From IMG/VR virus record IMGVR_UViG_3300009103_002144, positions 1 through 64,000 of that record: a DNA stretch of 64,000 nucleotides. The stretch is one strand, 5' to 3'. The notes beneath the pieces are model-generated. The model saw only the letters and a program-made list of their open reading frames with translations, made no database searches and was not told the origin of the DNA. Both the position numbers and the translations under genes were made by a program. This stretch comes from a virus. Each line of letters begins with the position of its first letter. Within the stretch, counting starts at the first letter, position 1. Below are positions 1 through 64,000 of the stretch, piece by piece.

Positions 1-275
1 ATCTCATCAAAGTCTCCAGTGGGGATGGAGCCAGTGACGGCACCCCCACCTTGAACTCCATTTTCAGTAAATCCAATTCTAATTTCTGCAGAAGCGTTAC
101 TGGCATCTAATCCCCTAACTTCGAACCATCTAGTTACTCTTGGGAAACTAATCTGTACTACTTCTCCACCAGAATTCGTTAATTCAGCACCATTTGAAGA
201 GGTGACGAACGGTAACCCGCTACGCTGATACTCGCCGACCATACCAAGGCCGGGTCGAGGCCATGTGTTACTCAT
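1..275 (-). CDS. Probable virion protein, 5' part only (runs off window start)
   Basis: Not in the ORF track. Read manually: ATG at 275 overlaps the protease stop; open frame MSNTWPRPGLGMVGEYQRSGLPFVTSSNGAEL...ISFPRVTRWFEV...IRIGFTENGV...VTGSIP continues to position 1. Confidence 0.7.
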   Translation of the reverse strand, partial: MSNTWPRPGLGMVGEYQRSGLPFVTSSNGAELTNSGGEVVQISFPRVTRWFEVRGLDASNASAEIRIGFTENGVQGGGAVTGSIPTGDFDE

Positions 276-894
276 CTTGCTCTCCTTCCCAATCTAATAC
301 TTCGTTGAATAATCTGTGGATTCTGTCTGTCTTATTGAAAACCTTGTTAAGATCTCCCTCTCGAATTCTACCTTCACGCATCATAAATGCACCGGGGGTG
401 GAGGGCTCTGAAACAAAGTCCCAGCAAATAAGCTGGAAATCATCTTGAACAACATCTGTATCACCCTGCCTTTTTGTAGATCCCACCCCTCTAGATGAAA
501 TGCCTAACGTCACGCCAGACTCCACAAGACTTTGTAAAATCTTTCCTGAAGGTGTGTCTAATAGCTCAACGATACCATAACAAACATCGCCATCCATGTA
601 CGCTTCTCTAACAATATGAGATGCATTTTTAAGCTCAACTACAGAACTGTCGGGATGATCACACTCACCGAGGGCCCGGTTCTCTGCAATAAACTTCTGA
701 TAATTTCTTATTTCTCTTTCGAGAATAGCTCTTGGATATACTCTGCCATTTTGATTTAAGGTATCAGATTTCTGTAGGACTCCCTTCATAAGAAGCTTCC
801 CACCGTTCTGGGCCTTTGATTCTTCAATCATTTCTTTCGAATAATTCCAGGGAGTCCACTCTGTCAATAACTTAAGGTCTGCCATTTGACTCAT
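268..894 (-). CDS. gp21: Prohead core protease (T4 gp21-like)
   Basis: Motifs NQNGRVYP, ALGECDHP, LLDTPSGKI, LGISSRGVGS, DFVSEPSTPGA typical of T4-type prohead proteases; downstream of portal. Confidence 0.93.
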   Translation of the reverse strand: MSQMADLKLLTEWTPWNYSKEMIEESKAQNGGKLLMKGVLQKSDTLNQNGRVYPRAILEREIRNYQKFIAENRALGECDHPDSSVVELKNASHIVREAYMDGDVCYGIVELLDTPSGKILQSLVESGVTLGISSRGVGSTKRQGDTDVVQDDFQLICWDFVSEPSTPGAFMMREGRIREGDLNKVFNKTDRIHRLFNEVLDWEGEQDE

Positions 895-1729
895 CTCCTG
901 TGGTAAGCTCTTCAGTAAGCTTCATTAATGTTAAATATTTTGATATAGAATCATCGTCAAATTTCTCTACATCGAGGGTTTGAACCGCGCCTTTAACTTC
1001 GTCAAGTTGATTCGTTAATATTTTGTTTTCACACATTAAGGAATACTCACTAAGAGAATTAAGAGTGCTATTTTTAATTGAAGCCAACTTAGATCGAAAG
1101 GCGTCGCTATCATTCTCTGAAAAAACATACTCTCTCAAAAGATCGATTTGATCTTGCGAAAAGGAAGAGCCAAATTTTTCTTCTATTTTCTTATGCATAA
1201 TCTCCACAACAAGACGATTCGCTTGAGGCGTCTTAAGATCCGCAAGGTCCCTGTTGTTCTTTTCTTTCAAAAGGTATGAATGTAATTCTCCCTCAAAGCG
1301 ACTGGCCACAACAATGTCAGGTGTAGGTGACCTCCATTGAGAAAGAAGAGTTTGCACGGTGGCAAACTCCTTATAGTCTTCAACACGCCTATTATAAAAG
1401 GAACTCTCTCCCAATACGTAATTGATGTCTTTAATTAAGGAAGACTTTTGTTGCGTTAAAACCTTAATATCTAGATTTCTAGCCGCTGTTTTTGCCTCAG
1501 TGATAATGGAGCTTGCTAATGCAGGTGAGGGGACTTCAGTGATCATCATAGCGCGAAATAATCGAAACTCTTTGAACAGCTCGCTCCCGGGTATGAAGTG
1601 TTTCTGAAGAATGTCAATTGCTTTCTTTGCTTTCTTAACCTTCCCTTCAACTAAGGCTTCGGAAATATATTGAGATAATTGCGCAAAAATCAGGCCAACA
1701 TTTCTTTTTTTATTATGTTTAACTTTCAT
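872..1729 (-). CDS. Hypothetical protein between portal and protease (possible prohead core/scaffold-related)
   Basis: 285 aa, helical, MKVKHNKKRN N-terminus; overlaps both neighbours; function inferred from position only. Confidence 0.55.
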   Translation of the reverse strand: MKVKHNKKRNVGLIFAQLSQYISEALVEGKVKKAKKAIDILQKHFIPGSELFKEFRLFRAMMITEVPSPALASSIITEAKTAARNLDIKVLTQQKSSLIKDINYVLGESSFYNRRVEDYKEFATVQTLLSQWRSPTPDIVVASRFEGELHSYLLKEKNNRDLADLKTPQANRLVVEIMHKKIEEKFGSSFSQDQIDLLREYVFSENDSDAFRSKLASIKNSTLNSLSEYSLMCENKILTNQLDEVKGAVQTLDVEKFDDDSISKYLTLMKLTEELTTGDESNGRP

Positions 1730-3671
1730 CTATGTCTCCGGCATCGTATTCATCGAGGTCGAAATTGTCTTCCTCACTTAAATCCGCTTCAGATAGAAGC
1801 ACTCCGCCTTCAGGAGTAAGGATTGAAGATAATGATCTGAATGTACCCCTTAGTTCTGGTGTTATTACCGGTCGTACACCGGTGTTTCTCTTATAACTAT
1901 CTTGTTCTTCCCATTCTGTTCCCTCAAATTGAGTTCGAAGATAATCATCTCCAAATGGTTTTCTCATAGAGTCCTGTGGTCGCTTATGGGTGACCATCGA
2001 TCTAAAATCTGGCATGTGCGTCTTCAGAGGTCCTCCCGAGGACTTCCTACTTCTTTGTTGAACTGCAGACTGCGCCTTTATCGGAGCATCAGGATCATTG
2101 ATAGAGAGATTGGATATATCGATTATATCGTCTTCTTCGTCTTCATCATCATCAGGTCTAATCTTGTCTCCGTCGGCAGGCAGTGCTGTCAGGAGCTGAC
2201 CATCTTCAGGAATATCTGCCGAGAATAGGCCACCTCCACCCTCATCACCGCCACCGCCGCCCTCTTCACCGCCTTCTTCAGCACCAGCATTTTCAACTTC
2301 ACCATCCTCGATCTTGTCCTTCATCTTACCTTCGTGAATTTCTTCTATCACCTTATCAGTAAGCCCAAGTACATTCTTCTGTACCCATCGACGATCGAGC
2401 ATACCTTCAGGAACCTTACCAGCAATATCAAAACGCTGGGAGATTAATTCGAGCTTCTGCATTTGGGCAACAGACGAAGGATTAGAAAGCTTTAGCTCAA
2501 AATCTATAAGATCTTCAGCATCATACCCATGAACGTAGAGGTGGATCATTGCAATTTTATTTAATTCAGCAATAACGGTCTTTTGTATTCTCTGAATCGT
2601 TCTGCTAAAACGAATATCTTCCTGTGCGAGAGTTGCCTTTGCTCCAATCTCTTCATCATAACCCAAATAAGCTCGAGGTATTTTTAGGGCAGCAAAAAGC
2701 TTCTTCTGAATATATTCGACGTCTTCAATCGCAGCTGTGTTTTGGCCACCAGCAAGAGTGTCAATCTTCGTTCCCGAATCACCACCTCTAACAGGAATGA
2801 AATAATCTTCATCAACCGAAAGAGGGTTGTACCTTAAGTCAACTTTTCCGTTTGATCGATCAACAACTGGCGCCCTTTTAAGGGTTGTGGTCGCTTGCTC
2901 AAGATAGTCGGAAACATCTTCAGGCGCGACATTGCCCACATCGATATAGAACACTCGACGCTCAGGCGCTCTAATGACACGATAAACCAGCATTGCATCT
3001 TCAATTAAAATTAATTGGCGCCAAATCCTTCTAGCTGACTCAAGCACTGATGAGCCATACGGCAAAAATGCGTCATTGCCCAAGAGTCTAAAATGAGATA
3101 TCTGCCAATTTTCTAAAACAGTATTTCCTTGTGTGATCCACCGAAATCGTACAGCACCTGGATTCTCAGGGTCAAATCCTTCTTCTCTCTCCATTTCGGA
3201 AATTGGAATAGGATAAGCATTCACAATACCGAACTTGGGGTCCACATCGTTAAAAAGAAAAAAGTCTCCGTATTTACAGAGATTTCTTACCCACATCACG
3301 AGGTTAAACTCAACATTCAATGTGTCATAAAAAAGTGTCTCTAGTAATTCTTTCTTAAGTTCATCTTCACAAAAAATATGGAGAACCTTTCCATGCTCAT
3401 CAGGACTTACAGTTTCTTCAGCGTAGATATCTAGTGCTGAAGCAATCTCAGGTGTAGCTTCCATCTCTGCGAAATCAGAGTAGCGAGACATCCTGTCAAA
3501 TGAACCATAAGCGCTAAGTGTATTGTTATAAACATCATTATGAGAGCGCTTAAAGACTTCCGCTGCAGAGGTCGAAAGACCAGGAACATTTTGACGAACT
3601 CTTCTTTTAACTACTGGTCCTGAACGAAAAAGCTTTGTTAATCGTTGAAAGATATTTCCTTTACTTGCCAT
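1719..3671 (-). CDS. gp20: Portal vertex protein (T4 gp20-like)
   Basis: PEIASALDIYAEE, RQLILIEDAMLVYRVIRAPERRVFYIDVGN, EDYFIPVRG, IDTLAGGQN, DVEYIQKKLFAALKIP; directly downstream of terminase. Confidence 0.95.
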   Translation of the reverse strand: MASKGNIFQRLTKLFRSGPVVKRRVRQNVPGLSTSAAEVFKRSHNDVYNNTLSAYGSFDRMSRYSDFAEMEATPEIASALDIYAEETVSPDEHGKVLHIFCEDELKKELLETLFYDTLNVEFNLVMWVRNLCKYGDFFLFNDVDPKFGIVNAYPIPISEMEREEGFDPENPGAVRFRWITQGNTVLENWQISHFRLLGNDAFLPYGSSVLESARRIWRQLILIEDAMLVYRVIRAPERRVFYIDVGNVAPEDVSDYLEQATTTLKRAPVVDRSNGKVDLRYNPLSVDEDYFIPVRGGDSGTKIDTLAGGQNTAAIEDVEYIQKKLFAALKIPRAYLGYDEEIGAKATLAQEDIRFSRTIQRIQKTVIAELNKIAMIHLYVHGYDAEDLIDFELKLSNPSSVAQMQKLELISQRFDIAGKVPEGMLDRRWVQKNVLGLTDKVIEEIHEGKMKDKIEDGEVENAGAEEGGEEGGGGGDEGGGGLFSADIPEDGQLLTALPADGDKIRPDDDEDEEDDIIDISNLSINDPDAPIKAQSAVQQRSRKSSGGPLKTHMPDFRSMVTHKRPQDSMRKPFGDDYLRTQFEGTEWEEQDSYKRNTGVRPVITPELRGTFRSLSSILTPEGGVLLSEADLSEEDNFDLDEYDAGDIDES

Positions 3672-3698
3672 CTAATTCCTCACCAACCATTATAAGGG

Positions 3699-5294
3699 TT
3701 ACAGAAGCCACTTAAAATCCGCAGACCCCGACAATGCGGGGTGATCCTCGCCCATGGAGACAGGCATACCTCTTGCAGTAAGTATACCAACCTGCTGATT
3801 AAAGGGTGACATATTCTTATGCTTTGGCTCGCTGCGTTTGTTTAAAGCGAACCCTGCTAACATCGCGGCGTTCATATCAACCTTCTTAACCTGCTTCTTT
3901 CCTTTTGCCTCATAAAGCCAAACTCCGATTGCAAGTGACATAACAAGATCATCATTTTTCCCTCTTTGAGCTTGAGCTTTATTGTTGTTCCAAATGAACG
4001 TCTTGAGCTCGCTAATAAGTCTAGAAGAATAAACAGATATCTTATCATTTCTTATCACTTCTTCTAATTTTGTAAGGATCTGTGGTCGACTGTTCCCTTG
4101 TGTAGCGAAGCCGGCTTTGCCTATAGAGCCGTCACCATACAGCGCATTGAACTTATCTTTTTCTTTCTTAAAGTAGATGTTTCTGCACCCTAGCTCTTTT
4201 AACTTCATCAAGACGGCGTAGCCGTATGTATTATTCTCAGGACATATTAGCGCATCTGCATATCTCTTCGAAGCTTCCACCAACAAATAAGCTAGCTGGT
4301 CTGGAGGTACTTTGCCCTTAAACTCTACCACAACTTCAGACACTGTTGTATCTATAACATGAAATGTAGAATAATCATTCCCGTCTCCGCGGGCGACGTC
4401 TGCTGAAATGATATATTGATGATCTGATAATGCGTATTTCCAGACCCATACGTTGTTTTCAGGACCCCACTTCTCCAGTGGTGTTCTTACCTGCATTCGT
4501 AATTTCTCAATATCTTCAGTCGCAAGGAAGGTCTCACCTGATGCCTGAAAGTCGCATAAAAGCTCTTGAGCGATTTGCTGTTTATTCAGGTTCTTTGCTT
4601 CATTCTCAAACCACTCATCACCACGCTCGGGGTGGACATCCCATGGGAGCTTTATTGCATTGAACTCATTTTCACCGTTAACGGCATTGTGGTAGATGTC
4701 GTAATATTGCCCACCTGTTCCATTAGGTGTACTCACAACTATCGCTCGACCACCAGTCGAAAGAGTTGGGTATAGCCCTTTCCAGAGCTCATCAAAATTA
4801 CGAATGAATGCAGCCTCGTCAACTATTAGTAGACTCAAAGCCTCAGAACGTCCAGCGTCATCTGATGTTGGGACAGCTTTTATTGCCGACCCATTCGAAA
4901 ACTCTATAGCCTGTGTATTCTTTGCAGTTATTTCTGTAATCCACATCCATTTAGGGATACCAGACAAAGCGATCTTAACTTTCTTAATGAAGTTCTGAGC
5001 GACCGCTAATTTTGTCGCAATAACAAGAATGGTTTTATCTTTTCTAAAAAGTGCCATCCAGACAGCATATGCTGCAGACAAGGTGGAAAGCCCCAGCTGT
5101 CGTGACTTAACGACCACATTGAAGCGATGGTCATTAAAATGCTCTAGACAGTCATCTTGAAATGGAAAAGTATGGAACGGAATTCTTCCCCGGATTGGAT
5201 GCTGAATTTGAACATACCGATTGATAAAATAAGTGGGATCTTTACCACACCTAACAATCTCCGCAACTTGTTTTTGCTTGCTCTGAGGTGGCAT
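3699..5294 (-). CDS. gp17: Terminase large subunit (T4 gp17-like)
   Basis: Walker A KSRQLGLST, Walker B LLIVDEAAF, STPNG motif, nuclease domain ISADVARGDGNDYS and DDLVMSLA. Confidence 0.95.
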   Translation of the reverse strand: MPPQSKQKQVAEIVRCGKDPTYFINRYVQIQHPIRGRIPFHTFPFQDDCLEHFNDHRFNVVVKSRQLGLSTLSAAYAVWMALFRKDKTILVIATKLAVAQNFIKKVKIALSGIPKWMWITEITAKNTQAIEFSNGSAIKAVPTSDDAGRSEALSLLIVDEAAFIRNFDELWKGLYPTLSTGGRAIVVSTPNGTGGQYYDIYHNAVNGENEFNAIKLPWDVHPERGDEWFENEAKNLNKQQIAQELLCDFQASGETFLATEDIEKLRMQVRTPLEKWGPENNVWVWKYALSDHQYIISADVARGDGNDYSTFHVIDTTVSEVVVEFKGKVPPDQLAYLLVEASKRYADALICPENNTYGYAVLMKLKELGCRNIYFKKEKDKFNALYGDGSIGKAGFATQGNSRPQILTKLEEVIRNDKISVYSSRLISELKTFIWNNNKAQAQRGKNDDLVMSLAIGVWLYEAKGKKQVKKVDMNAAMLAGFALNKRSEPKHKNMSPFNQQVGILTARGMPVSMGEDHPALSGSADFKWLL

Positions 5295-5300
5295 AAGACC

Positions 5301-5669
5301 TCAACTGACTTGCAGTCTTAATTGACACCGATAATATGCAATCTTTCTTGGGCTGTTAGAAGTTGCTTGTATTAGCTCAACATCATCATCACGAGACATT
5401 TCCTTAAGCGTTAATGTTTTGCCTGTTACATCTTTAAAGTCTGCTTTGACCTTCTTTAACGCGTCGGTGAAAATTGAATTCGCAATTTCTCGCTCTCTAA
5501 TAACTTGTGGGTTCAGTGAACGTGAGCCATCGAAGTGAACGATCGATTGCATAAGGAGATCTAAGCGATCACCTTCTAAACTGTGGGTCACTTTCATGTT
5601 GCTACTCGATCTGCCCCAGGTCGTATTTAAGACCTCGCCAAGCGCTCTTACTTCTTCTAATGTTAACAT
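5301..5669 (-). CDS. Hypothetical protein
   Basis: 122 aa, GAGGAG SD upstream, first gene after an ATAATTA motif. Confidence 0.7.
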   Translation of the reverse strand: MLTLEEVRALGEVLNTTWGRSSSNMKVTHSLEGDRLDLLMQSIVHFDGSRSLNPQVIREREIANSIFTDALKKVKADFKDVTGKTLTLKEMSRDDDVELIQATSNSPRKIAYYRCQLRLQVS

Positions 5670-5672
5670 GTT

Positions 5673-5927
5673 CTAAAACTCCTCGTTTTTAATTATTTCA
5701 GATTGAGCCAACTTTTCTCTGTGGCTTGAAATATCTTCATCTGTTGGGAAATAACTCTTATCTTTGTGTAGCTTCCGCAATGGTTCTACAAGCGATATCC
5801 AGCACTGAATACAGCACTTGGTCTCTAAATATTGTACAGAATCCCTCATGTCTCTCATCATTAAATCGCAAATAGGGCAATCAAGCGGTACGAAAAAATC
5901 ATGCTCCTGAATATGTGACTCTTGCAT
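5673..5927 (-). CDS. Small Cys-rich (putative zinc-binding) protein
   Basis: 84 aa with CPIC...CCIQC; overlaps the 3' end of the Mre11-Rad50 fusion. Confidence 0.65.
   Translation of the reverse strand: MQESHIQEHDFFVPLDCPICDLMMRDMRDSVQYLETKCCIQCWISLVEPLRKLHKDKSYFPTDEDISSHREKLAQSEIIKNEEF
5690..5696 (-). promoter_or_regulatory. Putative late promoter core (ATAATTA)
   Basis: ATANTTA motif about 20 nt upstream of the gene heading the terminase-portal-protease run. Confidence 0.5.
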
Positions 5928-8900
5928 CCTTTCCTACCTTTTGAATATCTAAAACGTTATCCACAATATCTTTTACTGCGTCAACATGAGAAATAATAAG
6001 GATATTCGTAAAATACTTCTTAAGTGAGATCAAAAGACGGGAACAAGCTTCGATATTCTTGTCATCCAATGCACCGAATCCCTCATCAATTATAAGCACA
6101 TCGCTACGAGGTGCATTACAAATGTTTATTAGTGCGACTCGAAGTGCAAGAGACGCAATCATCTTCTCCATCCCAGATCCGCATTCTATAATTCTCTTTG
6201 AGTCGCCATAGTCTATAAAAATATCCATATTGTTCGAATCGGCATCTGCCTCAAGGGATAACTCAAAATTCACAACACCTTGAAGTATCTTCGTTAACTC
6301 AGAATTAATCTGGGGTAACTGTAATGACAAGATCGTTAACGGGATCCCTTTCTTATCGACTGCTTGGCTAAATGTATTATAGGTTTCCCACCTTGACTTG
6401 ATCGTACCAAATCGATCTTTTTCTTCATTTAGATTATTACATGTCTGTTTTGTAACACTGATTTGCTCTGCAAGATATAACCGGCTACCATCTAACTCGG
6501 AAATACGGTTTTCGATACTTGACAAATCACCTTGCATCTTTATCACTTCTTGATCTTTCTCATCATCCACCGACCGTAAGCGCATTTCACGTAGTAATTC
6601 TTTACCAGCAGTTAGAGAAGTCTTAATCTCCTGATGACTAGACTCAAGTTCTTTCATTTGCAGTTTCATTTCTGAATTTTCTAATTTCAGCTCTTGATCA
6701 CGCTGAAGAATTTGTTCATACTTTTCTAGTTTCTCGCTGATTCCAGCGGACTGTAATTTTTCAAGATTGGACTTGATAGCTCGGAGCTCTTTTCTCGCAG
6801 TCGAAACGACAGCCTTCTGATCCCCCAATTCATTCTCATTCTTCATTGCGTCTTTTACATACTTACAATTGGGAGCATGCGCAGCACAAGAGCACGGTTT
6901 TAGCTTTTTCTGGAGCTTCTTTTTCGACTCAAGTCTTTGTAATTCTAAATTTAGATTTGCTTCTGATAATTCACATTGCTGTTTGAGGTCGCACAAAAGT
7001 GTAGCTTGAGCCCTTAGCTCATCGATCGGGAATTGCTCTCGAATCACTTCAATTTTTTCAAGCCTTTTAGATACTGCATCTCTTTCTGTCGAAAGTGTAA
7101 TGATCTGTTTTTTGAAATTATTTGCTTTTCCCTCTAAAGTATTAAGCTTCTGGACCTGCTCACCAATCTGAACTTTTGTATATTTTCCAGCGGATGGAAG
7201 CGCAGCTAGTTTTATCTTAAGATCATCTCTCTTCTCCTTAAGCTCACCTAGCTCATCCTCTACTTCACTACGCTCATCCATAAAAGACTCGAGAAGATCT
7301 TTTTGCTCATCAACTAAAATGCTCCAATTCTTATCAGGAGCCGATTTCATTTCTCCCCTAAGCTCGGACATCTCGTTCTTCGCAATCTTAAGCATGTCAT
7401 CAAACATCTGCAGGTCTAGAAATCTTGTTAAGATGGCTTTCCGTCGAGTGGAGCCCTCTCTAATAAAAGCATTCATTTCACCCTGAGATGCAAATGACGT
7501 CATTAGAAAATCATCAACACTACCCACAAGAGTTCTTAGTACTTTCTCCGTTTCTCTTCTTTGTTCGCCCGTATTATCCTCGATGGGTTCCCCGGACTCA
7601 TCAATCTTAAAGAGGTTCAGGTTTGTGGGTGCTGACACTGAACCTTTTCTACTCACCCTCTTTATTGTCTGTCGATCTGCTCTATACATCTCACCACCAA
7701 CGGAGAAATCTGTTGTTGCTCGACAAAATGTTTTCCTATTATTGATCACATGCAGGTTCTTAAGAACTCCACGGTCAGTGGAGTTAAATAACGAATACAC
7801 TAGTGTACCAGGGATAGAGGATTTTCCAGAACGATTTTTTCCAAAAATTCCTGTTATGCCGCTTAGGGTATCAAAATCGATTACGTTCTCTTCGCCGTAG
7901 CCAAAAGTATTATCGAATGATAGTTTTCTGAGCCTCCACTGATGTGATTTATTTGTGACTTGCTGGACACATCGCTTAAAAATATCTTTATGTAGATGTC
8001 GTAGTTGCTCTCTATCTTCATCTTCCATCTCGAGTTTAGAAACAAAGTCAGTCATCAACATATCTTGTTGTGTGAAACTTCTAAGATCATTTCTACTGAT
8101 CTTCCCAATGGAAGTGGTTATCTCCACTTCCCCGCCAACAATCGATGAAGATTCATTCTTCGACACCACTTCAAATGCGTCAAACTTTTCTTTTAGAGCA
8201 GATTGAAGCTGCCGAAAGTCAAGTTGATTTATTCCCTTGTGCGCAATTCTAAATCTCGAACCAGACCATTCCTCAGGAATCTGGTCAAGCGTCTGAATGA
8301 TGTCTCCCATCCAAGATATTGTACGAAATGCATGAGGGTTGTGGAGCGGGATAAACTTCACACTAAAATCTTTTTTATCTTTAATATCCCAAAATAAAAA
8401 CCCTTTCTCTACATCTTCTCCGTAGTTCTGCTGAATTGGTGATCCTGGATATGCTATAGTGTCTGTCAAAAATTGTCGCTTATGAATGTCTCCAAGTAAT
8501 GCAAAATCGTAATCCTTGAAAAAATCAGCCTTAATACTATCCCCATTTATCTCCCAGTCTTGATCAGTTAATGATCCATTTACGGGCCCATGATATAGGG
8601 CCAGATTGACACCTTCGTTTGGAGGGGTAAGATTAGGCCAAGACTTCACATCGAAGCAACAGAACGTACACCAGTTGTACCCATCGACCCCCGTTGGATA
8701 GACGCCGGTTCCTTTCATCAATAATACACGCGGATTATTTAAGGTTTTAACAATTGGAGTAATCGCATCAAGACGATCTTCATTAAGCATCAACCCATCA
8801 TGGTTTCCTAATATAATGTGAACCGGAGCTATCTCAGCAAGAGATGTCAGCCACCACCGTAGAATTTCAATGAGCTCAGGACTTATCCCCTGAGTCTTTG

Positions 8901-9048
8901 AGTGTACAATATCACCACCCAAGAAAATTACGTCAGGCTTCAATATACGCAGTTTATCGTATGCCTGATTGAAAACTTTTCTATACTCTTCATGTCTTGT
9001 TAGACCTCGAAAATGTATATCCGCAAAATGCGCGCACTTAAAAGACAA
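5899..9048 (-). CDS. Mre11-Rad50 (SbcD-SbcC, T4 gp47-gp46-like) fusion nuclease/ATPase
   Basis: N-terminal phosphoesterase motifs ADIH, GGDIVH, GNHD, YHG, LGDIH; then Walker A GKNRSGKSS, long coiled coil, signature GSGMEK, Walker B IIDEGFGALD, IISH. Confidence 0.92.
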   Translation of the reverse strand: MSFKCAHFADIHFRGLTRHEEYRKVFNQAYDKLRILKPDVIFLGGDIVHSKTQGISPELIEILRWWLTSLAEIAPVHIILGNHDGLMLNEDRLDAITPIVKTLNNPRVLLMKGTGVYPTGVDGYNWCTFCCFDVKSWPNLTPPNEGVNLALYHGPVNGSLTDQDWEINGDSIKADFFKDYDFALLGDIHKRQFLTDTIAYPGSPIQQNYGEDVEKGFLFWDIKDKKDFSVKFIPLHNPHAFRTISWMGDIIQTLDQIPEEWSGSRFRIAHKGINQLDFRQLQSALKEKFDAFEVVSKNESSSIVGGEVEITTSIGKISRNDLRSFTQQDMLMTDFVSKLEMEDEDREQLRHLHKDIFKRCVQQVTNKSHQWRLRKLSFDNTFGYGEENVIDFDTLSGITGIFGKNRSGKSSIPGTLVYSLFNSTDRGVLKNLHVINNRKTFCRATTDFSVGGEMYRADRQTIKRVSRKGSVSAPTNLNLFKIDESGEPIEDNTGEQRRETEKVLRTLVGSVDDFLMTSFASQGEMNAFIREGSTRRKAILTRFLDLQMFDDMLKIAKNEMSELRGEMKSAPDKNWSILVDEQKDLLESFMDERSEVEDELGELKEKRDDLKIKLAALPSAGKYTKVQIGEQVQKLNTLEGKANNFKKQIITLSTERDAVSKRLEKIEVIREQFPIDELRAQATLLCDLKQQCELSEANLNLELQRLESKKKLQKKLKPCSCAAHAPNCKYVKDAMKNENELGDQKAVVSTARKELRAIKSNLEKLQSAGISEKLEKYEQILQRDQELKLENSEMKLQMKELESSHQEIKTSLTAGKELLREMRLRSVDDEKDQEVIKMQGDLSSIENRISELDGSRLYLAEQISVTKQTCNNLNEEKDRFGTIKSRWETYNTFSQAVDKKGIPLTILSLQLPQINSELTKILQGVVNFELSLEADADSNNMDIFIDYGDSKRIIECGSGMEKMIASLALRVALINICNAPRSDVLIIDEGFGALDDKNIEACSRLLISLKKYFTNILIISHVDAVKDIVDNVLDIQKVGKDARVTYSGA

Positions 9049-9060
9049 TATTCAACCCTC

Positions 9061-10044
9061 TCATATTAGCGAACCCGACTTGATAGAACTGATCATACTT
9101 TTCAATCTATCCATCTCTGTCCATGGCTTCGCATCCTCTCTATATTTCTCAAATTCACCAATAGGCATTTCACCTACATCGCTAAAGGGTCGAACGTCTG
9201 CAACCCTTACACCCACATCAAAAGAATTCAAGAGCTTTGCAATATCCTGAGTTTTCTTTTTTGCATCCGGATCTAATGAAAGCAGTACTGGTGTTCTGTT
9301 AGCTACTATACGCTGAAATAAAAAATGTTTTTCTGTTAATGAGCTGCCCAACAAACATGTACAGTTTTGGTTAGCTTTCATCAGATCGAATGGACCCTCT
9401 ACAATCGTAAGCTCATCATCCCAATCGATGTTTATCTCATTAAAGATTATTTCGCTTCGCTTTACTCGAGGGTTCATGTACTTTCTACCCACATCAGGAT
9501 CGATTGCTCGAGCAGTGAAGTAATTAAGAGTTCCATCCGAATCGAATGATGGAATAATAATCCTTCGACGAAATCTACCAGAAGATACGGCGCCGAGTCG
9601 ATAATACCAGAGGTCTCTGTTAGAAAACCCTCGGTTATAAAGATAATTTAAACACGCCTTCAAATCAGGATCTGATCGGTTCGTTAACGTTGCAAGTAAA
9701 GAGAAGTTTTCAGGTAAAGCTACAGGAGGGAGTTCATCTTCCTTTTTTTCTGTAACTTTTTTTTCAAAAATGCCCGATGCCGTATTATAATAATTCGGTT
9801 TATACTTCTTAAAGAAATAAGCTAACCCTTTACCCCGCAAGCCACAAACCCAGCAGTGGAAAAATTCATTATCGACTCTAAGCGTTAGCTTCTTCTTCGT
9901 TTGACTCCCATAAGAAGAACACTTCCCATTCACACAACTCACCGCAACATTCACACCATCTCTATCAAGGATAGAAGTACCGAATGCACGCTGGATCAAA
10001 TTGACCCTTTTTCTTATTAGATGATCATCACTCATTTTGCACAC
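9061..10044 (-). CDS. DNA primase (zinc finger plus TOPRIM)
   Basis: CVNGKC...FHCWVCG zinc-binding domain, RIIIPSFD...YFTAR, TOPRIM VEGPFD and LDPDA. True start may be ATG at 10035. Confidence 0.85.
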   Translation of the reverse strand: MCKMSDDHLIRKRVNLIQRAFGTSILDRDGVNVAVSCVNGKCSSYGSQTKKKLTLRVDNEFFHCWVCGLRGKGLAYFFKKYKPNYYNTASGIFEKKVTEKKEDELPPVALPENFSLLATLTNRSDPDLKACLNYLYNRGFSNRDLWYYRLGAVSSGRFRRRIIIPSFDSDGTLNYFTARAIDPDVGRKYMNPRVKRSEIIFNEINIDWDDELTIVEGPFDLMKANQNCTCLLGSSLTEKHFLFQRIVANRTPVLLSLDPDAKKKTQDIAKLLNSFDVGVRVADVRPFSDVGEMPIGEFEKYREDAKPWTEMDRLKSMISSIKSGSLI

Positions 10045-10576
10045 AAGAAGAAGCTATAATATAGGCATCTGATATATCATAACAGCTATCAGCGAAGAGT
10101 ACAAGACCCTTTCTTGGTCCTGACTTCATGGTTCGCATAGGCCATTCAAAATTAGCTATTCTTCTTCTTGCGAATTCAAGTACTTGATCTTTCGTACTAG
10201 TCTCAGATTTTCTATCTATCTTTAACCCCACAACCTTCCTTGCGTGATTAACATTGATAAAAGACGGAGACATATCGAAAACGTTATAAGACATTAAGCT
10301 TACCATTCCGTTGAACCTCGCTAAAGTTACAATGGTTTTAGCGCTAGAAAACCCTGGACGAAATGCTTGCAGGTTCTCTTCTATCGCTATATGCTTAATA
10401 GTATAATGCTCTCTTATTTTTTTCAATTGTTGTCTTACACACTCTGCCTTTTGAAATATACAGGGAATCTTTGTAAGCACTATCGCACTAGCATCTACAA
10501 ACTCACCAGTGTTTTCTTCTAAGATACACCAACCTACATTAGAGGTTGATATATCTAACCCAAGGATATAAGACAC
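10028..10576 (-). CDS. RuvC-like Holliday junction resolvase
   Basis: RNase H-fold catalytic pattern ILGLDIS..VGW, IAIEE, DISDAY. Confidence 0.8.
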   Translation of the reverse strand: MSYILGLDISTSNVGWCILEENTGEFVDASAIVLTKIPCIFQKAECVRQQLKKIREHYTIKHIAIEENLQAFRPGFSSAKTIVTLARFNGMVSLMSYNVFDMSPSFINVNHARKVVGLKIDRKSETSTKDQVLEFARRRIANFEWPMRTMKSGPRKGLVLFADSCYDISDAYIIASSCVQNE

Positions 10577-13167
10577 TAAAAATCCAGTTTTACTCTTATG
10601 ACGAACCTGTCGTCGACTCTCTTCACCACAGCTTGAGAGAAATTAGACTTAAGTATTACATTAAGGTTTTCATCTAAAAAGTTAACATTCGTTATGTAAG
10701 TAAAATCTGATAATGCATCTGCAGTCAGGCCGGAGGGGGCAAGACTCTGGAAAGTTGGGTTTACTGATAGGTCGAGGTTTCCTTCTTCGGCTGGAACACT
10801 CATCCTCAAGTTGTAAATATTCTGTTGACCTGTTAGATCGACCTCAAAGCGATCTCTTCCGAAGCGCGGTATAACTGGTGTCTTTACAACTGCTAAGCCC
10901 TCCTCGTACATTAGCGTACCCACAGTCGACCAAGTTGCATGACTGCCTGTAGCGTCGCACCTATAGAGGTTACCTCGGCCATTATCCCGTAATGTAATCT
11001 TTACCCTACCAGCAGATCCAGTCACTAAAGGATCACGAAGATAATAGGTGAAGGGATCGATCTTATTACCGTAGAATAGATTGCTAGCATCGAAAAAAGA
11101 GACTTCATTCGAAGATGGATCGCGGGTCCTATTATAGATCGTCAATATAGCACCCGCAGGGATAGAGGGGTCGTCAGGCGTAGGGCCAGCCAGTGCTGCG
11201 GAAATGGACCCCTCTTTTTCAGCGCCTAAGAGACCTTCCCCAATCGACCCGGTTGGAAGAAGATTATTTAAGCTCACTAAGCTTAACCGCCTTGTCCCTT
11301 GATCATCAACAAACAAGCTTAAAGAATTCGAGGAAGTGACCATCTGCTCAAGAAGATTAAAGTTCTGGCTAAACCTTCCGTTATCACATGGAAGAATCGT
11401 AAGATTTCTCTTCCTAACACTTCCTGACGAAAACAGGAAATAATTACAACTTTGCCAACCCGTATTCGAATCAATGGTGCTTCCTGATAGGGCGTATAAG
11501 CGAGGCCACTCGTTCTTTACAAGCTCTTTCGTAAAATTCTCAAGATTGAGATAGTGACCACCAACGCCAAAAGAAAGTGGAACGTTAAACGGATCGTCAG
11601 TCGAGCCTCTTACTGTTTGAAACGGAGTCTGGAATATATCACGAAGACGTGTATCTTTTACAAAGAATGGTGGAACGTAAAATTCTAGTCCATCTAATGA
11701 AGCAGTATAAAGGTTCTCAATTCCTTCCACGCTGGACGTTAAAATCTCTCCATCATTTCTATACCGGCTATAGATCTTTAACTCATGGAGCTCAGCTTGT
11801 AGTGGGTGATCAAAAGAATATATCTCAGGATTCGGTGGTGCATCGTTTGATTCTCTGTCGACGGTTGGATAAAAATCTTTAATACCGTCAGTATACGCAG
11901 CCTGTGGATTGAAGAATTGTGCTACGTATGAATCACTACTAGCACCCCCCCAATCAGGAGAATCATTATTCGGACCAGTATAATAGTTGCCAACGAATAA
12001 AGCATCAGGTGCGCCACGCTTACCGCCAGTACCACCCCGTGAAGAATCACCTGGACTATCAGCTGAGGTAGGTAATGATAGATTCGTCGCTTGTAACCAG
12101 CTTCCGGATTGGGTTAATCCACTGGCAGTTAAGAACGTATCTTTAATAAGAAATTCACCACGGTTTTCACCGTCAATAAAAAATGATCCAGTAGAATTCT
12201 GGTCATTATGACTCCATCGAACACAACAATAGTGCCAATGGTTCCTCTTTAGAGAATTGTTAGATGATGAATAAATCAGATGTCCAGCTTCAGCGCTGTA
12301 GTCTGATGTCTCTAATGTGATCTCCGAAGGAGGAATATCTGCACTGTGAGACAACTGCAATAGCAGCCTATACCCATCTACATAACCATTTGCGTCTCGT
12401 GAGCTACCCGAAACTAGCGATAGAGCAAAGGAGCTAGACATATGAAAAATTGTTCCAGCCTTAAAATCTCCACCACGAGTAAATGATGTATATCTGGGAT
12501 TGATATAGAATTCAAAAGAAAATGAACCGGTTGGTCGATATGGAGTCAAGCCATTTATCTGATTATCAACAGAAGCATTACCGCTAGCTGACATTGCTGG
12601 ATATATCAATACAGAGCTAGAAGGAATTCGAGCAAGTGCGGGACCCATGGGGACAGTACGTTCCTCCCAATACGTTCTTTCTGGCTCATCTGTATTAAAG
12701 AAATTAAGCGTGTGGTAATTTGTGAAAGCCCAATTACACGTTGACCCGTATTGTGGTCTATAAAATGGGAATAAAACTTCTTGGATGACCCTTTTTCTTA
12801 GAGTATCACTAGTAAATTTAAATGAGGGCTCAAAGCGTAGAATTTCTACTTCTTTTTGTCGCTTGGCAGAAACGCTGGCCGAATTTACAAGTAACATGTA
12901 CTTGTCTATCTCATCATATGATATAGACGCAGTTGATGCGGAAGATGATATCGCTAAAACAGAGAGGCGATACTCTTCCAAGCTATCTGCAAGGGGAGGC
13001 GAATCAGGAGCCGCTTCTTTTGGAACCTCCTTCATACCCATTGCCGCTAATGGGAAAACCTTAACAGCTCCGACAAGCTCACCAGAACCAGAAATAAACT
13101 TCCGCTTTGGTTTGGTGAGTATCTTAAAACTGTCAAAGTAATTTTTGTCAAGCCTAAAAAGGGACAT
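10576..13167 (-). CDS. Virion structural protein with LamG/concanavalin-like domain and C-terminal tail-anchor-like motif
   Basis: FSFEFYINP...GTIFH...WHYCCVRW...FFIDG...LFVGN...ELKIY LamG-like pattern; C-terminus (YITNVNFLDENLNVILKS...IRVKLDF) paralogous to that of 13179..14522. Confidence 0.65.
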   Translation of the reverse strand: MSLFRLDKNYFDSFKILTKPKRKFISGSGELVGAVKVFPLAAMGMKEVPKEAAPDSPPLADSLEEYRLSVLAISSSASTASISYDEIDKYMLLVNSASVSAKRQKEVEILRFEPSFKFTSDTLRKRVIQEVLFPFYRPQYGSTCNWAFTNYHTLNFFNTDEPERTYWEERTVPMGPALARIPSSSVLIYPAMSASGNASVDNQINGLTPYRPTGSFSFEFYINPRYTSFTRGGDFKAGTIFHMSSSFALSLVSGSSRDANGYVDGYRLLLQLSHSADIPPSEITLETSDYSAEAGHLIYSSSNNSLKRNHWHYCCVRWSHNDQNSTGSFFIDGENRGEFLIKDTFLTASGLTQSGSWLQATNLSLPTSADSPGDSSRGGTGGKRGAPDALFVGNYYTGPNNDSPDWGGASSDSYVAQFFNPQAAYTDGIKDFYPTVDRESNDAPPNPEIYSFDHPLQAELHELKIYSRYRNDGEILTSSVEGIENLYTASLDGLEFYVPPFFVKDTRLRDIFQTPFQTVRGSTDDPFNVPLSFGVGGHYLNLENFTKELVKNEWPRLYALSGSTIDSNTGWQSCNYFLFSSGSVRKRNLTILPCDNGRFSQNFNLLEQMVTSSNSLSLFVDDQGTRRLSLVSLNNLLPTGSIGEGLLGAEKEGSISAALAGPTPDDPSIPAGAILTIYNRTRDPSSNEVSFFDASNLFYGNKIDPFTYYLRDPLVTGSAGRVKITLRDNGRGNLYRCDATGSHATWSTVGTLMYEEGLAVVKTPVIPRFGRDRFEVDLTGQQNIYNLRMSVPAEEGNLDLSVNPTFQSLAPSGLTADALSDFTYITNVNFLDENLNVILKSNFSQAVVKRVDDRFVIRVKLDF

Positions 13168-13178
13168 TGGTACCCTCG

Positions 13179-14522
13179 CTAGAAATCCAGCCTTACCCTG
13201 ACGGTCAGATCCTTTTCATCGTTCTTTTCAATCGGTCTAGAAAGCTTTGCGACAGCCAGTAGGTTGTCGTTTACATCGTACAATCCAACAGTCGTTATAA
13301 AACTGAAGGATCGCTGAACGTCTTCCTGGCCCTCGTCAATAACTCTTATTCTGTTATTGGTGTCAGTGTACGTTGGATTTGATGAATAATTGAATTCATC
13401 AGCTGTTGCTCTACAGAATATTAACGTTGAGTTAATGTTCGTATTATTCTGGAACGTCGTAGCAGTTAATGATCCAGAACTAAATCGTGCAGTGGCAAAA
13501 TGCTTGACAATATCATCGATCGATCCTGATGTGAATAAGTCGGGAACAAACTGAGCTTTACTACCTAGATTGGCATCATCAGCGCTCCACCGGGTCATTG
13601 TTCCATTACCATGACCTAAGACCATCTTACCACGAGGTACATTCGCATTCGTCGCACCAGCAGTGGCTGTCATACCGTCGATTGTACCACTTGCATATTG
13701 AGCAGCGTTTATTGCTCTCGCGACGTTAAGAACGATAGTGCCTGCATCATAAAAGACAAGCCCAATCTTCTTTGTCGTATCACTAGAATCAACCAAGTCT
13801 CCGACTTCCCCACCAAAGGTACGTCGACGGTTTGCTGAGGATCCGAAGTCAGTATAAATTTTAACCGAACCAGTAGACGTTTTATTTAAGTTCGGGGATC
13901 CCCACCAGGAGTTGGCAATAGATAGAGCAGGAGCATCGGCGCCAGACTGTGCAGAGGGTAATAGATATTGCTCCTGCCCGCAATCTGGAAACTGCGTTTC
14001 TGAAGCGGATGCATACATCTTAAGAGCGAAAGTTTCTCGCTTTATCTTATCACGAGTGAATAACCTCTTAAAAGAAAGAAAGACCACAGCATCAGCCAAG
14101 TCGGTTGCTGTTGAGCTGCCAAAAGGAGTAGCGAAGGCTGCATCAGCATTCCCCAGCAAGCTGGCCGCGTACTGCTTGTAAATGTCTATTTTTTCTCTCA
14201 TCATTAACGAGCTTGAAGGGAATAGCATCTTTCCATTTGCATCAAGCCCAGAAGAGCAACTAAGCACCGTTGATCCTGAAACCCAAAGACCACAAGTCAT
14301 ATCCAGTATAGGGTTCGCCGTCTGTAGTGAGAAGTCTTGATCATATACTGTTTGGTATAATGAAGAAGTAACACCGGGACCGATACCACCCGTTACCCAC
14401 ATTTGATAGGTCCTTCTTGTTGCAGACCCAGATATATCTTCCTGGATAACATCTACAAGTTGGTTTAATACAGAACGTGATGTCTTAACGTCTGCTGCTG
14501 AAATTTCTTTAAAGGTAGCCAC
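13179..14522 (-). CDS. Virion structural (baseplate/tail-associated) protein
   Basis: C-terminal EFNYSSNPTY...FITTVGLYDVNDNLLAVAKLSRPIEK...VRVRLDF resembles the second half of tail-fibre anchor domains. Confidence 0.65.
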   Translation of the reverse strand: MATFKEISAADVKTSRSVLNQLVDVIQEDISGSATRRTYQMWVTGGIGPGVTSSLYQTVYDQDFSLQTANPILDMTCGLWVSGSTVLSCSSGLDANGKMLFPSSSLMMREKIDIYKQYAASLLGNADAAFATPFGSSTATDLADAVVFLSFKRLFTRDKIKRETFALKMYASASETQFPDCGQEQYLLPSAQSGADAPALSIANSWWGSPNLNKTSTGSVKIYTDFGSSANRRRTFGGEVGDLVDSSDTTKKIGLVFYDAGTIVLNVARAINAAQYASGTIDGMTATAGATNANVPRGKMVLGHGNGTMTRWSADDANLGSKAQFVPDLFTSGSIDDIVKHFATARFSSGSLTATTFQNNTNINSTLIFCRATADEFNYSSNPTYTDTNNRIRVIDEGQEDVQRSFSFITTVGLYDVNDNLLAVAKLSRPIEKNDEKDLTVRVRLDF

Positions 14523-14532
14523 TAATCTTTCC

Positions 14533-15243
14533 TCACTTCGCTATCGACACGGTCATTTCGGAAACAACACCAGACTGTACACCGATAACCCGCAGTGTGC
14601 TTGAAATCTGAGACTTGTTGTCTGCGTCGCCGTAATAAGTAAAAACGCTATCAGATATCGAACGTGTCTTAATATTAAGGGTCAACTTAGATCCACCGAT
14701 CGCCGTTGTAGAACTATCTCTTGTGACAATGTATGTCGCAATGTCATTCGAGTCAATAGAGTCTGGTGTATTGTCTGTTCCCACCAATTCCAGAAAGCGA
14801 TAAGGAAGTTTCACCAAGAACGTCTGGTCTCTTAATTCTGGATCTAGCGTATTTTCATCTGTAACTGTTTGCGTAAATGTGATTGTTCGTTGGGAACTTG
14901 AGCCAGTCCTCTTAAAAGCCACGGCACCACCAGTAACACCATCACCTGACAAAGTTACGCTGGGTAACTTAACAAGCGTCGGGTTGGAAAGGCTTATTAA
15001 TTTGTTCTTCAAGGCGTAATTCTGGTTCGTTTGAGCCTCAAAAACCGGTGTATTTTTTTCTATTTTTTCCTTACCAACAGTCCTTCCGAACTTTTGTATT
15101 GTTGCATAATCAACTTCATCGTCGCCAAAAGCAAACTTCACTATTGAAAAACTGCCGTCATTTCTCGATAACAATTCCCTACCATAGTCGGTAAGGACGG
15201 CATCGACTATAATATTATTCGTACTGTTGTCTAAAAAGCCCAT
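14533..15243 (-). CDS. Virion structural (baseplate/tail-associated) protein
   Basis: N-terminal DAVLTDYGRELL...IVKFAFGDDEVDY resembles the first half of tail-fibre anchor domains; strong GGAGG SD. Confidence 0.65.
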   Translation of the reverse strand: MGFLDNSTNNIIVDAVLTDYGRELLSRNDGSFSIVKFAFGDDEVDYATIQKFGRTVGKEKIEKNTPVFEAQTNQNYALKNKLISLSNPTLVKLPSVTLSGDGVTGGAVAFKRTGSSSQRTITFTQTVTDENTLDPELRDQTFLVKLPYRFLELVGTDNTPDSIDSNDIATYIVTRDSSTTAIGGSKLTLNIKTRSISDSVFTYYGDADNKSQISSTLRVIGVQSGVVSEMTVSIAK

Positions 15244-15267
15244 GTGCTTCCTCCACTCCTCAGGGTT

Positions 15268-15274
15268 TAATTAT
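15268..15274 (-). promoter_or_regulatory. Putative late promoter core (ATAATTA)
   Basis: In the 56-nt intergenic gap upstream of 14533..15243, preceded by a T-tract; overlaps a TATAAT. Confidence 0.5.
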
Positions 15275-15299
15275 ACATCTCTAAAAACGTAGTAAACAT

Positions 15300-17096
15300 T
15301 CACTCACTTATATCTTGCTCTAATGTAGTTTTTTGCTCTACTGGCGTCTCTACTAAAATTGAATCATCAATCGTAACTTCTAACTTCTGGTCAAGCAACC
15401 TGTCAGTATTTATGAACTGAAATACGTACTTTGACAAGGGGTCTATAGATGTAGTGCAAAAAGCTGGAATTACTTCCCTTCCATTTTTAAGAAGTGTATA
15501 AGCTTCTGGATTAAAGTAAATCTGGCATGCTTTGTGAGAGCTGTCTTTCATCGTATCAACAAAGAAGTTTTGCTTTAAGAACCAATTTGGATACTGCTTA
15601 GGGGCCCCAGCATACGACATAAATTCTTTTCTTATCTTATTCTTAGATTTATCAAAACTCACCTTTATTTGGGTAGAGTATTTCGAACTTAACTGCCGGG
15701 CATCAACTGCTACAAGAGCATAGATATACGTCGTCGTCTTATTGAATTCACTATCTATATAAAAGGTCGGCATATTCTGAACCGCTTTATCTACACTTGG
15801 GTCAATATGCTCTCTGGGATTGGATCTTACCACAGAGTCATCAAAGTCGAAATGCTTGATCAGTGTAAACGGATCATGAATAGACTTTCTCCGGAAAACC
15901 TGAATATACTTCACATCACGCTGAGGATTGACTGGTGGTGCCCAAGTAATAACCAGATTCTCTTTGTCATATTCAAAATAAAAATTAATATCGGTCGGTG
16001 GATCCGGGCGGCGGTCTTCTTTGGCGGTTATCGAAGTCATCGGAGCTGGCTTCGAAGAAACTAGAAATGTCTTTATAAATGTATTTCCTTCAACATCTGT
16101 AGCAGGTACCCTAAATTTGGCGATTGTATATCCAGTATACTCATATGTCTGACCATACGCAATCTGTGAATCATACACTGTTCTTACACGTTGTCCTAGA
16201 GCAATGATTGGCGGCATTGGATATCTAACCCCCTTATATACTCTCTTTTTTTGAATCACAAAACCAACAACATCTGCTTCTGCAACAAAGTCTTCAGTTT
16301 CAACCTCTTCTAAATCCACATAAGGAATATCAAAAAGATATTCATCATTGCTTAATAGCGCGGGATTATCAGAAATTGCTGTCGATTTTCTTAGTGAAGC
16401 CATATAGTCTTCTACTATCTGGGCCATTCCCAGAGAGGTTCCTCTCTGGGCTGATGTTCGTCGCGCATACGGAGCATACGTCGAATTTAGCATCATGAGA
16501 GTTGAAGACCTTGACTCCTCCCCAAAAAAATCAGTATACGAAGACTCATCGGCCTCCTCATTTAGCGATGGTGGTAATAAACTCTCGAGTAAATTCGAGT
16601 CGACATTACTGGTTTCTGCAATTGTTGTCAAAAGCTCTAAGGGAGTTGCTTCATCAGTCCCCAAAGAATTAAGCCGCATTCTAAGCAGATTTTCTATATT
16701 GGTGGGTAACTGAAGATTTCCAGCGCATAATGCAGTAAAATTCAAACCGGCTGCCTCATCTTCGGTAAAGATCTTTCCATTCCGCAAAGCCCATTGAATT
16801 TCATCCACTGATGACTTTATAGACGAGTTCTTCGTTGCCAGCATACTCTTCTTTGAATCCTTCAATCCAAAGGTTAATGTTGCATAGCGAGGCTGTCTGG
16901 AATTGAGATTCGTAATGTCAACGGTTCCTTTTCGCTTAAATCTAGATGAAAGGTTTCCGTTTACAGCATCATTACCAGACTCATCAACAGTTTCATCTGC
17001 AACGAAAAAGTTATATCTAAATACTGCTTTCACATTCTGCATTTCAGGAACATCAAAAATAGGAAGCGGCTGACTTGGGATTGATTCTACACTCAT
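15300..17096 (-). CDS. Putative virion protein with fibronectin type III-like domains
   Basis: PDPPTDINF...LVITWAPP...YIQVFRRK...FYIDSEF...YIYALVAVD FN3-like pattern; second YGQTYEY motif. Confidence 0.55.
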   Translation of the reverse strand: MSVESIPSQPLPIFDVPEMQNVKAVFRYNFFVADETVDESGNDAVNGNLSSRFKRKGTVDITNLNSRQPRYATLTFGLKDSKKSMLATKNSSIKSSVDEIQWALRNGKIFTEDEAAGLNFTALCAGNLQLPTNIENLLRMRLNSLGTDEATPLELLTTIAETSNVDSNLLESLLPPSLNEEADESSYTDFFGEESRSSTLMMLNSTYAPYARRTSAQRGTSLGMAQIVEDYMASLRKSTAISDNPALLSNDEYLFDIPYVDLEEVETEDFVAEADVVGFVIQKKRVYKGVRYPMPPIIALGQRVRTVYDSQIAYGQTYEYTGYTIAKFRVPATDVEGNTFIKTFLVSSKPAPMTSITAKEDRRPDPPTDINFYFEYDKENLVITWAPPVNPQRDVKYIQVFRRKSIHDPFTLIKHFDFDDSVVRSNPREHIDPSVDKAVQNMPTFYIDSEFNKTTTYIYALVAVDARQLSSKYSTQIKVSFDKSKNKIRKEFMSYAGAPKQYPNWFLKQNFFVDTMKDSSHKACQIYFNPEAYTLLKNGREVIPAFCTTSIDPLSKYVFQFINTDRLLDQKLEVTIDDSILVETPVEQKTTLEQDISE

Positions 17097-20000
17097 TCTG
17101 ACGTGGTCTCCTCACTTCCTGTGTCTGGTATAGTTACATATACCCTATAATTAGCCATCTCAACGCCTTGTGATGTTTCCAATCCAATACCTACCTCAGT
17201 TTCAGCCTCTGTGAGCTTTTCATTTTTTGCATTCGTCTCAGCAGAGGTTTCGTCTTCTGTTGATATCTCAACCTCAAATGATGTAGGGTCAAATGGAATC
17301 GCCACAACCCGCTCAAATATTGTGCCATATTTTAACGAATCTTTCTTTGCAGACGCGTTGGCAACAGTACCATAAGAATTAAGATAAGAATACACAGAGA
17401 ACGCAACGGGGTCTAGGTCCTTAAACAAATCCATGTTTAGCATTTCAGAGCCCTCAGAATAAAATGTGAAGCCCTCGATCTTCCTATCATCTGTATCAAA
17501 CGCTATATTACTACCTGATAAAAATGCATTTGCATCTTTATCTACTCCATCCAGCGATGGTAATGATATGGATCCAGTTAGCACATCCCTACGCTGAGAT
17601 GAGCCATTGGGATAAGCATCTTCGAAAAAGTCTAAATCCAAAAAGAGATCAGAGTACAGTTTAAGCGCGAAATCATTTTTAAGATTATTCACTTGCTCAT
17701 CGCTATAGGTTTCAGAGGAAAGTCCGGATTCTGCTTGTTCTGTCACAGAGAAATCTTTATCGATACTATCAAAGTTTACGATTATCTCACCCTCTGTGCT
17801 GTCATCGATTTGATTGATAAAGAGGTTTCTAGAAAATAAATACTCTTTGTCTTCATACTCTAACTCAGGTCGTGTCAAGTCGACTTTTTCTATTGACACC
17901 GAAAAATTATTTCTTGAAGGCGTTGTTATCTCTCTATCAACCTCTTCTAAATCAACAGGATCTTCTTTTGTCATGTCAAGACAACCGGCTGGAATTCCAA
18001 CCACCATATACTTTAACTTGTCAGGCTCACAAAAATCTTCTTCTTGTAGGATACTTGACATAAATGCCACATTAGAACATACTAAAGCCTTATCTCTAGT
18101 GCGAATGTCTTGATAAGTAGAATCAGAAGAATCATAAACCCTAATATAATTTAGAAGCATCTTACACATATCAGTAGATAAAGGAAGCCCCTCTCTAATT
18201 CTATCAATGAGGGTCTGTGTCCCCTCTGTCTCTTCGTCTATATCTGCCACAATTACATCAACAATAGCAGAAAATGTGTCCCTTACATTCGAAAAGTAAG
18301 AGTCTAAAGACTCTATAAAGCCTGATATAAACTCATAATTTTCATCTAATGCAGAGAAAGTACGAGATAGAGCAGAAGACTGCTCTTCTAAAAGTGTGGC
18401 GTCTTGTTCTTCAGAGTCAAGAAATGTCTCCAATGCAGATTTACGATCAGCCACCCCAGCATATTGGAACGTCATATTTAAGCCCGCAATTGAAGTACCA
18501 GACTCTGCTGATGAGCTCCATGATGCAGCCATTCTCGGGCCCATAATCTTCAACCCACCACCACTCGAAACTTTGGATACACTAGACGCGATAATATCAG
18601 AAGCAGAGCTTTCAAAAACTGACGACATGGCGCCGCTGGTTGAAGTAAGGTCGTCGATATAAAATGATGCAGTTTTCGCGGCCGCTTGAATTATGAAACC
18701 ATGTAATCGATTAGCGGGAAACTGACTGTAATTCGTCAACTCTAGATCGTCAATGCAGTTATTCCCGAATAAAAACACAGCATCATTTAATAGCTCTAGT
18801 AAGCTTAAGAATATTGAGTCAGATGTAGTGGAAAGCGCCATCAGGGCTTCTTTAAAATCATCAACCTTCGCAGTCGTCTTGTCTGATAACTCGTCCTCGG
18901 TCGAATTGGTTGTTGTAGATAATTTGGCGCGCATTCCCATCGCGCACAGCTCACAGACCTCTTCCCACGTTAAGTCAAAATATGATTGGAGAGATGAGTT
19001 TTCTGATGACTCCCCCTCAGCTAATTCTGTTTTTTGTTTCACAGACATTGGGTCGATTGTCGTTGGGTTCGACCAATCGTCTGGTTTGGGTGTGACAGAT
19101 ATTGTTGATTCAGGCACGCTAAAGAATTGTGTCTTTGAAGTACTGGAGCTCGGTTTCCCTATCAACTGTATGAGAGTTGAATCATTTCGAACCACCCACG
19201 AAAGAGCAGCTAAATTTGTTTGCTCTCCCGTTATTGCTACACCCGACACTTGATCCTGCAAAAACGCCAAATATAAAAATAACCACTGCCATGCTTCTGA
19301 ATCCCTACCAGCTGCACACAGCCAAGCAATTTGTAAAGCATCAGAAACACCGGCTGAGGATGCTGAGGATTCGGGTAACGCCTCCAAACACTTTAGCACT
19401 ATATTTCTGCAAATCACCTCCAAGACCTCTGATCCTGGTGAGCCATCAAGGCCAAGCATTTCTGTGTCTAGCAAATCCTCGATTGTTGTTTTAGCATCTG
19501 TCCACCTTGAAGATATCTCTGAATAAGGTGCTAGTCCTGCCTCTGGTTCTTGTGCGGCATAAATCTTTTTGACTTCATCAGGAGCAGAGTCAGTGCTTTT
19601 ATAACGAGAGGATGTGATTAACTCAGATTTTTCGAAAGGATAGACTGCAACTTTTTGACCATTCACTACGGAAGGATATAATAATCCATTCATATTAAAC
19701 GTCCCAAAAGCATCGCTCTCAGACACTCCTTTGGTAAGTGGTTGAAATTTTGAGGTACCTGGATAGACGTTTAGATAAGAACAGAAACCATATCCCTGAT
19801 ATGCTTTGCCTTGTCCTTTAGGGTATATCTCTGCATCTGCATCATCAATATTGTTCTGTTGTTTGTTATAAGACAACAACAGCTCTCTAGAAATTGTCGC
19901 CAATAATTGCCGGAGTCCAATCTCACTATCTTCTGGTAGACGATCGTATAACCCCCCAATGGCTGTAGAGAAAGACAAAGACCTTCGTACATAATTCGGG

Positions 20001-20866
20001 TCTCCTTCCCATTTCACAAGTTTAGAACCAGCCTCGAACTCTCTTGTCGATAATTCAAGTAAGCGTGGCGTACAAGATGTTAATGAATAGCAGTAGTCTC
20101 TTATCAGTGTATATAAAACCTCTGTATTCGAAGCCGAAGAAACAGACGCGGAATCAAGCTCAAATGCTGACAATGCCTCTTCATACATTTCTATATTGGT
20201 TGCATCAAGTGAATCAAGAAAAGATTGTTGTGCCGCCAAATTTGAAACATGAGCAGCGAGCCAGTCCAATTCTCCTATTAATTCTTCTGATGTATCGATA
20301 TCTAAAAGGTTCTCTACTCTTAAAGCACGAGCAGCCCTTTTTGCCTTAATCGTATTACCGACAGCTGTCACATTTGATTCTGAATCAAAAACAGGCTTGA
20401 AGTCTATCAACGCAAGAATAACTGGTCGCATTGCGGGATTGATCTCTATTGAATTGGCTTCTTTCTCAGCCCTCTTAGTATCAGCCCTTTTCGATGATGC
20501 CGCATCACCAGCCTGGTCTGAGGTGGGTGAAGTCTTTTTCTGTCCCTTTTGCGTTTGGTATTTTAAGAGGGCCTGCTTTCTTTTTTCTTGACGAATATTC
20601 GCTACTCGTAGTTGTTCCATCTTTTGTACAGATGAACCAGTCTTTGACTTTTGCTTATTTCTTGTTTTTGCGCTTCTTCCCGACCGTCTGCGGTCTTTTC
20701 GACTTTTGACTTTCACACCGGGTGTGGATGTATTTCTTGCTCGCTCTTTTTCTTTATTATACGTCGTGGCTTGATTGCCTAATAGAAGCTCAATTAATGA
20801 TACCACTTCTTCTTTTTCTACGTTTACTAGAGAATCTAGCTTCATATCCGAAATTAAGTCTGGCAT
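17093..20866 (-). CDS. Large acidic hypothetical protein
   Basis: 1257 aa ORF, basic low-complexity N-terminus then D/E/S-rich body; no recognisable catalytic motif. Confidence 0.7.
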   Translation of the reverse strand: MPDLISDMKLDSLVNVEKEEVVSLIELLLGNQATTYNKEKERARNTSTPGVKVKSRKDRRRSGRSAKTRNKQKSKTGSSVQKMEQLRVANIRQEKRKQALLKYQTQKGQKKTSPTSDQAGDAASSKRADTKRAEKEANSIEINPAMRPVILALIDFKPVFDSESNVTAVGNTIKAKRAARALRVENLLDIDTSEELIGELDWLAAHVSNLAAQQSFLDSLDATNIEMYEEALSAFELDSASVSSASNTEVLYTLIRDYCYSLTSCTPRLLELSTREFEAGSKLVKWEGDPNYVRRSLSFSTAIGGLYDRLPEDSEIGLRQLLATISRELLLSYNKQQNNIDDADAEIYPKGQGKAYQGYGFCSYLNVYPGTSKFQPLTKGVSESDAFGTFNMNGLLYPSVVNGQKVAVYPFEKSELITSSRYKSTDSAPDEVKKIYAAQEPEAGLAPYSEISSRWTDAKTTIEDLLDTEMLGLDGSPGSEVLEVICRNIVLKCLEALPESSASSAGVSDALQIAWLCAAGRDSEAWQWLFLYLAFLQDQVSGVAITGEQTNLAALSWVVRNDSTLIQLIGKPSSSTSKTQFFSVPESTISVTPKPDDWSNPTTIDPMSVKQKTELAEGESSENSSLQSYFDLTWEEVCELCAMGMRAKLSTTTNSTEDELSDKTTAKVDDFKEALMALSTTSDSIFLSLLELLNDAVFLFGNNCIDDLELTNYSQFPANRLHGFIIQAAAKTASFYIDDLTSTSGAMSSVFESSASDIIASSVSKVSSGGGLKIMGPRMAASWSSSAESGTSIAGLNMTFQYAGVADRKSALETFLDSEEQDATLLEEQSSALSRTFSALDENYEFISGFIESLDSYFSNVRDTFSAIVDVIVADIDEETEGTQTLIDRIREGLPLSTDMCKMLLNYIRVYDSSDSTYQDIRTRDKALVCSNVAFMSSILQEEDFCEPDKLKYMVVGIPAGCLDMTKEDPVDLEEVDREITTPSRNNFSVSIEKVDLTRPELEYEDKEYLFSRNLFINQIDDSTEGEIIVNFDSIDKDFSVTEQAESGLSSETYSDEQVNNLKNDFALKLYSDLFLDLDFFEDAYPNGSSQRRDVLTGSISLPSLDGVDKDANAFLSGSNIAFDTDDRKIEGFTFYSEGSEMLNMDLFKDLDPVAFSVYSYLNSYGTVANASAKKDSLKYGTIFERVVAIPFDPTSFEVEISTEDETSAETNAKNEKLTEAETEVGIGLETSQGVEMANYRVYVTIPDTGSEETTSE

Positions 20867-20867
20867 C

Positions 20868-23399
20868 TTATAATCTCACTATCTTTTTAGAAGTCCTGGA
20901 GCCACGCTTTAATTGCTTGTCATACTGTTTTGGTTTGATAACAGCAGATCGATATCGGTCCTTAACTTTATAGTCTAATTTAATGGCATGTACTTCATAA
21001 AAATAAGAAGTAGAATATCCTCTCGTAAAATGTCTAAACATGAAATTAGCAGACGCAGAATCTGCATGGACAGTCCCCAATAATTGTCTTCCTCCGTCGG
21101 TACATGCAAAAATCTGAAAATGATCAATTTGATTCAGATGCCCATAATATGTCCATTTGACTAGTCGATTATCTCCACGATTCTCACTTATCACCTTAAA
21201 TCCAGGCTTCGACGGAATGGGGATATTCACCTCTACCCTCTTTTGCACATTAGTTCTTCCGGCCAGGAACGGATCCACAGGTTCAATTTTACTGGGAGCA
21301 TTCATATTATTTTGACGAGAGGTAGATTGTAGCGTACCTCTTCGGAGAGCGAGAGGATTTCGAAATTTACCGATTGCCCTCTTGTATTTTAGAAGAGTGT
21401 CGCTATTAACTGTTGATGACGCAAGCTTCGGGAACAATGATTCAGCAGACCTAACAAGAGCTGTCACTCTATACCCATATCTTACTCCTACCTGTAGAGG
21501 TGCGACATTCTTTTCAGCTTGAGTCTCAATATTATCTTCAAAAGGGCCCTGCTGATGCACACCAAAAGACTCAACTTCTCCCGTCACGAAATTTTCTCTC
21601 TCAACCAAGAAATTTATTAATTCGGCAAAATTACTTCTTTCTTGAAAAAGGTCTTGATCGAAAAGAGTAACTTGATCACCCGTCTGAAGAGCAGACTTTA
21701 CTTCTTCAAATCCAAAATCTGTAAACGCAGCTTTAAGTTCAAAAGAAATTGCTGGAATTTGATTCTTAACTATGGTAACTGGACGAGGGGCCGTGAGAGA
21801 AACTTTATCGTTATCTTCAGTGGAATTCGGAAGCTCCATAAGTGCATCAGTTCCAATAACCTCTTTACCTCTTTTCATTATTGCGATAGGCACATAACGA
21901 TAATCTCGTCCTAGCTTTACTCGTCTATCGACCCACGATACACTGGCGTCTGAATCACCAACAACATATTGCTGCTGTTGCTCAGGGGTTGAACCCACAA
22001 ACTCAAATCCAGCAGATTTTCCCGACTGGAAGGATGAGTATGAGTGATAAGTCATATCATACCTTCTGAGCATTACACACACTGCATCTGTGGGTATATC
22101 TGAAACTGTTATCCTCACAGACTCGCCATTATTATTAACAGTGGCGACAGCAGATAGTGCTGTTGTTTGCTCAACCTTCATTTCTTTAATAGGCAGTAGT
22201 ACGGCAGAACCAAAGTCTTCCGCGGACCTCATATTCTCCCCCAAGGCAACGGCCCTATATATAACTGTTCTGCTTGTTGCAAAATCATCTATGAATCGAA
22301 GCTCATCATCAGTGCTAAGTAGAGGTGTTTCAATAATCTCAGACCAAGAAGAGCCACCATCTGAGCCACCGGTCTCAGCAGGTCCAGTACGTCGAAAAAC
22401 GCGGACAGACTTTGCTTTATTGTCTACCTGTCTAACACCGATAGATATCTTTCCAGCTTTTATTATAGATGCTTCGATATGAGGCTCTTTTATAGGCGTA
22501 AGATAATCATTTAACAATTTGGAGTGCTGAATGACAGTTCCGATCTCTTCCAGCTTAACCCTCTTATCATTCCTCAGCCTTGCTCGGATGTAATAAGTTG
22601 CTAAAGACTTCAACCGTTTTTCAAGAATTGTCACCCTGAATTTTATTTTTTTCTTCTTGGTAAAAATTCGAAACATTGGTAATGGCGCTGTTTTCAATGT
22701 GGGAGTAAATAGAAAGCTTTGTGCTTTCTCCCCAACTGCCGATGGAAGACGTGTCACTGAGGTCTTGGCTATCTGAGCAGGGTCCGTTTTTGCTGAAAGG
22801 AAAGAATTAGATATACTCTTTAGCGGAATGACAGTTCTTTGTGATATTGTGGTGGCCACAGGCTGCGATGCTAGAGGGGAAGCAATAGGCGATGACCCAA
22901 TCAGAATTTGTGAAGACGCAAGTGGATTTGATGAAACAGACGCCATCTTTCCAGAAGTCACTCCAGAGACAGAAGAAAATTGCCCTTTTCTACCAGCTGC
23001 AAGCCTGGTATTCTTTTGTGATTTTCTTCGTTTTATTAATTTCGCCAAAGAATTACTAACATATTTCGTTAGGTCAACTTTTTTATGACAAATAATCTTC
23101 TCTTGTCTGAGCTTTTTCTCCTTCCTTAGATCACGCTCCATGGTTTTTGTTTTTCGAGTAAAAGCTCTACCACTGCTAACTTTCGAAGGCTTTCTATCAA
23201 GTATAGGGGTGGGCTTCTTCGGAAGAATATCAATGTCTATAGTCAAGCCATCATTATAGATGCACTTCTCAATATCAACGGCCATTTCTATTTCATATAA
23301 AAACATTCGTTGACCATTTTCCCCAGTGACAGCAACAAGACGAGCAGGAAAAGACTCGAATGACATGGTGTCTTTCATCGTTGGGAGTGTAAAAATCAT
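20868..23399 (-). CDS. Large basic protein with several FN3/Ig-like modules
   Basis: 843 aa; recurring F-strand-like motifs VIYRAVA, YRYVPIA, YGYRVTA, YFYEVHA; K/R-rich. Confidence 0.6.
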   Translation of the reverse strand: MIFTLPTMKDTMSFESFPARLVAVTGENGQRMFLYEIEMAVDIEKCIYNDGLTIDIDILPKKPTPILDRKPSKVSSGRAFTRKTKTMERDLRKEKKLRQEKIICHKKVDLTKYVSNSLAKLIKRRKSQKNTRLAAGRKGQFSSVSGVTSGKMASVSSNPLASSQILIGSSPIASPLASQPVATTISQRTVIPLKSISNSFLSAKTDPAQIAKTSVTRLPSAVGEKAQSFLFTPTLKTAPLPMFRIFTKKKKIKFRVTILEKRLKSLATYYIRARLRNDKRVKLEEIGTVIQHSKLLNDYLTPIKEPHIEASIIKAGKISIGVRQVDNKAKSVRVFRRTGPAETGGSDGGSSWSEIIETPLLSTDDELRFIDDFATSRTVIYRAVALGENMRSAEDFGSAVLLPIKEMKVEQTTALSAVATVNNNGESVRITVSDIPTDAVCVMLRRYDMTYHSYSSFQSGKSAGFEFVGSTPEQQQQYVVGDSDASVSWVDRRVKLGRDYRYVPIAIMKRGKEVIGTDALMELPNSTEDNDKVSLTAPRPVTIVKNQIPAISFELKAAFTDFGFEEVKSALQTGDQVTLFDQDLFQERSNFAELINFLVERENFVTGEVESFGVHQQGPFEDNIETQAEKNVAPLQVGVRYGYRVTALVRSAESLFPKLASSTVNSDTLLKYKRAIGKFRNPLALRRGTLQSTSRQNNMNAPSKIEPVDPFLAGRTNVQKRVEVNIPIPSKPGFKVISENRGDNRLVKWTYYGHLNQIDHFQIFACTDGGRQLLGTVHADSASANFMFRHFTRGYSTSYFYEVHAIKLDYKVKDRYRSAVIKPKQYDKQLKRGSRTSKKIVRL

Positions 23400-24340
23400 T
23401 AATCGAAAACCACAGTAAATAGATTTAAGAAAGTTGATCCACCACCATCATCAGTGAATAGCTTTCCAACAAAGAAGACATGCTTACCAGGACTATATGG
23501 GTCTCCGTCTTCAAATTCCCCAAAATCAATCATGCGTAATTTATTTATACTGCCACTACAAACTTCCCATACCTGACATACAAGATTATTGTCATTACTG
23601 GTCGCTGGAAATGTTAGGCTGATTGGCGGCCCAACACCTGTTTCACCGCTTGGGTCATTAGCGCCAAGTTCGGTCTCAAGATCAGTAAATGTATGCGGAG
23701 CCGGTTGCTGAAGCTTGGGGTAAGTACGTAACTCTTTCTTAGAAATTTTGTTAACGGGTGGCTTAAATTGGTAATTTGGAACATGTGTTAATTTCTTATC
23801 TTGCCACAAGCTCTCAATATTAGAAAGACTTATCTGTGTTGGAACTCCAGGAGAAATAGGTAGATTTGTAGTAACTAAAAATTCTCCGGTATTTTGGCTT
23901 AATTCAAATCCTGTGCTGTCAGTAAGGACCTCTTCCGTCCGTAAAGGCTGCATAGCAGCAAATGACTCTATACAGTCACTAATCGCAGCGGAGGCAGATG
24001 TGATTAAAGACTCTCCTGTTAAGCTGGCGTTCGAAGAACCGGTCACGATCTTGAGTTGACCATTGACCATATCAAAATCACCAGCAGGGTAAATAATCCC
24101 ACCATCATCATCAAATTCAGGTATTACTAGATCCTGCGGTCGATTGGCAGCTTCAAAAAATACTCGATTAACAGCGTCTGATGCTATATCTGGATCTTCT
24201 AGAGAAGACTCATAGAATGTAGCGTAATCTGAAAAGATTGCGAATGCAAAATTAAGCTCACCCTTCGCCATCTGTTCCCTTCCCATCGTGGTAAGGAACG
24301 AATCCATAAAGCGTGTTTTCTTATCTAATATGCCAGCCAT
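23399..24340 (-). CDS. Virion structural protein, paralog of 14533..15243
   Basis: N-terminus MAGILDKKTRFMDSFLTTMGREQMAKGELNFAFAIFSD aligns by eye with MGFLDNSTNNIIVDAVLTDYGRELLSRNDGSFSIVKFAFGD. Confidence 0.6.
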   Translation of the reverse strand: MAGILDKKTRFMDSFLTTMGREQMAKGELNFAFAIFSDYATFYESSLEDPDIASDAVNRVFFEAANRPQDLVIPEFDDDGGIIYPAGDFDMVNGQLKIVTGSSNASLTGESLITSASAAISDCIESFAAMQPLRTEEVLTDSTGFELSQNTGEFLVTTNLPISPGVPTQISLSNIESLWQDKKLTHVPNYQFKPPVNKISKKELRTYPKLQQPAPHTFTDLETELGANDPSGETGVGPPISLTFPATSNDNNLVCQVWEVCSGSINKLRMIDFGEFEDGDPYSPGKHVFFVGKLFTDDGGGSTFLNLFTVVFD

Positions 24341-24345
24341 GGGTA

Positions 24346-24352
24346 TAAGTAT
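24346..24352 (-). promoter_or_regulatory. Putative late promoter core (ATACTTA)
   Basis: ATACTTA-TACCC-ATG, 5 nt before the start of 23399..24340. Confidence 0.45.
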
Positions 24353-24915
24353 TACCCTCTTGAATCATCTGCGTCGGTTGTTTCCTCATTATCAATTTCA
24401 GCAGACAATTGTCTAAATCGAGATAAGCGCATCGAAGGTCTCTGGCCTGGTTGTCTTCTTATGGCATCCATTCTAGTGGGCTCAGAGATATCCCCATTAG
24501 CTATTTGCTCACGCTGAGAGGTCGAGGGTTCTTCTTCTTTTTTCTTACCCTCTTCTTCTTTTTTCTTACCCTCTTCTTCTTTTTTCTTATTTTGGGTAAA
24601 TTGTGTATAATAGGCACTCATCTCCTTCCATCGTGCAATTTCTTGGTCATAAACCCTTGTATTCTCAATAGTGGTTGACCAAACGCTTTTTACGAGGCCT
24701 GGAACTTGTTGAAGCAAAGAAAGTAATTCTTCGATCATATCCAATTCTTGCTGTGATGCTAATTGCTCAAGTCTATCTAATGCGTCGTTAATACTTTCCG
24801 CGACGGTTTGCGCATGAAAATTACCATCCAAAAGTCTATCCGTCACCTCTCGGCGACGCTCGACTAAATCAGCTATTTTTTTGTCAAGCATATCAGCAAA
24901 CTCGTTATCTTGCAT
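24352..24915 (-). CDS. Hypothetical coiled-coil protein with KKKEEEG repeat
   Basis: 187 aa, AAGGAG SD, helical heptad-like composition. Confidence 0.7.
   Translation of the reverse strand: MQDNEFADMLDKKIADLVERRREVTDRLLDGNFHAQTVAESINDALDRLEQLASQQELDMIEELLSLLQQVPGLVKSVWSTTIENTRVYDQEIARWKEMSAYYTQFTQNKKKEEEGKKKEEEGKKKEEEPSTSQREQIANGDISEPTRMDAIRRQPGQRPSMRLSRFRQLSAEIDNEETTDADDSRG
24530..24589. repeat. 21-bp in-frame tandem repeat (about 2.9 copies)
   Basis: TCTTCTTCTTTTTTCTTACCC x2 plus a partial third copy, encoding KKKEEEG. Confidence 0.9.
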
Positions 24916-24973
24916 ATCTCACTCCTTTTGACTTATCTAGACACCAATATTATACAAATGTTTCACAACATAT

Positions 24974-25002
24974 AAAAAAGGGGGCCGTCAAAGACGGCCC
25001 CC
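24974..25002 (-). terminator. Rho-independent terminator
   Basis: Minus strand GGGGGCCGTC-TTT-GACGGCCCCC followed by TTTTTT, about 45 nt after the stop of 25048..27339. Confidence 0.92.
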
Positions 25003-25047
25003 AGAAAATAGGTCAACACCCATGAAACTCATGAGTTTATACTAGTT

Positions 25048-27339
25048 TCACGAACGGTCGATAACCATAACCATATCACCAATCTTCAGACCAAATTGGA
25101 ACTGAATGGTGTTATTAGCTGTGATTTGATAATCGTTCGTCTTACCAATGGAAGATGAAACGAGTAACTGACCGTTTACATACGTCTGTACTTTCTGAAT
25201 TCCGCAAGTAGTCACCAGGTTAGCATTATCACCAGCCTGCTTAGCAACTGTAACGTTTCCGCCGGCAGCCACATCAGCAACGATTGAACCGGTGAAGACC
25301 GTAGCGGTAGCACCAGAAACCTGACTTGCAAGAGTGTTAATAGCACCAATGACTGTAGTACCAGCATTCATTCCACTGTTAGCACGGAATGTGGCATACT
25401 CAGCGTGGTCTGCAAAGAGAATACCCTTGTTACCAACACCAGAAGTCATCGATCCATCAGCAGCGAAAGTAATCGCGTTAACACCAGAGCCGGAGAAAAT
25501 CAGAGCATCACCACTAAGGTGGCAACCACCAGCAGGCGCCTGAAGAGACAGAGCGTTGCTGTTAGGTGTTGTTATGTTGACAGCAGTACCGTTCTCAGCA
25601 ACCATGGAGATCTTAGAGTCAGCAGCAGTAGTGTGCGGAGTGACAAAAAGCTCAGCTTGTCCACCAGTACCAGCATTAATCGATTTTCCAGGATCAGCAT
25701 GGATTTGAACACCACCACCACCAAGGATCTCAACAGAATTAGCAGCAGTACCACTAGAGATCAATGAAACTCTGTTTGTGCCGCCACCAGTTGCGCGGAT
25801 TTCCCAACCCTTCGCCGCGGTAGAGAGATCAAGTCTAGAGTTATCATCTGCATTGACAGCAACACCACCAAGGGAGTCGATAAGAACACCAGTTGCGCCT
25901 GCATCAAGCTCAATAGCGAGAGCGTTAACGTCAACCTTGGTATTAGCATCAGCACCAAGTGTCAATGTACCGGTACCGTGTGGGAGAACGTTAATAGCGT
26001 TATTCCCAGCAGATGTAGTAACATCCACAGCACCACCCGCAGCGCCGATATCAATACCACCAGAGGACGTGACAGCTACCGCATCAGCATCAGTACTAGC
26101 AGCATCTACTACAACCTTGCTAGCAGCATCAAGCTCAATGACAAGAGCATTAACATCAACTTTCGCAGAAGCAGCATTACCGATAACAATATCCTTAGCA
26201 GCGGCTTCGACACCAATATTGATGTCATTTGCTGCGCCAGAAGAGTCTAGCGTAACGAGTCCGGTACCACCGAGTGTAGTAACACCGCCTGGTGTGATTA
26301 CAAACGAAGTCATGCCAGTTTCAGAAACAGCGCCTGCACCGTCGAAATCGAGGGTTGCAGTATCATCACCATATATGGAAGCGCCTGCGCCCTTAATGGT
26401 CATTGTGGTTCCAGCAAGAATGTCAACAGCAGCAGCAGCGTCAACGTCGATACCACCAGCAGAAGCGCTGATATCGATAGCGTCTGTACCTGTACCAGCA
26501 GAATCAAGCTGAAGTTTCTGAGCTCCACCGCCGGCAACAGCAAGGGTAAGATCCTTAGCTGCAGTTGTAACAGTGAAGTTTGAATCATCAGTTGCGTCTA
26601 ATGATAGTGTAGATGCATCCCATGAACCTGCGCCAGAGTTAAGATCAAGAGCAGCACTCGTCGTAACATCAACTTCAGCAGCGTTACCAACGATGCTCAC
26701 ACCAGCAGCACCGTCAAGCGTTAAAGCGCCAGCAGAAGTGGTGAAGTTAGAAGCAGCACCAGCGTCTAAAGACATTCCAGTAGTAGAATCTAGAGTGGTT
26801 GTCGTGGTAGAGTTAAGAACAATACTTCCAGCAGAATCAAGTTCAATCGCGAGGGCGTTAAGATCAACTTTCGTTGAAGCATCGTCACCGATTGTGATTG
26901 TTTTAGCCTGGTTGATAGTACCAATATTGATATCTGACGTGTTTGCGTCAATACCGATATCGATTACTTCGGATGAACCGATTTGAAGACCAGGACCTTT
27001 ATCAATGATGAAAGACTCTTGACCGCTACCGAGAGCTAATTTCTTACCGTCGGCAACAAAAATGTCACCCCATTCTGCGCCCGTAGAACCAAGATCGAAA
27101 CCACCAATAGTACTTGGTGTTAACGTTTGTGAGAAGACACCTGCTGTCTGATTAGAGAACCAATCACCCCCGTGAATACGGCGGATAGCAGCTGCCATAT
27201 AAGATAACGACTCACCAAGATCCGCTGAGGCAATAGAGCCTGTTTGCGCTTTCTGTGCGGTTGAATCGTTAATTTGACCAGCACCGATACCGAATGAACC
27301 GGTCATCTGTAATAGTCTTAATTGTGTATTAGAAGCCAT
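25048..27339 (-). CDS. Fibre-like repetitive virion protein
   Basis: 763 aa A/G/T/D-rich beta-repeat; three copies of (I/L)xIG.(A).(S/T)KVD(L/V)NAL.IELDA; C-terminal YVNGQLL...DY...F.F.L..GD domain. Confidence 0.7.
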   Translation of the reverse strand: MASNTQLRLLQMTGSFGIGAGQINDSTAQKAQTGSIASADLGESLSYMAAAIRRIHGGDWFSNQTAGVFSQTLTPSTIGGFDLGSTGAEWGDIFVADGKKLALGSGQESFIIDKGPGLQIGSSEVIDIGIDANTSDINIGTINQAKTITIGDDASTKVDLNALAIELDSAGSIVLNSTTTTTLDSTTGMSLDAGAASNFTTSAGALTLDGAAGVSIVGNAAEVDVTTSAALDLNSGAGSWDASTLSLDATDDSNFTVTTAAKDLTLAVAGGGAQKLQLDSAGTGTDAIDISASAGGIDVDAAAAVDILAGTTMTIKGAGASIYGDDTATLDFDGAGAVSETGMTSFVITPGGVTTLGGTGLVTLDSSGAANDINIGVEAAAKDIVIGNAASAKVDVNALVIELDAASKVVVDAASTDADAVAVTSSGGIDIGAAGGAVDVTTSAGNNAINVLPHGTGTLTLGADANTKVDVNALAIELDAGATGVLIDSLGGVAVNADDNSRLDLSTAAKGWEIRATGGGTNRVSLISSGTAANSVEILGGGGVQIHADPGKSINAGTGGQAELFVTPHTTAADSKISMVAENGTAVNITTPNSNALSLQAPAGGCHLSGDALIFSGSGVNAITFAADGSMTSGVGNKGILFADHAEYATFRANSGMNAGTTVIGAINTLASQVSGATATVFTGSIVADVAAGGNVTVAKQAGDNANLVTTCGIQKVQTYVNGQLLVSSSIGKTNDYQITANNTIQFQFGLKIGDMVMVIDRS

Positions 27340-27426
27340 AAAAATTTTCCTTGTTTTATAGTTGTTAAAAACTAAGAAACTTTACATACAAACAAAGCGA
27401 CTGACGAAACTAATGACTAACACACT

Positions 27427-27433
27427 TAAATAT
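27427..27433 (-). promoter_or_regulatory. Putative late promoter core (ATATTTA)
   Basis: In the 105-nt intergenic region upstream of 25048..27339. Confidence 0.5.
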
Positions 27434-27444
27434 AAAGCAAAAAT

Positions 27445-27669
27445 CTATTTTATGACGCTTTTTAGATTTTTTAGAGCAGCGTCGAAGCGAGAGAATTCAG
27501 TGTTAACGTACTGTACAGCCAATTTTTGGCACTCATCCTTCCCTAAAAAAGTGAAAGAATATCTACCGGGCCTCTTTTCTGCCAATATAAGTTGCCGTCC
27601 CTTGATAATGAGATATGCAGCAATACCAAGGTCTGACGTCTCATACAGGTCGTTTTGATTATCTTTCAT
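27445..27669 (-). CDS. Small DUF5659-like protein
   Basis: YETSDLGIAAYLIIKG..L......RYSFTF......L...Y......F......LK pattern; ATG at 27669 preferred to the track's TTG at 27720. Confidence 0.55.
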   Translation of the reverse strand: MKDNQNDLYETSDLGIAAYLIIKGRQLILAEKRPGRYSFTFLGKDECQKLAVQYVNTEFSRFDAALKNLKSVIK

Positions 27670-27725
27670 TGAAATCCACGCTTCAGCAATTATAGATGTA
27701 ACTATGGAGATTGTTAGCAAACAAC

Positions 27726-29918
27726 CTAACTTGCAGAAAAGACAATTACGTCAAGAATATCATCAATCTGTACTCTAAAAGAGAACTTTAGGGATGTTGC
27801 AGAGCTAACATAATAGTCTCTTGATCCAGCATTCACCTGTGCTACAGAGCCAGAATGTACAAGTTGACCGTTCAAAAATATGTCAATTTTATCAGGATCA
27901 TAAGATGCAGAGGAAAAGTCTGATGATGATACTGAAACGGCATCGCCAGGATCGACATCAGAACTAATAAAATAAACATCCTTTGATCTATTGTCGCCAG
28001 CTGCTGAGCTGGCAATCGAAACTGATCCATTTGAGCCAGAAGTGATTGTTATATTCGAACCAGCTCTTAGGTATGAAGTCCCATCTGAAAGCTGCGTTAG
28101 AGAGCCTGTTATGCCGTTCTTGACAACTAGTGAACCAGATGCAAGTACATCACCTCCGAAAACAGATGAACCTCCTGATGATGTTCCAATGCTACCAATA
28201 CTTCCAGATACAAAGAAGCTGGTGTCACTAAAACTAGCTGGATCCGGATCTGCGGTGGCGCCACCAGACAAAATTAATACCTGTGTATTGGCACCTGATT
28301 CTGTCATTCTTATAAGATCGACACCACCAGCTTGAATGTTTATATCATCTGGCTGAAACCGAATAAAGGTATTGGCATCATTTTTGTGGTAGATGTATTC
28401 TCCCACGTCCATATTTCCGCCAACAGAAAGCTTGTAAGAAGGAGTGTCAGATCCAATACCGACTTTACCATCTGACGTAATGGTAAACATGCTACCAACA
28501 CCTGCTTGACCCCTATTAACAGATAGCGTTCCAGACACTACAACATCGCCACCAAAAACAGAGGTGCCCCTTCTTGAAGTGTCTCGAGAATCAATAGAAC
28601 CTGACACAAAGAAATTAGTGTCACTGAACGCTCTTGGGTCAGGGTCTGCTGCTGACGAGCCGTGGCCGGAAGTGTCAGAAAGACTTCCAGAAAATAGAAG
28701 CACTTGGTCTGTTTCACCGTCTACCTGTAAGGCGCTACTTTTATTTTGAGTTTCTACCCTAAAGTTTTTATCGACACCACTCTGGTTTACCACCACTGTT
28801 CCGTTAAGATTTACGTCACCCTGGACATCTAAAAGAGATCCGTTCCACGTAAAGTCAGCGTCGGATGTTAGCGTATCTGAATCTGACCAGGTGGCAATTC
28901 TGTTTGCTGCTCCAGAACCATCGATACCCCCGGTCGAAGAAATTGTAATGGCCCCTGAAGAACCTGTTACTATTGTCGTATTGCTTCCAGCAATCAAATA
29001 ACTGCTTCCGTCTTGTAGCTTCGTTAATGACCCAGACAATGCAGGAGCGGAGACTGTTCCTGAAAATACCGAGCCAGTAAGAGCAGCGAAAACAGAGTCT
29101 AGTACTTTCACAGTATAGGCATTACCTGCTCCACCATCAGTACCAGATAATCCTGTACCAGGTGTAAATGCCCTTTCATTCGTAAGTGAGCCTGTTGGGG
29201 TTAGTACAAGATATTCTGCTGCTGCATCTCCTCCAGCTGTATTTGTGATGACAGCATCAATCATATCTCCCACATATATGAATGCCCTAGCAAAAAGAGG
29301 CACATTTGAAGAATCATAGTCTTGAACAAACAGAATACCGTTGAAGGTATCCAGCTGCCAGTCGATTTCACTCTCTAAAGGAATCTCTTGTGTAGGATCA
29401 GTGGGATCTCCCTTATACAATTTAATTGTGTATGGGTTTGGGCTATCATTCGAAAAAACAGGGGGGATAATCTGGAGTCCGCCGATCGTCGTATAAACGT
29501 CCATCCCATTGTCGAATATACCATTACCCTTCTTCGGATTGGGCGAAAGACTTTCGTAGTTTCCAGTCAATATTAATTTATAACCGTGAGGTCCAGTTGT
29601 AGATGGTTCGGGCCCAGCTCCTGTATCTACAGAATTCGCATCATAACTTGTTCCACTTATAGATTCAATGTTAAACTGTACGTACTCGACAGTCGCCGGA
29701 TCACCAAGACTACCACTCTGCATGAGATATAAAGTTCGGGCAGGGGACGTTGGAATCTTCTGACCGAATGTAGTTGCAGCGGCCGGCTGGATATTCGACC
29801 CAATTACTTCTTGTGCATCAGACTTTAGAACACTAGTTTGCGCTTTGTTCAGAAGTTTTTTCTGAGCAAATAATGTAGCAGTAGTAAGACTCTTCCCAGC
29901 CATTTTTATGTGCTCCAC
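27726..29918 (-). CDS. Tail fibre-like protein
   Basis: 730 aa; GKVGIGSDTPSYKLSVGG fibre motif, two DPDP..FSDT.FFVSGSI.S......G.SVFGGDV repeats, modules shared with 29906..36391. Start may be 29903. Confidence 0.7.
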   Translation of the reverse strand: MEHIKMAGKSLTTATLFAQKKLLNKAQTSVLKSDAQEVIGSNIQPAAATTFGQKIPTSPARTLYLMQSGSLGDPATVEYVQFNIESISGTSYDANSVDTGAGPEPSTTGPHGYKLILTGNYESLSPNPKKGNGIFDNGMDVYTTIGGLQIIPPVFSNDSPNPYTIKLYKGDPTDPTQEIPLESEIDWQLDTFNGILFVQDYDSSNVPLFARAFIYVGDMIDAVITNTAGGDAAAEYLVLTPTGSLTNERAFTPGTGLSGTDGGAGNAYTVKVLDSVFAALTGSVFSGTVSAPALSGSLTKLQDGSSYLIAGSNTTIVTGSSGAITISSTGGIDGSGAANRIATWSDSDTLTSDADFTWNGSLLDVQGDVNLNGTVVVNQSGVDKNFRVETQNKSSALQVDGETDQVLLFSGSLSDTSGHGSSAADPDPRAFSDTNFFVSGSIDSRDTSRRGTSVFGGDVVVSGTLSVNRGQAGVGSMFTITSDGKVGIGSDTPSYKLSVGGNMDVGEYIYHKNDANTFIRFQPDDINIQAGGVDLIRMTESGANTQVLILSGGATADPDPASFSDTSFFVSGSIGSIGTSSGGSSVFGGDVLASGSLVVKNGITGSLTQLSDGTSYLRAGSNITITSGSNGSVSIASSAAGDNRSKDVYFISSDVDPGDAVSVSSSDFSSASYDPDKIDIFLNGQLVHSGSVAQVNAGSRDYYVSSATSLKFSFRVQIDDILDVIVFSAS

Positions 29919-32900
29919 TGAACGCGGATTGTGTCCAGATTACCTGTCCAATCATCATCTGCGTTTATTCTAATTAATACAAAGTCTGACGCGGCGGCTG
30001 GAACCGAAGCGCCACCAGTGCCGTTTGATGTTTCACCCTGAAAAGAGCAAAGGGTTTGGGCACCATTCGCGTTTATTGTTTGACCCGGGGTGCCCTTTAA
30101 GCAGCCATTCCCATCGACGTTATATGTACCCGCACCCGAACCTGCTTTCGCTAAATCAAGCCAAGCGGTCTTACCGGGAATCTTAACGTCGACGTGAATC
30201 ATATTATTTGTACCAAGAGAGCCAGAAGCAAATCCACCGCTCCTTGGAATAATTTCAGCACTCCCAGTGAATTGGAGCATCACTTGTGCAACATCTGAGC
30301 TTGTATCATTTCTAAAAGCCCTATAATAAGTTCTAGTTGCTTTTGTCAGACTGCTGTAATTCATATTTCCGTATGGCCCCTGATATGAGCCACCATCTGC
30401 AACATTTCTGAAGTCTCCAGAATTTCCTTGTGCCTTGGGAGAATACAACTTCCCATCGAATATCAACAAGCCGTCATCATAGTTTGAGACGGTATTCATG
30501 TCATTCTGAGAATTCCAGACATTGGCAGCATCTGTTATGTCGGCTTTCGTGCTATAAGAAGCAGATATCAACCTGTAAAGCTCTCCGCTGAAATTCTCGG
30601 TTATATTTCTAGTCGAGGAATCACTAGCAGAATAAATCAAGAATGTACTTTTACTTTGCTCGGACGATAATAAATTTGACTTTTGTGGATGATAAACCCT
30701 AAACTTCGCAGTCACAGAATCTGCATCAGCTGGAAGAGAATTCGTAAGAGTGCAACCGAATGATGCTGTTACAAGAAGGTCGTTTGATTGACCTTCTGAA
30801 ACAGACGTATCAAGAGCAGGCAGCGGTACCGTACTATCACTATTGTGAGTTGTATAAGTGTACCCGCTTCCACTAAAGATTACTTGAGATATTGAAACAT
30901 TCGACATTCCTGTCACAGAAAATGCATTATTCAATTTCGAGTATATGTTAGAATGAGAACCACTGACCGCTGCCTTGAGGCTACCAGTTACAGTAGAAGC
31001 TGAATTATCAAAATATCGAACACCAGAAAGATAGAATATAGAGCTTCCACCGAAATCATCAAATCCAATATTGGAGAATGACATTGCCGTTGTGTACGGA
31101 TCATTTACCCACTCAACGTAAGTCGTAGTCCTATCAACACCGGCCAGAGTATGGATTGCTCGAACGTAATTCCATCCGTCTCTTTGATCGGCCGCAGCTA
31201 CATTGAACTTCGCAGTCCTAAAATAGTAATTAAAGTTGGGGAAGTTATTTGAACCGGTCCGCGGTTGGGTGGTTGATACATTCGTAAATCCTGTACCACT
31301 TGCGTTGACTACGCTAGTGGCTCCCGAGCCTGGATACCCTGAGCCGGCCAGGGCAGACAAATCAATCTCTGCAGCTGCTATTTCACTTCCATTAACCTCA
31401 AGTTTTAACGTGCCGCAATTTCCTTCGCCAAAACCACCGGTCGAAGTGTTTGTATTTAGTGGGCCATCTATTGCTGTTGTTTTAGCAAATATTCCAAGCC
31501 TACGAGCGTTAGGGTCTCCGTCGTTATATTCTGCGTTAACATTGACTGCGCTTCCTACACCGGCGCCAGAACCTACATCGGCAAACCCGGGAATCGCTTT
31601 GCTTGAACCAAAGCTTAACTTTGCGTCTTCGCCGTCATCAGTCGATGAGATTGTAGATAAGTTAGAAGCATCAGTTGCATCTGAATTAGCAAAGTTAACA
31701 GTTATGTCGGAAATATTCCCCGTCCACGACGCATCTGCCAAAATCTTAAGCATAAGATAATCATTGTTTCTGATATGCTTCACGCCAAAAGTGCAATATA
31801 GCGTTGCTGGAACGCTGGTATCATTTGTGTATACCCTACACCCAGAATCATCGACATAAGATGCAGAAGTAAACAAAGTAGAACAGTCTAACCATCCAGT
31901 CGTATTTGAAGTGCCGGTTCCATCATCAGGAAGTCTTGAAAATATCTTTATGGTATTCGCGCCAAGTGCTCCGCCGGCAGTGGTGATGTTTGTGGATCCA
32001 GCTAATGCTATTGTATATGAATCTCTATTCGCACCTTCCGTATTCCGGAATTTTCTATAAAATGTTCTTGTACCGGAATTTATACCACTATAATTTGGAT
32101 TACCAGAAGGTGCAAAAGCCAAAGAACCACCATCGGTGGAATTTCTAAAGTCTCCACTTAATAATCCTTCATCAGGTGCAACCAACTTATTATTATAGAC
32201 CAGCAAGCCATTGGCATGCCCACCCGAACCAGACATATGAATTGAGCTATCCCAATCAAGAGATCCCCCAGTAACATCTGTCTGATTTGCGAAACTTCCA
32301 CTTTGTGCTCTATAGGTCTCACCAGTAAACGTTTCATTTGTTACAGTGGCTGTTTCTGTAACGTTCCATAGCAAAAATCCTGAAGCAGAAGTTGAGCCGC
32401 CGTCTGTTAAATTTGCCTTCAGCGGATGAGTGACTGTCACAGCTGCCGATACTGACCCATTCAACATAGTCTCATCTGTGATCGTAGCAGAGCCTGTTAA
32501 CGAAAGAACCTTTTCAGAATTTTCGCCGGCTCCGGTGTTGATTGTGGGCTTTGCAATATTAGCAATACTGAGATTTGTGGTGGTAAATGTAATCGCATTT
32601 GAGTCGTAACATGTCTTATATGCATTGCTCACGTCAACACGATACTCTGCTGTACCAGACCTAAAGAATGAAACTCCTGATAGTTGCTTAAGGCCGCCGG
32701 CATCGACTGCTGTAATCTGGTTATTGCTGGCAGCTAATGCACTAGAATTAGAATCATTTACCCACTCAACGTAATTTGTTAATGAAGATGTAATATTGTT
32801 TACAACACGCGTAACCCTAGAATAATTCCACCCATTTCGTTGGTCCCCAGTTCCTACCTGCCAATCACCTGTTCGATGTTTGAATGTATTGAATGAAGAC

Positions 32901-35900
32901 CCATCCTGTTGTTTTGCTGATCCTGTCTGAGAAAGATTGATAAACCCAGAGCCATTAGACCCAGTACTAATAAATGTACCGCTTCCAGGGTTACCACTAC
33001 CCACAGAAGTGCTAGATAAAGAAGCTGTATGGATAACTGTACCGTTAACTTCAAGTTGTATTATACCTACATCTGCATCACCAAATGAATATTGAGGATA
33101 ATTGAGCTGATTATTGGCATAACGATTTTCTGGAACGTCGGAATTTAGAGTACCATCCATTACTGTGGCACCGGTAAAAATTGCTCTCCTTAGATTGCCG
33201 CTATTTGTCGCAACTTCGTATAGCCCATTTACATCAACTGCTATTCCGTAACCCGCTGATGAGCCAACGTCAGTATATCCAGAAGCTGCTGCACTTGAAC
33301 CGAAAGAAAGATATGCAGCTGTACCTGTATCGCTTGAGTCAACATTATCGAGAGCAGGAGCGGGTGATGGAGCAAGATCAAGTAAAACTTCGTTGAACCT
33401 ATCTACAGCTGTTCCAATAGCCGTACCATAAGCAAAGTCTGTAAATAAGCCGTCCCCATAAGTGCCATCTTCGGCAATCCCAATGACAGGTTTAATCGTA
33501 ACTTGTCCGCCACCATCATTCGTCACTAAGCTTGAAGTAAATACGAACTTTGAGACTCCAGAGACGGTATCACTGCCAGCTTGGGAAACGCTTACGGTAC
33601 CTCCTCCAGTATTCGAAGAAGATATCACCAGTTGCCCAGATGACGATGTAGTGACACTAACACTTCCCGTCCCTATAAGATATGGTGTAGAACCGTCGCT
33701 AAGCATCTGAAGGGAGCCTGTTAACCCTGTCTTGAATATTGCACTACTCTCAACGCCCAATGTTCCTGTCACGCCTACATTTCCGCTAAACTGAGAGCCG
33801 GTTAATGTCGCGACGATCGAATCTTTAACAGAAAATACATCGCTAGTAAGTTTCAGTCCTGTTCCAGCTGTGTAGGTACGACCTTGACTTGCGCTAACAA
33901 TAACTTGGCCACTTGACGCAGTGGATACACTCACTGCACCTGTGCCTATGAGATATCTCGTGGAGCCATTGCTTAGCATCTGAAGGGAGCCTGTTAACCC
34001 TGTCCGGAATACCGCGTTACCCTCTACCTCTAAAGACCCAGTAACACCAATATTTCCACTAAACTGGGAGCCGGTTAGAGTTGCGACAATCGAATCTTTA
34101 ACGGAAAATACATCTTCCGATAGCCTTATACCGGTACCAGGAGAATAAATCTTTCCAGCACTAGAGCTAACCACTACCTGACCGGCTGAGGAGGTTGAAA
34201 CATTCACTGATCCGGTTCCAACTATGTACCGAGTTGTACCGTCGTTAAGCATTTGGAGAGAACCTGTAAATGCAGGTGCTGTTACGGCTCCACTAAAAAC
34301 CGACCCTGTAAGTGTGGCAACAATGGAGTCAAGAATATCTAGAGTATATGCGCCAGCTGCGCCACCATCGGTTCCTTTTAAGCCAGTCCCAGGTGTCATT
34401 ACCCGCTCTGCTGTTAGAGAGCCCGTTGGAGTAAGAACTAAATACTCTGCCCTTTTATCGCTGTTACCTCCACCGGGCGAACCTCCAGCAATAGTATATG
34501 ATATTAACACGCTACCGTTTGATTGGGTAACTATCTCAATTTGGTTTCCAGCCCTTAGATATGATGATCCATCTATGAGTTTCGTCAAAGACCCAGATAG
34601 ATTTAGTGCGGTAGTCTTGCCGGCAAGAGATGTCCACCCACGAAAAATTGAATTCTTCTCAACTTCCAAAGATCCTGTTATGCCAATATCACCACTAAAT
34701 TGTGAGCCAGTCAAGCAAGCCACAACTGAATTATCGATAATAACATTTTGAGCCGCTGAACCATCAAACGTAAATGCCTTGATTCCGACCCCTTGTGATA
34801 GAGAATTTGGGACTTTCTGTACGTTCAGATTTCCAGACCCATCAGTACTGATTGTATTACTATCAATCTTGATCGCAATTTCAGCAGGGTTGGTATTTCC
34901 GTTGAATGTTATGTCAATTCCTGTTCCCTCATTCATTATAGCAGTACGATCAACTAAATCGACCAGCGTTCCCACGAGCTGTTTCGTGATTGTAGTTCCA
35001 CCATTTGACAAAATTGCATACGATGCTCTATCACCCGATTGTGCTAAACTAGTAGAATCTATTGCAACTGTCGCATTTCCAGTTCCATCATAAGAGAACG
35101 TACCAATACCAGAACCCTGACTAAGTGTACCACCGGTGCCAAGAGAGGAAGCAATCGTGATTTGTCCTGTCGTAGGTGTATCATAAGATATTGTAACATT
35201 GCTACCAGCGACAAGGTACGGTACTCCACTGGAGACCTCATCATGAACTGCTAGAATTGTACCAAATGTATTTGTTCCTGTGAATGTATTGTTCCCGGAA
35301 AATGTGTTTGTACCCGTAAAGGTATCATTACCAGAGTGAGTATCATTACCAGAAAACGTATTGTTCCCCACAAAAGCGTTACTAGATGCTAGCATCGGGA
35401 CTGTGGTTGTGTCGATACCAATCGTGGCTGTGCCAGAACCATCATATGAAAAATTCGCAATACCAGTTGTTTCTGAAAGTGCGTTGGGAACCTTTGCGAC
35501 GCTTATACCACTCCCACCAACGCTTAACGTTGTACCATCTAAGTTTATTGAAATCCCAGCTACGGCGAGATCTAAACTAGCATCAGCTAGCTTAATTTTT
35601 AGTGCATCACTACTGACCTCTAATCCGCCTCCAGAACCCGTCGCAACAAGGATCCTATCTGTAGTCGAACCGTCCCACGTGCTATTTCCAGACTGTAGTT
35701 GTAGAGGTGCGCCTATCGTTAATGCGCTCACAGAGCCGCCACCACCAAGAGCTAGAAGCGTTGCAACAGTACATTTTCTCGGAAAACCTGATACCCCACT
35801 CGTTACGTCTCCAAACATTATTAGATCAGATGTTGTCGGAGTGACACTGGACAGATTATCAAAATCGACCCTTATTCCAGCTGATGAGATTACGTTGACA

Positions 35901-36391
35901 CCTCCGTTACTAACAAAATCCGGTGTCAGTGTTACAGCGGCAGAACCGTCATATGTAGTTCCTGAGTCTAATTGCAATCCATTTCCAATTGTCAACGGAT
36001 TGTTAGAAAATCCAGATGCGCCGATCGTAATCTGTCCATCTGAGCCCGTGGCAATAGTGATATTTGACCCTTCTTTTAGATATGAAGAGCCATCTGCTAA
36101 GTTTGTCAGAGAACCTGTCAGGGCAATCGATTTCACAAGCTGTGTGTTAATCGTGGGTGCGCCGAGTGACTCGCTTGCAGTAACATACGTATTACTAGCG
36201 ACAAATGATGAAGCGTTAATATTACCGTATACGATCAGTGACTTGTCGAATTCAGTATCTGCGGATGACTCGCCAGGAAGGCCAACTTGAAATGCTTGAG
36301 GCGTGATGATCTTAACGATGTCATCATTACGTTGCGATCGTATTACAAGAAAATCAGTTTTTCTTATGTCTGTTCTGTCTTGATCGGCCAT
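29906..36391 (-). CDS. Very large tail fibre-like/virion protein with internal repeats
   Basis: 2161 aa G/S/T-rich; hexapeptide repeats, 78-91 aa tandem modules and a C-terminal duplication of about 565 aa. Confidence 0.75.
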   Translation of the reverse strand: MADQDRTDIRKTDFLVIRSQRNDDIVKIITPQAFQVGLPGESSADTEFDKSLIVYGNINASSFVASNTYVTASESLGAPTINTQLVKSIALTGSLTNLADGSSYLKEGSNITIATGSDGQITIGASGFSNNPLTIGNGLQLDSGTTYDGSAAVTLTPDFVSNGGVNVISSAGIRVDFDNLSSVTPTTSDLIMFGDVTSGVSGFPRKCTVATLLALGGGGSVSALTIGAPLQLQSGNSTWDGSTTDRILVATGSGGGLEVSSDALKIKLADASLDLAVAGISINLDGTTLSVGGSGISVAKVPNALSETTGIANFSYDGSGTATIGIDTTTVPMLASSNAFVGNNTFSGNDTHSGNDTFTGTNTFSGNNTFTGTNTFGTILAVHDEVSSGVPYLVAGSNVTISYDTPTTGQITIASSLGTGGTLSQGSGIGTFSYDGTGNATVAIDSTSLAQSGDRASYAILSNGGTTITKQLVGTLVDLVDRTAIMNEGTGIDITFNGNTNPAEIAIKIDSNTISTDGSGNLNVQKVPNSLSQGVGIKAFTFDGSAAQNVIIDNSVVACLTGSQFSGDIGITGSLEVEKNSIFRGWTSLAGKTTALNLSGSLTKLIDGSSYLRAGNQIEIVTQSNGSVLISYTIAGGSPGGGNSDKRAEYLVLTPTGSLTAERVMTPGTGLKGTDGGAAGAYTLDILDSIVATLTGSVFSGAVTAPAFTGSLQMLNDGTTRYIVGTGSVNVSTSSAGQVVVSSSAGKIYSPGTGIRLSEDVFSVKDSIVATLTGSQFSGNIGVTGSLEVEGNAVFRTGLTGSLQMLSNGSTRYLIGTGAVSVSTASSGQVIVSASQGRTYTAGTGLKLTSDVFSVKDSIVATLTGSQFSGNVGVTGTLGVESSAIFKTGLTGSLQMLSDGSTPYLIGTGSVSVTTSSSGQLVISSSNTGGGTVSVSQAGSDTVSGVSKFVFTSSLVTNDGGGQVTIKPVIGIAEDGTYGDGLFTDFAYGTAIGTAVDRFNEVLLDLAPSPAPALDNVDSSDTGTAAYLSFGSSAAASGYTDVGSSAGYGIAVDVNGLYEVATNSGNLRRAIFTGATVMDGTLNSDVPENRYANNQLNYPQYSFGDADVGIIQLEVNGTVIHTASLSSTSVGSGNPGSGTFISTGSNGSGFINLSQTGSAKQQDGSSFNTFKHRTGDWQVGTGDQRNGWNYSRVTRVVNNITSSLTNYVEWVNDSNSSALAASNNQITAVDAGGLKQLSGVSFFRSGTAEYRVDVSNAYKTCYDSNAITFTTTNLSIANIAKPTINTGAGENSEKVLSLTGSATITDETMLNGSVSAAVTVTHPLKANLTDGGSTSASGFLLWNVTETATVTNETFTGETYRAQSGSFANQTDVTGGSLDWDSSIHMSGSGGHANGLLVYNNKLVAPDEGLLSGDFRNSTDGGSLAFAPSGNPNYSGINSGTRTFYRKFRNTEGANRDSYTIALAGSTNITTAGGALGANTIKIFSRLPDDGTGTSNTTGWLDCSTLFTSASYVDDSGCRVYTNDTSVPATLYCTFGVKHIRNNDYLMLKILADASWTGNISDITVNFANSDATDASNLSTISSTDDGEDAKLSFGSSKAIPGFADVGSGAGVGSAVNVNAEYNDGDPNARRLGIFAKTTAIDGPLNTNTSTGGFGEGNCGTLKLEVNGSEIAAAEIDLSALAGSGYPGSGATSVVNASGTGFTNVSTTQPRTGSNNFPNFNYYFRTAKFNVAAADQRDGWNYVRAIHTLAGVDRTTTYVEWVNDPYTTAMSFSNIGFDDFGGSSIFYLSGVRYFDNSASTVTGSLKAAVSGSHSNIYSKLNNAFSVTGMSNVSISQVIFSGSGYTYTTHNSDSTVPLPALDTSVSEGQSNDLLVTASFGCTLTNSLPADADSVTAKFRVYHPQKSNLLSSEQSKSTFLIYSASDSSTRNITENFSGELYRLISASYSTKADITDAANVWNSQNDMNTVSNYDDGLLIFDGKLYSPKAQGNSGDFRNVADGGSYQGPYGNMNYSSLTKATRTYYRAFRNDTSSDVAQVMLQFTGSAEIIPRSGGFASGSLGTNNMIHVDVKIPGKTAWLDLAKAGSGAGTYNVDGNGCLKGTPGQTINANGAQTLCSFQGETSNGTGGASVPAAASDFVLIRINADDDWTGNLDTIRVQWST
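33610..34740 (-). repeat. Degenerate tandem coding repeats (about 234-273 bp units) in fibre gene
   Basis: Repeated DSIVATLTGSQFSG..G.TG.L.VE....F..GLTGSLQML..G.T.Y..GTG.V.V.T.S.GQ blocks. Confidence 0.8.
35262..35385 (-). repeat. Hexapeptide (18-bp) repeat NxFxG
   Basis: SNAFVG NNTFSG NDTHSG NDTFTG TNTFSG NNTFTG TNTFG. Confidence 0.8.
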
Positions 36392-36414
36392 TCATCTCTC
36401 GCCACCCTCTTGAA

Positions 36415-39400
36415 TCAGCCCAGTGAGCTAAGGAACGGCGAGGCCGTAAATGATTGTACAAGAGGACTAATAGTTACTGTCTGTCTACTAAATAGGAAGG
36501 TCCGTGATGTTTCACCCTCTTTGTAAGGAACAGAAGATGTCATTTCGCTACTAACGTTCAAGCAAGACGTCTCCCTGGGGTCGCTAAGTGGGAGCCCATC
36601 CCCGTCTACGAAAATACATGATACGGCCGGTTCTTGCAAGCCTGCTGGAGTGTGTTCGTCTCCAGTATCATAAAATCTCGAGTACTGCCTCTGCTCAAGC
36701 ATATCCCTGAATTGTCCGAACCTATCATACCTAAACACTGCAGAAGTTGACTGCTTTCTAAAATTAATAAGGCCGTACTTCCATCCCGATGGATGATCCA
36801 ATTGTGCTTTTGGAGCCCAGTTGGTGAAACCAATCTGTGTTGTGTCTGTGTTTGGAAACAGTCGGCCGACTGTTGGAAGCGGACGATCACCCCACTCTGT
36901 TTTCCAGAAACCAAATATAGAAGCCATGACAATGTTTAGCTGACCAGCTGGATTATCAACTTTTTTCGCGCCGGACCATGCCTGAGTGTTGCCCTTGGGC
37001 TTTGCCCAGCTTATTGCCTCAAACATACGATCATTGACCCCATCCGCTATTCTGATTGATGTTACGAGAGCCTGAGAGCCTGTAGGGAACGTTCGACCGG
37101 AATTTGATAATTTCGCCAATGCACTCTTCCAAGCCAGCGCGTTCTGATAGTTGTCTTTTGGAACAAATACAGACGCTCGTGAACCAGATGTATTCAGCCC
37201 TTCGGTCGTTACGATTGCTCTTTTAAGTGTACTATACCTTTCCTCGAATGGAAATGATGGTAAATAATAGGGGTTTGGCCACATTGGACGTTCGTCGAGC
37301 TCCTCGTTAGGAGTCGCCTCCGTGCCTCCATTCCAGGGTGTGGACCAAGTGTAGACCCATGATGTAGTACCAAGATTAAACGAGAGAGTTTTATCCGTTT
37401 GGGCCGAATCGAAGGCTTCGGGAGAGGGTCCCGAGATTTGAGGCCCGGATACACCCCCTGACATCAATAAGTCTATATCCCACATCCGGGATGGGTTGGG
37501 AGGGAATGAATCATAGTAATATTCACTATCATCAGACAATCGAACAAAGCGCTGGATCGACCCAGAAATTCCCATGCTTATCGAAGTTGAAGGAGCCTTT
37601 GGCCAGTATGGTGTAGTGCCGGCATCTCCGGCGATTCCATCAGCATCAGGTAGACCAAGGCCGAACCATGTCTTTTGATTATCCCTGGCATTAGGTCTAT
37701 AAACACGTCTGGTATATTCTCCATATACAGAATAGGGACCACCAAGCGGTACGTAAGATGGTGAAAGGCGCGAAAAGGGAGATCGAATTAGAAGATTAAT
37801 GCCTTCCGTAAATTGGGGAAGTGCCATATCATATCTATTTCTCTGAGTATATTGGATATTACCCGTAATATGATGTGCAATATAGCTTCCTGTGTAAGCA
37901 TACGTTGGCTCAATCTGGAACTGGTCAGTTACAGGGGCGCCCATAATAGCTTGATGTACAACATTTGTACGCTGGGGTGGGACCGTTGAATCAGGTGGTA
38001 GGTGCTTTTTATTTCTAAGAAGAGTACCATAAAGAACGAGCTTAGCATTTCGTGACTTCTTCAGTGTAAATGAACTCCTTGGCTCATAAACAGTCTCCAT
38101 ATTTGCGTTATTTATGCTTACCTTCTTGGCATTACGTGTTATTACCTTGTTGGGTCCACGACGAAGGTGATACCCACCTTGACCACGAGAATCTACTTTT
38201 TCAGATCGGGCGGAGTCTAGAGCATAGTTCCACTCAGGATTGTAAGCAGATCCAGTTGGTATCCCTTGTCTATCATAAACCCCATCCCTCCAAGGACCGT
38301 ATGGGTTAACGTTCGGGTTCATAGGTATTGTATTATTTCCACGATTGCCGCCCTGGAGAGACGGCTGGAACCCCAATACAATCTCATCACCGGGCATCAA
38401 GAGATATAGGCTTGTCTTTGGTTTGTCTAAGTAAAGTGACGCGGAGGTAATAGGCGCATACGCACGGCTCCATTCAACTGGGGATAGGCCAAGCTCCTTT
38501 TGTTGTTGCTCTTGATTGTAGGAGCCCACTCCCACCTGATTAACTCTACCAGCCAATACCCCTTCAGCTTCAACCATTCCAAATGGATTGTTCCAGTTCG
38601 CATTCGCGCTATACCCAGCTCTGAATAGTCCAGGTCCCGGGGCCCACTGTGGTACGTTGGACTCAAGCATCTCGCGGCGGGTTCCAGATATTTGGTAAGT
38701 CGTTATTGGCCTATTTGCAGCCATTGCAGCCACGTAGCGTCTACCTGATGTTAATTGTGGAGGGTTACCAACCAGATGTTGCCACTCGCTCGCTTGAGTG
38801 TCACCAATATAGCCACCCTCAATAGCATAAGCACGCCACCAAATTCTATCATTCGCAAACCGAGAATTCTCCCCATGCTCTCTTGTCGTATGATTCACCT
38901 CATAGTCGGCTGCGCCCGCCATGGCTCCTGTGCCAACCAGATACTGCCTCTTTGCTGGGGCAGTGTGAACGAATAAAGCAGAGGAATCGCCAGCTGATAT
39001 AGGCTGTGATTTAATATCTGAAACGATCCTAAATTTTCCAGCGTTTAATAGTCTGCGCTCTTTGAACGTTGCACGAAGCTTATGGTCCCCGTTAAATCGA
39101 CCAGCCAGATCTCCGGGTGGGAATACTGTACTTGCAGTTAGAATTGTGAAACCTGCCTCGCCGCCATTAACGTCTGTCCGAGAGTGCTTCATTTTCCAAG
39201 TAACTTCAATATCAAGATCTCTAGAAAGACCTGCATCTAACCAATTAGATAATTTGACGGGAGCACTGGAAGTTATATATCTATCTGTTCGGCGATAGGC
39301 AGGGACGTTGATATCGCACCATCCTCCAATACCGCCACGAGCCCAGTTGCGCCCAGGATTGTGGAACGACCCAAAGATGGCTAAATCAGGATGTGTTCCA

Positions 39401-42400
39401 CTTGGCACCGGGGTCGTAGGTGAACTAATAAGACTAAATCCTGATCTTGTGATAGCTGTCCCATGCCAGGGTTGAGACGCTGAGGAAACCATGGACCCAA
39501 TATAGTCTGATCCTGTAGGAGAGTGGCCGCCTACTGCATACCAGGGATATGTCAGCATTGTTGATGGGCGGCCTTGGACTGCCAGGGTTGTCCAGTCACC
39601 GTTTGTTTCTCCCTTTCTATACCTTGGTCCAGAGACCAATCCAATGGGGGCAGAATCCATTGCAGAATTGTAATGCGTTCCGCACTGATAGCGCCAATCA
39701 ATTTGCATGTAGTTTAATTTTCCACCACACCACGAACCAGATTGAACCTCCCCATCGGATTGAACATTCGGTAAAGAAATTGGTACACTTGCCGGGGGTA
39801 CTCCCTTCATATACTTAACATCGTTACCGCCAGTCTTACCGGCGTTAGTCTGGCTATTTCCAATCAAAGGCATTGGGAAGCCTTGCCACCTGCCTCCACC
39901 GCCATTGGTCATCAAGTTGGTTGAGGTATCGACCACCCGGTCTGCGAAACCGCAATAGACAGGATTTTCAAACCATTGCTCCCACCTAAATTGCCTCATA
40001 AAAGGCTTGCCCGTTTTGTAGGGAGTAATATACGCATCGCTACTTACGCCAGCATCACCGACCGCGTCATATTCACTAAATCTCCAAAAAAGACCGTTAC
40101 CTGAACCAGCACCAGGATCCAAGTATAGCGGATTGCTCAAGGTGCCGGGCATATTCGTTCCACGACTTGACCACATCCCAGAAATCCCGTACTCCAGCGT
40201 TGGTCCGGGGGTGGGAAAGTTTGTGGATCCATATTGCGTTTTAGCTTGGTCAGAGCTTGTAGTGTAATATTGCGATTCAGGTGTCGAAGAGCCATTGGTG
40301 CTATTGTAGAGTAGCGTTTGGCTACCCCACGCAGATCGAGCACCAGGGCCCACAATCTTGTAATATGCGTCCAGTTGGGTCGACCCCACTTGAGCCCACC
40401 CAACATTCGTCGCACCCAGCTTTATGGCTTGAGAGTAAAATGACCTTGAAACCGGAAGTAAGTGTCCGTTAATATCAATTCCGGATGGGGCGTTTGTGGC
40501 GACATGGGAGACGGGCTGGCTTCCCTCTGCTAGTGAGGGACTTACGTAATAATTCTCTGGAGGGATAATCTCACCAGGTATTACTGCTTCAGCCGCAGCA
40601 TAGCCATAGTGGGTCATCTGTGCATACGTTATCAACTCCCTATTTGTTGTACGTGCTGATGAAGTAAATTCATTTAAGGTCTCTTCTATACGGATGCGCG
40701 ATCGGCGCCCCATGATTGGTGTGAATGAGGCCGCGTTCCCACCAACCCATCCGCCACCAAGACCATCTGCTGCAGCAGCTGCGAGGACGGCACTTTGATG
40801 GGACTGCTGCGGAAGATAACGGCCGGGAAGACCTGTAAGCGCTGAGGTGCCTCCATTGAGATGGTTGTAATTACCTACTACTGTAGATTTTGTTTCACCC
40901 TGGAGTCTCTCAAAACTATTCTTTTCTGGAGCTGTTATTATATCAAACTCACCCCCCACAAATCGATTCTTTCCCTTCTTCTGGTGAAGTAAAAAGAAAG
41001 TATCACACCGCCAGAATGGGGCACCCCCAGTAGCTTTCGGCATATAGTCGTCGGGATATTTCGTGGTGAAGGGGGTGCCGTCGTTGCGAATACCAGCCGT
41101 CCTCGTCATTATTCCACCAGATGTTATCGCAAATGAATCAATAAAACTTACATAATTTCTGGACTCAAAGTTCTTTTTGTTCCATCTTTGAAAATGGTCG
41201 GTAACTCGAGGATCAGATCCAGAAGAATAGTAATTCTGTGCATGGCCCGGATGGGGAGTATATGAACCAGTCACTAAGCCAGATATTCCCCCAAAAAGGA
41301 GCTTCACTGCGCCACCAGTGACGACACCATCACGTCGACCCTTATTTGCTGGGCCGTAGGCGGGCTGCGGTGCTCTTTCTATCTGAGGAAGAAAAACACC
41401 TGCAGGTATGTTATAGTATTGAGTTAATGTTGGTCTTGAGCTGTGATATCCAGTAACACTTGCAAGAAAATCAGGGTTCCCGATGGCTGCTGTATGCGCG
41501 TTCGATTCATTGTACCAACCCCTCCATTGTTGATGACCAATCCCAGAATATGTTCCTGGGTCATTTGATGTATCCTGGATAGCAAATAATCTATCAATGC
41601 TAATAGGGAAGCCGTGACCGTAGGTCGTACTACCAACAAGGCCTTTATTTACCTGAGCCTCGTTCCAGATGAATTCTTTGTAAAAATTAGATGCGGAGCT
41701 ACCAGCTTTTGCAACGTCCGGAGCTTCATTTTCATAAACGTCAAAAAACTCTGCGTATGCTGGTCTCGTACTACCTCCAACAAATGTTGGAAATGGACTC
41801 ATATGCGCTTGAGCCGTGAGCTGTGCGAGTGGAGTAAAGCCGAATTGTGCCGAGTCAGCAAGGCCGAGCGTCTCTTGGGCGGCGCCATACCTGGGCCACT
41901 GGTTTGAGATCTGTAGAACATTCGGGGTCACCACATTGTACCAACCCGGCGGGTCCGGGGCTGGCCAGTTGATGCTGGTCGAGTTTCCGAGCTCGAAACT
42001 TTCGTAAGACCTGTAGAACATGGAGGCTCCAGGAACTCCAGCCTTCGTTTTTGTGACCCCATGGTTCGCCCCAAATTTGAACTTGTACCATTGAGTGGCC
42101 TGTTTCCACCGCCCAGGTGTCTTAATATGTGTAGCAATCGAACCTGGTCCGGCTTCCTCGACCTCTGCATCAAATTCAACAGATATCTTTTCTAGCAAAA
42201 ATGGCTCGTTAATATAGTCGGCGATATTTATCGTCTGAGTCGACTCTGCAACATATTGATCAGTGTGTGGAAACCCATACATCGATGTAGGCCGACCACG
42301 AGTAGAAAGATCCATTAGCGCATTGGCGCCCTCATCAGAAAAAATGCTGAAGCCGGAAGTTCCGGCAAACCCAATAGAGCAAGAATTAAGCAAAAATGAT

Positions 42401-44262
42401 CTAGCATCTTTCCAAAAACTGTTGTATGCTGGACTGGCTGTCGAGGGACCATTTTCTCCCCATAACTGATCCGCAGCCCTAATGTTGGAACCCGACACTC
42501 CGGGCATAAACTTTCTGTCCCACCGCTTTTCGGCCACGTTGTAGTATGCCATTGATGCAATTCTACCCTGCAAAGCGTCAACACCCATCACAGCATCTTC
42601 AATAGTCGGTATTGGAATCTCGATTGTTATTGCATCACCAAGCCGCTGATCTAGTCCTGGATAGACATCTGGACGAACCGCAATTTCATCAATAACGCTA
42701 GAGTCAGCTGATGCTTGAGCATCATTAAACGGAGATATCGCACCGCCCAACGCATCCAAGACAGTATTCGCCATGGTGTTGGATGGAAAAGTTCCTGAAG
42801 CGATTTGTACCTTATTTAATAATAGCGTCTCTTTGTGCGCAGCATGAGGTACTACCGTACCAGTCGCGAGGAGTCTAAACTCGAATGGTGTATCGTGAAT
42901 ATCTCTAAACTGGCCATCTTTTAGCGGTATCCGGTTCGCGGCGCGGTACTGCCCATCCAGACTCGCTGAATATGGAAAATACGAAGCATTATAGAATATC
43001 CCGCCCGAACCAGAATATAGCCGAGCTGGAAGCATCTCAGGATAGACCATTAGTTCCTGTAACGTTCCTGAAATAAAGGACCCGAAGTTTAGCTCATTCT
43101 CAGAATTATACGGCGATATCGAAACTTCTTTCTCTGGCATTATGAAGGGTGATGCCGGGTATGAATCCATCGTATCAAAAATCTGCTGGACTCTCTTGAC
43201 CGGGCGACTATCAATTCCTGATTTATATTGTCTCTCGGCGAGGTGCGCTTTTGCTATAGCATCCATATCGTCCGGAGACAACACTCCTCTCCAGGCAGCA
43301 AATTCTGCGACATGAACCCCCTCTATAAAATCCGAAGCCCTATAATCGGCATTAACACCGCCGGTGGACTCTCCATAACCCATATAAACTCGAGGAACAC
43401 CCACCAAAGTCTTTAATGCGTAACCGCTGGAATCGTGGCTATGAGCGGAGTGGAGCAAATGACCCGAAACCATATCATAAACGCGGAGCTCATAGTCAAA
43501 CGAAGTGCCCACAACATTTTGGATACCAATAAAGACTGTACACCACTGTCCGTGCTTGATCTTGCTCGGACTTGGAAGGCCCTGGCTCTTATATCCAGAT
43601 ACTCCCCGAACATACACATTAAAGTCAACATCCCCATCAGAACCATCGGCGGTTAGCGTTAACGCAGCATTGGGTCCGGTAGCGTCTGTAATCTGCCAGA
43701 CTGATTTCTTGACCACAGTCGTACCAGCTACGTTGGGTTCGACCATGATCCTGAACATGAATGTAGACTCTGAAGCGATCTTAGTCTCGTTCGGCAACTT
43801 CACATCACAAAATGCAGAGGCATCTTTTAGCCCTACAAAAGTCCACCCTGGTTGATACATAAGTCCGAAAGAAACTGCTCGCTGTGTATATTCAGCGATC
43901 ATCTTTGTAGTGGAACCCGCAAAATTTGTATGCGAAAGAACAGTTCCTTGAAACGATCCGCTCTTATAAAGCTCTCTATTTGTCAATTCCCCAACGCCAT
44001 CTATACTTTTGTGGTCGTCGTCTGGAATTCCTCGTTGAAAACTCCACACATGTGCTGTATTCACCCCATCTATAAAGTGAGTAAGACTGTCTCTGGACTG
44101 GAATTTGTTGAATCTAACATTTGAAACAATTTTGGGAGGAATAGTCGGGGTTTGGCCAGCTGCATTCGAGCCGGACATAGAAAGCTTTAAAACCCCCTTC
44201 CCAGGAGCTCCTGTGACATCACCTGCTAAATCAGGTACAAATATTTTTCCTACATTCTTCAT
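36415..44262 (-). CDS. Giant virion structural protein with N-terminal LamG-like domain
   Basis: 2615 aa; QWCTVFIG...RVYMG...HVAEFAAWRGVLS LamG-like pattern; G/P/W/Y-rich body; within the baseplate/fibre block. Confidence 0.7.
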   Translation of the reverse strand: MKNVGKIFVPDLAGDVTGAPGKGVLKLSMSGSNAAGQTPTIPPKIVSNVRFNKFQSRDSLTHFIDGVNTAHVWSFQRGIPDDDHKSIDGVGELTNRELYKSGSFQGTVLSHTNFAGSTTKMIAEYTQRAVSFGLMYQPGWTFVGLKDASAFCDVKLPNETKIASESTFMFRIMVEPNVAGTTVVKKSVWQITDATGPNAALTLTADGSDGDVDFNVYVRGVSGYKSQGLPSPSKIKHGQWCTVFIGIQNVVGTSFDYELRVYDMVSGHLLHSAHSHDSSGYALKTLVGVPRVYMGYGESTGGVNADYRASDFIEGVHVAEFAAWRGVLSPDDMDAIAKAHLAERQYKSGIDSRPVKRVQQIFDTMDSYPASPFIMPEKEVSISPYNSENELNFGSFISGTLQELMVYPEMLPARLYSGSGGIFYNASYFPYSASLDGQYRAANRIPLKDGQFRDIHDTPFEFRLLATGTVVPHAAHKETLLLNKVQIASGTFPSNTMANTVLDALGGAISPFNDAQASADSSVIDEIAVRPDVYPGLDQRLGDAITIEIPIPTIEDAVMGVDALQGRIASMAYYNVAEKRWDRKFMPGVSGSNIRAADQLWGENGPSTASPAYNSFWKDARSFLLNSCSIGFAGTSGFSIFSDEGANALMDLSTRGRPTSMYGFPHTDQYVAESTQTINIADYINEPFLLEKISVEFDAEVEEAGPGSIATHIKTPGRWKQATQWYKFKFGANHGVTKTKAGVPGASMFYRSYESFELGNSTSINWPAPDPPGWYNVVTPNVLQISNQWPRYGAAQETLGLADSAQFGFTPLAQLTAQAHMSPFPTFVGGSTRPAYAEFFDVYENEAPDVAKAGSSASNFYKEFIWNEAQVNKGLVGSTTYGHGFPISIDRLFAIQDTSNDPGTYSGIGHQQWRGWYNESNAHTAAIGNPDFLASVTGYHSSRPTLTQYYNIPAGVFLPQIERAPQPAYGPANKGRRDGVVTGGAVKLLFGGISGLVTGSYTPHPGHAQNYYSSGSDPRVTDHFQRWNKKNFESRNYVSFIDSFAITSGGIMTRTAGIRNDGTPFTTKYPDDYMPKATGGAPFWRCDTFFLLHQKKGKNRFVGGEFDIITAPEKNSFERLQGETKSTVVGNYNHLNGGTSALTGLPGRYLPQQSHQSAVLAAAAADGLGGGWVGGNAASFTPIMGRRSRIRIEETLNEFTSSARTTNRELITYAQMTHYGYAAAEAVIPGEIIPPENYYVSPSLAEGSQPVSHVATNAPSGIDINGHLLPVSRSFYSQAIKLGATNVGWAQVGSTQLDAYYKIVGPGARSAWGSQTLLYNSTNGSSTPESQYYTTSSDQAKTQYGSTNFPTPGPTLEYGISGMWSSRGTNMPGTLSNPLYLDPGAGSGNGLFWRFSEYDAVGDAGVSSDAYITPYKTGKPFMRQFRWEQWFENPVYCGFADRVVDTSTNLMTNGGGGRWQGFPMPLIGNSQTNAGKTGGNDVKYMKGVPPASVPISLPNVQSDGEVQSGSWCGGKLNYMQIDWRYQCGTHYNSAMDSAPIGLVSGPRYRKGETNGDWTTLAVQGRPSTMLTYPWYAVGGHSPTGSDYIGSMVSSASQPWHGTAITRSGFSLISSPTTPVPSGTHPDLAIFGSFHNPGRNWARGGIGGWCDINVPAYRRTDRYITSSAPVKLSNWLDAGLSRDLDIEVTWKMKHSRTDVNGGEAGFTILTASTVFPPGDLAGRFNGDHKLRATFKERRLLNAGKFRIVSDIKSQPISAGDSSALFVHTAPAKRQYLVGTGAMAGAADYEVNHTTREHGENSRFANDRIWWRAYAIEGGYIGDTQASEWQHLVGNPPQLTSGRRYVAAMAANRPITTYQISGTRREMLESNVPQWAPGPGLFRAGYSANANWNNPFGMVEAEGVLAGRVNQVGVGSYNQEQQQKELGLSPVEWSRAYAPITSASLYLDKPKTSLYLLMPGDEIVLGFQPSLQGGNRGNNTIPMNPNVNPYGPWRDGVYDRQGIPTGSAYNPEWNYALDSARSEKVDSRGQGGYHLRRGPNKVITRNAKKVSINNANMETVYEPRSSFTLKKSRNAKLVLYGTLLRNKKHLPPDSTVPPQRTNVVHQAIMGAPVTDQFQIEPTYAYTGSYIAHHITGNIQYTQRNRYDMALPQFTEGINLLIRSPFSRLSPSYVPLGGPYSVYGEYTRRVYRPNARDNQKTWFGLGLPDADGIAGDAGTTPYWPKAPSTSISMGISGSIQRFVRLSDDSEYYYDSFPPNPSRMWDIDLLMSGGVSGPQISGPSPEAFDSAQTDKTLSFNLGTTSWVYTWSTPWNGGTEATPNEELDERPMWPNPYYLPSFPFEERYSTLKRAIVTTEGLNTSGSRASVFVPKDNYQNALAWKSALAKLSNSGRTFPTGSQALVTSIRIADGVNDRMFEAISWAKPKGNTQAWSGAKKVDNPAGQLNIVMASIFGFWKTEWGDRPLPTVGRLFPNTDTTQIGFTNWAPKAQLDHPSGWKYGLINFRKQSTSAVFRYDRFGQFRDMLEQRQYSRFYDTGDEHTPAGLQEPAVSCIFVDGDGLPLSDPRETSCLNVSSEMTSSVPYKEGETSRTFLFSRQTVTISPLVQSFTASPFLSSLG

Positions 44263-46275
44263 CTACCAATCACCGTATACAATTGAACCAGCTTTCTTGT
44301 CAAAGTAAAATCCATGAGTAGCTGTTTTCTGCTCAGGATTCGTTAGCGCGCCACAAGACGAGCTATTAAGAAGTTTTAGAGCGTTTACCGTACTTCCCGG
44401 TCGTTCCACTCGACCATCCCGTAATGCCCCATAAATCTTGGCACTATAAATATTCTTGACTTCCGTGGCGGAGAGAGCTTTATCCCACAACGCAGCGTCT
44501 GCTAGATAGCAGGGTTTACTGTTGGCACCCAACACACCATCCCAGTTCGCTCCGGTATCGTTGAAGTAGCCACCAATTGTCGCGCGCTGTGCGAACGAGG
44601 TTTCGATACCGCCGACCTCCGTGTTTGGGACATTGGGAATCTCTATACACGGAGTTAGGTTTGATTGGGCGCCGGCTACCAAAGTCCCATCATAATAAAT
44701 TGACCAAGGATCATTCGACCCATCACACTTTGTCGCGTCGAAGACGGCAACAAAGTGGTGGAAGGTATTTTTCGAAATAGTGCCAGCAATGCTAGTGTAT
44801 AAATTATCGGTATCGGAACCCACAGACCCCTTCCGGATTGCCTTTATATAGTCATTTCCACCACTCGCCTCAATCCAAAAATTGATGAATGGTACGAAAT
44901 CACCGCTGGGACCGCCGAAGACATTAAAGAGGGTACCCATCTCCCCCGCGCTAGGATTATTCACATTAGCACCAGCGTTACCAATCTGGACCCAGCAAGC
45001 ATATGTAAATGACTTTGCCGTGCCAGCAGTAAAGTTACCACCAATGAGATCGTTCAATGATCCCGACGTTAAACCGAATATATCCAGCTGACAAGATCCA
45101 TCAAATAGAGCAGAGCCCTTCTGGATAAACGCACTTGGTGCGTTGGTATTGGGTTCCATAGCGTTCATGCCAAGAAATGTACTACGTGCAAGTGACGAGC
45201 TCAACACACTTGAATTGGGGATCTCATACCAGGAGGCAAAGACACCCCCATATCCACCAGTGCCGATCGGCGGGGAGCCGGGCCATGCTGACTTATCTCG
45301 ATAGGCGCCGGTCGCACTCTTTGCTATATCGTCTAGAGTAAACCGCCACCAACCTATCAAGTCATCTCCACTCGTATAGTATTGACCTGGAATTGATTGC
45401 CATCTAGCATTGAGATCATACTGCACGAGCGGGGATGGCGTATTTGGCTGCTGGGCGTAAATTTTTGAATATATAATTTCGTGAACGTCTGTCGAGATAT
45501 AGGGGCTGATATCTTCTCGTACGAGACCCTGATATCCCTGTAAAGGCTGAGCTGAATATGGGTCGGTCCAGGATGCGGATACAGCCGTAAAAGACATTCT
45601 TGAAGCAACGGGAATATCTCTTGCATGAAATGCCGCCATCTGACTTGGTCCATCAAAAAAAGGAGTCAAAGGGGGCGCAGACTGATACCAGGTGTCTGTT
45701 ATCTCAGTACTCCCAAATGATGTCTCTGAAAATGATCCTACAACGGCCCCACGAGGTCCACGACCTTCATGCTTTAAGTCAATATAGCCTAAAATTTCTC
45801 GTCTTATGTCAAATACTTCTATCACTCCATCAAATTCATGATCAGGAAGAATTCCCGCATTCCATAAGTTGGCTGGCCACATGGTGTGGCCTGGATCTTG
45901 AAGATACGATACAGGATCAAAACCGCTGATATCTGCAAATGGTTCGCCCCGTTGAGTTGTTGGGGCCTGTCCAAAGGTCATTCTCTCAAGATCGAATCCA
46001 ATTCTTGTAGAGATTACAGAGCCACTAACTCCCCGCATATCAGCTGTATCATTATTTATGACTAATGAATCATCAAACTCATTTTCAGAAAGTGGTGAGG
46101 AGCCCTTATACAGCTTTGTTCGTGCCCCCGAGCCGATACGAGGTAAAAGACTTCCGAAATAGGCAGCATCTGTATTTGCATAAATTCCCTGATAAGAGTA
46201 TATAATGGACCCAGAAGGTGAGGCTGTTGAGCCCCTCGTCCGGCTACCGCTCAAAACTCTTTGTGTCGTTCCCAT
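44263..46275 (-). CDS. LamG/concanavalin A-like domain virion protein
   Basis: LIGWWRF...SALFDG...SFTYACWV...FHHFVAVFD...IYYDG...ATIGG...LADAALWDKALSATEVKNIY. Confidence 0.75.
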   Translation of the reverse strand: MGTTQRVLSGSRTRGSTASPSGSIIYSYQGIYANTDAAYFGSLLPRIGSGARTKLYKGSSPLSENEFDDSLVINNDTADMRGVSGSVISTRIGFDLERMTFGQAPTTQRGEPFADISGFDPVSYLQDPGHTMWPANLWNAGILPDHEFDGVIEVFDIRREILGYIDLKHEGRGPRGAVVGSFSETSFGSTEITDTWYQSAPPLTPFFDGPSQMAAFHARDIPVASRMSFTAVSASWTDPYSAQPLQGYQGLVREDISPYISTDVHEIIYSKIYAQQPNTPSPLVQYDLNARWQSIPGQYYTSGDDLIGWWRFTLDDIAKSATGAYRDKSAWPGSPPIGTGGYGGVFASWYEIPNSSVLSSSLARSTFLGMNAMEPNTNAPSAFIQKGSALFDGSCQLDIFGLTSGSLNDLIGGNFTAGTAKSFTYACWVQIGNAGANVNNPSAGEMGTLFNVFGGPSGDFVPFINFWIEASGGNDYIKAIRKGSVGSDTDNLYTSIAGTISKNTFHHFVAVFDATKCDGSNDPWSIYYDGTLVAGAQSNLTPCIEIPNVPNTEVGGIETSFAQRATIGGYFNDTGANWDGVLGANSKPCYLADAALWDKALSATEVKNIYSAKIYGALRDGRVERPGSTVNALKLLNSSSCGALTNPEQKTATHGFYFDKKAGSIVYGDW

Positions 46276-49200
46276 TATATCTTCCTAACCTGCGCTATCA
46301 ATTGTCTCAAAAGAATTATTCCTTTTAGATTTCTTCTTGTGCTTTCACCAAGATAAACATCACCATATTGATGAGCAACCTTTGCACGCTCAAGTGCGTG
46401 GCTCTCCAGGATGAAATTAAATCCAAGGTAATTCGTTTTTCGAGGTATTAGATTCTCAATCATAACATCGAACGAATCATCTAGCCAGCGGAAAAAATCA
46501 AAGAAGTTCTTATAGTTTACTGTATCTGTAAGTCTATTGAAATAAACTTTCCGAAGATCAGCAAGCCCAGGGTATTCTTCTGCAAACATTAGTTCTGGAG
46601 CACCGAGAATATTATCTAATGAATCAAGGGTCGCAAAAATCTGCATTATATCTTCATTCAGTGCTTGCATAACAGAGAACTCTATAGCAAATCGGGCATC
46701 GTCTTTTGGCTCATAAGCTCGAGGCATTTCATATATTGGTGCCGGTCGGCCTCCTATCTCAAAAAGATTCTTACCCTCTGTAAATCCTGCGATTCTTACC
46801 TTGTTCTCTTGTGTAAGTTCATCGTAATATGCAGATAGAGCACTAAAATCAAACCTTTCAGGAACCAGCACTCCCTTTGATACTTCAAACCCTCTTAATA
46901 TTGCGCCATACTCTGATGCTGTTACGAACAAAGACCCACCAGCCATACCTGCCTCAACTGTCATTCCGCCAATATAGGGAACTGCGGATCTGTTCAATTT
47001 AGACTGTTGCGAGAAATCTATTAATTGTAGCGTACCATTAGATAAAGACTCTGTTACAGGTTGATCGCAAGAAATGTTAAGTCGTAACCTATTGAAAGAC
47101 CCTGTCGCACTCTGTGCAAACGAAAAATTCTTTAGTGGGTCTTCAACGCCCACGGACTTGAAATTTCGGACGTGCTCTTTGACTTCATCCTTCGTTAATG
47201 CTTTCGAGAAAAACCTTAGATGACTAACCTTACCAGAAAAGTTAGTTGTTCGAGGAGCAGATGCTGATACTTCTGTGTGGTTATTTAAGAAACCAATTGA
47301 CGAATCTATCCCCAGAGATTGAGAACCAATCGTTATAAATGAGCCGGACGTATTCTCAGTTGTGATTCTTTGAAATAAGTTTTTATTGGGGTCATCGGCC
47401 TCGGCCCACATAGAAGAAGTGGTATAAAATTCTCTAATTGTTCCGTTCTCTTGTCTAGCAACATTCAAGAAATAGCTAGAAGATACTGCATTACCAATTT
47501 CATCACACCGCTTTCGGCCGGCTGACACATACCACTTGTCACCCGAAAATACGTTTACTCCGCTTAGAGTAAGTTCGATCAATGGAGCAGCTTGTTCATC
47601 ACCCGCTTTCCAGCCCGGGCGAGCAAATAACTTTATATTATAGTCTGACGGATTCGCAACCACGTTAAGCAAAAGAGGTTGTTCTGATGCTGCGGCTGTC
47701 CCTTCTGTTCTAGAGCCTGCGCCAGTTGTGTGGAGCCTGAATAAGCTCTGTGATTTTCTCCATTCTATTGTTGGGACAAACTTAAATCTGCCCTCTACAG
47801 TCCAGCTACCGGAAGTTAATAAGCCGTCATTCTTACCATCTGATATACCCCAGGGGAAGTAAGGTTTTATAGCATGACCCTCAATCCATACTTGTGTATT
47901 TTCGTCCACGAAGGTTGAGCTAGCTGATAATGGTGGCCACCCAAACTCGACCCTAGAAGAAGAGAGATACGTAGATATGAGATTTGAGCGATTACCATAA
48001 AACCCTTGTGCTTGAAGACTCCCAATTTTTCCAGCCAAACTACCAGAGAAATTAGCCATGCTCGAAATCTCAGTTATATTTTGTCTTGAGCTGCCAAGAC
48101 GAAACTCTGGTGATCCACCATATTCAATAAATCGAAACATTCTGTTGGGATCTATACCTGATGCTCTAAACAGTGACTTGATGGCATGTGTTGTTCCTTT
48201 TGACGAAAATATATCTCTTAAATTAATCAACACCCTTCGCCACATTTCATTTTGAACATTCAAAAGATTTCCAACGGGATTATCTCCGGCAACATCTTCT
48301 CCTTCAAAAAGTTGGCTATGTGTAGCATTTCTGTACATGTTCGGAAGCTTAAATCCGTAATAATCCGCCAAGAATGGTAAGAATTGGTCTGCTATAGATT
48401 CATGACGATCATAATCAATGTGAACAAGATTACTAACATGATCCAGCATCTGCTTTAGCTCATCGAACTCTCTAGCCCACATAAACAACATTGATGAAAT
48501 AATCTGGGGTTGACCCATACGAGCACCACCAGGAGCAGAGTTGCTAGCTGGCTGATCAGCTGCTCCCTGAATTCCCTCAAGAAGTGTTCCACTCGCGTCA
48601 CCACCTACGCTATAATCAGACTGTGCTGCCATTTCCATATAGTGCGCAGGAACCAATTTCGTAATCGTGTTCGGATTATTCGCATCATATTGTGATGCGC
48701 TCATCAGAAGACCTTCATTCATCGTAATAACTGACGGATATGATGGAAATAACACCGGACTTATTACGGCGTTTTCGAACCTCTGGATTGAAGGATAAAA
48801 CTTTTCAGACCGAACGTAAGTTTCGTAATTTGTGATTCTAGAGTGGAGCGAATTTCCGCTGTGGTCTAAGACAACATCTTTATTGGTATAAGATCCTGTC
48901 GGTTCATTAAAGCGCATATTCAATAAAAGAGAATCATCATCAGCAAAAACGATTCGAGGGTTATTATATTTTAGCTGCCTTCTGGTCCTGCACTTATCCC
49001 ACACACGGAACTTATTCAAAGATCCGCTCAAAGTCTTATCAGGTGTGAAGATAACTTGCTCATTTTCAGTAGTGATCTGTGATCCTGTACCGATAAGCAA
49101 AGAATTTCCCTGTGTATTTATCATCCCAAAATTAAATCGAGGGGATTGAGCAACTACTTTACTACCGCTTGTTATCTCTAATCTTTGGATGTCAGAGTTA

Positions 49201-49952
49201 CGATTATACCCAAAAGAAAGATTGTAGAACTTCCCTTTTTCAATCTCATACTCCGCTGTTTGATAATTACTGCCGCTCACCACAGCAAACCCAATACTGG
49301 CCTCTTGTATAGACGTCGACTCCATGAGGTAAGCGCCGTATCCTACACCAGCATCGGAAAAATGATGAAAAATGAATTGGTTATCATTCACCTGGGTAGG
49401 GAGTGCAAGATCAAGTTCAACGAATATACTGCTATTTCTTGGGTTCAGAACAGTCAAGCCGGAATTATTCTTTGATAGTGATGGAAAAAGAACACCTGCT
49501 TTATCTATAACTTCGATATACGGACCTGGCCCAGAACCTACTGTTGCATTACTACCGCTAAAGGACAGATACCCTCTATAGCTTGGATATCTATCCACGA
49601 TATGCTTTTCCCAGCCCGTTAACTGGTCAAGCCAATCGTTATACTCTTTCTTTGTACCATCAAAAGGAAATCGATTGATGATCTTTTCAAACAAGATATT
49701 AACATTTGCTTCAGCAGAGCAAAAGAAGGTGTGGTTTTCCCACTTTGACCAATCTGTTGGTAATTGCTGCGTTGACTTAAGTGGCGAACCGGGAGGGTCA
49801 TAACGAAATGAACCAGTTGGAGACATTGGTTCCTGTGAGCCAGACAACGAATCTTGTGTCTGACCTCTTAAAACACCGGAAGAATTTGTGTATCTTCGAA
49901 TAACATTAGGTGTAAATAATCTTTGACCTTCGAAGACTCTCTTTTTAGCCAT
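46275..49952 (-). CDS. Baseplate wedge protein (gp7/P2 gpI-like) with LamG domains
   Basis: QFLPFLADYYGFKL...WRRVLINLRDIFSSKGTTHAIKSLF resembles the P2 gpI/gp7 core; flanking LamG-like domains (FRVWDK, LRFFSKALTKDEV); follows gp6. Confidence 0.7.
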   Translation of the reverse strand: MAKKRVFEGQRLFTPNVIRRYTNSSGVLRGQTQDSLSGSQEPMSPTGSFRYDPPGSPLKSTQQLPTDWSKWENHTFFCSAEANVNILFEKIINRFPFDGTKKEYNDWLDQLTGWEKHIVDRYPSYRGYLSFSGSNATVGSGPGPYIEVIDKAGVLFPSLSKNNSGLTVLNPRNSSIFVELDLALPTQVNDNQFIFHHFSDAGVGYGAYLMESTSIQEASIGFAVVSGSNYQTAEYEIEKGKFYNLSFGYNRNSDIQRLEITSGSKVVAQSPRFNFGMINTQGNSLLIGTGSQITTENEQVIFTPDKTLSGSLNKFRVWDKCRTRRQLKYNNPRIVFADDDSLLLNMRFNEPTGSYTNKDVVLDHSGNSLHSRITNYETYVRSEKFYPSIQRFENAVISPVLFPSYPSVITMNEGLLMSASQYDANNPNTITKLVPAHYMEMAAQSDYSVGGDASGTLLEGIQGAADQPASNSAPGGARMGQPQIISSMLFMWAREFDELKQMLDHVSNLVHIDYDRHESIADQFLPFLADYYGFKLPNMYRNATHSQLFEGEDVAGDNPVGNLLNVQNEMWRRVLINLRDIFSSKGTTHAIKSLFRASGIDPNRMFRFIEYGGSPEFRLGSSRQNITEISSMANFSGSLAGKIGSLQAQGFYGNRSNLISTYLSSSRVEFGWPPLSASSTFVDENTQVWIEGHAIKPYFPWGISDGKNDGLLTSGSWTVEGRFKFVPTIEWRKSQSLFRLHTTGAGSRTEGTAAASEQPLLLNVVANPSDYNIKLFARPGWKAGDEQAAPLIELTLSGVNVFSGDKWYVSAGRKRCDEIGNAVSSSYFLNVARQENGTIREFYTTSSMWAEADDPNKNLFQRITTENTSGSFITIGSQSLGIDSSIGFLNNHTEVSASAPRTTNFSGKVSHLRFFSKALTKDEVKEHVRNFKSVGVEDPLKNFSFAQSATGSFNRLRLNISCDQPVTESLSNGTLQLIDFSQQSKLNRSAVPYIGGMTVEAGMAGGSLFVTASEYGAILRGFEVSKGVLVPERFDFSALSAYYDELTQENKVRIAGFTEGKNLFEIGGRPAPIYEMPRAYEPKDDARFAIEFSVMQALNEDIMQIFATLDSLDNILGAPELMFAEEYPGLADLRKVYFNRLTDTVNYKNFFDFFRWLDDSFDVMIENLIPRKTNYLGFNFILESHALERAKVAHQYGDVYLGESTRRNLKGIILLRQLIAQVRKI

Positions 49953-51508
49953 TACGAAACAACCCTAAAATTAATTTCTGGTACCTTCACAAGCCTCTCG
50001 AGGCCTCTATCGACGAGCAATAGGTCAACGGTCAGCTGCCTATTTGCGGGAAGGCCAGAGGTCCTAAATTGCATATACATACCTGAACCATCTGTCGATA
50101 CGCGGGTGCTCTGGTATGTCTTATCAAAATCAATGATAACAGTACCGGTCTGTACATCTTTTATCCTATAATACGCTTCATCTATGATAATCGTTTCTAG
50201 CTTTCGAGGAAGCTTATAAGCTTTTTTATTCGAATCAGCGTCCAAATCTTCTACGAAAAACCTAATCGTTGCCTCAACATTCTGTTCATATTCAGGCTGC
50301 GCTCCCACAGGAGTAAAGAGAAGTCTTCTATTTGAAAATCCGCCGACAACGCGCTCTGGTTTTTTGACAGTAATCGAGCCAGTATAAAATCCTACGGTCT
50401 TATCCATAGAAGACCAGATCTCTTGTAATTTTAGCTCGTTATTATGCTTAAGTGTTTGAAAGAAATTCGAATCGAATTGTGATAAGTTGAATGTGCCAGA
50501 ATATACTCCCGTCATTCCCTGACCTGTCGTACTACCGGTATGCTGAGAAGCTGTAACATAGATATTCGCCTCTCTAGCAGTATCGCCTGAAGACGAAACA
50601 AATCTTAAAAGAATACAATCCTGACCCTGAAGCTTTGTTAGCGATGACCCACTAACCAGCGCCGCTGGACGACCAGCTGTGAGGTTTCGTAAGAATAAGC
50701 TTGACGATACGTTAAAAAGAAGACCTTTGTGTTTATCCTGAATACTATCGTCCCAAGTAAACACAAGTCGAGGTGTTATCAGCGGATCTCTTGCATGACG
50801 GGAAGCAAATCGTTTTACGAACCGAGTTTTTCTATCACTTTCATAAGTACCACTGTACGTTATTCGAAATCCATGATTTTGTACGATATTTGCTATTGAT
50901 GCAGAAACAACTTTCGTAACATTAAGAGATAATTTTCCGGGACCCTCCCTAAAATACTGGGTTGAACCAAAATCAATCGTCTCGCTACCTATTGCACCGC
51001 TGATCATATAATCTATATCTTCATCCCCCATAAAGCCTCGAGCACCTGACCCAGAAGTGTTCCATAACATTACTGATGTGGGAGAATAAGAAGCGGTGAT
51101 AAAGTTCGCGGCGTCGATATCACTAAACTGTGCTACATTTCTACCAGAGCCCTCGCTCCAAGATCTAGAAAGTGGAAACGCTACAATCTTAAAGTCCTCT
51201 GGGACTGGGGCACCGAGAACCGCTTCGAATAATTCAAGCTTTACCTGAAATGATGGATGATTGATATCAAGAGAAGAAGATGTAAGATCAGATACTTCGT
51301 TATAATCAAATTTTATCAGGATCCGAGAAAGCTCATCAACAGAAGAAGTTATTCTGGTGGATGCTGAAATATATGATGACTCATCCCACAGCTTAAATAA
51401 ATCAAGTGTACCAGCTCTACCAACGTTGGCGTCAGTGGCCTTGAACTTGTTGTCTATTACCTTATTTGTAATGTACGTGTCTGCGCTAGCTGTCAGGATA
51501 TAAAACAT
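49952..51508 (-). CDS. Baseplate-associated structural protein (DNRLRE-like beta domain)
   Basis: ADTYI...SRILIKFD...SWSEGSG...KRFASRH...PRLVFTWDDS; between gp6 and gp7-like genes. Confidence 0.55.
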   Translation of the reverse strand: MFYILTASADTYITNKVIDNKFKATDANVGRAGTLDLFKLWDESSYISASTRITSSVDELSRILIKFDYNEVSDLTSSSLDINHPSFQVKLELFEAVLGAPVPEDFKIVAFPLSRSWSEGSGRNVAQFSDIDAANFITASYSPTSVMLWNTSGSGARGFMGDEDIDYMISGAIGSETIDFGSTQYFREGPGKLSLNVTKVVSASIANIVQNHGFRITYSGTYESDRKTRFVKRFASRHARDPLITPRLVFTWDDSIQDKHKGLLFNVSSSLFLRNLTAGRPAALVSGSSLTKLQGQDCILLRFVSSSGDTAREANIYVTASQHTGSTTGQGMTGVYSGTFNLSQFDSNFFQTLKHNNELKLQEIWSSMDKTVGFYTGSITVKKPERVVGGFSNRRLLFTPVGAQPEYEQNVEATIRFFVEDLDADSNKKAYKLPRKLETIIIDEAYYRIKDVQTGTVIIDFDKTYQSTRVSTDGSGMYMQFRTSGLPANRQLTVDLLLVDRGLERLVKVPEINFRVVS

Positions 51509-51514
51509 TTTTTA

Positions 51515-53359
51515 CTATCTCACTGTTACTACGATGTCTTTGTTAGGATATTTCAATTCAAAAATACTTCCAGGTGGGCCTACGACCATCTGTTGGTATG
51601 TGTTGCCATCAACACTAAATGATATGTCACTGTAAGTTCTTTCCTGAACAACGCCCGTTAAGTTTACGAGCTTAATATCGACCATCGACATTACCCCCTC
51701 ACTGTTTAGTACAGAATTGATTATATCTGCATAAGCGATAGGCATATCAATTTGCATGTTGTCTGTCTTAAGAAGTTGTGTTAATCGATTTATTATCGTC
51801 TGTGCGACCTGAGACTTATTCGAGTCAGGGTGAGCAACGATATCCACATTTACTGCAAAATTTATTATTCTTGCATCTAGAATATCATAAGCATCACTAA
51901 CCGCCCTAAACTCATTCAAATAAATCCTAAGATTTTTCTTCAATGTATCTGACGACATTTTTAACTTCTTCCGCTTATCACGAGAAACAATGAAGATCAA
52001 TGAGGCAAGAGAATTAATGGGATTGGGTCGGATACCCACTCTGTACACTCTTCCGAACTGATTAGGTAATGTGTAAACCCTAGCAATCAAGTCTTCCTTA
52101 GTAATTATTCGTGATTGCGCTGCGCGACTTGATGGGATCAATGCTCTAAGCTCGCTAATAGTCGGAGCGCGGTCGCCATCAAGAGCCGGTAAAGCATTTG
52201 AACAATCAACAGACCCTCTCACTTGAGATGCCTCAGCGGCACTGGCGGTGGATGAAAATTTTAGAAAAAGAGTCGTTATTGTCCTTATTGTCTCGGATCC
52301 GACGTTATGCTTCAGGCCGCCGCCGGCGCGATAAGTGATGGTAAGCACAGTGTTTCTTGGAGATATACCCAGGGTTTGTGTTTGAAGCATTGAGTTTGGG
52401 TCGATCGTAAAACGTGAAAACGTCGTTTTTCCATATAAGGGTAATGCCAATTCAGAGGGATCTGGAATAATGTCATTATCTAACGTCTTTGCATTTCCGG
52501 CGCCGAATCTAATAGTTGTTAATTTGGTGTTGTAATCGTAGTTCTTTATGAATCGATACGGCGCTGGTATAACTTCAAGATTATAGCCAACGCTCTCGCT
52601 GTCTTCTGAAAGATTAATTATCTTCCTAAAAACGGTATCTTGTGAAAGCGATTCTACCTCGTAATACACATTACCATCGCTATCCTTTACACTAACAATA
52701 TCTGTAACGTTTTCATCTGGAAGAGTTAACGTTCGAAATGGCTTATGGATGTTCGGTATTTTTGTCTTCCACTCTTTTCTTACACCAGACAAACATAAGC
52801 CATCTCGCATCACCACGTAATTAGTGGGAGTACCATCCTCCGCAGTTTCAACAACCACTGATTCATAAAGATAATTTCCGTCTTTGTCTTTTTCAGCAAA
52901 ATCTAAGTCTTGTAGAAGGTTGAATGGAATACCATCATTAGACGTAAAGATGGATAGGGCTCCCACTGTTGGAAGTAATGAAGATTTCGGAGTTGTTATC
53001 CCATTTACTGTTTCACCCGGAATCTGAAAATATACTTTTACCATGACAACAGAGGGAGTGGCGCCGTGAACTTTCACACCGGCATTGCGCAAATGCTTTT
53101 GGATATTTTTTACTTCAATAGCAGAAGACCAGTTAAGCTCGTTGAACTGGTGGTCCATATAAAAGGACATCGTATCGCCAACAAACGCAGCCATATCCAG
53201 TAAAAGCCCTCCAAGACTAGCTTCGGAAAAATCTTGTATCTTATCTGAGAAATATAACTTTGCATGTTGATACAAAGAATTGCGAAAAGACTCAAAGTCT
53301 TTTGCCAAGTAATTTCTTTTATTTTCATTTTTTAGACTTCGCTTTACATTTATGGCCAT
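51515..53359 (-). CDS. gp6: Baseplate wedge subunit (T4 gp6/baseplate J-like)
   Basis: NYLAKDFESFRNSL...DFSEASLGGLLLDMAAFVGD.MSFYMD; IRFGAG; AQSRIITKEDL. Confidence 0.88.
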   Translation of the reverse strand: MAINVKRSLKNENKRNYLAKDFESFRNSLYQHAKLYFSDKIQDFSEASLGGLLLDMAAFVGDTMSFYMDHQFNELNWSSAIEVKNIQKHLRNAGVKVHGATPSVVMVKVYFQIPGETVNGITTPKSSLLPTVGALSIFTSNDGIPFNLLQDLDFAEKDKDGNYLYESVVVETAEDGTPTNYVVMRDGLCLSGVRKEWKTKIPNIHKPFRTLTLPDENVTDIVSVKDSDGNVYYEVESLSQDTVFRKIINLSEDSESVGYNLEVIPAPYRFIKNYDYNTKLTTIRFGAGNAKTLDNDIIPDPSELALPLYGKTTFSRFTIDPNSMLQTQTLGISPRNTVLTITYRAGGGLKHNVGSETIRTITTLFLKFSSTASAAEASQVRGSVDCSNALPALDGDRAPTISELRALIPSSRAAQSRIITKEDLIARVYTLPNQFGRVYRVGIRPNPINSLASLIFIVSRDKRKKLKMSSDTLKKNLRIYLNEFRAVSDAYDILDARIINFAVNVDIVAHPDSNKSQVAQTIINRLTQLLKTDNMQIDMPIAYADIINSVLNSEGVMSMVDIKLVNLTGVVQERTYSDISFSVDGNTYQQMVVGPPGSIFELKYPNKDIVVTVR

Positions 53360-53362
53360 CTT

Positions 53363-53860
53363 TTATCCTGCACTGTATATTAGTATCTCCATACCTCTTT
53401 CTTTCATTCGGATGCGTGGAACACTATAGGTTAATTTTACGCCTACTTTTGCGACCTGCTTATTATCAAAAAGTTCAACTACCGGTTCGAACGTAGCTAA
53501 TGCAACAAACGGCATCCACCGATTAACTGCTAATGTTATTCTTCTCATCGCTTCATTCGCCCCGGAGTCAGACTGCATCTCGAAAGCTAATTCCATTAAA
53601 TTAGCACCAAAATGGGGAAAGCCCAACCTCTCACCATGATTTGTTAAAATCAAATTAATAAGATTATCATGTATCTGATCTGCGAAGGATGTGTTCATTT
53701 TAAGAAACCCTTCGCCTGATTCTGCAACGGTAACCGGAGTCTTAATTCCTACCGGTGGAGCAGCCGTACGACGTGCATCAATCTCAGCCTGACGTTCATA
53801 TTCAGTGCCTACAGACCTAAAATCGTATTTTTTAACGTTCGCTCTTCTAGTTACAGCCAT
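53363..53860 (-). CDS. gp25: Baseplate wedge subunit (gp25/GPW-like)
   Basis: QIHDNLINLILTNHGERLGFPHFGANL...AVNRWMPFV. Confidence 0.88.
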   Translation of the reverse strand: MAVTRRANVKKYDFRSVGTEYERQAEIDARRTAAPPVGIKTPVTVAESGEGFLKMNTSFADQIHDNLINLILTNHGERLGFPHFGANLMELAFEMQSDSGANEAMRRITLAVNRWMPFVALATFEPVVELFDNKQVAKVGVKLTYSVPRIRMKERGMEILIYSAG

Positions 53861-53876
53861 GATAAACCACCCATAC

Positions 53877-53883
53877 TAAATAT
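53877..53883 (-). promoter_or_regulatory. Putative late promoter core (ATATTTA)
   Basis: Intergenic, 16 nt upstream of gp25 start, preceded by a T-tract. Confidence 0.5.
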
Positions 53884-53927
53884 TTGCCCGCAAAAATAGT
53901 GATGAGCTAAGTCACACATAGCCGCAT

Positions 53928-54215
53928 CTATAACAGCGTGCCGGTACCCGAACCCATACCCGCTCCAGCAACTGGACACGCACCAGCGGGTGCAAGCGGC
54001 GCCGCAATACCGGCAAGTACTGTTATTACGGTCGTTTGTACAACCGCTGAGGTCGTATACGAATGTATGGCCATGCCCAAAGCATCGCCAAGAGCCTTGT
54101 TAATGTCAGATGGTGATGTACCAGACTCGGCCGCCTCTGGAATACTTTTTCTCGCGTCCTCTAAAGCTAACCAAATATCTAATTGTAATAATGGTAACGC
54201 TGCTGATAATGGCAT
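53928..54215 (-). CDS. Small baseplate-associated hypothetical protein
   Basis: 95 aa, A/G-rich C-terminus, between gp5-like and gp25 genes; AGGAGG SD. Confidence 0.55.
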   Translation of the reverse strand: MPLSAALPLLQLDIWLALEDARKSIPEAAESGTSPSDINKALGDALGMAIHSYTTSAVVQTTVITVLAGIAAPLAPAGACPVAGAGMGSGTGTLL

Positions 54216-54224
54216 AATTCCTCC

Positions 54225-56096
54225 TTATTCTCCAAAAATTCTTTCCGATTGGATGCTCGGTATTTGACCCTTCCGGGAATCCATGTTGGCTTTTAGCGCT
54301 GCGGCGGCAGAATTAATTTCTGGTGATGGTGCACCGTAACCGGGCGTAGTGTGTATTGAAAGATCGCTACAAAATGTCTGAATATCTGACATAGTGGCCG
54401 AAAGGAGCTCATATAATTGTTGGTACATAACGTATGGCTGAGAGCTTCCATCGCCAGGACCACTATTATCTGAGCCTGCACCACCGTCATCGGGGTGTCT
54501 CCCTAAAAAGATTTTCGAGCCGCTTATCTGTATTGTTCCATCTGCCAAAATGTATATACACGCCATATCTTCATCAGGGATCCCCTGCTTGATAATACGG
54601 ATAGAGCCATTGATCTCTGGGGAGCCATCCACAGGATCATCTGCCTCAAGTTTTCTAGCGATAATTCGAATCTCATCAGCTTTCGTAACAACACTAGATG
54701 GAAAATCTTTGGTTGCGCCAATAGTAAGTTCTGTGTCTTCTGGACCAATAAGCGTTGGGAGCGTTTTACCTGGATTATCTATATTGAATAAAGGGTCTGG
54801 CTCCCCGGAGTGACTAATCCAAACACGGGCAGCATCATAAGCAAAATCCGGGTCGCCCTCAGGTGGAGCATCTAATCGATTTAAGTCGGCCTGTTCATTT
54901 GCTTGAGGATTCTTATTTGTTTCAATCCACTTCTCTCTTCCTGGGCCCAGGTGCTCTGGAATCGGGGTGTTCTCTATACAGCGAGGAGCAGTCAAAATAG
55001 GCGGTAATAATTCTGTTTTAGACCTGAATCTCCAGTCATGACGACCCCTTCCAGCCACCAAATCAATAGCGCCCCAGGGATATTCTTTTCGCTCTTCTAT
55101 CTTATCTTCATCAAATGTAGCATTTGAGTAGTCGGAGTCCCATGCTAAATCAAGGCGTTCTCTGCCGATATGTCGGCCCCACCCACGTTGTTCTCCTAAA
55201 CAAATTAATGTATTATTTGATCCTTGAAGAACCATGTCACCTGGACGCTTCGTAAATCGTGGTACATGTTGACGGTGAAACTGGTCATACGCGATAGCTA
55301 CGTTTACCAGGTCTTCATACGCTAGCTCTTCCTTAAGGGTATATGCATCTTCTTTTCCAGTACCATTTGGGAATCCGAATAGCCTATCATCCATCCCATC
55401 CCCGTCTTTGTCTTCACTTTCTAAAGGACTTATTACCTGTCCTTCCTCTGTCTGCTCGGTACCAGGGTTTACAATTGATGTCCCATCATCGGGCACTTCT
55501 TCAGTTTCCTGTGCGTTTTCAGCTAACTCTTTCGATGTTGGTTGTGCCAGACTTCCAACAAGCTTCCTATCGGCATGAGTAAAGTTAATGTCATCTACAT
55601 GTGACGGCTCTGGAATTCGGCACATCCAATATCGAATTTTTGTGGGAGTATCGGGCGAATCGACTACTACCCAAACCTGCTCTCCAGGCTTTACTGGAAA
55701 ACAAAGGTGGGGCGGGAAAAATGGATAGCACAACACACCTTGTCCACCAATTGCTTCTCCCTCAGGTATAGACTCTTCATTTTCTTCCGCTTCTCTTGCC
55801 TCTTCTTCTGTGGGCTGTTCAGTGGCATCTGCTGCCTTCTTATCTGCTCCCCCCGTTACAACACGAGCGATAATCGAGTTTCTTGGTGCGGTTGCAAGCA
55901 TATCGGGCGAATCAATAAGAGCCTTCATTTCTTCAAGATCTTCTTCTGGAAATACACTCAAATCATAAAGCACTTCAACCACAACTGCTCTTGTAAAGAT
56001 CTGCGTTGGATTCGCAGTTGCATTCGCATCAGCTGGAGCTGATGCGGTTGGATTCGCTTGTTGTGCTACTGCATCTGTACCTGATCCGCGAGCCAT
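54225..56096 (-). CDS. Baseplate hub/central spike protein (gp5-like)
   Basis: OB-fold-like FPVKPGEQVWV; PGDMVLQGSNNTLICLG; KADEIRIIAR; upstream of gp25. Confidence 0.65.
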   Translation of the reverse strand: MARGSGTDAVAQQANPTASAPADANATANPTQIFTRAVVVEVLYDLSVFPEEDLEEMKALIDSPDMLATAPRNSIIARVVTGGADKKAADATEQPTEEEAREAEENEESIPEGEAIGGQGVLCYPFFPPHLCFPVKPGEQVWVVVDSPDTPTKIRYWMCRIPEPSHVDDINFTHADRKLVGSLAQPTSKELAENAQETEEVPDDGTSIVNPGTEQTEEGQVISPLESEDKDGDGMDDRLFGFPNGTGKEDAYTLKEELAYEDLVNVAIAYDQFHRQHVPRFTKRPGDMVLQGSNNTLICLGEQRGWGRHIGRERLDLAWDSDYSNATFDEDKIEERKEYPWGAIDLVAGRGRHDWRFRSKTELLPPILTAPRCIENTPIPEHLGPGREKWIETNKNPQANEQADLNRLDAPPEGDPDFAYDAARVWISHSGEPDPLFNIDNPGKTLPTLIGPEDTELTIGATKDFPSSVVTKADEIRIIARKLEADDPVDGSPEINGSIRIIKQGIPDEDMACIYILADGTIQISGSKIFLGRHPDDGGAGSDNSGPGDGSSQPYVMYQQLYELLSATMSDIQTFCSDLSIHTTPGYGAPSPEINSAAAALKANMDSRKGQIPSIQSERIFGE

Positions 56097-56467
56097 TATT
56101 CACCCTTTTGAATCTGAGAGAATAAGTCATCTGCATTTATCGCAGCATGATCGCTCTCAGACTTTGATATTAGATCCGCTAATTTTAGCAACTGATCATT
56201 TGACTTATTCATTCTCTCAAGATATTTCGTCAATGTCGATCCCAGAGTTGCATGCTCTGTTGTACCCTGACTCATTGTAGTGTAAGCTTCCACAAAAAGA
56301 ATATGTGCATTTTGTCTATCGAGCGTGGCATTCTCATAGATTTCTTTCCATAAAATCTTTTTCTTTGCATCAGCATGTTCTATCTTTGATAGCATATCAG
56401 AGAATTCTTCTATTTTTTTCTCTATACTTTCAAAATCTTTTGCAGCTTCTTCGATCTTACTACTCAT
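56096..56467 (-). CDS. Helical hypothetical protein
   Basis: 123 aa, GGAG SD, coupled to the gp5-like gene. Confidence 0.65.
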   Translation of the reverse strand: MSSKIEEAAKDFESIEKKIEEFSDMLSKIEHADAKKKILWKEIYENATLDRQNAHILFVEAYTTMSQGTTEHATLGSTLTKYLERMNKSNDQLLKLADLISKSESDHAAINADDLFSQIQKGE

Positions 56468-56476
56468 AATATCTCC

Positions 56477-57202
56477 CTACAATAAGTCTACTATCCTGTC
56501 ATCGTGAACGATTTCTTTGTAATGTTTTCTTATTTTTGACATTGAAACAGAGAGTTGTTTTGAAGTTAACCCTGATATTTCTCTAACATACACATAGATC
56601 GCTCGCTTATTCAAGAAGTCAAGATTATCGATATTCTCAAAAACGGTGCGAATCGCTTTTGCGCAAAGCACCTCGTTTGGTTTTTTAACACGACCATCTA
56701 TTTCATCAATTACGTCCATTATTCTATCACGAAGTTCAGCTTTTTCCAAAATGTCCTGTGGTGACGGAGCAACTTTGCTATTTGCAATTTTGGCTTTATC
56801 TCTAGAATTTAATATTGACAGATCGCTCATCGATACATGACGCTGATTATTTTTCTTAGCATTCCGACACCTGATTATCAACCAATTCTTTGCTACAACA
56901 TTGAAATATGAAAACGCTTTGGTACCCCTGGATGGATCCCACTTATGAATTGTCTCATATAAAAATGCGACACAGTCACCTTTCATGGATGCAGTACTTT
57001 CATAAGGGGAATTAAAGCCGTATACGTAAATAAGACTTTCCGACAATTGCTCAAAAGCAGGCATGATCTCGTGACGATATATCTTCTCTTTTTCAGACGA
57101 ATCTTCCGACTGTTGATAAGCTTCTATTGATGCCTGTGTATTTTTGTTAAAATACATGTTGCGCTTTTTGCCAGGATTTCTCCGGATCTTTCTTTTGGCC
57201 AT
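56477..57202 (-). CDS. Phage sigma factor for late transcription (gp55-like)
   Basis: Sigma region 2-like segment DCVAFLYETIHKWDPSRGTKAFSYFNVVAKNWLI; N-terminal MYFNK.TQ..I..Y; directly upstream of structural genes. Confidence 0.75.
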   Translation of the reverse strand: MAKRKIRRNPGKKRNMYFNKNTQASIEAYQQSEDSSEKEKIYRHEIMPAFEQLSESLIYVYGFNSPYESTASMKGDCVAFLYETIHKWDPSRGTKAFSYFNVVAKNWLIIRCRNAKKNNQRHVSMSDLSILNSRDKAKIANSKVAPSPQDILEKAELRDRIMDVIDEIDGRVKKPNEVLCAKAIRTVFENIDNLDFLNKRAIYVYVREISGLTSKQLSVSMSKIRKHYKEIVHDDRIVDLL

Positions 57203-57511
57203 TTATTGTTCCTCTTCTACTTCTTCAATGATGCCACCAGTCAAAAGATTTGCAACAGCCAAAATTTGGTCTCTTGACCTTTTGATATCTTTATGAACAG
57301 TCCTTATTTGAGGACTGTCATCAAAAAGCGGAATCTCCAAAACTTTAGATATAGATTCATATCTTTCATCAAGAACATCCAGACACTCCTCGACAGCATC
57401 CTCTACCTTCAAAATGGTAACACCAAACTTATATACATAAAATGCGAGTACGCATGTACTCGCAAAAAACAAGCAAGATGATATCGCTAAAAATGTCTCA
57501 AGACCTGTCAA
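57203..57511 (-). CDS. Small membrane-anchored protein
   Basis: Hydrophobic N-terminal helix (FLAISSCLFFASTCVLAFYVY) then a soluble helical domain. Confidence 0.65.
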   Translation of the reverse strand: MTGLETFLAISSCLFFASTCVLAFYVYKFGVTILKVEDAVEECLDVLDERYESISKVLEIPLFDDSPQIRTVHKDIKRSRDQILAVANLLTGGIIEEVEEEQ

Positions 57512-58676
57512 TTAAGCTCCCAAGCTTTTCATCATAAATCGAAAAAATATTCTTTAAAGAATATTTTTCTGTTATCGTCGGAGCAGCGGTTTGTGCCCAG
57601 TCAGTGGGGGGCCCAGGAGACTTCCTGAACTTGGTTAATCGAGACTTAAAATGAACCTCTTTAACATTTGCCCAATGGGCGTCTTGCATAAAAATTTGGT
57701 TATCAATCTTCTGAGGTGGGACAGGCACAAGATCATAATCTAAAGAAAGAAACTTTACTCCCTTCATAAAATCTAAATGACCCGACCAATTGGTGGCAAT
57801 AACAGGGAGACCACATACAGCGGCATCTAATATCGGTAAGCCCCATCCTTCTCCCCGAGTTGGCGCAACTAAAGCCTTTACACTTTCATGCTGATATAAC
57901 GATGAAATTTCGCTTTCATCCATCAAGCCGTGAGCAAGATAAAACCGCGGGTAAGGACCTGAACGTACTTGACTTATCAATTCTCTTAAGACCATCGTAG
58001 ACTGCTCACGATCTTTAACGCTAAGTCGTCCAGTGTTCGTCTTTACAATAATTCCAACATCCGGATCATTTGAAAATAGCTCTGACAACCACCTTATATT
58101 ATAAAATGTATTCTTTCGGTCAGTTTCAGGATCTTGTCCGGTAATCTGCCCGAATATAAGAAGGTTGAACTTAGTTGGTATCTGATCCATGTCAGAAGAT
58201 AGTTTCTCCGCCCTGGGTGTGTGACTTAAATTACATGTAAATGCTTCAGGAATTGAAGAAATCTTATCAGGAGATAATCCCGAGTCTATGAAAATTTTTC
58301 TTGTAAACTCACTTGGGACAACTATGTGGTCCATTCTATTACAAGCATCAATCCACGCAGGATTGCAGATCGTCGTTTCTACTCCTGCAGTTATTCCCAC
58401 ATTAATTCTCGCCAAAGAAGGATCCCATTCATTCGGTAGCTGAATCTGTAGAGATATATCAACAGGAGTATTTTCTGGGAACGGTGTTGTAGCCTGCATT
58501 ATACGACCTACTAAACCACTCTGGAGATCTGGATTGACGTAATACGGATTACAACCCCAGGGTAAGACGTGCGTATTAATTCTCCAACCCTTTGATTCAG
58601 CCCACTGAAAAACTTGTCGTGAGTGCTCTCCATAACCGCTAATTGAAAGAAGCGGACCCCTCAAAATAACATTCAT
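57498..58676 (-). CDS. Glycosyltransferase (GT-B fold, GT4-like)
   Basis: SGYGEHSR N-terminal loop; DRKN; RGEGWGLPILDAAVCGLPVIATNWSGHLDF. Confidence 0.88.
   Translation of the reverse strand: MNVILRGPLLSISGYGEHSRQVFQWAESKGWRINTHVLPWGCNPYYVNPDLQSGLVGRIMQATTPFPENTPVDISLQIQLPNEWDPSLARINVGITAGVETTICNPAWIDACNRMDHIVVPSEFTRKIFIDSGLSPDKISSIPEAFTCNLSHTPRAEKLSSDMDQIPTKFNLLIFGQITGQDPETDRKNTFYNIRWLSELFSNDPDVGIIVKTNTGRLSVKDREQSTMVLRELISQVRSGPYPRFYLAHGLMDESEISSLYQHESVKALVAPTRGEGWGLPILDAAVCGLPVIATNWSGHLDFMKGVKFLSLDYDLVPVPPQKIDNQIFMQDAHWANVKEVHFKSRLTKFRKSPGPPTDWAQTAAPTITEKYSLKNIFSIYDEKLGSLIDRS
57543..57568. repeat. Perfect 26-bp palindrome
   Basis: AAAAATATTCTTT|AAAGAATATTTTT is its own reverse complement. 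Confidence 0.85.
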
Positions 58677-58680
58677 ACCT

Positions 58681-59934
58681 TCATAACTCCCTTATCTCGA
58701 ATCTATTTACCATTCTTTTGCCGCTCTGCCAATCTTCAACAAGCTTTATTAGCGAATTGTGCCACAGATTGACCGTAGTCTCTAAAGCGAATTCGCTTGC
58801 CACATAATCACTCACTTTCTTACTAAGCGCTTCCTTTTCCTCTTTCGAGAGAGAATAAATCTTAAAAATCGCTTCAGCAGTGTCTTCTACAGAAACATAA
58901 TCTTCGTAAATATATGGAACATTTTGTGAGCCCACCAGCGCCTTTAGCGAAATATCTAAAGCAACACCATTTTCAGACCCGTCTCTATGATCTATAACCT
59001 GTCTAGTTAATCCACCAGTTTTTGCAGCAACAATTGGGGTTCCAGTCTGCATTGCCTCAAGCGTTCCAAGACCAAAACCTTCTGCAAATGAGATATTTAT
59101 GCAACAATCAGAAACATTATGAAGAATGTTCATCTGCTCGAACTCTATTCTTTCCCTTGAAAATGTGACTCGGTCTAGAATCCCGAACATTTTTGCAACC
59201 TCAACCAAGTTTGGTCCTTCTGCATCAAATGGGTCAGTATGCATTAGCAGCATTACTTCTTCGCGATTATCGAGTCTATCCAAAAACAATTTCCAGGCCC
59301 ATAATACATCTGCTGGGCGCTTCCTTTTTGCATTCCTGTTAACCCAAAAAGCGGTAAAGCAATTCTTGTTGTGAAACCCTAGAATCTTTTCTTTCCACTG
59401 AGCTATCTGATTTTCGGGGAGTTGGTAAAATACCTCTTTTGGTAAAGCATGCGGAATGAAGTTGGTCCGTTCCGGAAAGTTCTCTTTAACAAGTCCATAC
59501 GTCATATATGAGTGACAATTTATTAGGTCAGTTGACGCATAGTAAGAGCTGTTAAACTCTGGTGTTGGCTCATTGTCCCACACATGCCAATAAGCGATTG
59601 GGCATATTTGGTGAATTTCTTCTTCCATTTCCCAAAGCCACGTAAAAAATCGAGGATCAGTAAAGATAAACAATATATCGGGCTTTTCGGTGGCTAACGC
59701 GAGACGAAGCATATCAGGATTACCAAAGCCATCAATCGGCTTGATAATAAAGTCTGGATTTACTTGCACAACGTTATAATCATTATGCTTTAAGGCAGCT
59801 CCAAACTGCCTAAAGCTCCAGCAGCCCTTTGCAATAAGGCCCTCGATTAAAAATCTTGATTGACACCCAACCCCCGACGTGCTAAGCGCATGATCGGAAA
59901 GCATCAATATCTTATACTTCTTTTGTTCTGTCAT
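58681..59934 (-). CDS. Glycosyltransferase (GT-B fold, GT4-like)
   Basis: KILMLSDH....SGVG; NRNAKRKR; AEGFGLGTLEAMQTGTPIVAAKTGGL. Confidence 0.9.
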   Translation of the reverse strand: MTEQKKYKILMLSDHALSTSGVGCQSRFLIEGLIAKGCWSFRQFGAALKHNDYNVVQVNPDFIIKPIDGFGNPDMLRLALATEKPDILFIFTDPRFFTWLWEMEEEIHQICPIAYWHVWDNEPTPEFNSSYYASTDLINCHSYMTYGLVKENFPERTNFIPHALPKEVFYQLPENQIAQWKEKILGFHNKNCFTAFWVNRNAKRKRPADVLWAWKLFLDRLDNREEVMLLMHTDPFDAEGPNLVEVAKMFGILDRVTFSRERIEFEQMNILHNVSDCCINISFAEGFGLGTLEAMQTGTPIVAAKTGGLTRQVIDHRDGSENGVALDISLKALVGSQNVPYIYEDYVSVEDTAEAIFKIYSLSKEEKEALSKKVSDYVASEFALETTVNLWHNSLIKLVEDWQSGKRMVNRFEIREL

Positions 59935-59984
59935 CTAATCCTCATCTACGTGGATAATCATATCACAGATTATCATAAAGTATA

Positions 59985-60860
59985 TCAGCCTGGACAATGA
60001 GATGTATTCTTAAATTCGCAAAATCTACACGACTGTCTATTTTTAAGATAAATGCCCCTCCGTACGGTCTTTACCATACTTCGTAAAATCGACAGGGCAT
60101 TTTCTTCTGCCTTCGGACCAACGGAGACCTTAACTAATTCACAAGAGTCACCGGGCGTACCGCCACGCTTAAGTAATACAAACCCACACTTCACTTCTTT
60201 TATGTCTTTACCATTCTTGTTTTTCCAAAATGACTTGTATAAAGCGATCTGAGCCCAAGTTAATATATCTCTTTTCTTACTTGCGAACCACCCCTTGTCC
60301 CCAGCTGTTTTCCAATCAATAACGTAATAGTATTCTTTGCCACGAATTTTGACTTTAAGTAATGCATCGATGAAACCCTTAAAGAAGATATCATAGCCAG
60401 GAAAATATTCGTATAATTGCTCTTCAGCTGATATTACCTCATAATCGCCGAATTCTTCTGTCAAAAATAACGGCAGATCTGTCAAGGACGTATCGGCCCA
60501 CTTCAACCATGACCCTAGATAATCATGCCCTTTCGGTTTCCAACCCTGCGACTTTCGATGATCCGCTTGAGCTTGAATCCATTCCTCCGAATCAAAGCCG
60601 TGAATATCCCACTCACTTTTTATCTTCTCAAGGACTGCCTGTTTATCCATTACACCCGTCTTAAGGAAATTTTCAATACCATCATGAAGAGCAGAACCGT
60701 ACGACAGGTAGGGTGATGGCTCATCTTTTGCAACTTTATCGATATATACAAGACGATGGTGATAGGGACACTCTTTCCATAATCGAATTTCCGAAAATGA
60801 AACGTGCGGTTTTCCTGTTGGGAAACTAATATCTTCTGGACTTGGAATATTCATATTCAC
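59985..60860 (-). CDS. PD-(D/E)XK exonuclease, Cas4/RecB-like
   Basis: SFSEI..WKECPY; GFIDAL; VIDWKT; QIALY; C-terminal [12 protein letters not shown] (1+3 Cys layout). Confidence 0.85.
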
Positions 60861-61894
60861 CCCTTAAACTTCATCTTCATCCCAGGAATCCATGCTTCTG
60901 GTTCCGGAGATCTACCTAATACCTGTAGCTCGGTTGTCGCGACTTTGAAATCATGAGCGTGCATTAAGCTGGCAAGATTAGAAAACTTTGTCTTAGGTTC
61001 CCACCCAAGCTTTTCTTTTGCTTTTGTTGGGTCTCCTAAAAGTATGGGCACCTCGTGAGGGCGGAATAGTCTCTCATCTATCTCTACATTTTCGTCAATT
61101 GATAGACCAGCAATGGAGAATACTTCTTCTAGCCACTCTTGAACCGAATGTGTCTCTCCGGTTGCTATGACATAATCATCTGGTTTTTTTTGTTGGAGCA
61201 TTAGCCACATCGCCTCTACATAATCACCTGCAAATCCCCAGTCTCTCTTTGCGGAAAGGTTCCCAAGAAATAACTTCTCTTGCAGCCCAAGCTTTATTCT
61301 AGCAGCAGCAAGTGTGATCTTTCGTGTGACAAACGTTTCACCCCGACGAGGAGATTCGTGATTGAACAAAATGCCGCTTGAAATGTGCATGTCATAAGAC
61401 TCACGATAATTTCTACACAGGTTATGAGCAAATACTTTAGCACAAGCATAAGGACTAGCAGGCATCAAAATTGTATTTTCGTCTTGAGGATAATTGGGGT
61501 TATCACCGTACATCTCTGATGAGGATGCTTGATAAATCCTTATATCTTTGTTAACAAAACGAACAGCTTCAAGAATCCTTAGCGTACCCATGGCTATAGT
61601 ATCAACTGTTTCTATCGGTACATCAAATGAAACTCGAACATGGGACTGCGCTGCGAGGTTATAAAACTCTTCTGGCTCATACTGCTCAAGCAACCTATAG
61701 AGGGTTGAGGGGTCATGTAAAGAATAATATTCAAGACAAAACATGGGGTTGTTATAAATGTGATCCAAACGGTCAGTAGAGATCAAGCTTGTTCTTCTCT
61801 TAAGACCAACTACTCGATACCCTTTGCTCAATAGCAACTCAGCAAGATACGATCCATCTTGGCCAGTTATTCCTGTTACTAAAGCAGTTTTCAT
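60857..61894 (-). CDS. gmd: GDP-mannose 4,6-dehydratase
   Basis: [73 protein letters not shown]. Confidence 0.96.
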
Positions 61895-62820
61895 TCCATT
61901 CCTCTTACGTTAGGATAATTCTCGATGAACCATTTACACGTCTTTTCTAGCCCATCCTCAAATGTAGTATATTGAGATCGATCCCATCCAGTTGACACAA
62001 GCTTATCATTACTGCTTGGCTTCCTAAATTGGCCGGATGGCTTTGACTTATCCCAAAAAACAGGACCATCATATTCTAGATTTTGGCAAACGAGCTCAAC
62101 TACAGACGCAATACTTCTTTCCTCTGTTATACCAATATTAACAGGATCGGGATCATTGTACTCGTCTAGCAGGTAGAGTAAGATCTTCGAGAGATCCGGG
62201 GCATAGGTGAACTCCCTAAGAGCTGATCCATCGCTCCAAAAAGCAGGGGTGTTCCCAGTCTTTTTCGCTTCCCAAACTTTTCTGATTATTGCGGGAATAA
62301 CATGCCCATTTTCTAAATCGAAGTTATCATGAGGACCATACAGATTGTTCGGCACAGCGCAGATGAAGTTACACCCATATTGCTGACGAAGTGCTCTAGA
62401 TTGTACATCCAGCATTCTCTTTGAGTACGCATAGCCAAAGTTGCTAGAGTGCGGGGCACCGTTATGAATTTGGTCTTCAGTTAGCGGGTAATTTACTTGG
62501 TCCGGATAAACGCAGGTAGACAAAAGCGACACAACTTTTGTTACTCCGAATTTTTTTGAAGCCTGGAGTACGTTTGTATTCATTCTAATATTATCAGAAA
62601 AGAAGTCTGCTACAAAGTCAGTATTTCCTTTGACACCCCCAACTCTTGCCGCGAGATGGATTACAGCATCAGGAGTGTAATTCATTATCATTACTTGCGT
62701 ATCATGCCACGAGCGAAGATCGTGATGTTTAGAGCTCATAAGAATAATCTCATGATCTGTCTCCACATCTTGAAATCCGGAACCGACCATTCCGGTCCCA
62801 CCTGTAATCAATACTCTCAT
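61891..62820 (-). CDS. fcl: GDP-L-fucose synthase (epimerase/reductase)
   Basis: [52 protein letters not shown]; coupled to gmd. Confidence 0.92.
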
Positions 62821-63476
62821 ATTTCCATAACCTCGTAATAATGACCAATCAAAAACTTATTACCCTTGCTTAATGACTTTAGTTTATGAGAAGAATTATA
62901 ATGCTCAGGGAGCATCACCCTAAAATCAAAGCTCACCCGCGTAACTCCGGTTCTATTTGGGAGATTTCCATGGATACATTGATTACCATTAAATTTTACA
63001 ACCTGACCTGGTTCAAGCTCAAACTGTCTAAAATCCATTTTTCCTGGTCTACTCTCGGCGATCGTCGTATTACTTTCGAACATGCGGGTTAGCGCAAGAA
63101 TAAAATTCATTTCACCAGACGGATGATTATAGTCACCATCTTTGTGCCAGCCACCCACCGCAACATTATCTGGTAAATGAACACGAAATGATGGCCATTT
63201 TTGATATATTAACTTGTCATTGGCACCCACGATGGGCGCTACAAAATCTTTTATAAAAGCCTTATAAGAACTTAAAAATTCTGGCCAGCCTGAGCGCATC
63301 TTATCATAAAAAACTCTATGAAACCTTGTGTCTGAATCGGATCCGGGCTCACTGAAAAACTCATATTGCTTATCTAAATCTAAGTGAAGATTATTCAGGT
63401 CTTTTCTTCCAAAGAGATCTTGAAATAACGAGACAAACTTATACTTTTCTATATCATAATCATAATACTTTTCCAT
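62817..63476 (-). CDS. 2OG-Fe(II) oxygenase-like protein (StrG-like)
   Basis: YQKWPSFRVHLP, WHKD (HxD), distal CIHGN, TRVSFDFRV (RxS). ATG at 63476 with GAGG SD preferred to the track start at 63497. Confidence 0.7.
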   Translation of the reverse strand: MEKYYDYDIEKYKFVSLFQDLFGRKDLNNLHLDLDKQYEFFSEPGSDSDTRFHRVFYDKMRSGWPEFLSSYKAFIKDFVAPIVGANDKLIYQKWPSFRVHLPDNVAVGGWHKDGDYNHPSGEMNFILALTRMFESNTTIAESRPGKMDFRQFELEPGQVVKFNGNQCIHGNLPNRTGVTRVSFDFRVMLPEHYNSSHKLKSLSKGNKFLIGHYYEVMEI

Positions 63477-64000
63477 GTATTTCCTCAATAGAAGCAATTA
63501 CGTCTCGTATCCCTTCTTCTAATGTTAATTTTGGCTTCCAGTATTGTAGGATATATTCATCTGGAGGGACATCAACAAGCTTTTGCACTGTATCCTCTTT
63601 GGTACCAGGAATGACAGGAACATTTCCGCATATTGAAGAGACAATGTTCGCTATCTCTCTTATACTCGTCCACTCAAAATTTGTCACATCCAAAGACTGA
63701 CCTGCAAAACGTGATGGGTCTTTACTTATCATGTACAGCGCCCTTGAGCAGTCTTCAGCATGCAAAAATTGTCTGGTCTCCTCTCCGTTTGTAAGCATCT
63801 CTATCTTACCTTCTTGTTGGGCCTTCAAAGCGAAGTCTGTTATTACGTGCGCTTTTTGTAAATCTCTTTCAGGACCATATACATTCCAAAATCGGGTGAT
63901 CGTTCCACCCATTGAAATTGTAAGTCGTTCACCAATAAATTTCAAACCACCATACGTTGAGTGCTTCATGTCTGCCATTTGACTTGAAGCAAAAAGGAAC
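63460..64000 (-). CDS. NAD-dependent epimerase/dehydratase (extended SDR), 5' end outside window
   Basis: Frame open to the window edge (FLFASSQMADM...); catalytic YGGLK (YxxxK), RFWNVYGP, RQFLHAEDC. Confidence 0.82.
   Translation of the reverse strand, partial: FLFASSQMADMKHSTYGGLKFIGERLTISMGGTITRFWNVYGPERDLQKAHVITDFALKAQQEGKIEMLTNGEETRQFLHAEDCSRALYMISKDPSRFAGQSLDVTNFEWTSIREIANIVSSICGNVPVIPGTKEDTVQKLVDVPPDEYILQYWKPKLTLEEGIRDVIASIEEIHGKVL

What the first reader, a model, noticed from the sequence alone, without database searches (positions are those of the whole stretch)
10576..64000. Candidate phage-encoded, sequon-directed virion O-glycosylation system ([S/T]-G-S motif plus GDP-fucose pathway and two GTs)
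Seen: putative surface virion proteins are studded with S-G-S/T-G-S (also S-A-S/T-A-S). By eye there are about 12 [ST]GS in the 1225-aa gp7-like protein, about 12 in the 730-aa fibre, and many in the 863-, 447-, 518-, 670-, 2161- and 2615-aa proteins, in unrelated sequence contexts and folds. Portal and gp6 show none that I could find, and terminase, gp5-like and the 1049-aa Mre11-Rad50 about one each. The same transcription direction begins with gmd, fcl, an epimerase, an oxygenase and two GT4 glycosyltransferases directly upstream of the late sigma factor and baseplate genes. Known: Gmd plus Fcl make GDP-L-fucose; chloroviruses use such enzymes for capsid glycans, and some mycobacteriophages glycosylate virion proteins with their own GTs. 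Inference: [S/T]-[G/A]-S is an acceptor sequon convergently placed on exposed proteins, giving a glycan coat for stability, adhesion or defence evasion.
Basis: partly seen in the sequence, partly recalled or inferred. Interest (0 to 1): 0.9.

Follow-up and report, generated by a model that had tools for sequence, protein, structure and literature searches.

The report
Ser-Gly-Ser tag on phage tail proteins
The outer baseplate and fibre proteins of this uncultured T4-like phage carry the short motif Ser/Thr-Gly/Ala-Ser about four times more often than chance, and across related phages the motif is kept or lost together with a conserved pair of phage sugar-transferase genes, so it is probably a tag where the phage attaches sugars to its own particle, although no sugar has been shown.

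Summary
In 12 large virion proteins of this 109-kb far-T4-like phage contig, [ST]GS occurs 123 times against 32.6±5.6 in shuffles. TGS and SGS are the two most over-represented of all 8000 tripeptides. The signal is at protein level, lies mostly outside repeats and is narrow: φ-[S/T]-[G/A]-S-φ, with TGT, TGN and TGD not enriched.

The same motif tops the lists in Mel-JY01 and RM378 and is strongly enriched in immuto. All four lineages share a conserved nuclease-GT4a-GT4b gene triad beside variable sugar genes. T4 and cyanophage S-SSM7 lack the pair and show no excess. One sub-clade, nested among the window's relatives, lost the GT4 pair and has 0 motifs (3.4 expected). LR756508 lacks GT4b and shows only about 2.5-fold.

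In the modelled jellyroll protein the motif sits at β-turns and strand starts.

My best reading (about 0.5) is an acceptor tag for cytoplasmic virion O-glycosylation, primed by the GT4 pair and extended by a membrane-free ~22-kb glycan island. No chemistry is shown, and a lineage-specific structural turn remains a serious rival.

Earlier notes of this scan report analogous but different Ser/Thr motifs beside glycosyltransferases in other phage lineages.

The parts
10576..13167 (-). 863-aa virion protein; 10 [ST]GS (1.3 expected) plus 6 [ST]AS
   Evidence: Weak LamG_3 hit. Sites are conserved in 9 homologues of at least 57% identity. The AF2 model failed.
13179..14522 (-). 447-aa virion protein; 5 [ST]GS (0.7 expected)
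   Evidence: Its N-terminus matches RM378 gene at 116276.
17093..20866 (-). 1257-aa protein; 4 [ST]GS (1.4 expected) plus 5 [ST]AS
25048..27339 (-). 763-aa Gly/Ala-rich fibre-like protein; 4 [ST]GS (1.9 expected), a weak excess
27726..29918 (-). 730-aa fibre; 12 [ST]GS (2.8 expected), 11 of them inside internal or shared repeats
29906..36391 (-). 2161-aa fibre/baseplate protein; 27 [ST]GS (8.7 expected)
36415..44262 (-). 2615-aa protein; 13 [ST]GS (4.0 expected)
44263..46275 (-). 670-aa protein with a LamG_3 jellyroll; 4 [ST]GS (1.4 expected)
46275..49952 (-). 1225-aa baseplate protein in the gp7 position, with two ConA/LamG-like jellyrolls; 12 [ST]GS (1.5 expected), 11 motif columns conserved among relatives
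49952..51508 (-). 518-aa baseplate protein; 4 [ST]GS (0.8 expected) plus 5 [ST]AS, 6 motif columns conserved
51515..53359 (-). gp6-like baseplate wedge protein; 0 motifs. Internal control and phylogenetic marker.
56477..57202 (-). gp55-like late sigma factor, directly downstream of the GT4 pair
   Evidence: PHROG 234, E 1.5e-5.
57498..58676 (-). GT4b, the second GT-B glycosyltransferase of the conserved pair. The E-x7-E/D motif is present (D in this phage, E in most relatives).
58681..59934 (-). GT4a, a highly conserved virus-specific GT4 glycosyltransferase with an invariant E285-x7-E293
59985..60860 (-). PD-(D/E)XK nuclease, first gene of the conserved nuclease-GT4a-GT4b triad
   Evidence: Pfam E 5.8e-20. 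Synteny in Mel-JY01 and immuto, both annotated PD-(D/E)XK nuclease; in RM378 the gene at this position is annotated 'similar to DNA polymerase I' and its homology was not tested.
60857..61894 (-). GDP-mannose 4,6-dehydratase (Gmd)
   Evidence: TIGR01472, 446 bits, above the 415 cut-off.
61891..62820 (-). GDP-L-fucose synthase-like SDR (Fcl-like, below the curated cut-off)
   Evidence: NF047922, 238 bits against a cut-off of 500.
62817..63497 (-). 226-aa protein, possibly a 2OG-Fe(II) oxygenase of carbohydrate clusters (weak)
   Evidence: TIGR04324, E 6e-4. No Pfam hit.
63460..64000 (-). 3' part of an SDR epimerase gene that continues to G000 64326. The glycan island continues to G000 79809.

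Best explanation
φ-[S/T]-[G/A]-S-φ is an acceptor tag for phage-encoded, cytoplasmic O-glycosylation of the outer virion proteins (baseplate rim, jellyroll-domain proteins and fibres).

Proposed mechanism: the two soluble retaining GT-B enzymes GT4a and GT4b, made just before the late sigma and baseplate genes, recognise the motif where it is displayed at a β-turn or at the start of a β-strand. They put the first sugar or sugars on a Ser/Thr hydroxyl. The neighbouring, lineage-variable island supplies donors and extends and tailors the glycan directly on the protein, with no lipid carrier or export step. In this phage the island is about 22 kb: Gmd and an Fcl-like enzyme, a GmhA/HddA/HAD heptose branch, further epimerases, about nine more GT2/GT4/GT6 enzymes and four methyltransferases.

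Shown here: the motif excess, its narrow specificity, its restriction to peripheral virion proteins, its extra conservation, its co-distribution and co-loss with the GT4 pair, the absence of membrane components, and its location at turns in one model.

Inferred: that any sugar is attached, that the GT4 pair is the priming enzyme, which residue is modified, and what the coat is for.
For: 1. Strength and specificity.
- 123 vs 32.6±5.6 in shuffles; TGS and SGS rank 1 and 2 of 8000 tripeptides.
- Only x = S or T is enriched in xGS. TGS is 59/14, but TGT is 11/12, TGN 8/8 and TGD 6/8.
- Only G or A is enriched in the middle position.

2. Protein level, and not explained by repeats.

3. Blind replication in three cultured, deeply diverged relatives with hosts in different phyla.
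- Mel-JY01: SGS 29/3.6 and TGS 16/2.3, ranks 1 and 2.
- RM378: TGS 10/1.4, rank 1.
- immuto: TGS 25/5.2 and SGS 28/6.5.
- All show the same lack of TGT/TGN/TGD excess and the same hydrophobic -1 and +3 flanks.

4. All four lineages carry orthologous GT4a-GT4b directly after a nuclease-position gene (PD-(D/E)XK in the window, Mel-JY01 and immuto), beside variable sugar genes.

5. Negative controls without the pair: T4 7/8.4 and S-SSM7 30/21.9.

6. Co-loss.
- Clade B is nested inside the window's clade on the gp6 tree (96/94 support).
- In L049 the nuclease is followed directly by the p102 and sigma genes, with the GT4 pair cleanly absent; L051 has other ORFs there.
- The clade B homologues have 0 motifs against 3.4 expected.
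- The extra conservation of the motif Ser (65% vs 40% for other Ser in clade A) disappears there (17% vs 21%).
- LR756508 has GT4a but no GT4b anywhere in its 484 kb, and only about 6/2.4.

7. The target is unlikely to be DNA or a lipid-linked polymer.
- immuto DNA contains canonical dA, dC and dT plus fdPreQ1 (10.1101/2023.04.13.536721).
- There is no multi-TM protein in the island or the contig.

8. GT4a is virus-specific and more conserved than gp6: 492 IMG/VR relatives, the best 80 at 60% identity or more. Both GTs keep the EX7E signature.

9. In the AF2 model of the 1225-aa protein, the sites fall in two-residue hairpin turns (226-228, 262-264) or just before strands (309, 714, 869, 950) of ConA/LamG-like jellyrolls.
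Against: - No chemical evidence of glycosylation exists for any of these phages.
- The sites are positionally conserved and sit at β-turns, where G-S is a natural type II' turn. Non-conserved ('sporadic') sites in the 1225-aa family are at chance level (2.0 vs 1.7). A structural signature of these protein families therefore fits much of the data.
- The co-distribution rests on few independent events: one full loss and one partial loss.
- Clade B is also strongly AT-shifted (26-29% GC) and its contigs are fragments.
- Non-virion proteins do not avoid the motif (17 vs 11.3).
- GT4a's closest solved and curated relatives act on small molecules (sucrose-phosphate synthase Tll1590, MshA, BshA).
- Capsid and sheath are not enriched in RM378, so the result would not be a whole-particle coat.
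Confidence: 0.5

Rival explanations
1. The motif is a lineage-specific structural signature: a preferred polar β-turn (hydrophobic strand, S/T, G, S, hydrophobic strand) of the jellyroll and fibre domains used by far-T4 phages. It has no chemical modification, and the GT4 pair and glycan island do something else.
For: - Sites lie at hairpin turns and strand starts.
- Two recurrent sites map to canonical LamG positions: the 'F-x-G-x-I-D-E' last strand and the first strand.
- The excess is carried by positionally conserved columns.
- In clade B the equivalent turns are often N-rich, and N can replace G in turns.
Against: - T4 and S-SSM7, with comparable folds and composition, show no excess.
- Generic turn words (TGT, TGN, TGD, SGD) are not enriched.
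- In clade B the third-position Ser is replaced by I, Y, L, K, E and Q, while neighbouring invariant Gly residues stay. That Ser is therefore not structurally required.
- The motif recurs in non-homologous proteins and in fibres that differ between lineages.
Confidence: 0.25
2. The glycan island and the GT4 pair remodel a host envelope polysaccharide (LPS, capsule or EPS) during infection. This is the usual reading of such clusters in cyanomyoviruses and jumbo phages. On this view the motif is unrelated.
For: - This is the published interpretation of similar clusters (PMC7824862; PMC12801897).
- S-SSM7 carries heptose and sugar genes inside its structural module without any motif excess.
- GT4 enzymes commonly act on lipid-linked or small acceptors.
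Against: - There is no priming phosphoglycosyl transferase, flippase, polymerase or any multi-TM protein.
- The GT4 pair is a conserved core gene pair across hosts of three phyla with unrelated envelopes.
- GT4a-like clusters are 87-100% viral.
- This reading does not explain the co-loss of the pair and the motif.
Confidence: 0.12
3. The motif is read by another factor (a kinase, another transferase, or an assembly chaperone) whose gene also travels with this lineage. Or virion proteins are glycosylated, but at other residues.
For: - The data show that something lineage-specific constrains the motif, not what that is.
- Only part of each relative's genome could be compared.
- The contig encodes a PrkA-type kinase module further on (earlier scan note; not tested here).
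Against: Among the genes seen, the GT4 pair is the only hydroxyl-modifying candidate shown to be shared by all motif-positive lineages and missing in both motif-poor ones.
Confidence: 0.13

Closest known systems
Mycobacteriophage virion glycosylation (Che8-type; Freeman et al. 2023, Cell Host Microbe; known here only through citing papers)
   Same: Phage-encoded glycosyltransferases acting in the cytoplasm on the phage's own structural proteins.
   Different: There the glycans sit at the C-termini of the capsid and tail-tube subunits of siphoviruses. Here the candidate sites are internal β-turn tripeptides in baseplate and fibre proteins of myoviruses, with a different GT set, a defined short motif and a much larger glycan locus. 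There the chemistry is proven; here it is not.
Chlorovirus (PBCV-1 type) and giant-virus capsid/fibril glycosylation
   Same: Virus-encoded Gmd and a fucose-synthase-type enzyme, many soluble GTs and methyltransferases, and glycan built without the host's membrane machinery. GT4a's second-best solved relative is the chlorovirus GT B736L (3oy2, E 1.9e-7).
   Different: From my own knowledge: those viruses are eukaryotic, and their glycans are N-linked on the major capsid protein at atypical sites or on fibrils. Here the candidates are bacteriophage tail proteins, O-linkage is presumed and the capsid is not enriched.
GtfA/GtfB O-GlcNAc priming of streptococcal serine-rich-repeat adhesins, and the S-A-S-S-A-S O-glucosylation motif of Lactobacillus buchneri S-layer protein (recalled from my own knowledge, not read here)
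   Same: Two adjacent GT4-fold proteins; cytoplasmic O-glycosylation of Ser in S-[A/G]-S-like contexts, followed by extension by further GTs.
   Different: GtfA and GtfB do not appear among GT4a/GT4b sequence hits. GT4b keeps the EX7E signature, so it looks catalytic and not a chaperone-type partner. The acceptors are isolated turns, not long Ser-rich repeats.
'LPS / cell-wall modification' gene clusters of T4-like cyanomyoviruses and jumbo phages (PMC7824862; PMC12801897)
   Same: Hypervariable islands of nucleotide-sugar enzymes and GTs, often inside or next to the structural module. The same heptose-pathway genes occur in S-SSM7.
   Different: Those clusters are read as host-surface remodelling. 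The GT4a/GT4b pair is absent from them, and S-SSM7 has no motif excess.

Membership tests
Phage virion glycosylation by phage-encoded GTs (mycobacteriophage type) | The phage encodes glycosyltransferases and sugar-nucleotide enzymes without export machinery | tested here: met
   Pfam and NCBIfam hits; no multi-TM proteins.
Phage virion glycosylation by phage-encoded GTs (mycobacteriophage type) | Glycans demonstrated on virion proteins by mass spectrometry or staining | not testable with these tools
   This needs purified virions. RM378, immuto and Mel-JY01 are in culture.
Phage virion glycosylation by phage-encoded GTs (mycobacteriophage type) | Acceptor sites at the C-termini of capsid and tail-tube subunits | tested here: not met
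   Candidate sites are internal and lie in baseplate and fibre proteins. RM378 capsid is 1/0.3 and sheath 1/0.6.
GtfA/GtfB-type two-protein O-GlcNAc transferase | Two adjacent GT-B (GT4-fold) genes | tested here: met
   Both hit Glycos_transf_1 and GT4 models. The pair is conserved in four lineages.
GtfA/GtfB-type two-protein O-GlcNAc transferase | Sequence membership in the GtfA/GtfB families | tested here: not met
   No GtfA or GtfB among the PDB or NCBIfam hits.
GtfA/GtfB-type two-protein O-GlcNAc transferase | The second subunit is non-catalytic and forms a heterodimer with the first | tested here: inconclusive
   GT4b keeps E-x7-E (D in this phage), which suggests activity.
T4-type DNA glucosylation | Glycosylated bases in the virion DNA | tested here: not met
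   Published LC-MS of immuto DNA, a phage with orthologous GT4a and GT4b, shows dA, dC, dT and fdPreQ1 only. This was not examined for this phage itself.
Lipid-carrier polysaccharide (O-antigen/capsule) locus | Priming phosphoglycosyl transferase, flippase or ABC exporter, and polymerase | tested here: not met
   No ORF in the 109-kb contig has two or more TM-like segments, and there are no such Pfam hits. Use of host components cannot be excluded.
Bacteroidota general O-glycosylation (sequon D-[S/T]-[A/I/L/V/M/T]) | That sequon, with a periplasmic location of the acceptors | tested here: not met
   The motif is different (D at -1 is 0 vs 7.7 expected). It also occurs in phages of Microcystis and Rhodothermus.
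ConA/LamG-like jellyroll domain proteins (structural context of many sites) | Jellyroll fold | tested here: met
   Weak LamG_3 hits. The AF2 model matches LamG, pentraxin and carbohydrate-binding jellyrolls at E down to 3e-9.

The most novel reading that the evidence does not exclude
A whole, globally distributed lineage of aquatic far-T4-like phages, including RM378, immuto and Mel-JY01, uses a conserved two-enzyme primer (GT4a and GT4b) and a defined sequon, φ-[S/T]-[G/A]-S-φ. With these it hangs hypervariable, phage-made glycans on its baseplate rim and fibres. The variable sugar islands of these phages would then be the viral counterpart of O-antigen loci, and their long-unknown acceptor would be the virion itself.
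Probability: 0.45. Interest if true: 0.85.

Novelty: new variant of a known kind. Interest (0 to 1): 0.75.

Why it matters
Large sugar-gene islands in marine and freshwater phages are usually assumed to remodel the host surface, and their real acceptor is unknown. A short motif that is kept and lost together with a conserved phage GT pair would name that acceptor. It would also extend virion glycosylation from a few mycobacteriophages to a major aquatic myovirus lineage and give a predictive sequon for phage glycoproteins. Three motif-positive phages are in culture, so the question can be tested directly by mass spectrometry. Glycan-coated fibres would bear on host range, particle stability, grazing and adsorption in nature.

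Tried and rejected
- DNA-level motif: rejected. Codons at the motif mirror background usage.
- Repeat artefact: rejected. 101 of 123 sites lie outside paralogous HSPs.
- Generic property of phage fibres: rejected by T4 and S-SSM7.
- DNA glycosylation by the GT4 pair: made unlikely by published immuto nucleoside data.
- PHROGs gave no hits for nearly all large structural proteins.
- The AF2 model of the 863-aa protein, built from 10 close homologues, failed (mean pLDDT 27) and was not used.
- The AF2 model of the 1225-aa protein is only moderate (pLDDT 60). Only its secondary structure and its well-predicted N-terminal jellyroll were used. Solvent exposure could not be computed because no coordinates are returned.
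- Alignment of the Mel-JY01 and immuto homologues to the 1225-aa family was too uncertain to date individual sites.
- Tetrasphaera phage TJE1 has a distant GT4a-like gene (21.6% identity) and no motif excess. I treat it as uninformative.
- megablast of the region against phage records: no match.
- Freeman et al. 2023 is not held in the library. No paper on Mel-JY01 was found.

Full report
**What the window is.** All genes lie on the minus strand of the first 64 kb of a single 109,192-bp viral contig. The portal, terminase, prohead protease, gp6- and gp25-like baseplate proteins and a gp55-like late sigma factor mark it as a distant T4-like myovirus. The closest isolates are Microcystis phage Mel-JY01 (portal 42% identity), Flavobacterium phage immuto (38%) and Rhodothermus phage RM378 (33%). 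No nucleotide-level match exists among 50,697 phage records.

- I pooled the ten enriched proteins of the window with two further fibre-like proteins beyond it (G000 79991-89283), giving 14,345 aa.
- In that set TGS (59 vs 14.3 expected) and SGS (64 vs 18.3) are the two most over-represented of all tripeptides, at z 11.8 and 10.7. The next credible words reach about 6-7.
- Per-protein shuffles give 32.6±5.6, maximum 53 of 2000, against 123 observed.
- The remaining 74 ORFs show no real excess.
- Codon choice at the motif is as varied as elsewhere, so selection acts on the protein.
- Only 22 of 123 sites lie in BLAST-detectable repeats, mostly in the 730-aa fibre.

**The motif is narrow.**
- In xGS only x = S or T is enriched.
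- After TG only S is enriched: TGS 59/14, against TGT 11/12, TGN 8/8 and TGD 6/8.
- In the middle position only G is strongly enriched, with A at about 2.3-fold.
- Hydrophobic residues are over-represented at -3 to -1 and directly after the motif.
- The working definition is therefore φ-[S/T]-[G/A]-S-φ.

**The sugar genes.**
- The window holds Gmd (a true equivalog), an Fcl-like SDR (below the curated cut-off) and a weakly supported 2OG oxygenase.
- The locus continues beyond the window to G000 79809. That part adds another GT4, about seven GT2, one GT6, four methyltransferases and two more epimerases.
- It also adds a heptose branch: a GmhA isomerase, an HddA-like kinase and a HAD phosphatase.
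- No ORF in the contig has two or more membrane-like segments.
- So there is no flippase, polymerase or lipid-carrier priming enzyme.

**Relatives: retention.**
- Searching IMG/VR with the gp6-like protein gave 55 loci.
- Every locus of clade A (gp6 43-91% identical) with enough flank has the same gene order. That order is nuclease, GT4a, GT4b, a small ORF, sigma, the gp5-position protein, gp6, then the 518-aa and 1225-aa homologues.
- Those homologues keep the excess: 4-7 vs about 0.8, and 7-11 vs about 1.5.
- The content of the island upstream varies. Gmd and Fcl are present in only some relatives.
- GT4a has 492 relatives in IMG/VR, the best 80 at 60% identity or more. It is therefore better conserved than gp6.
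- Its nearest protein clusters are 87-100% viral.
- Among isolate genomes, GT4a occurs only in Mel-JY01, immuto, RM378, the metagenomic LR756508 and, very distantly, TJE1.
- In Mel-JY01 and immuto a PD-(D/E)XK nuclease is followed by GT4a and GT4b and then variable GT2, methyltransferase or aminotransferase genes.
- In RM378, GT4a and a profile-confirmed GT4b follow a gene annotated 'similar to DNA polymerase I'. I did not test its homology to the nuclease.

**Blind replication.** None of these three phages has GTs next to its baseplate genes. Their baseplate and fibre proteins nevertheless show the same motif with the same specificity.
- Mel-JY01: SGS 29/3.6 and TGS 16/2.3, ranks 1 and 2.
- RM378 (genes at 64.8-76 kb): TGS 10/1.4, rank 1, and SGS 8/1.6.
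- immuto: TGS 25/5.2, SGS 28/6.5, SAS 19/5.7 and TAS 16/4.4.
- SGT, TGT, TGN and TGD are never enriched.
- The hydrophobic -1 and +3 flanks recur in all three.
- Portal, terminase, capsid and sheath of RM378 are not enriched.

**Negative controls.** T4 outer baseplate and fibres give 7 vs 8.4. The huge jellyroll-rich baseplate and fibre proteins of cyanophage S-SSM7 give 30 vs 21.9, with TGS 8 vs 12.5. S-SSM7 has sugar genes in its structural module but no GT4a or GT4b.

**Co-loss in clade B.**
- Clade B (L049-L053) is nested inside clade A on the gp6 tree, with 96/94 support.
- In L049 the nuclease gene is followed directly by the small ORF and sigma, so the GT4 pair is cleanly missing. In L051 four unrelated ORFs take its place.
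- No GT1- or GT2-family domain occurs on the three clade B contigs searched. These contigs are fragments.
- The baseplate homologues of L049 and L051-L053 have 0 motifs against 3.4 expected from composition. About 17 would be expected at the clade-A level of enrichment.
- In 13 distant clade-A homologues of the 1225-aa protein, the motif's third-position Ser is kept in 65% of cells, against 40% for other Ser. The first-position S/T is kept in 78%, against 45%.
- In clade B these figures fall to 17% vs 21% and 25% vs 26%. The extra constraint is gone.
- The replacements there include I, Y, L, K, E and Q, while neighbouring invariant glycines persist.

**A second, partial loss in LR756508.** LR756508 keeps the nuclease and GT4a but has no GT4b anywhere in its 484 kb. 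It shows only about 6 vs 2.4.

**Caveats on the co-loss.**
- These are few independent events.
- Clade B is also strongly AT-shifted, at 26-29% GC.
- The basal clade-B contig L050 has a modest excess (6/1.6), but its upstream region is not on the contig.

**Structure.**
- The AF2 model of residues 1-1200 of the 1225-aa protein is moderate (pLDDT 60). Residues 70-350 are good (75-91).
- It contains two ConA/LamG/pentraxin-like jellyrolls, in line with weak LamG_3 hits.
- Sites 226-228 and 262-264 are two-residue hairpin turns.
- Sites 309, 714, 869 and 950 immediately precede strands. Site 309 is the LamG 'F-x-G-x-I-D-E' strand, which reads L-S-G-S-I-D-E in clade A and F-x-G-[L/Y]-I-D-E in clade B.
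- Turns are accessible, so this location fits a tag. It equally fits a structural role.
- Within the 1225-aa family the excess is carried by 11 conserved columns, while sporadic sites are at chance level (2.0 vs 1.7). In the 518-aa family sporadic sites are about twofold.

**What the GTs act on.**
- DNA is unlikely. Published LC-MS of immuto DNA found canonical dA, dC and dT, with fdPreQ1 replacing dG.
- A lipid-linked polymer is unsupported, because no membrane components are present.
- Both GT4a and GT4b keep the EX7E signature of retaining GT4 enzymes. The window's GT4b has D at the last position.
- Their nearest solved or curated relatives are generic GT4 enzymes (Tll1590, the chlorovirus GT B736L, MshA, BshA) and do not reveal the acceptor.

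**Verdict.**
- The enrichment is real, narrow, restricted to peripheral virion proteins and reproduced in four deep lineages with hosts in three phyla.
- It is absent from unrelated myoviruses and is lost twice together with the GT4 pair or half of it.
- The most economical reading is that φ-[S/T]-[G/A]-S-φ is read by the phage's own GT4 enzymes as an O-glycosylation site, and that the variable island builds the glycan.
- I put this at about 0.5, because no chemistry exists and a lineage-specific turn signature explains part of the data.
- The literature I could read knows phage virion glycosylation only from mycobacteriophages. It interprets such islands as host-surface remodelling.
- Earlier notes of this scan describe analogous but different Ser/Thr motifs beside GTs in other phage lineages. 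They also describe a conserved GT pair flanking hypervariable sugar islands whose acceptor was unknown.
- I used those notes as leads only.

Noticed in passing
G000 64001-79809 (L001), beyond the window: The glycan island continues for about 16 kb beyond the window. It holds a GT6 (Pfam E 4.6e-27), about seven GT2, a third GT4, four methyltransferases, a GalE-like epimerase and a GmhA/HddA-like/HAD heptose branch. No nucleotidyltransferase was recognised.
   Followed up: partly
G000 79991-89283 (L002): Two further giant fibre-like proteins (1349 and 1747 aa) lie upstream of the island and carry the motif (8/3.7 and 20/4.6). The island is therefore flanked on both sides by motif-rich virion genes.
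   Followed up: partly
L049:4253-6288 and L051:711-6214: A low-GC sub-clade (26-29% GC) keeps the nuclease, the small ORF and sigma in order, but the two GT4 genes are cleanly absent (L049) or replaced by four unrelated ORFs (L051).
   Followed up: yes
L070:5442-6933 (Mel-JY01, record 83441-84932): The GT4a orthologue of Mel-JY01 is annotated as two adjacent CDSs matching the N- and C-terminal halves. It may be a split gene, a frameshift or a sequencing error.
   Followed up: no
L153:6256-9314 (LR756508): This 484-kb metagenomic phage keeps the nuclease and GT4a but has no GT4b anywhere in the record. Its baseplate proteins show only a weak motif excess.
   Followed up: partly
L158:26336-37848 (S-SSM7, record about 102-114 kb): The cyanomyovirus S-SSM7 also has sugar genes between its fibre and neck genes: carbamoyltransferase, Nol, phosphoheptose isomerase, a sugar kinase, nucleotidyltransferases and an epimerase. 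It has no [ST]GS excess.
   Followed up: partly
window 5899-9048: A single 1049-aa ORF matches an SbcD/Mre11-like nuclease in its N-terminal third and SbcC/Rad50 in the rest. It looks like a fused Mre11-Rad50.
   Followed up: no
window 27726-29918, 29906-36391; G000 84040-89283: The 730-aa fibre shares repeat modules with the 2161-aa and 1747-aa proteins, for example φ-SGS-L-T-x-L-x-D-G and A-G-S-N-φ-T-I. This suggests fibre-module shuffling within the genome.
   Followed up: partly
window 54225-56096: The 623-aa protein in the gp5 position has no Pfam or PHROG hit at all, although it is conserved in synteny in all relatives.
   Followed up: no
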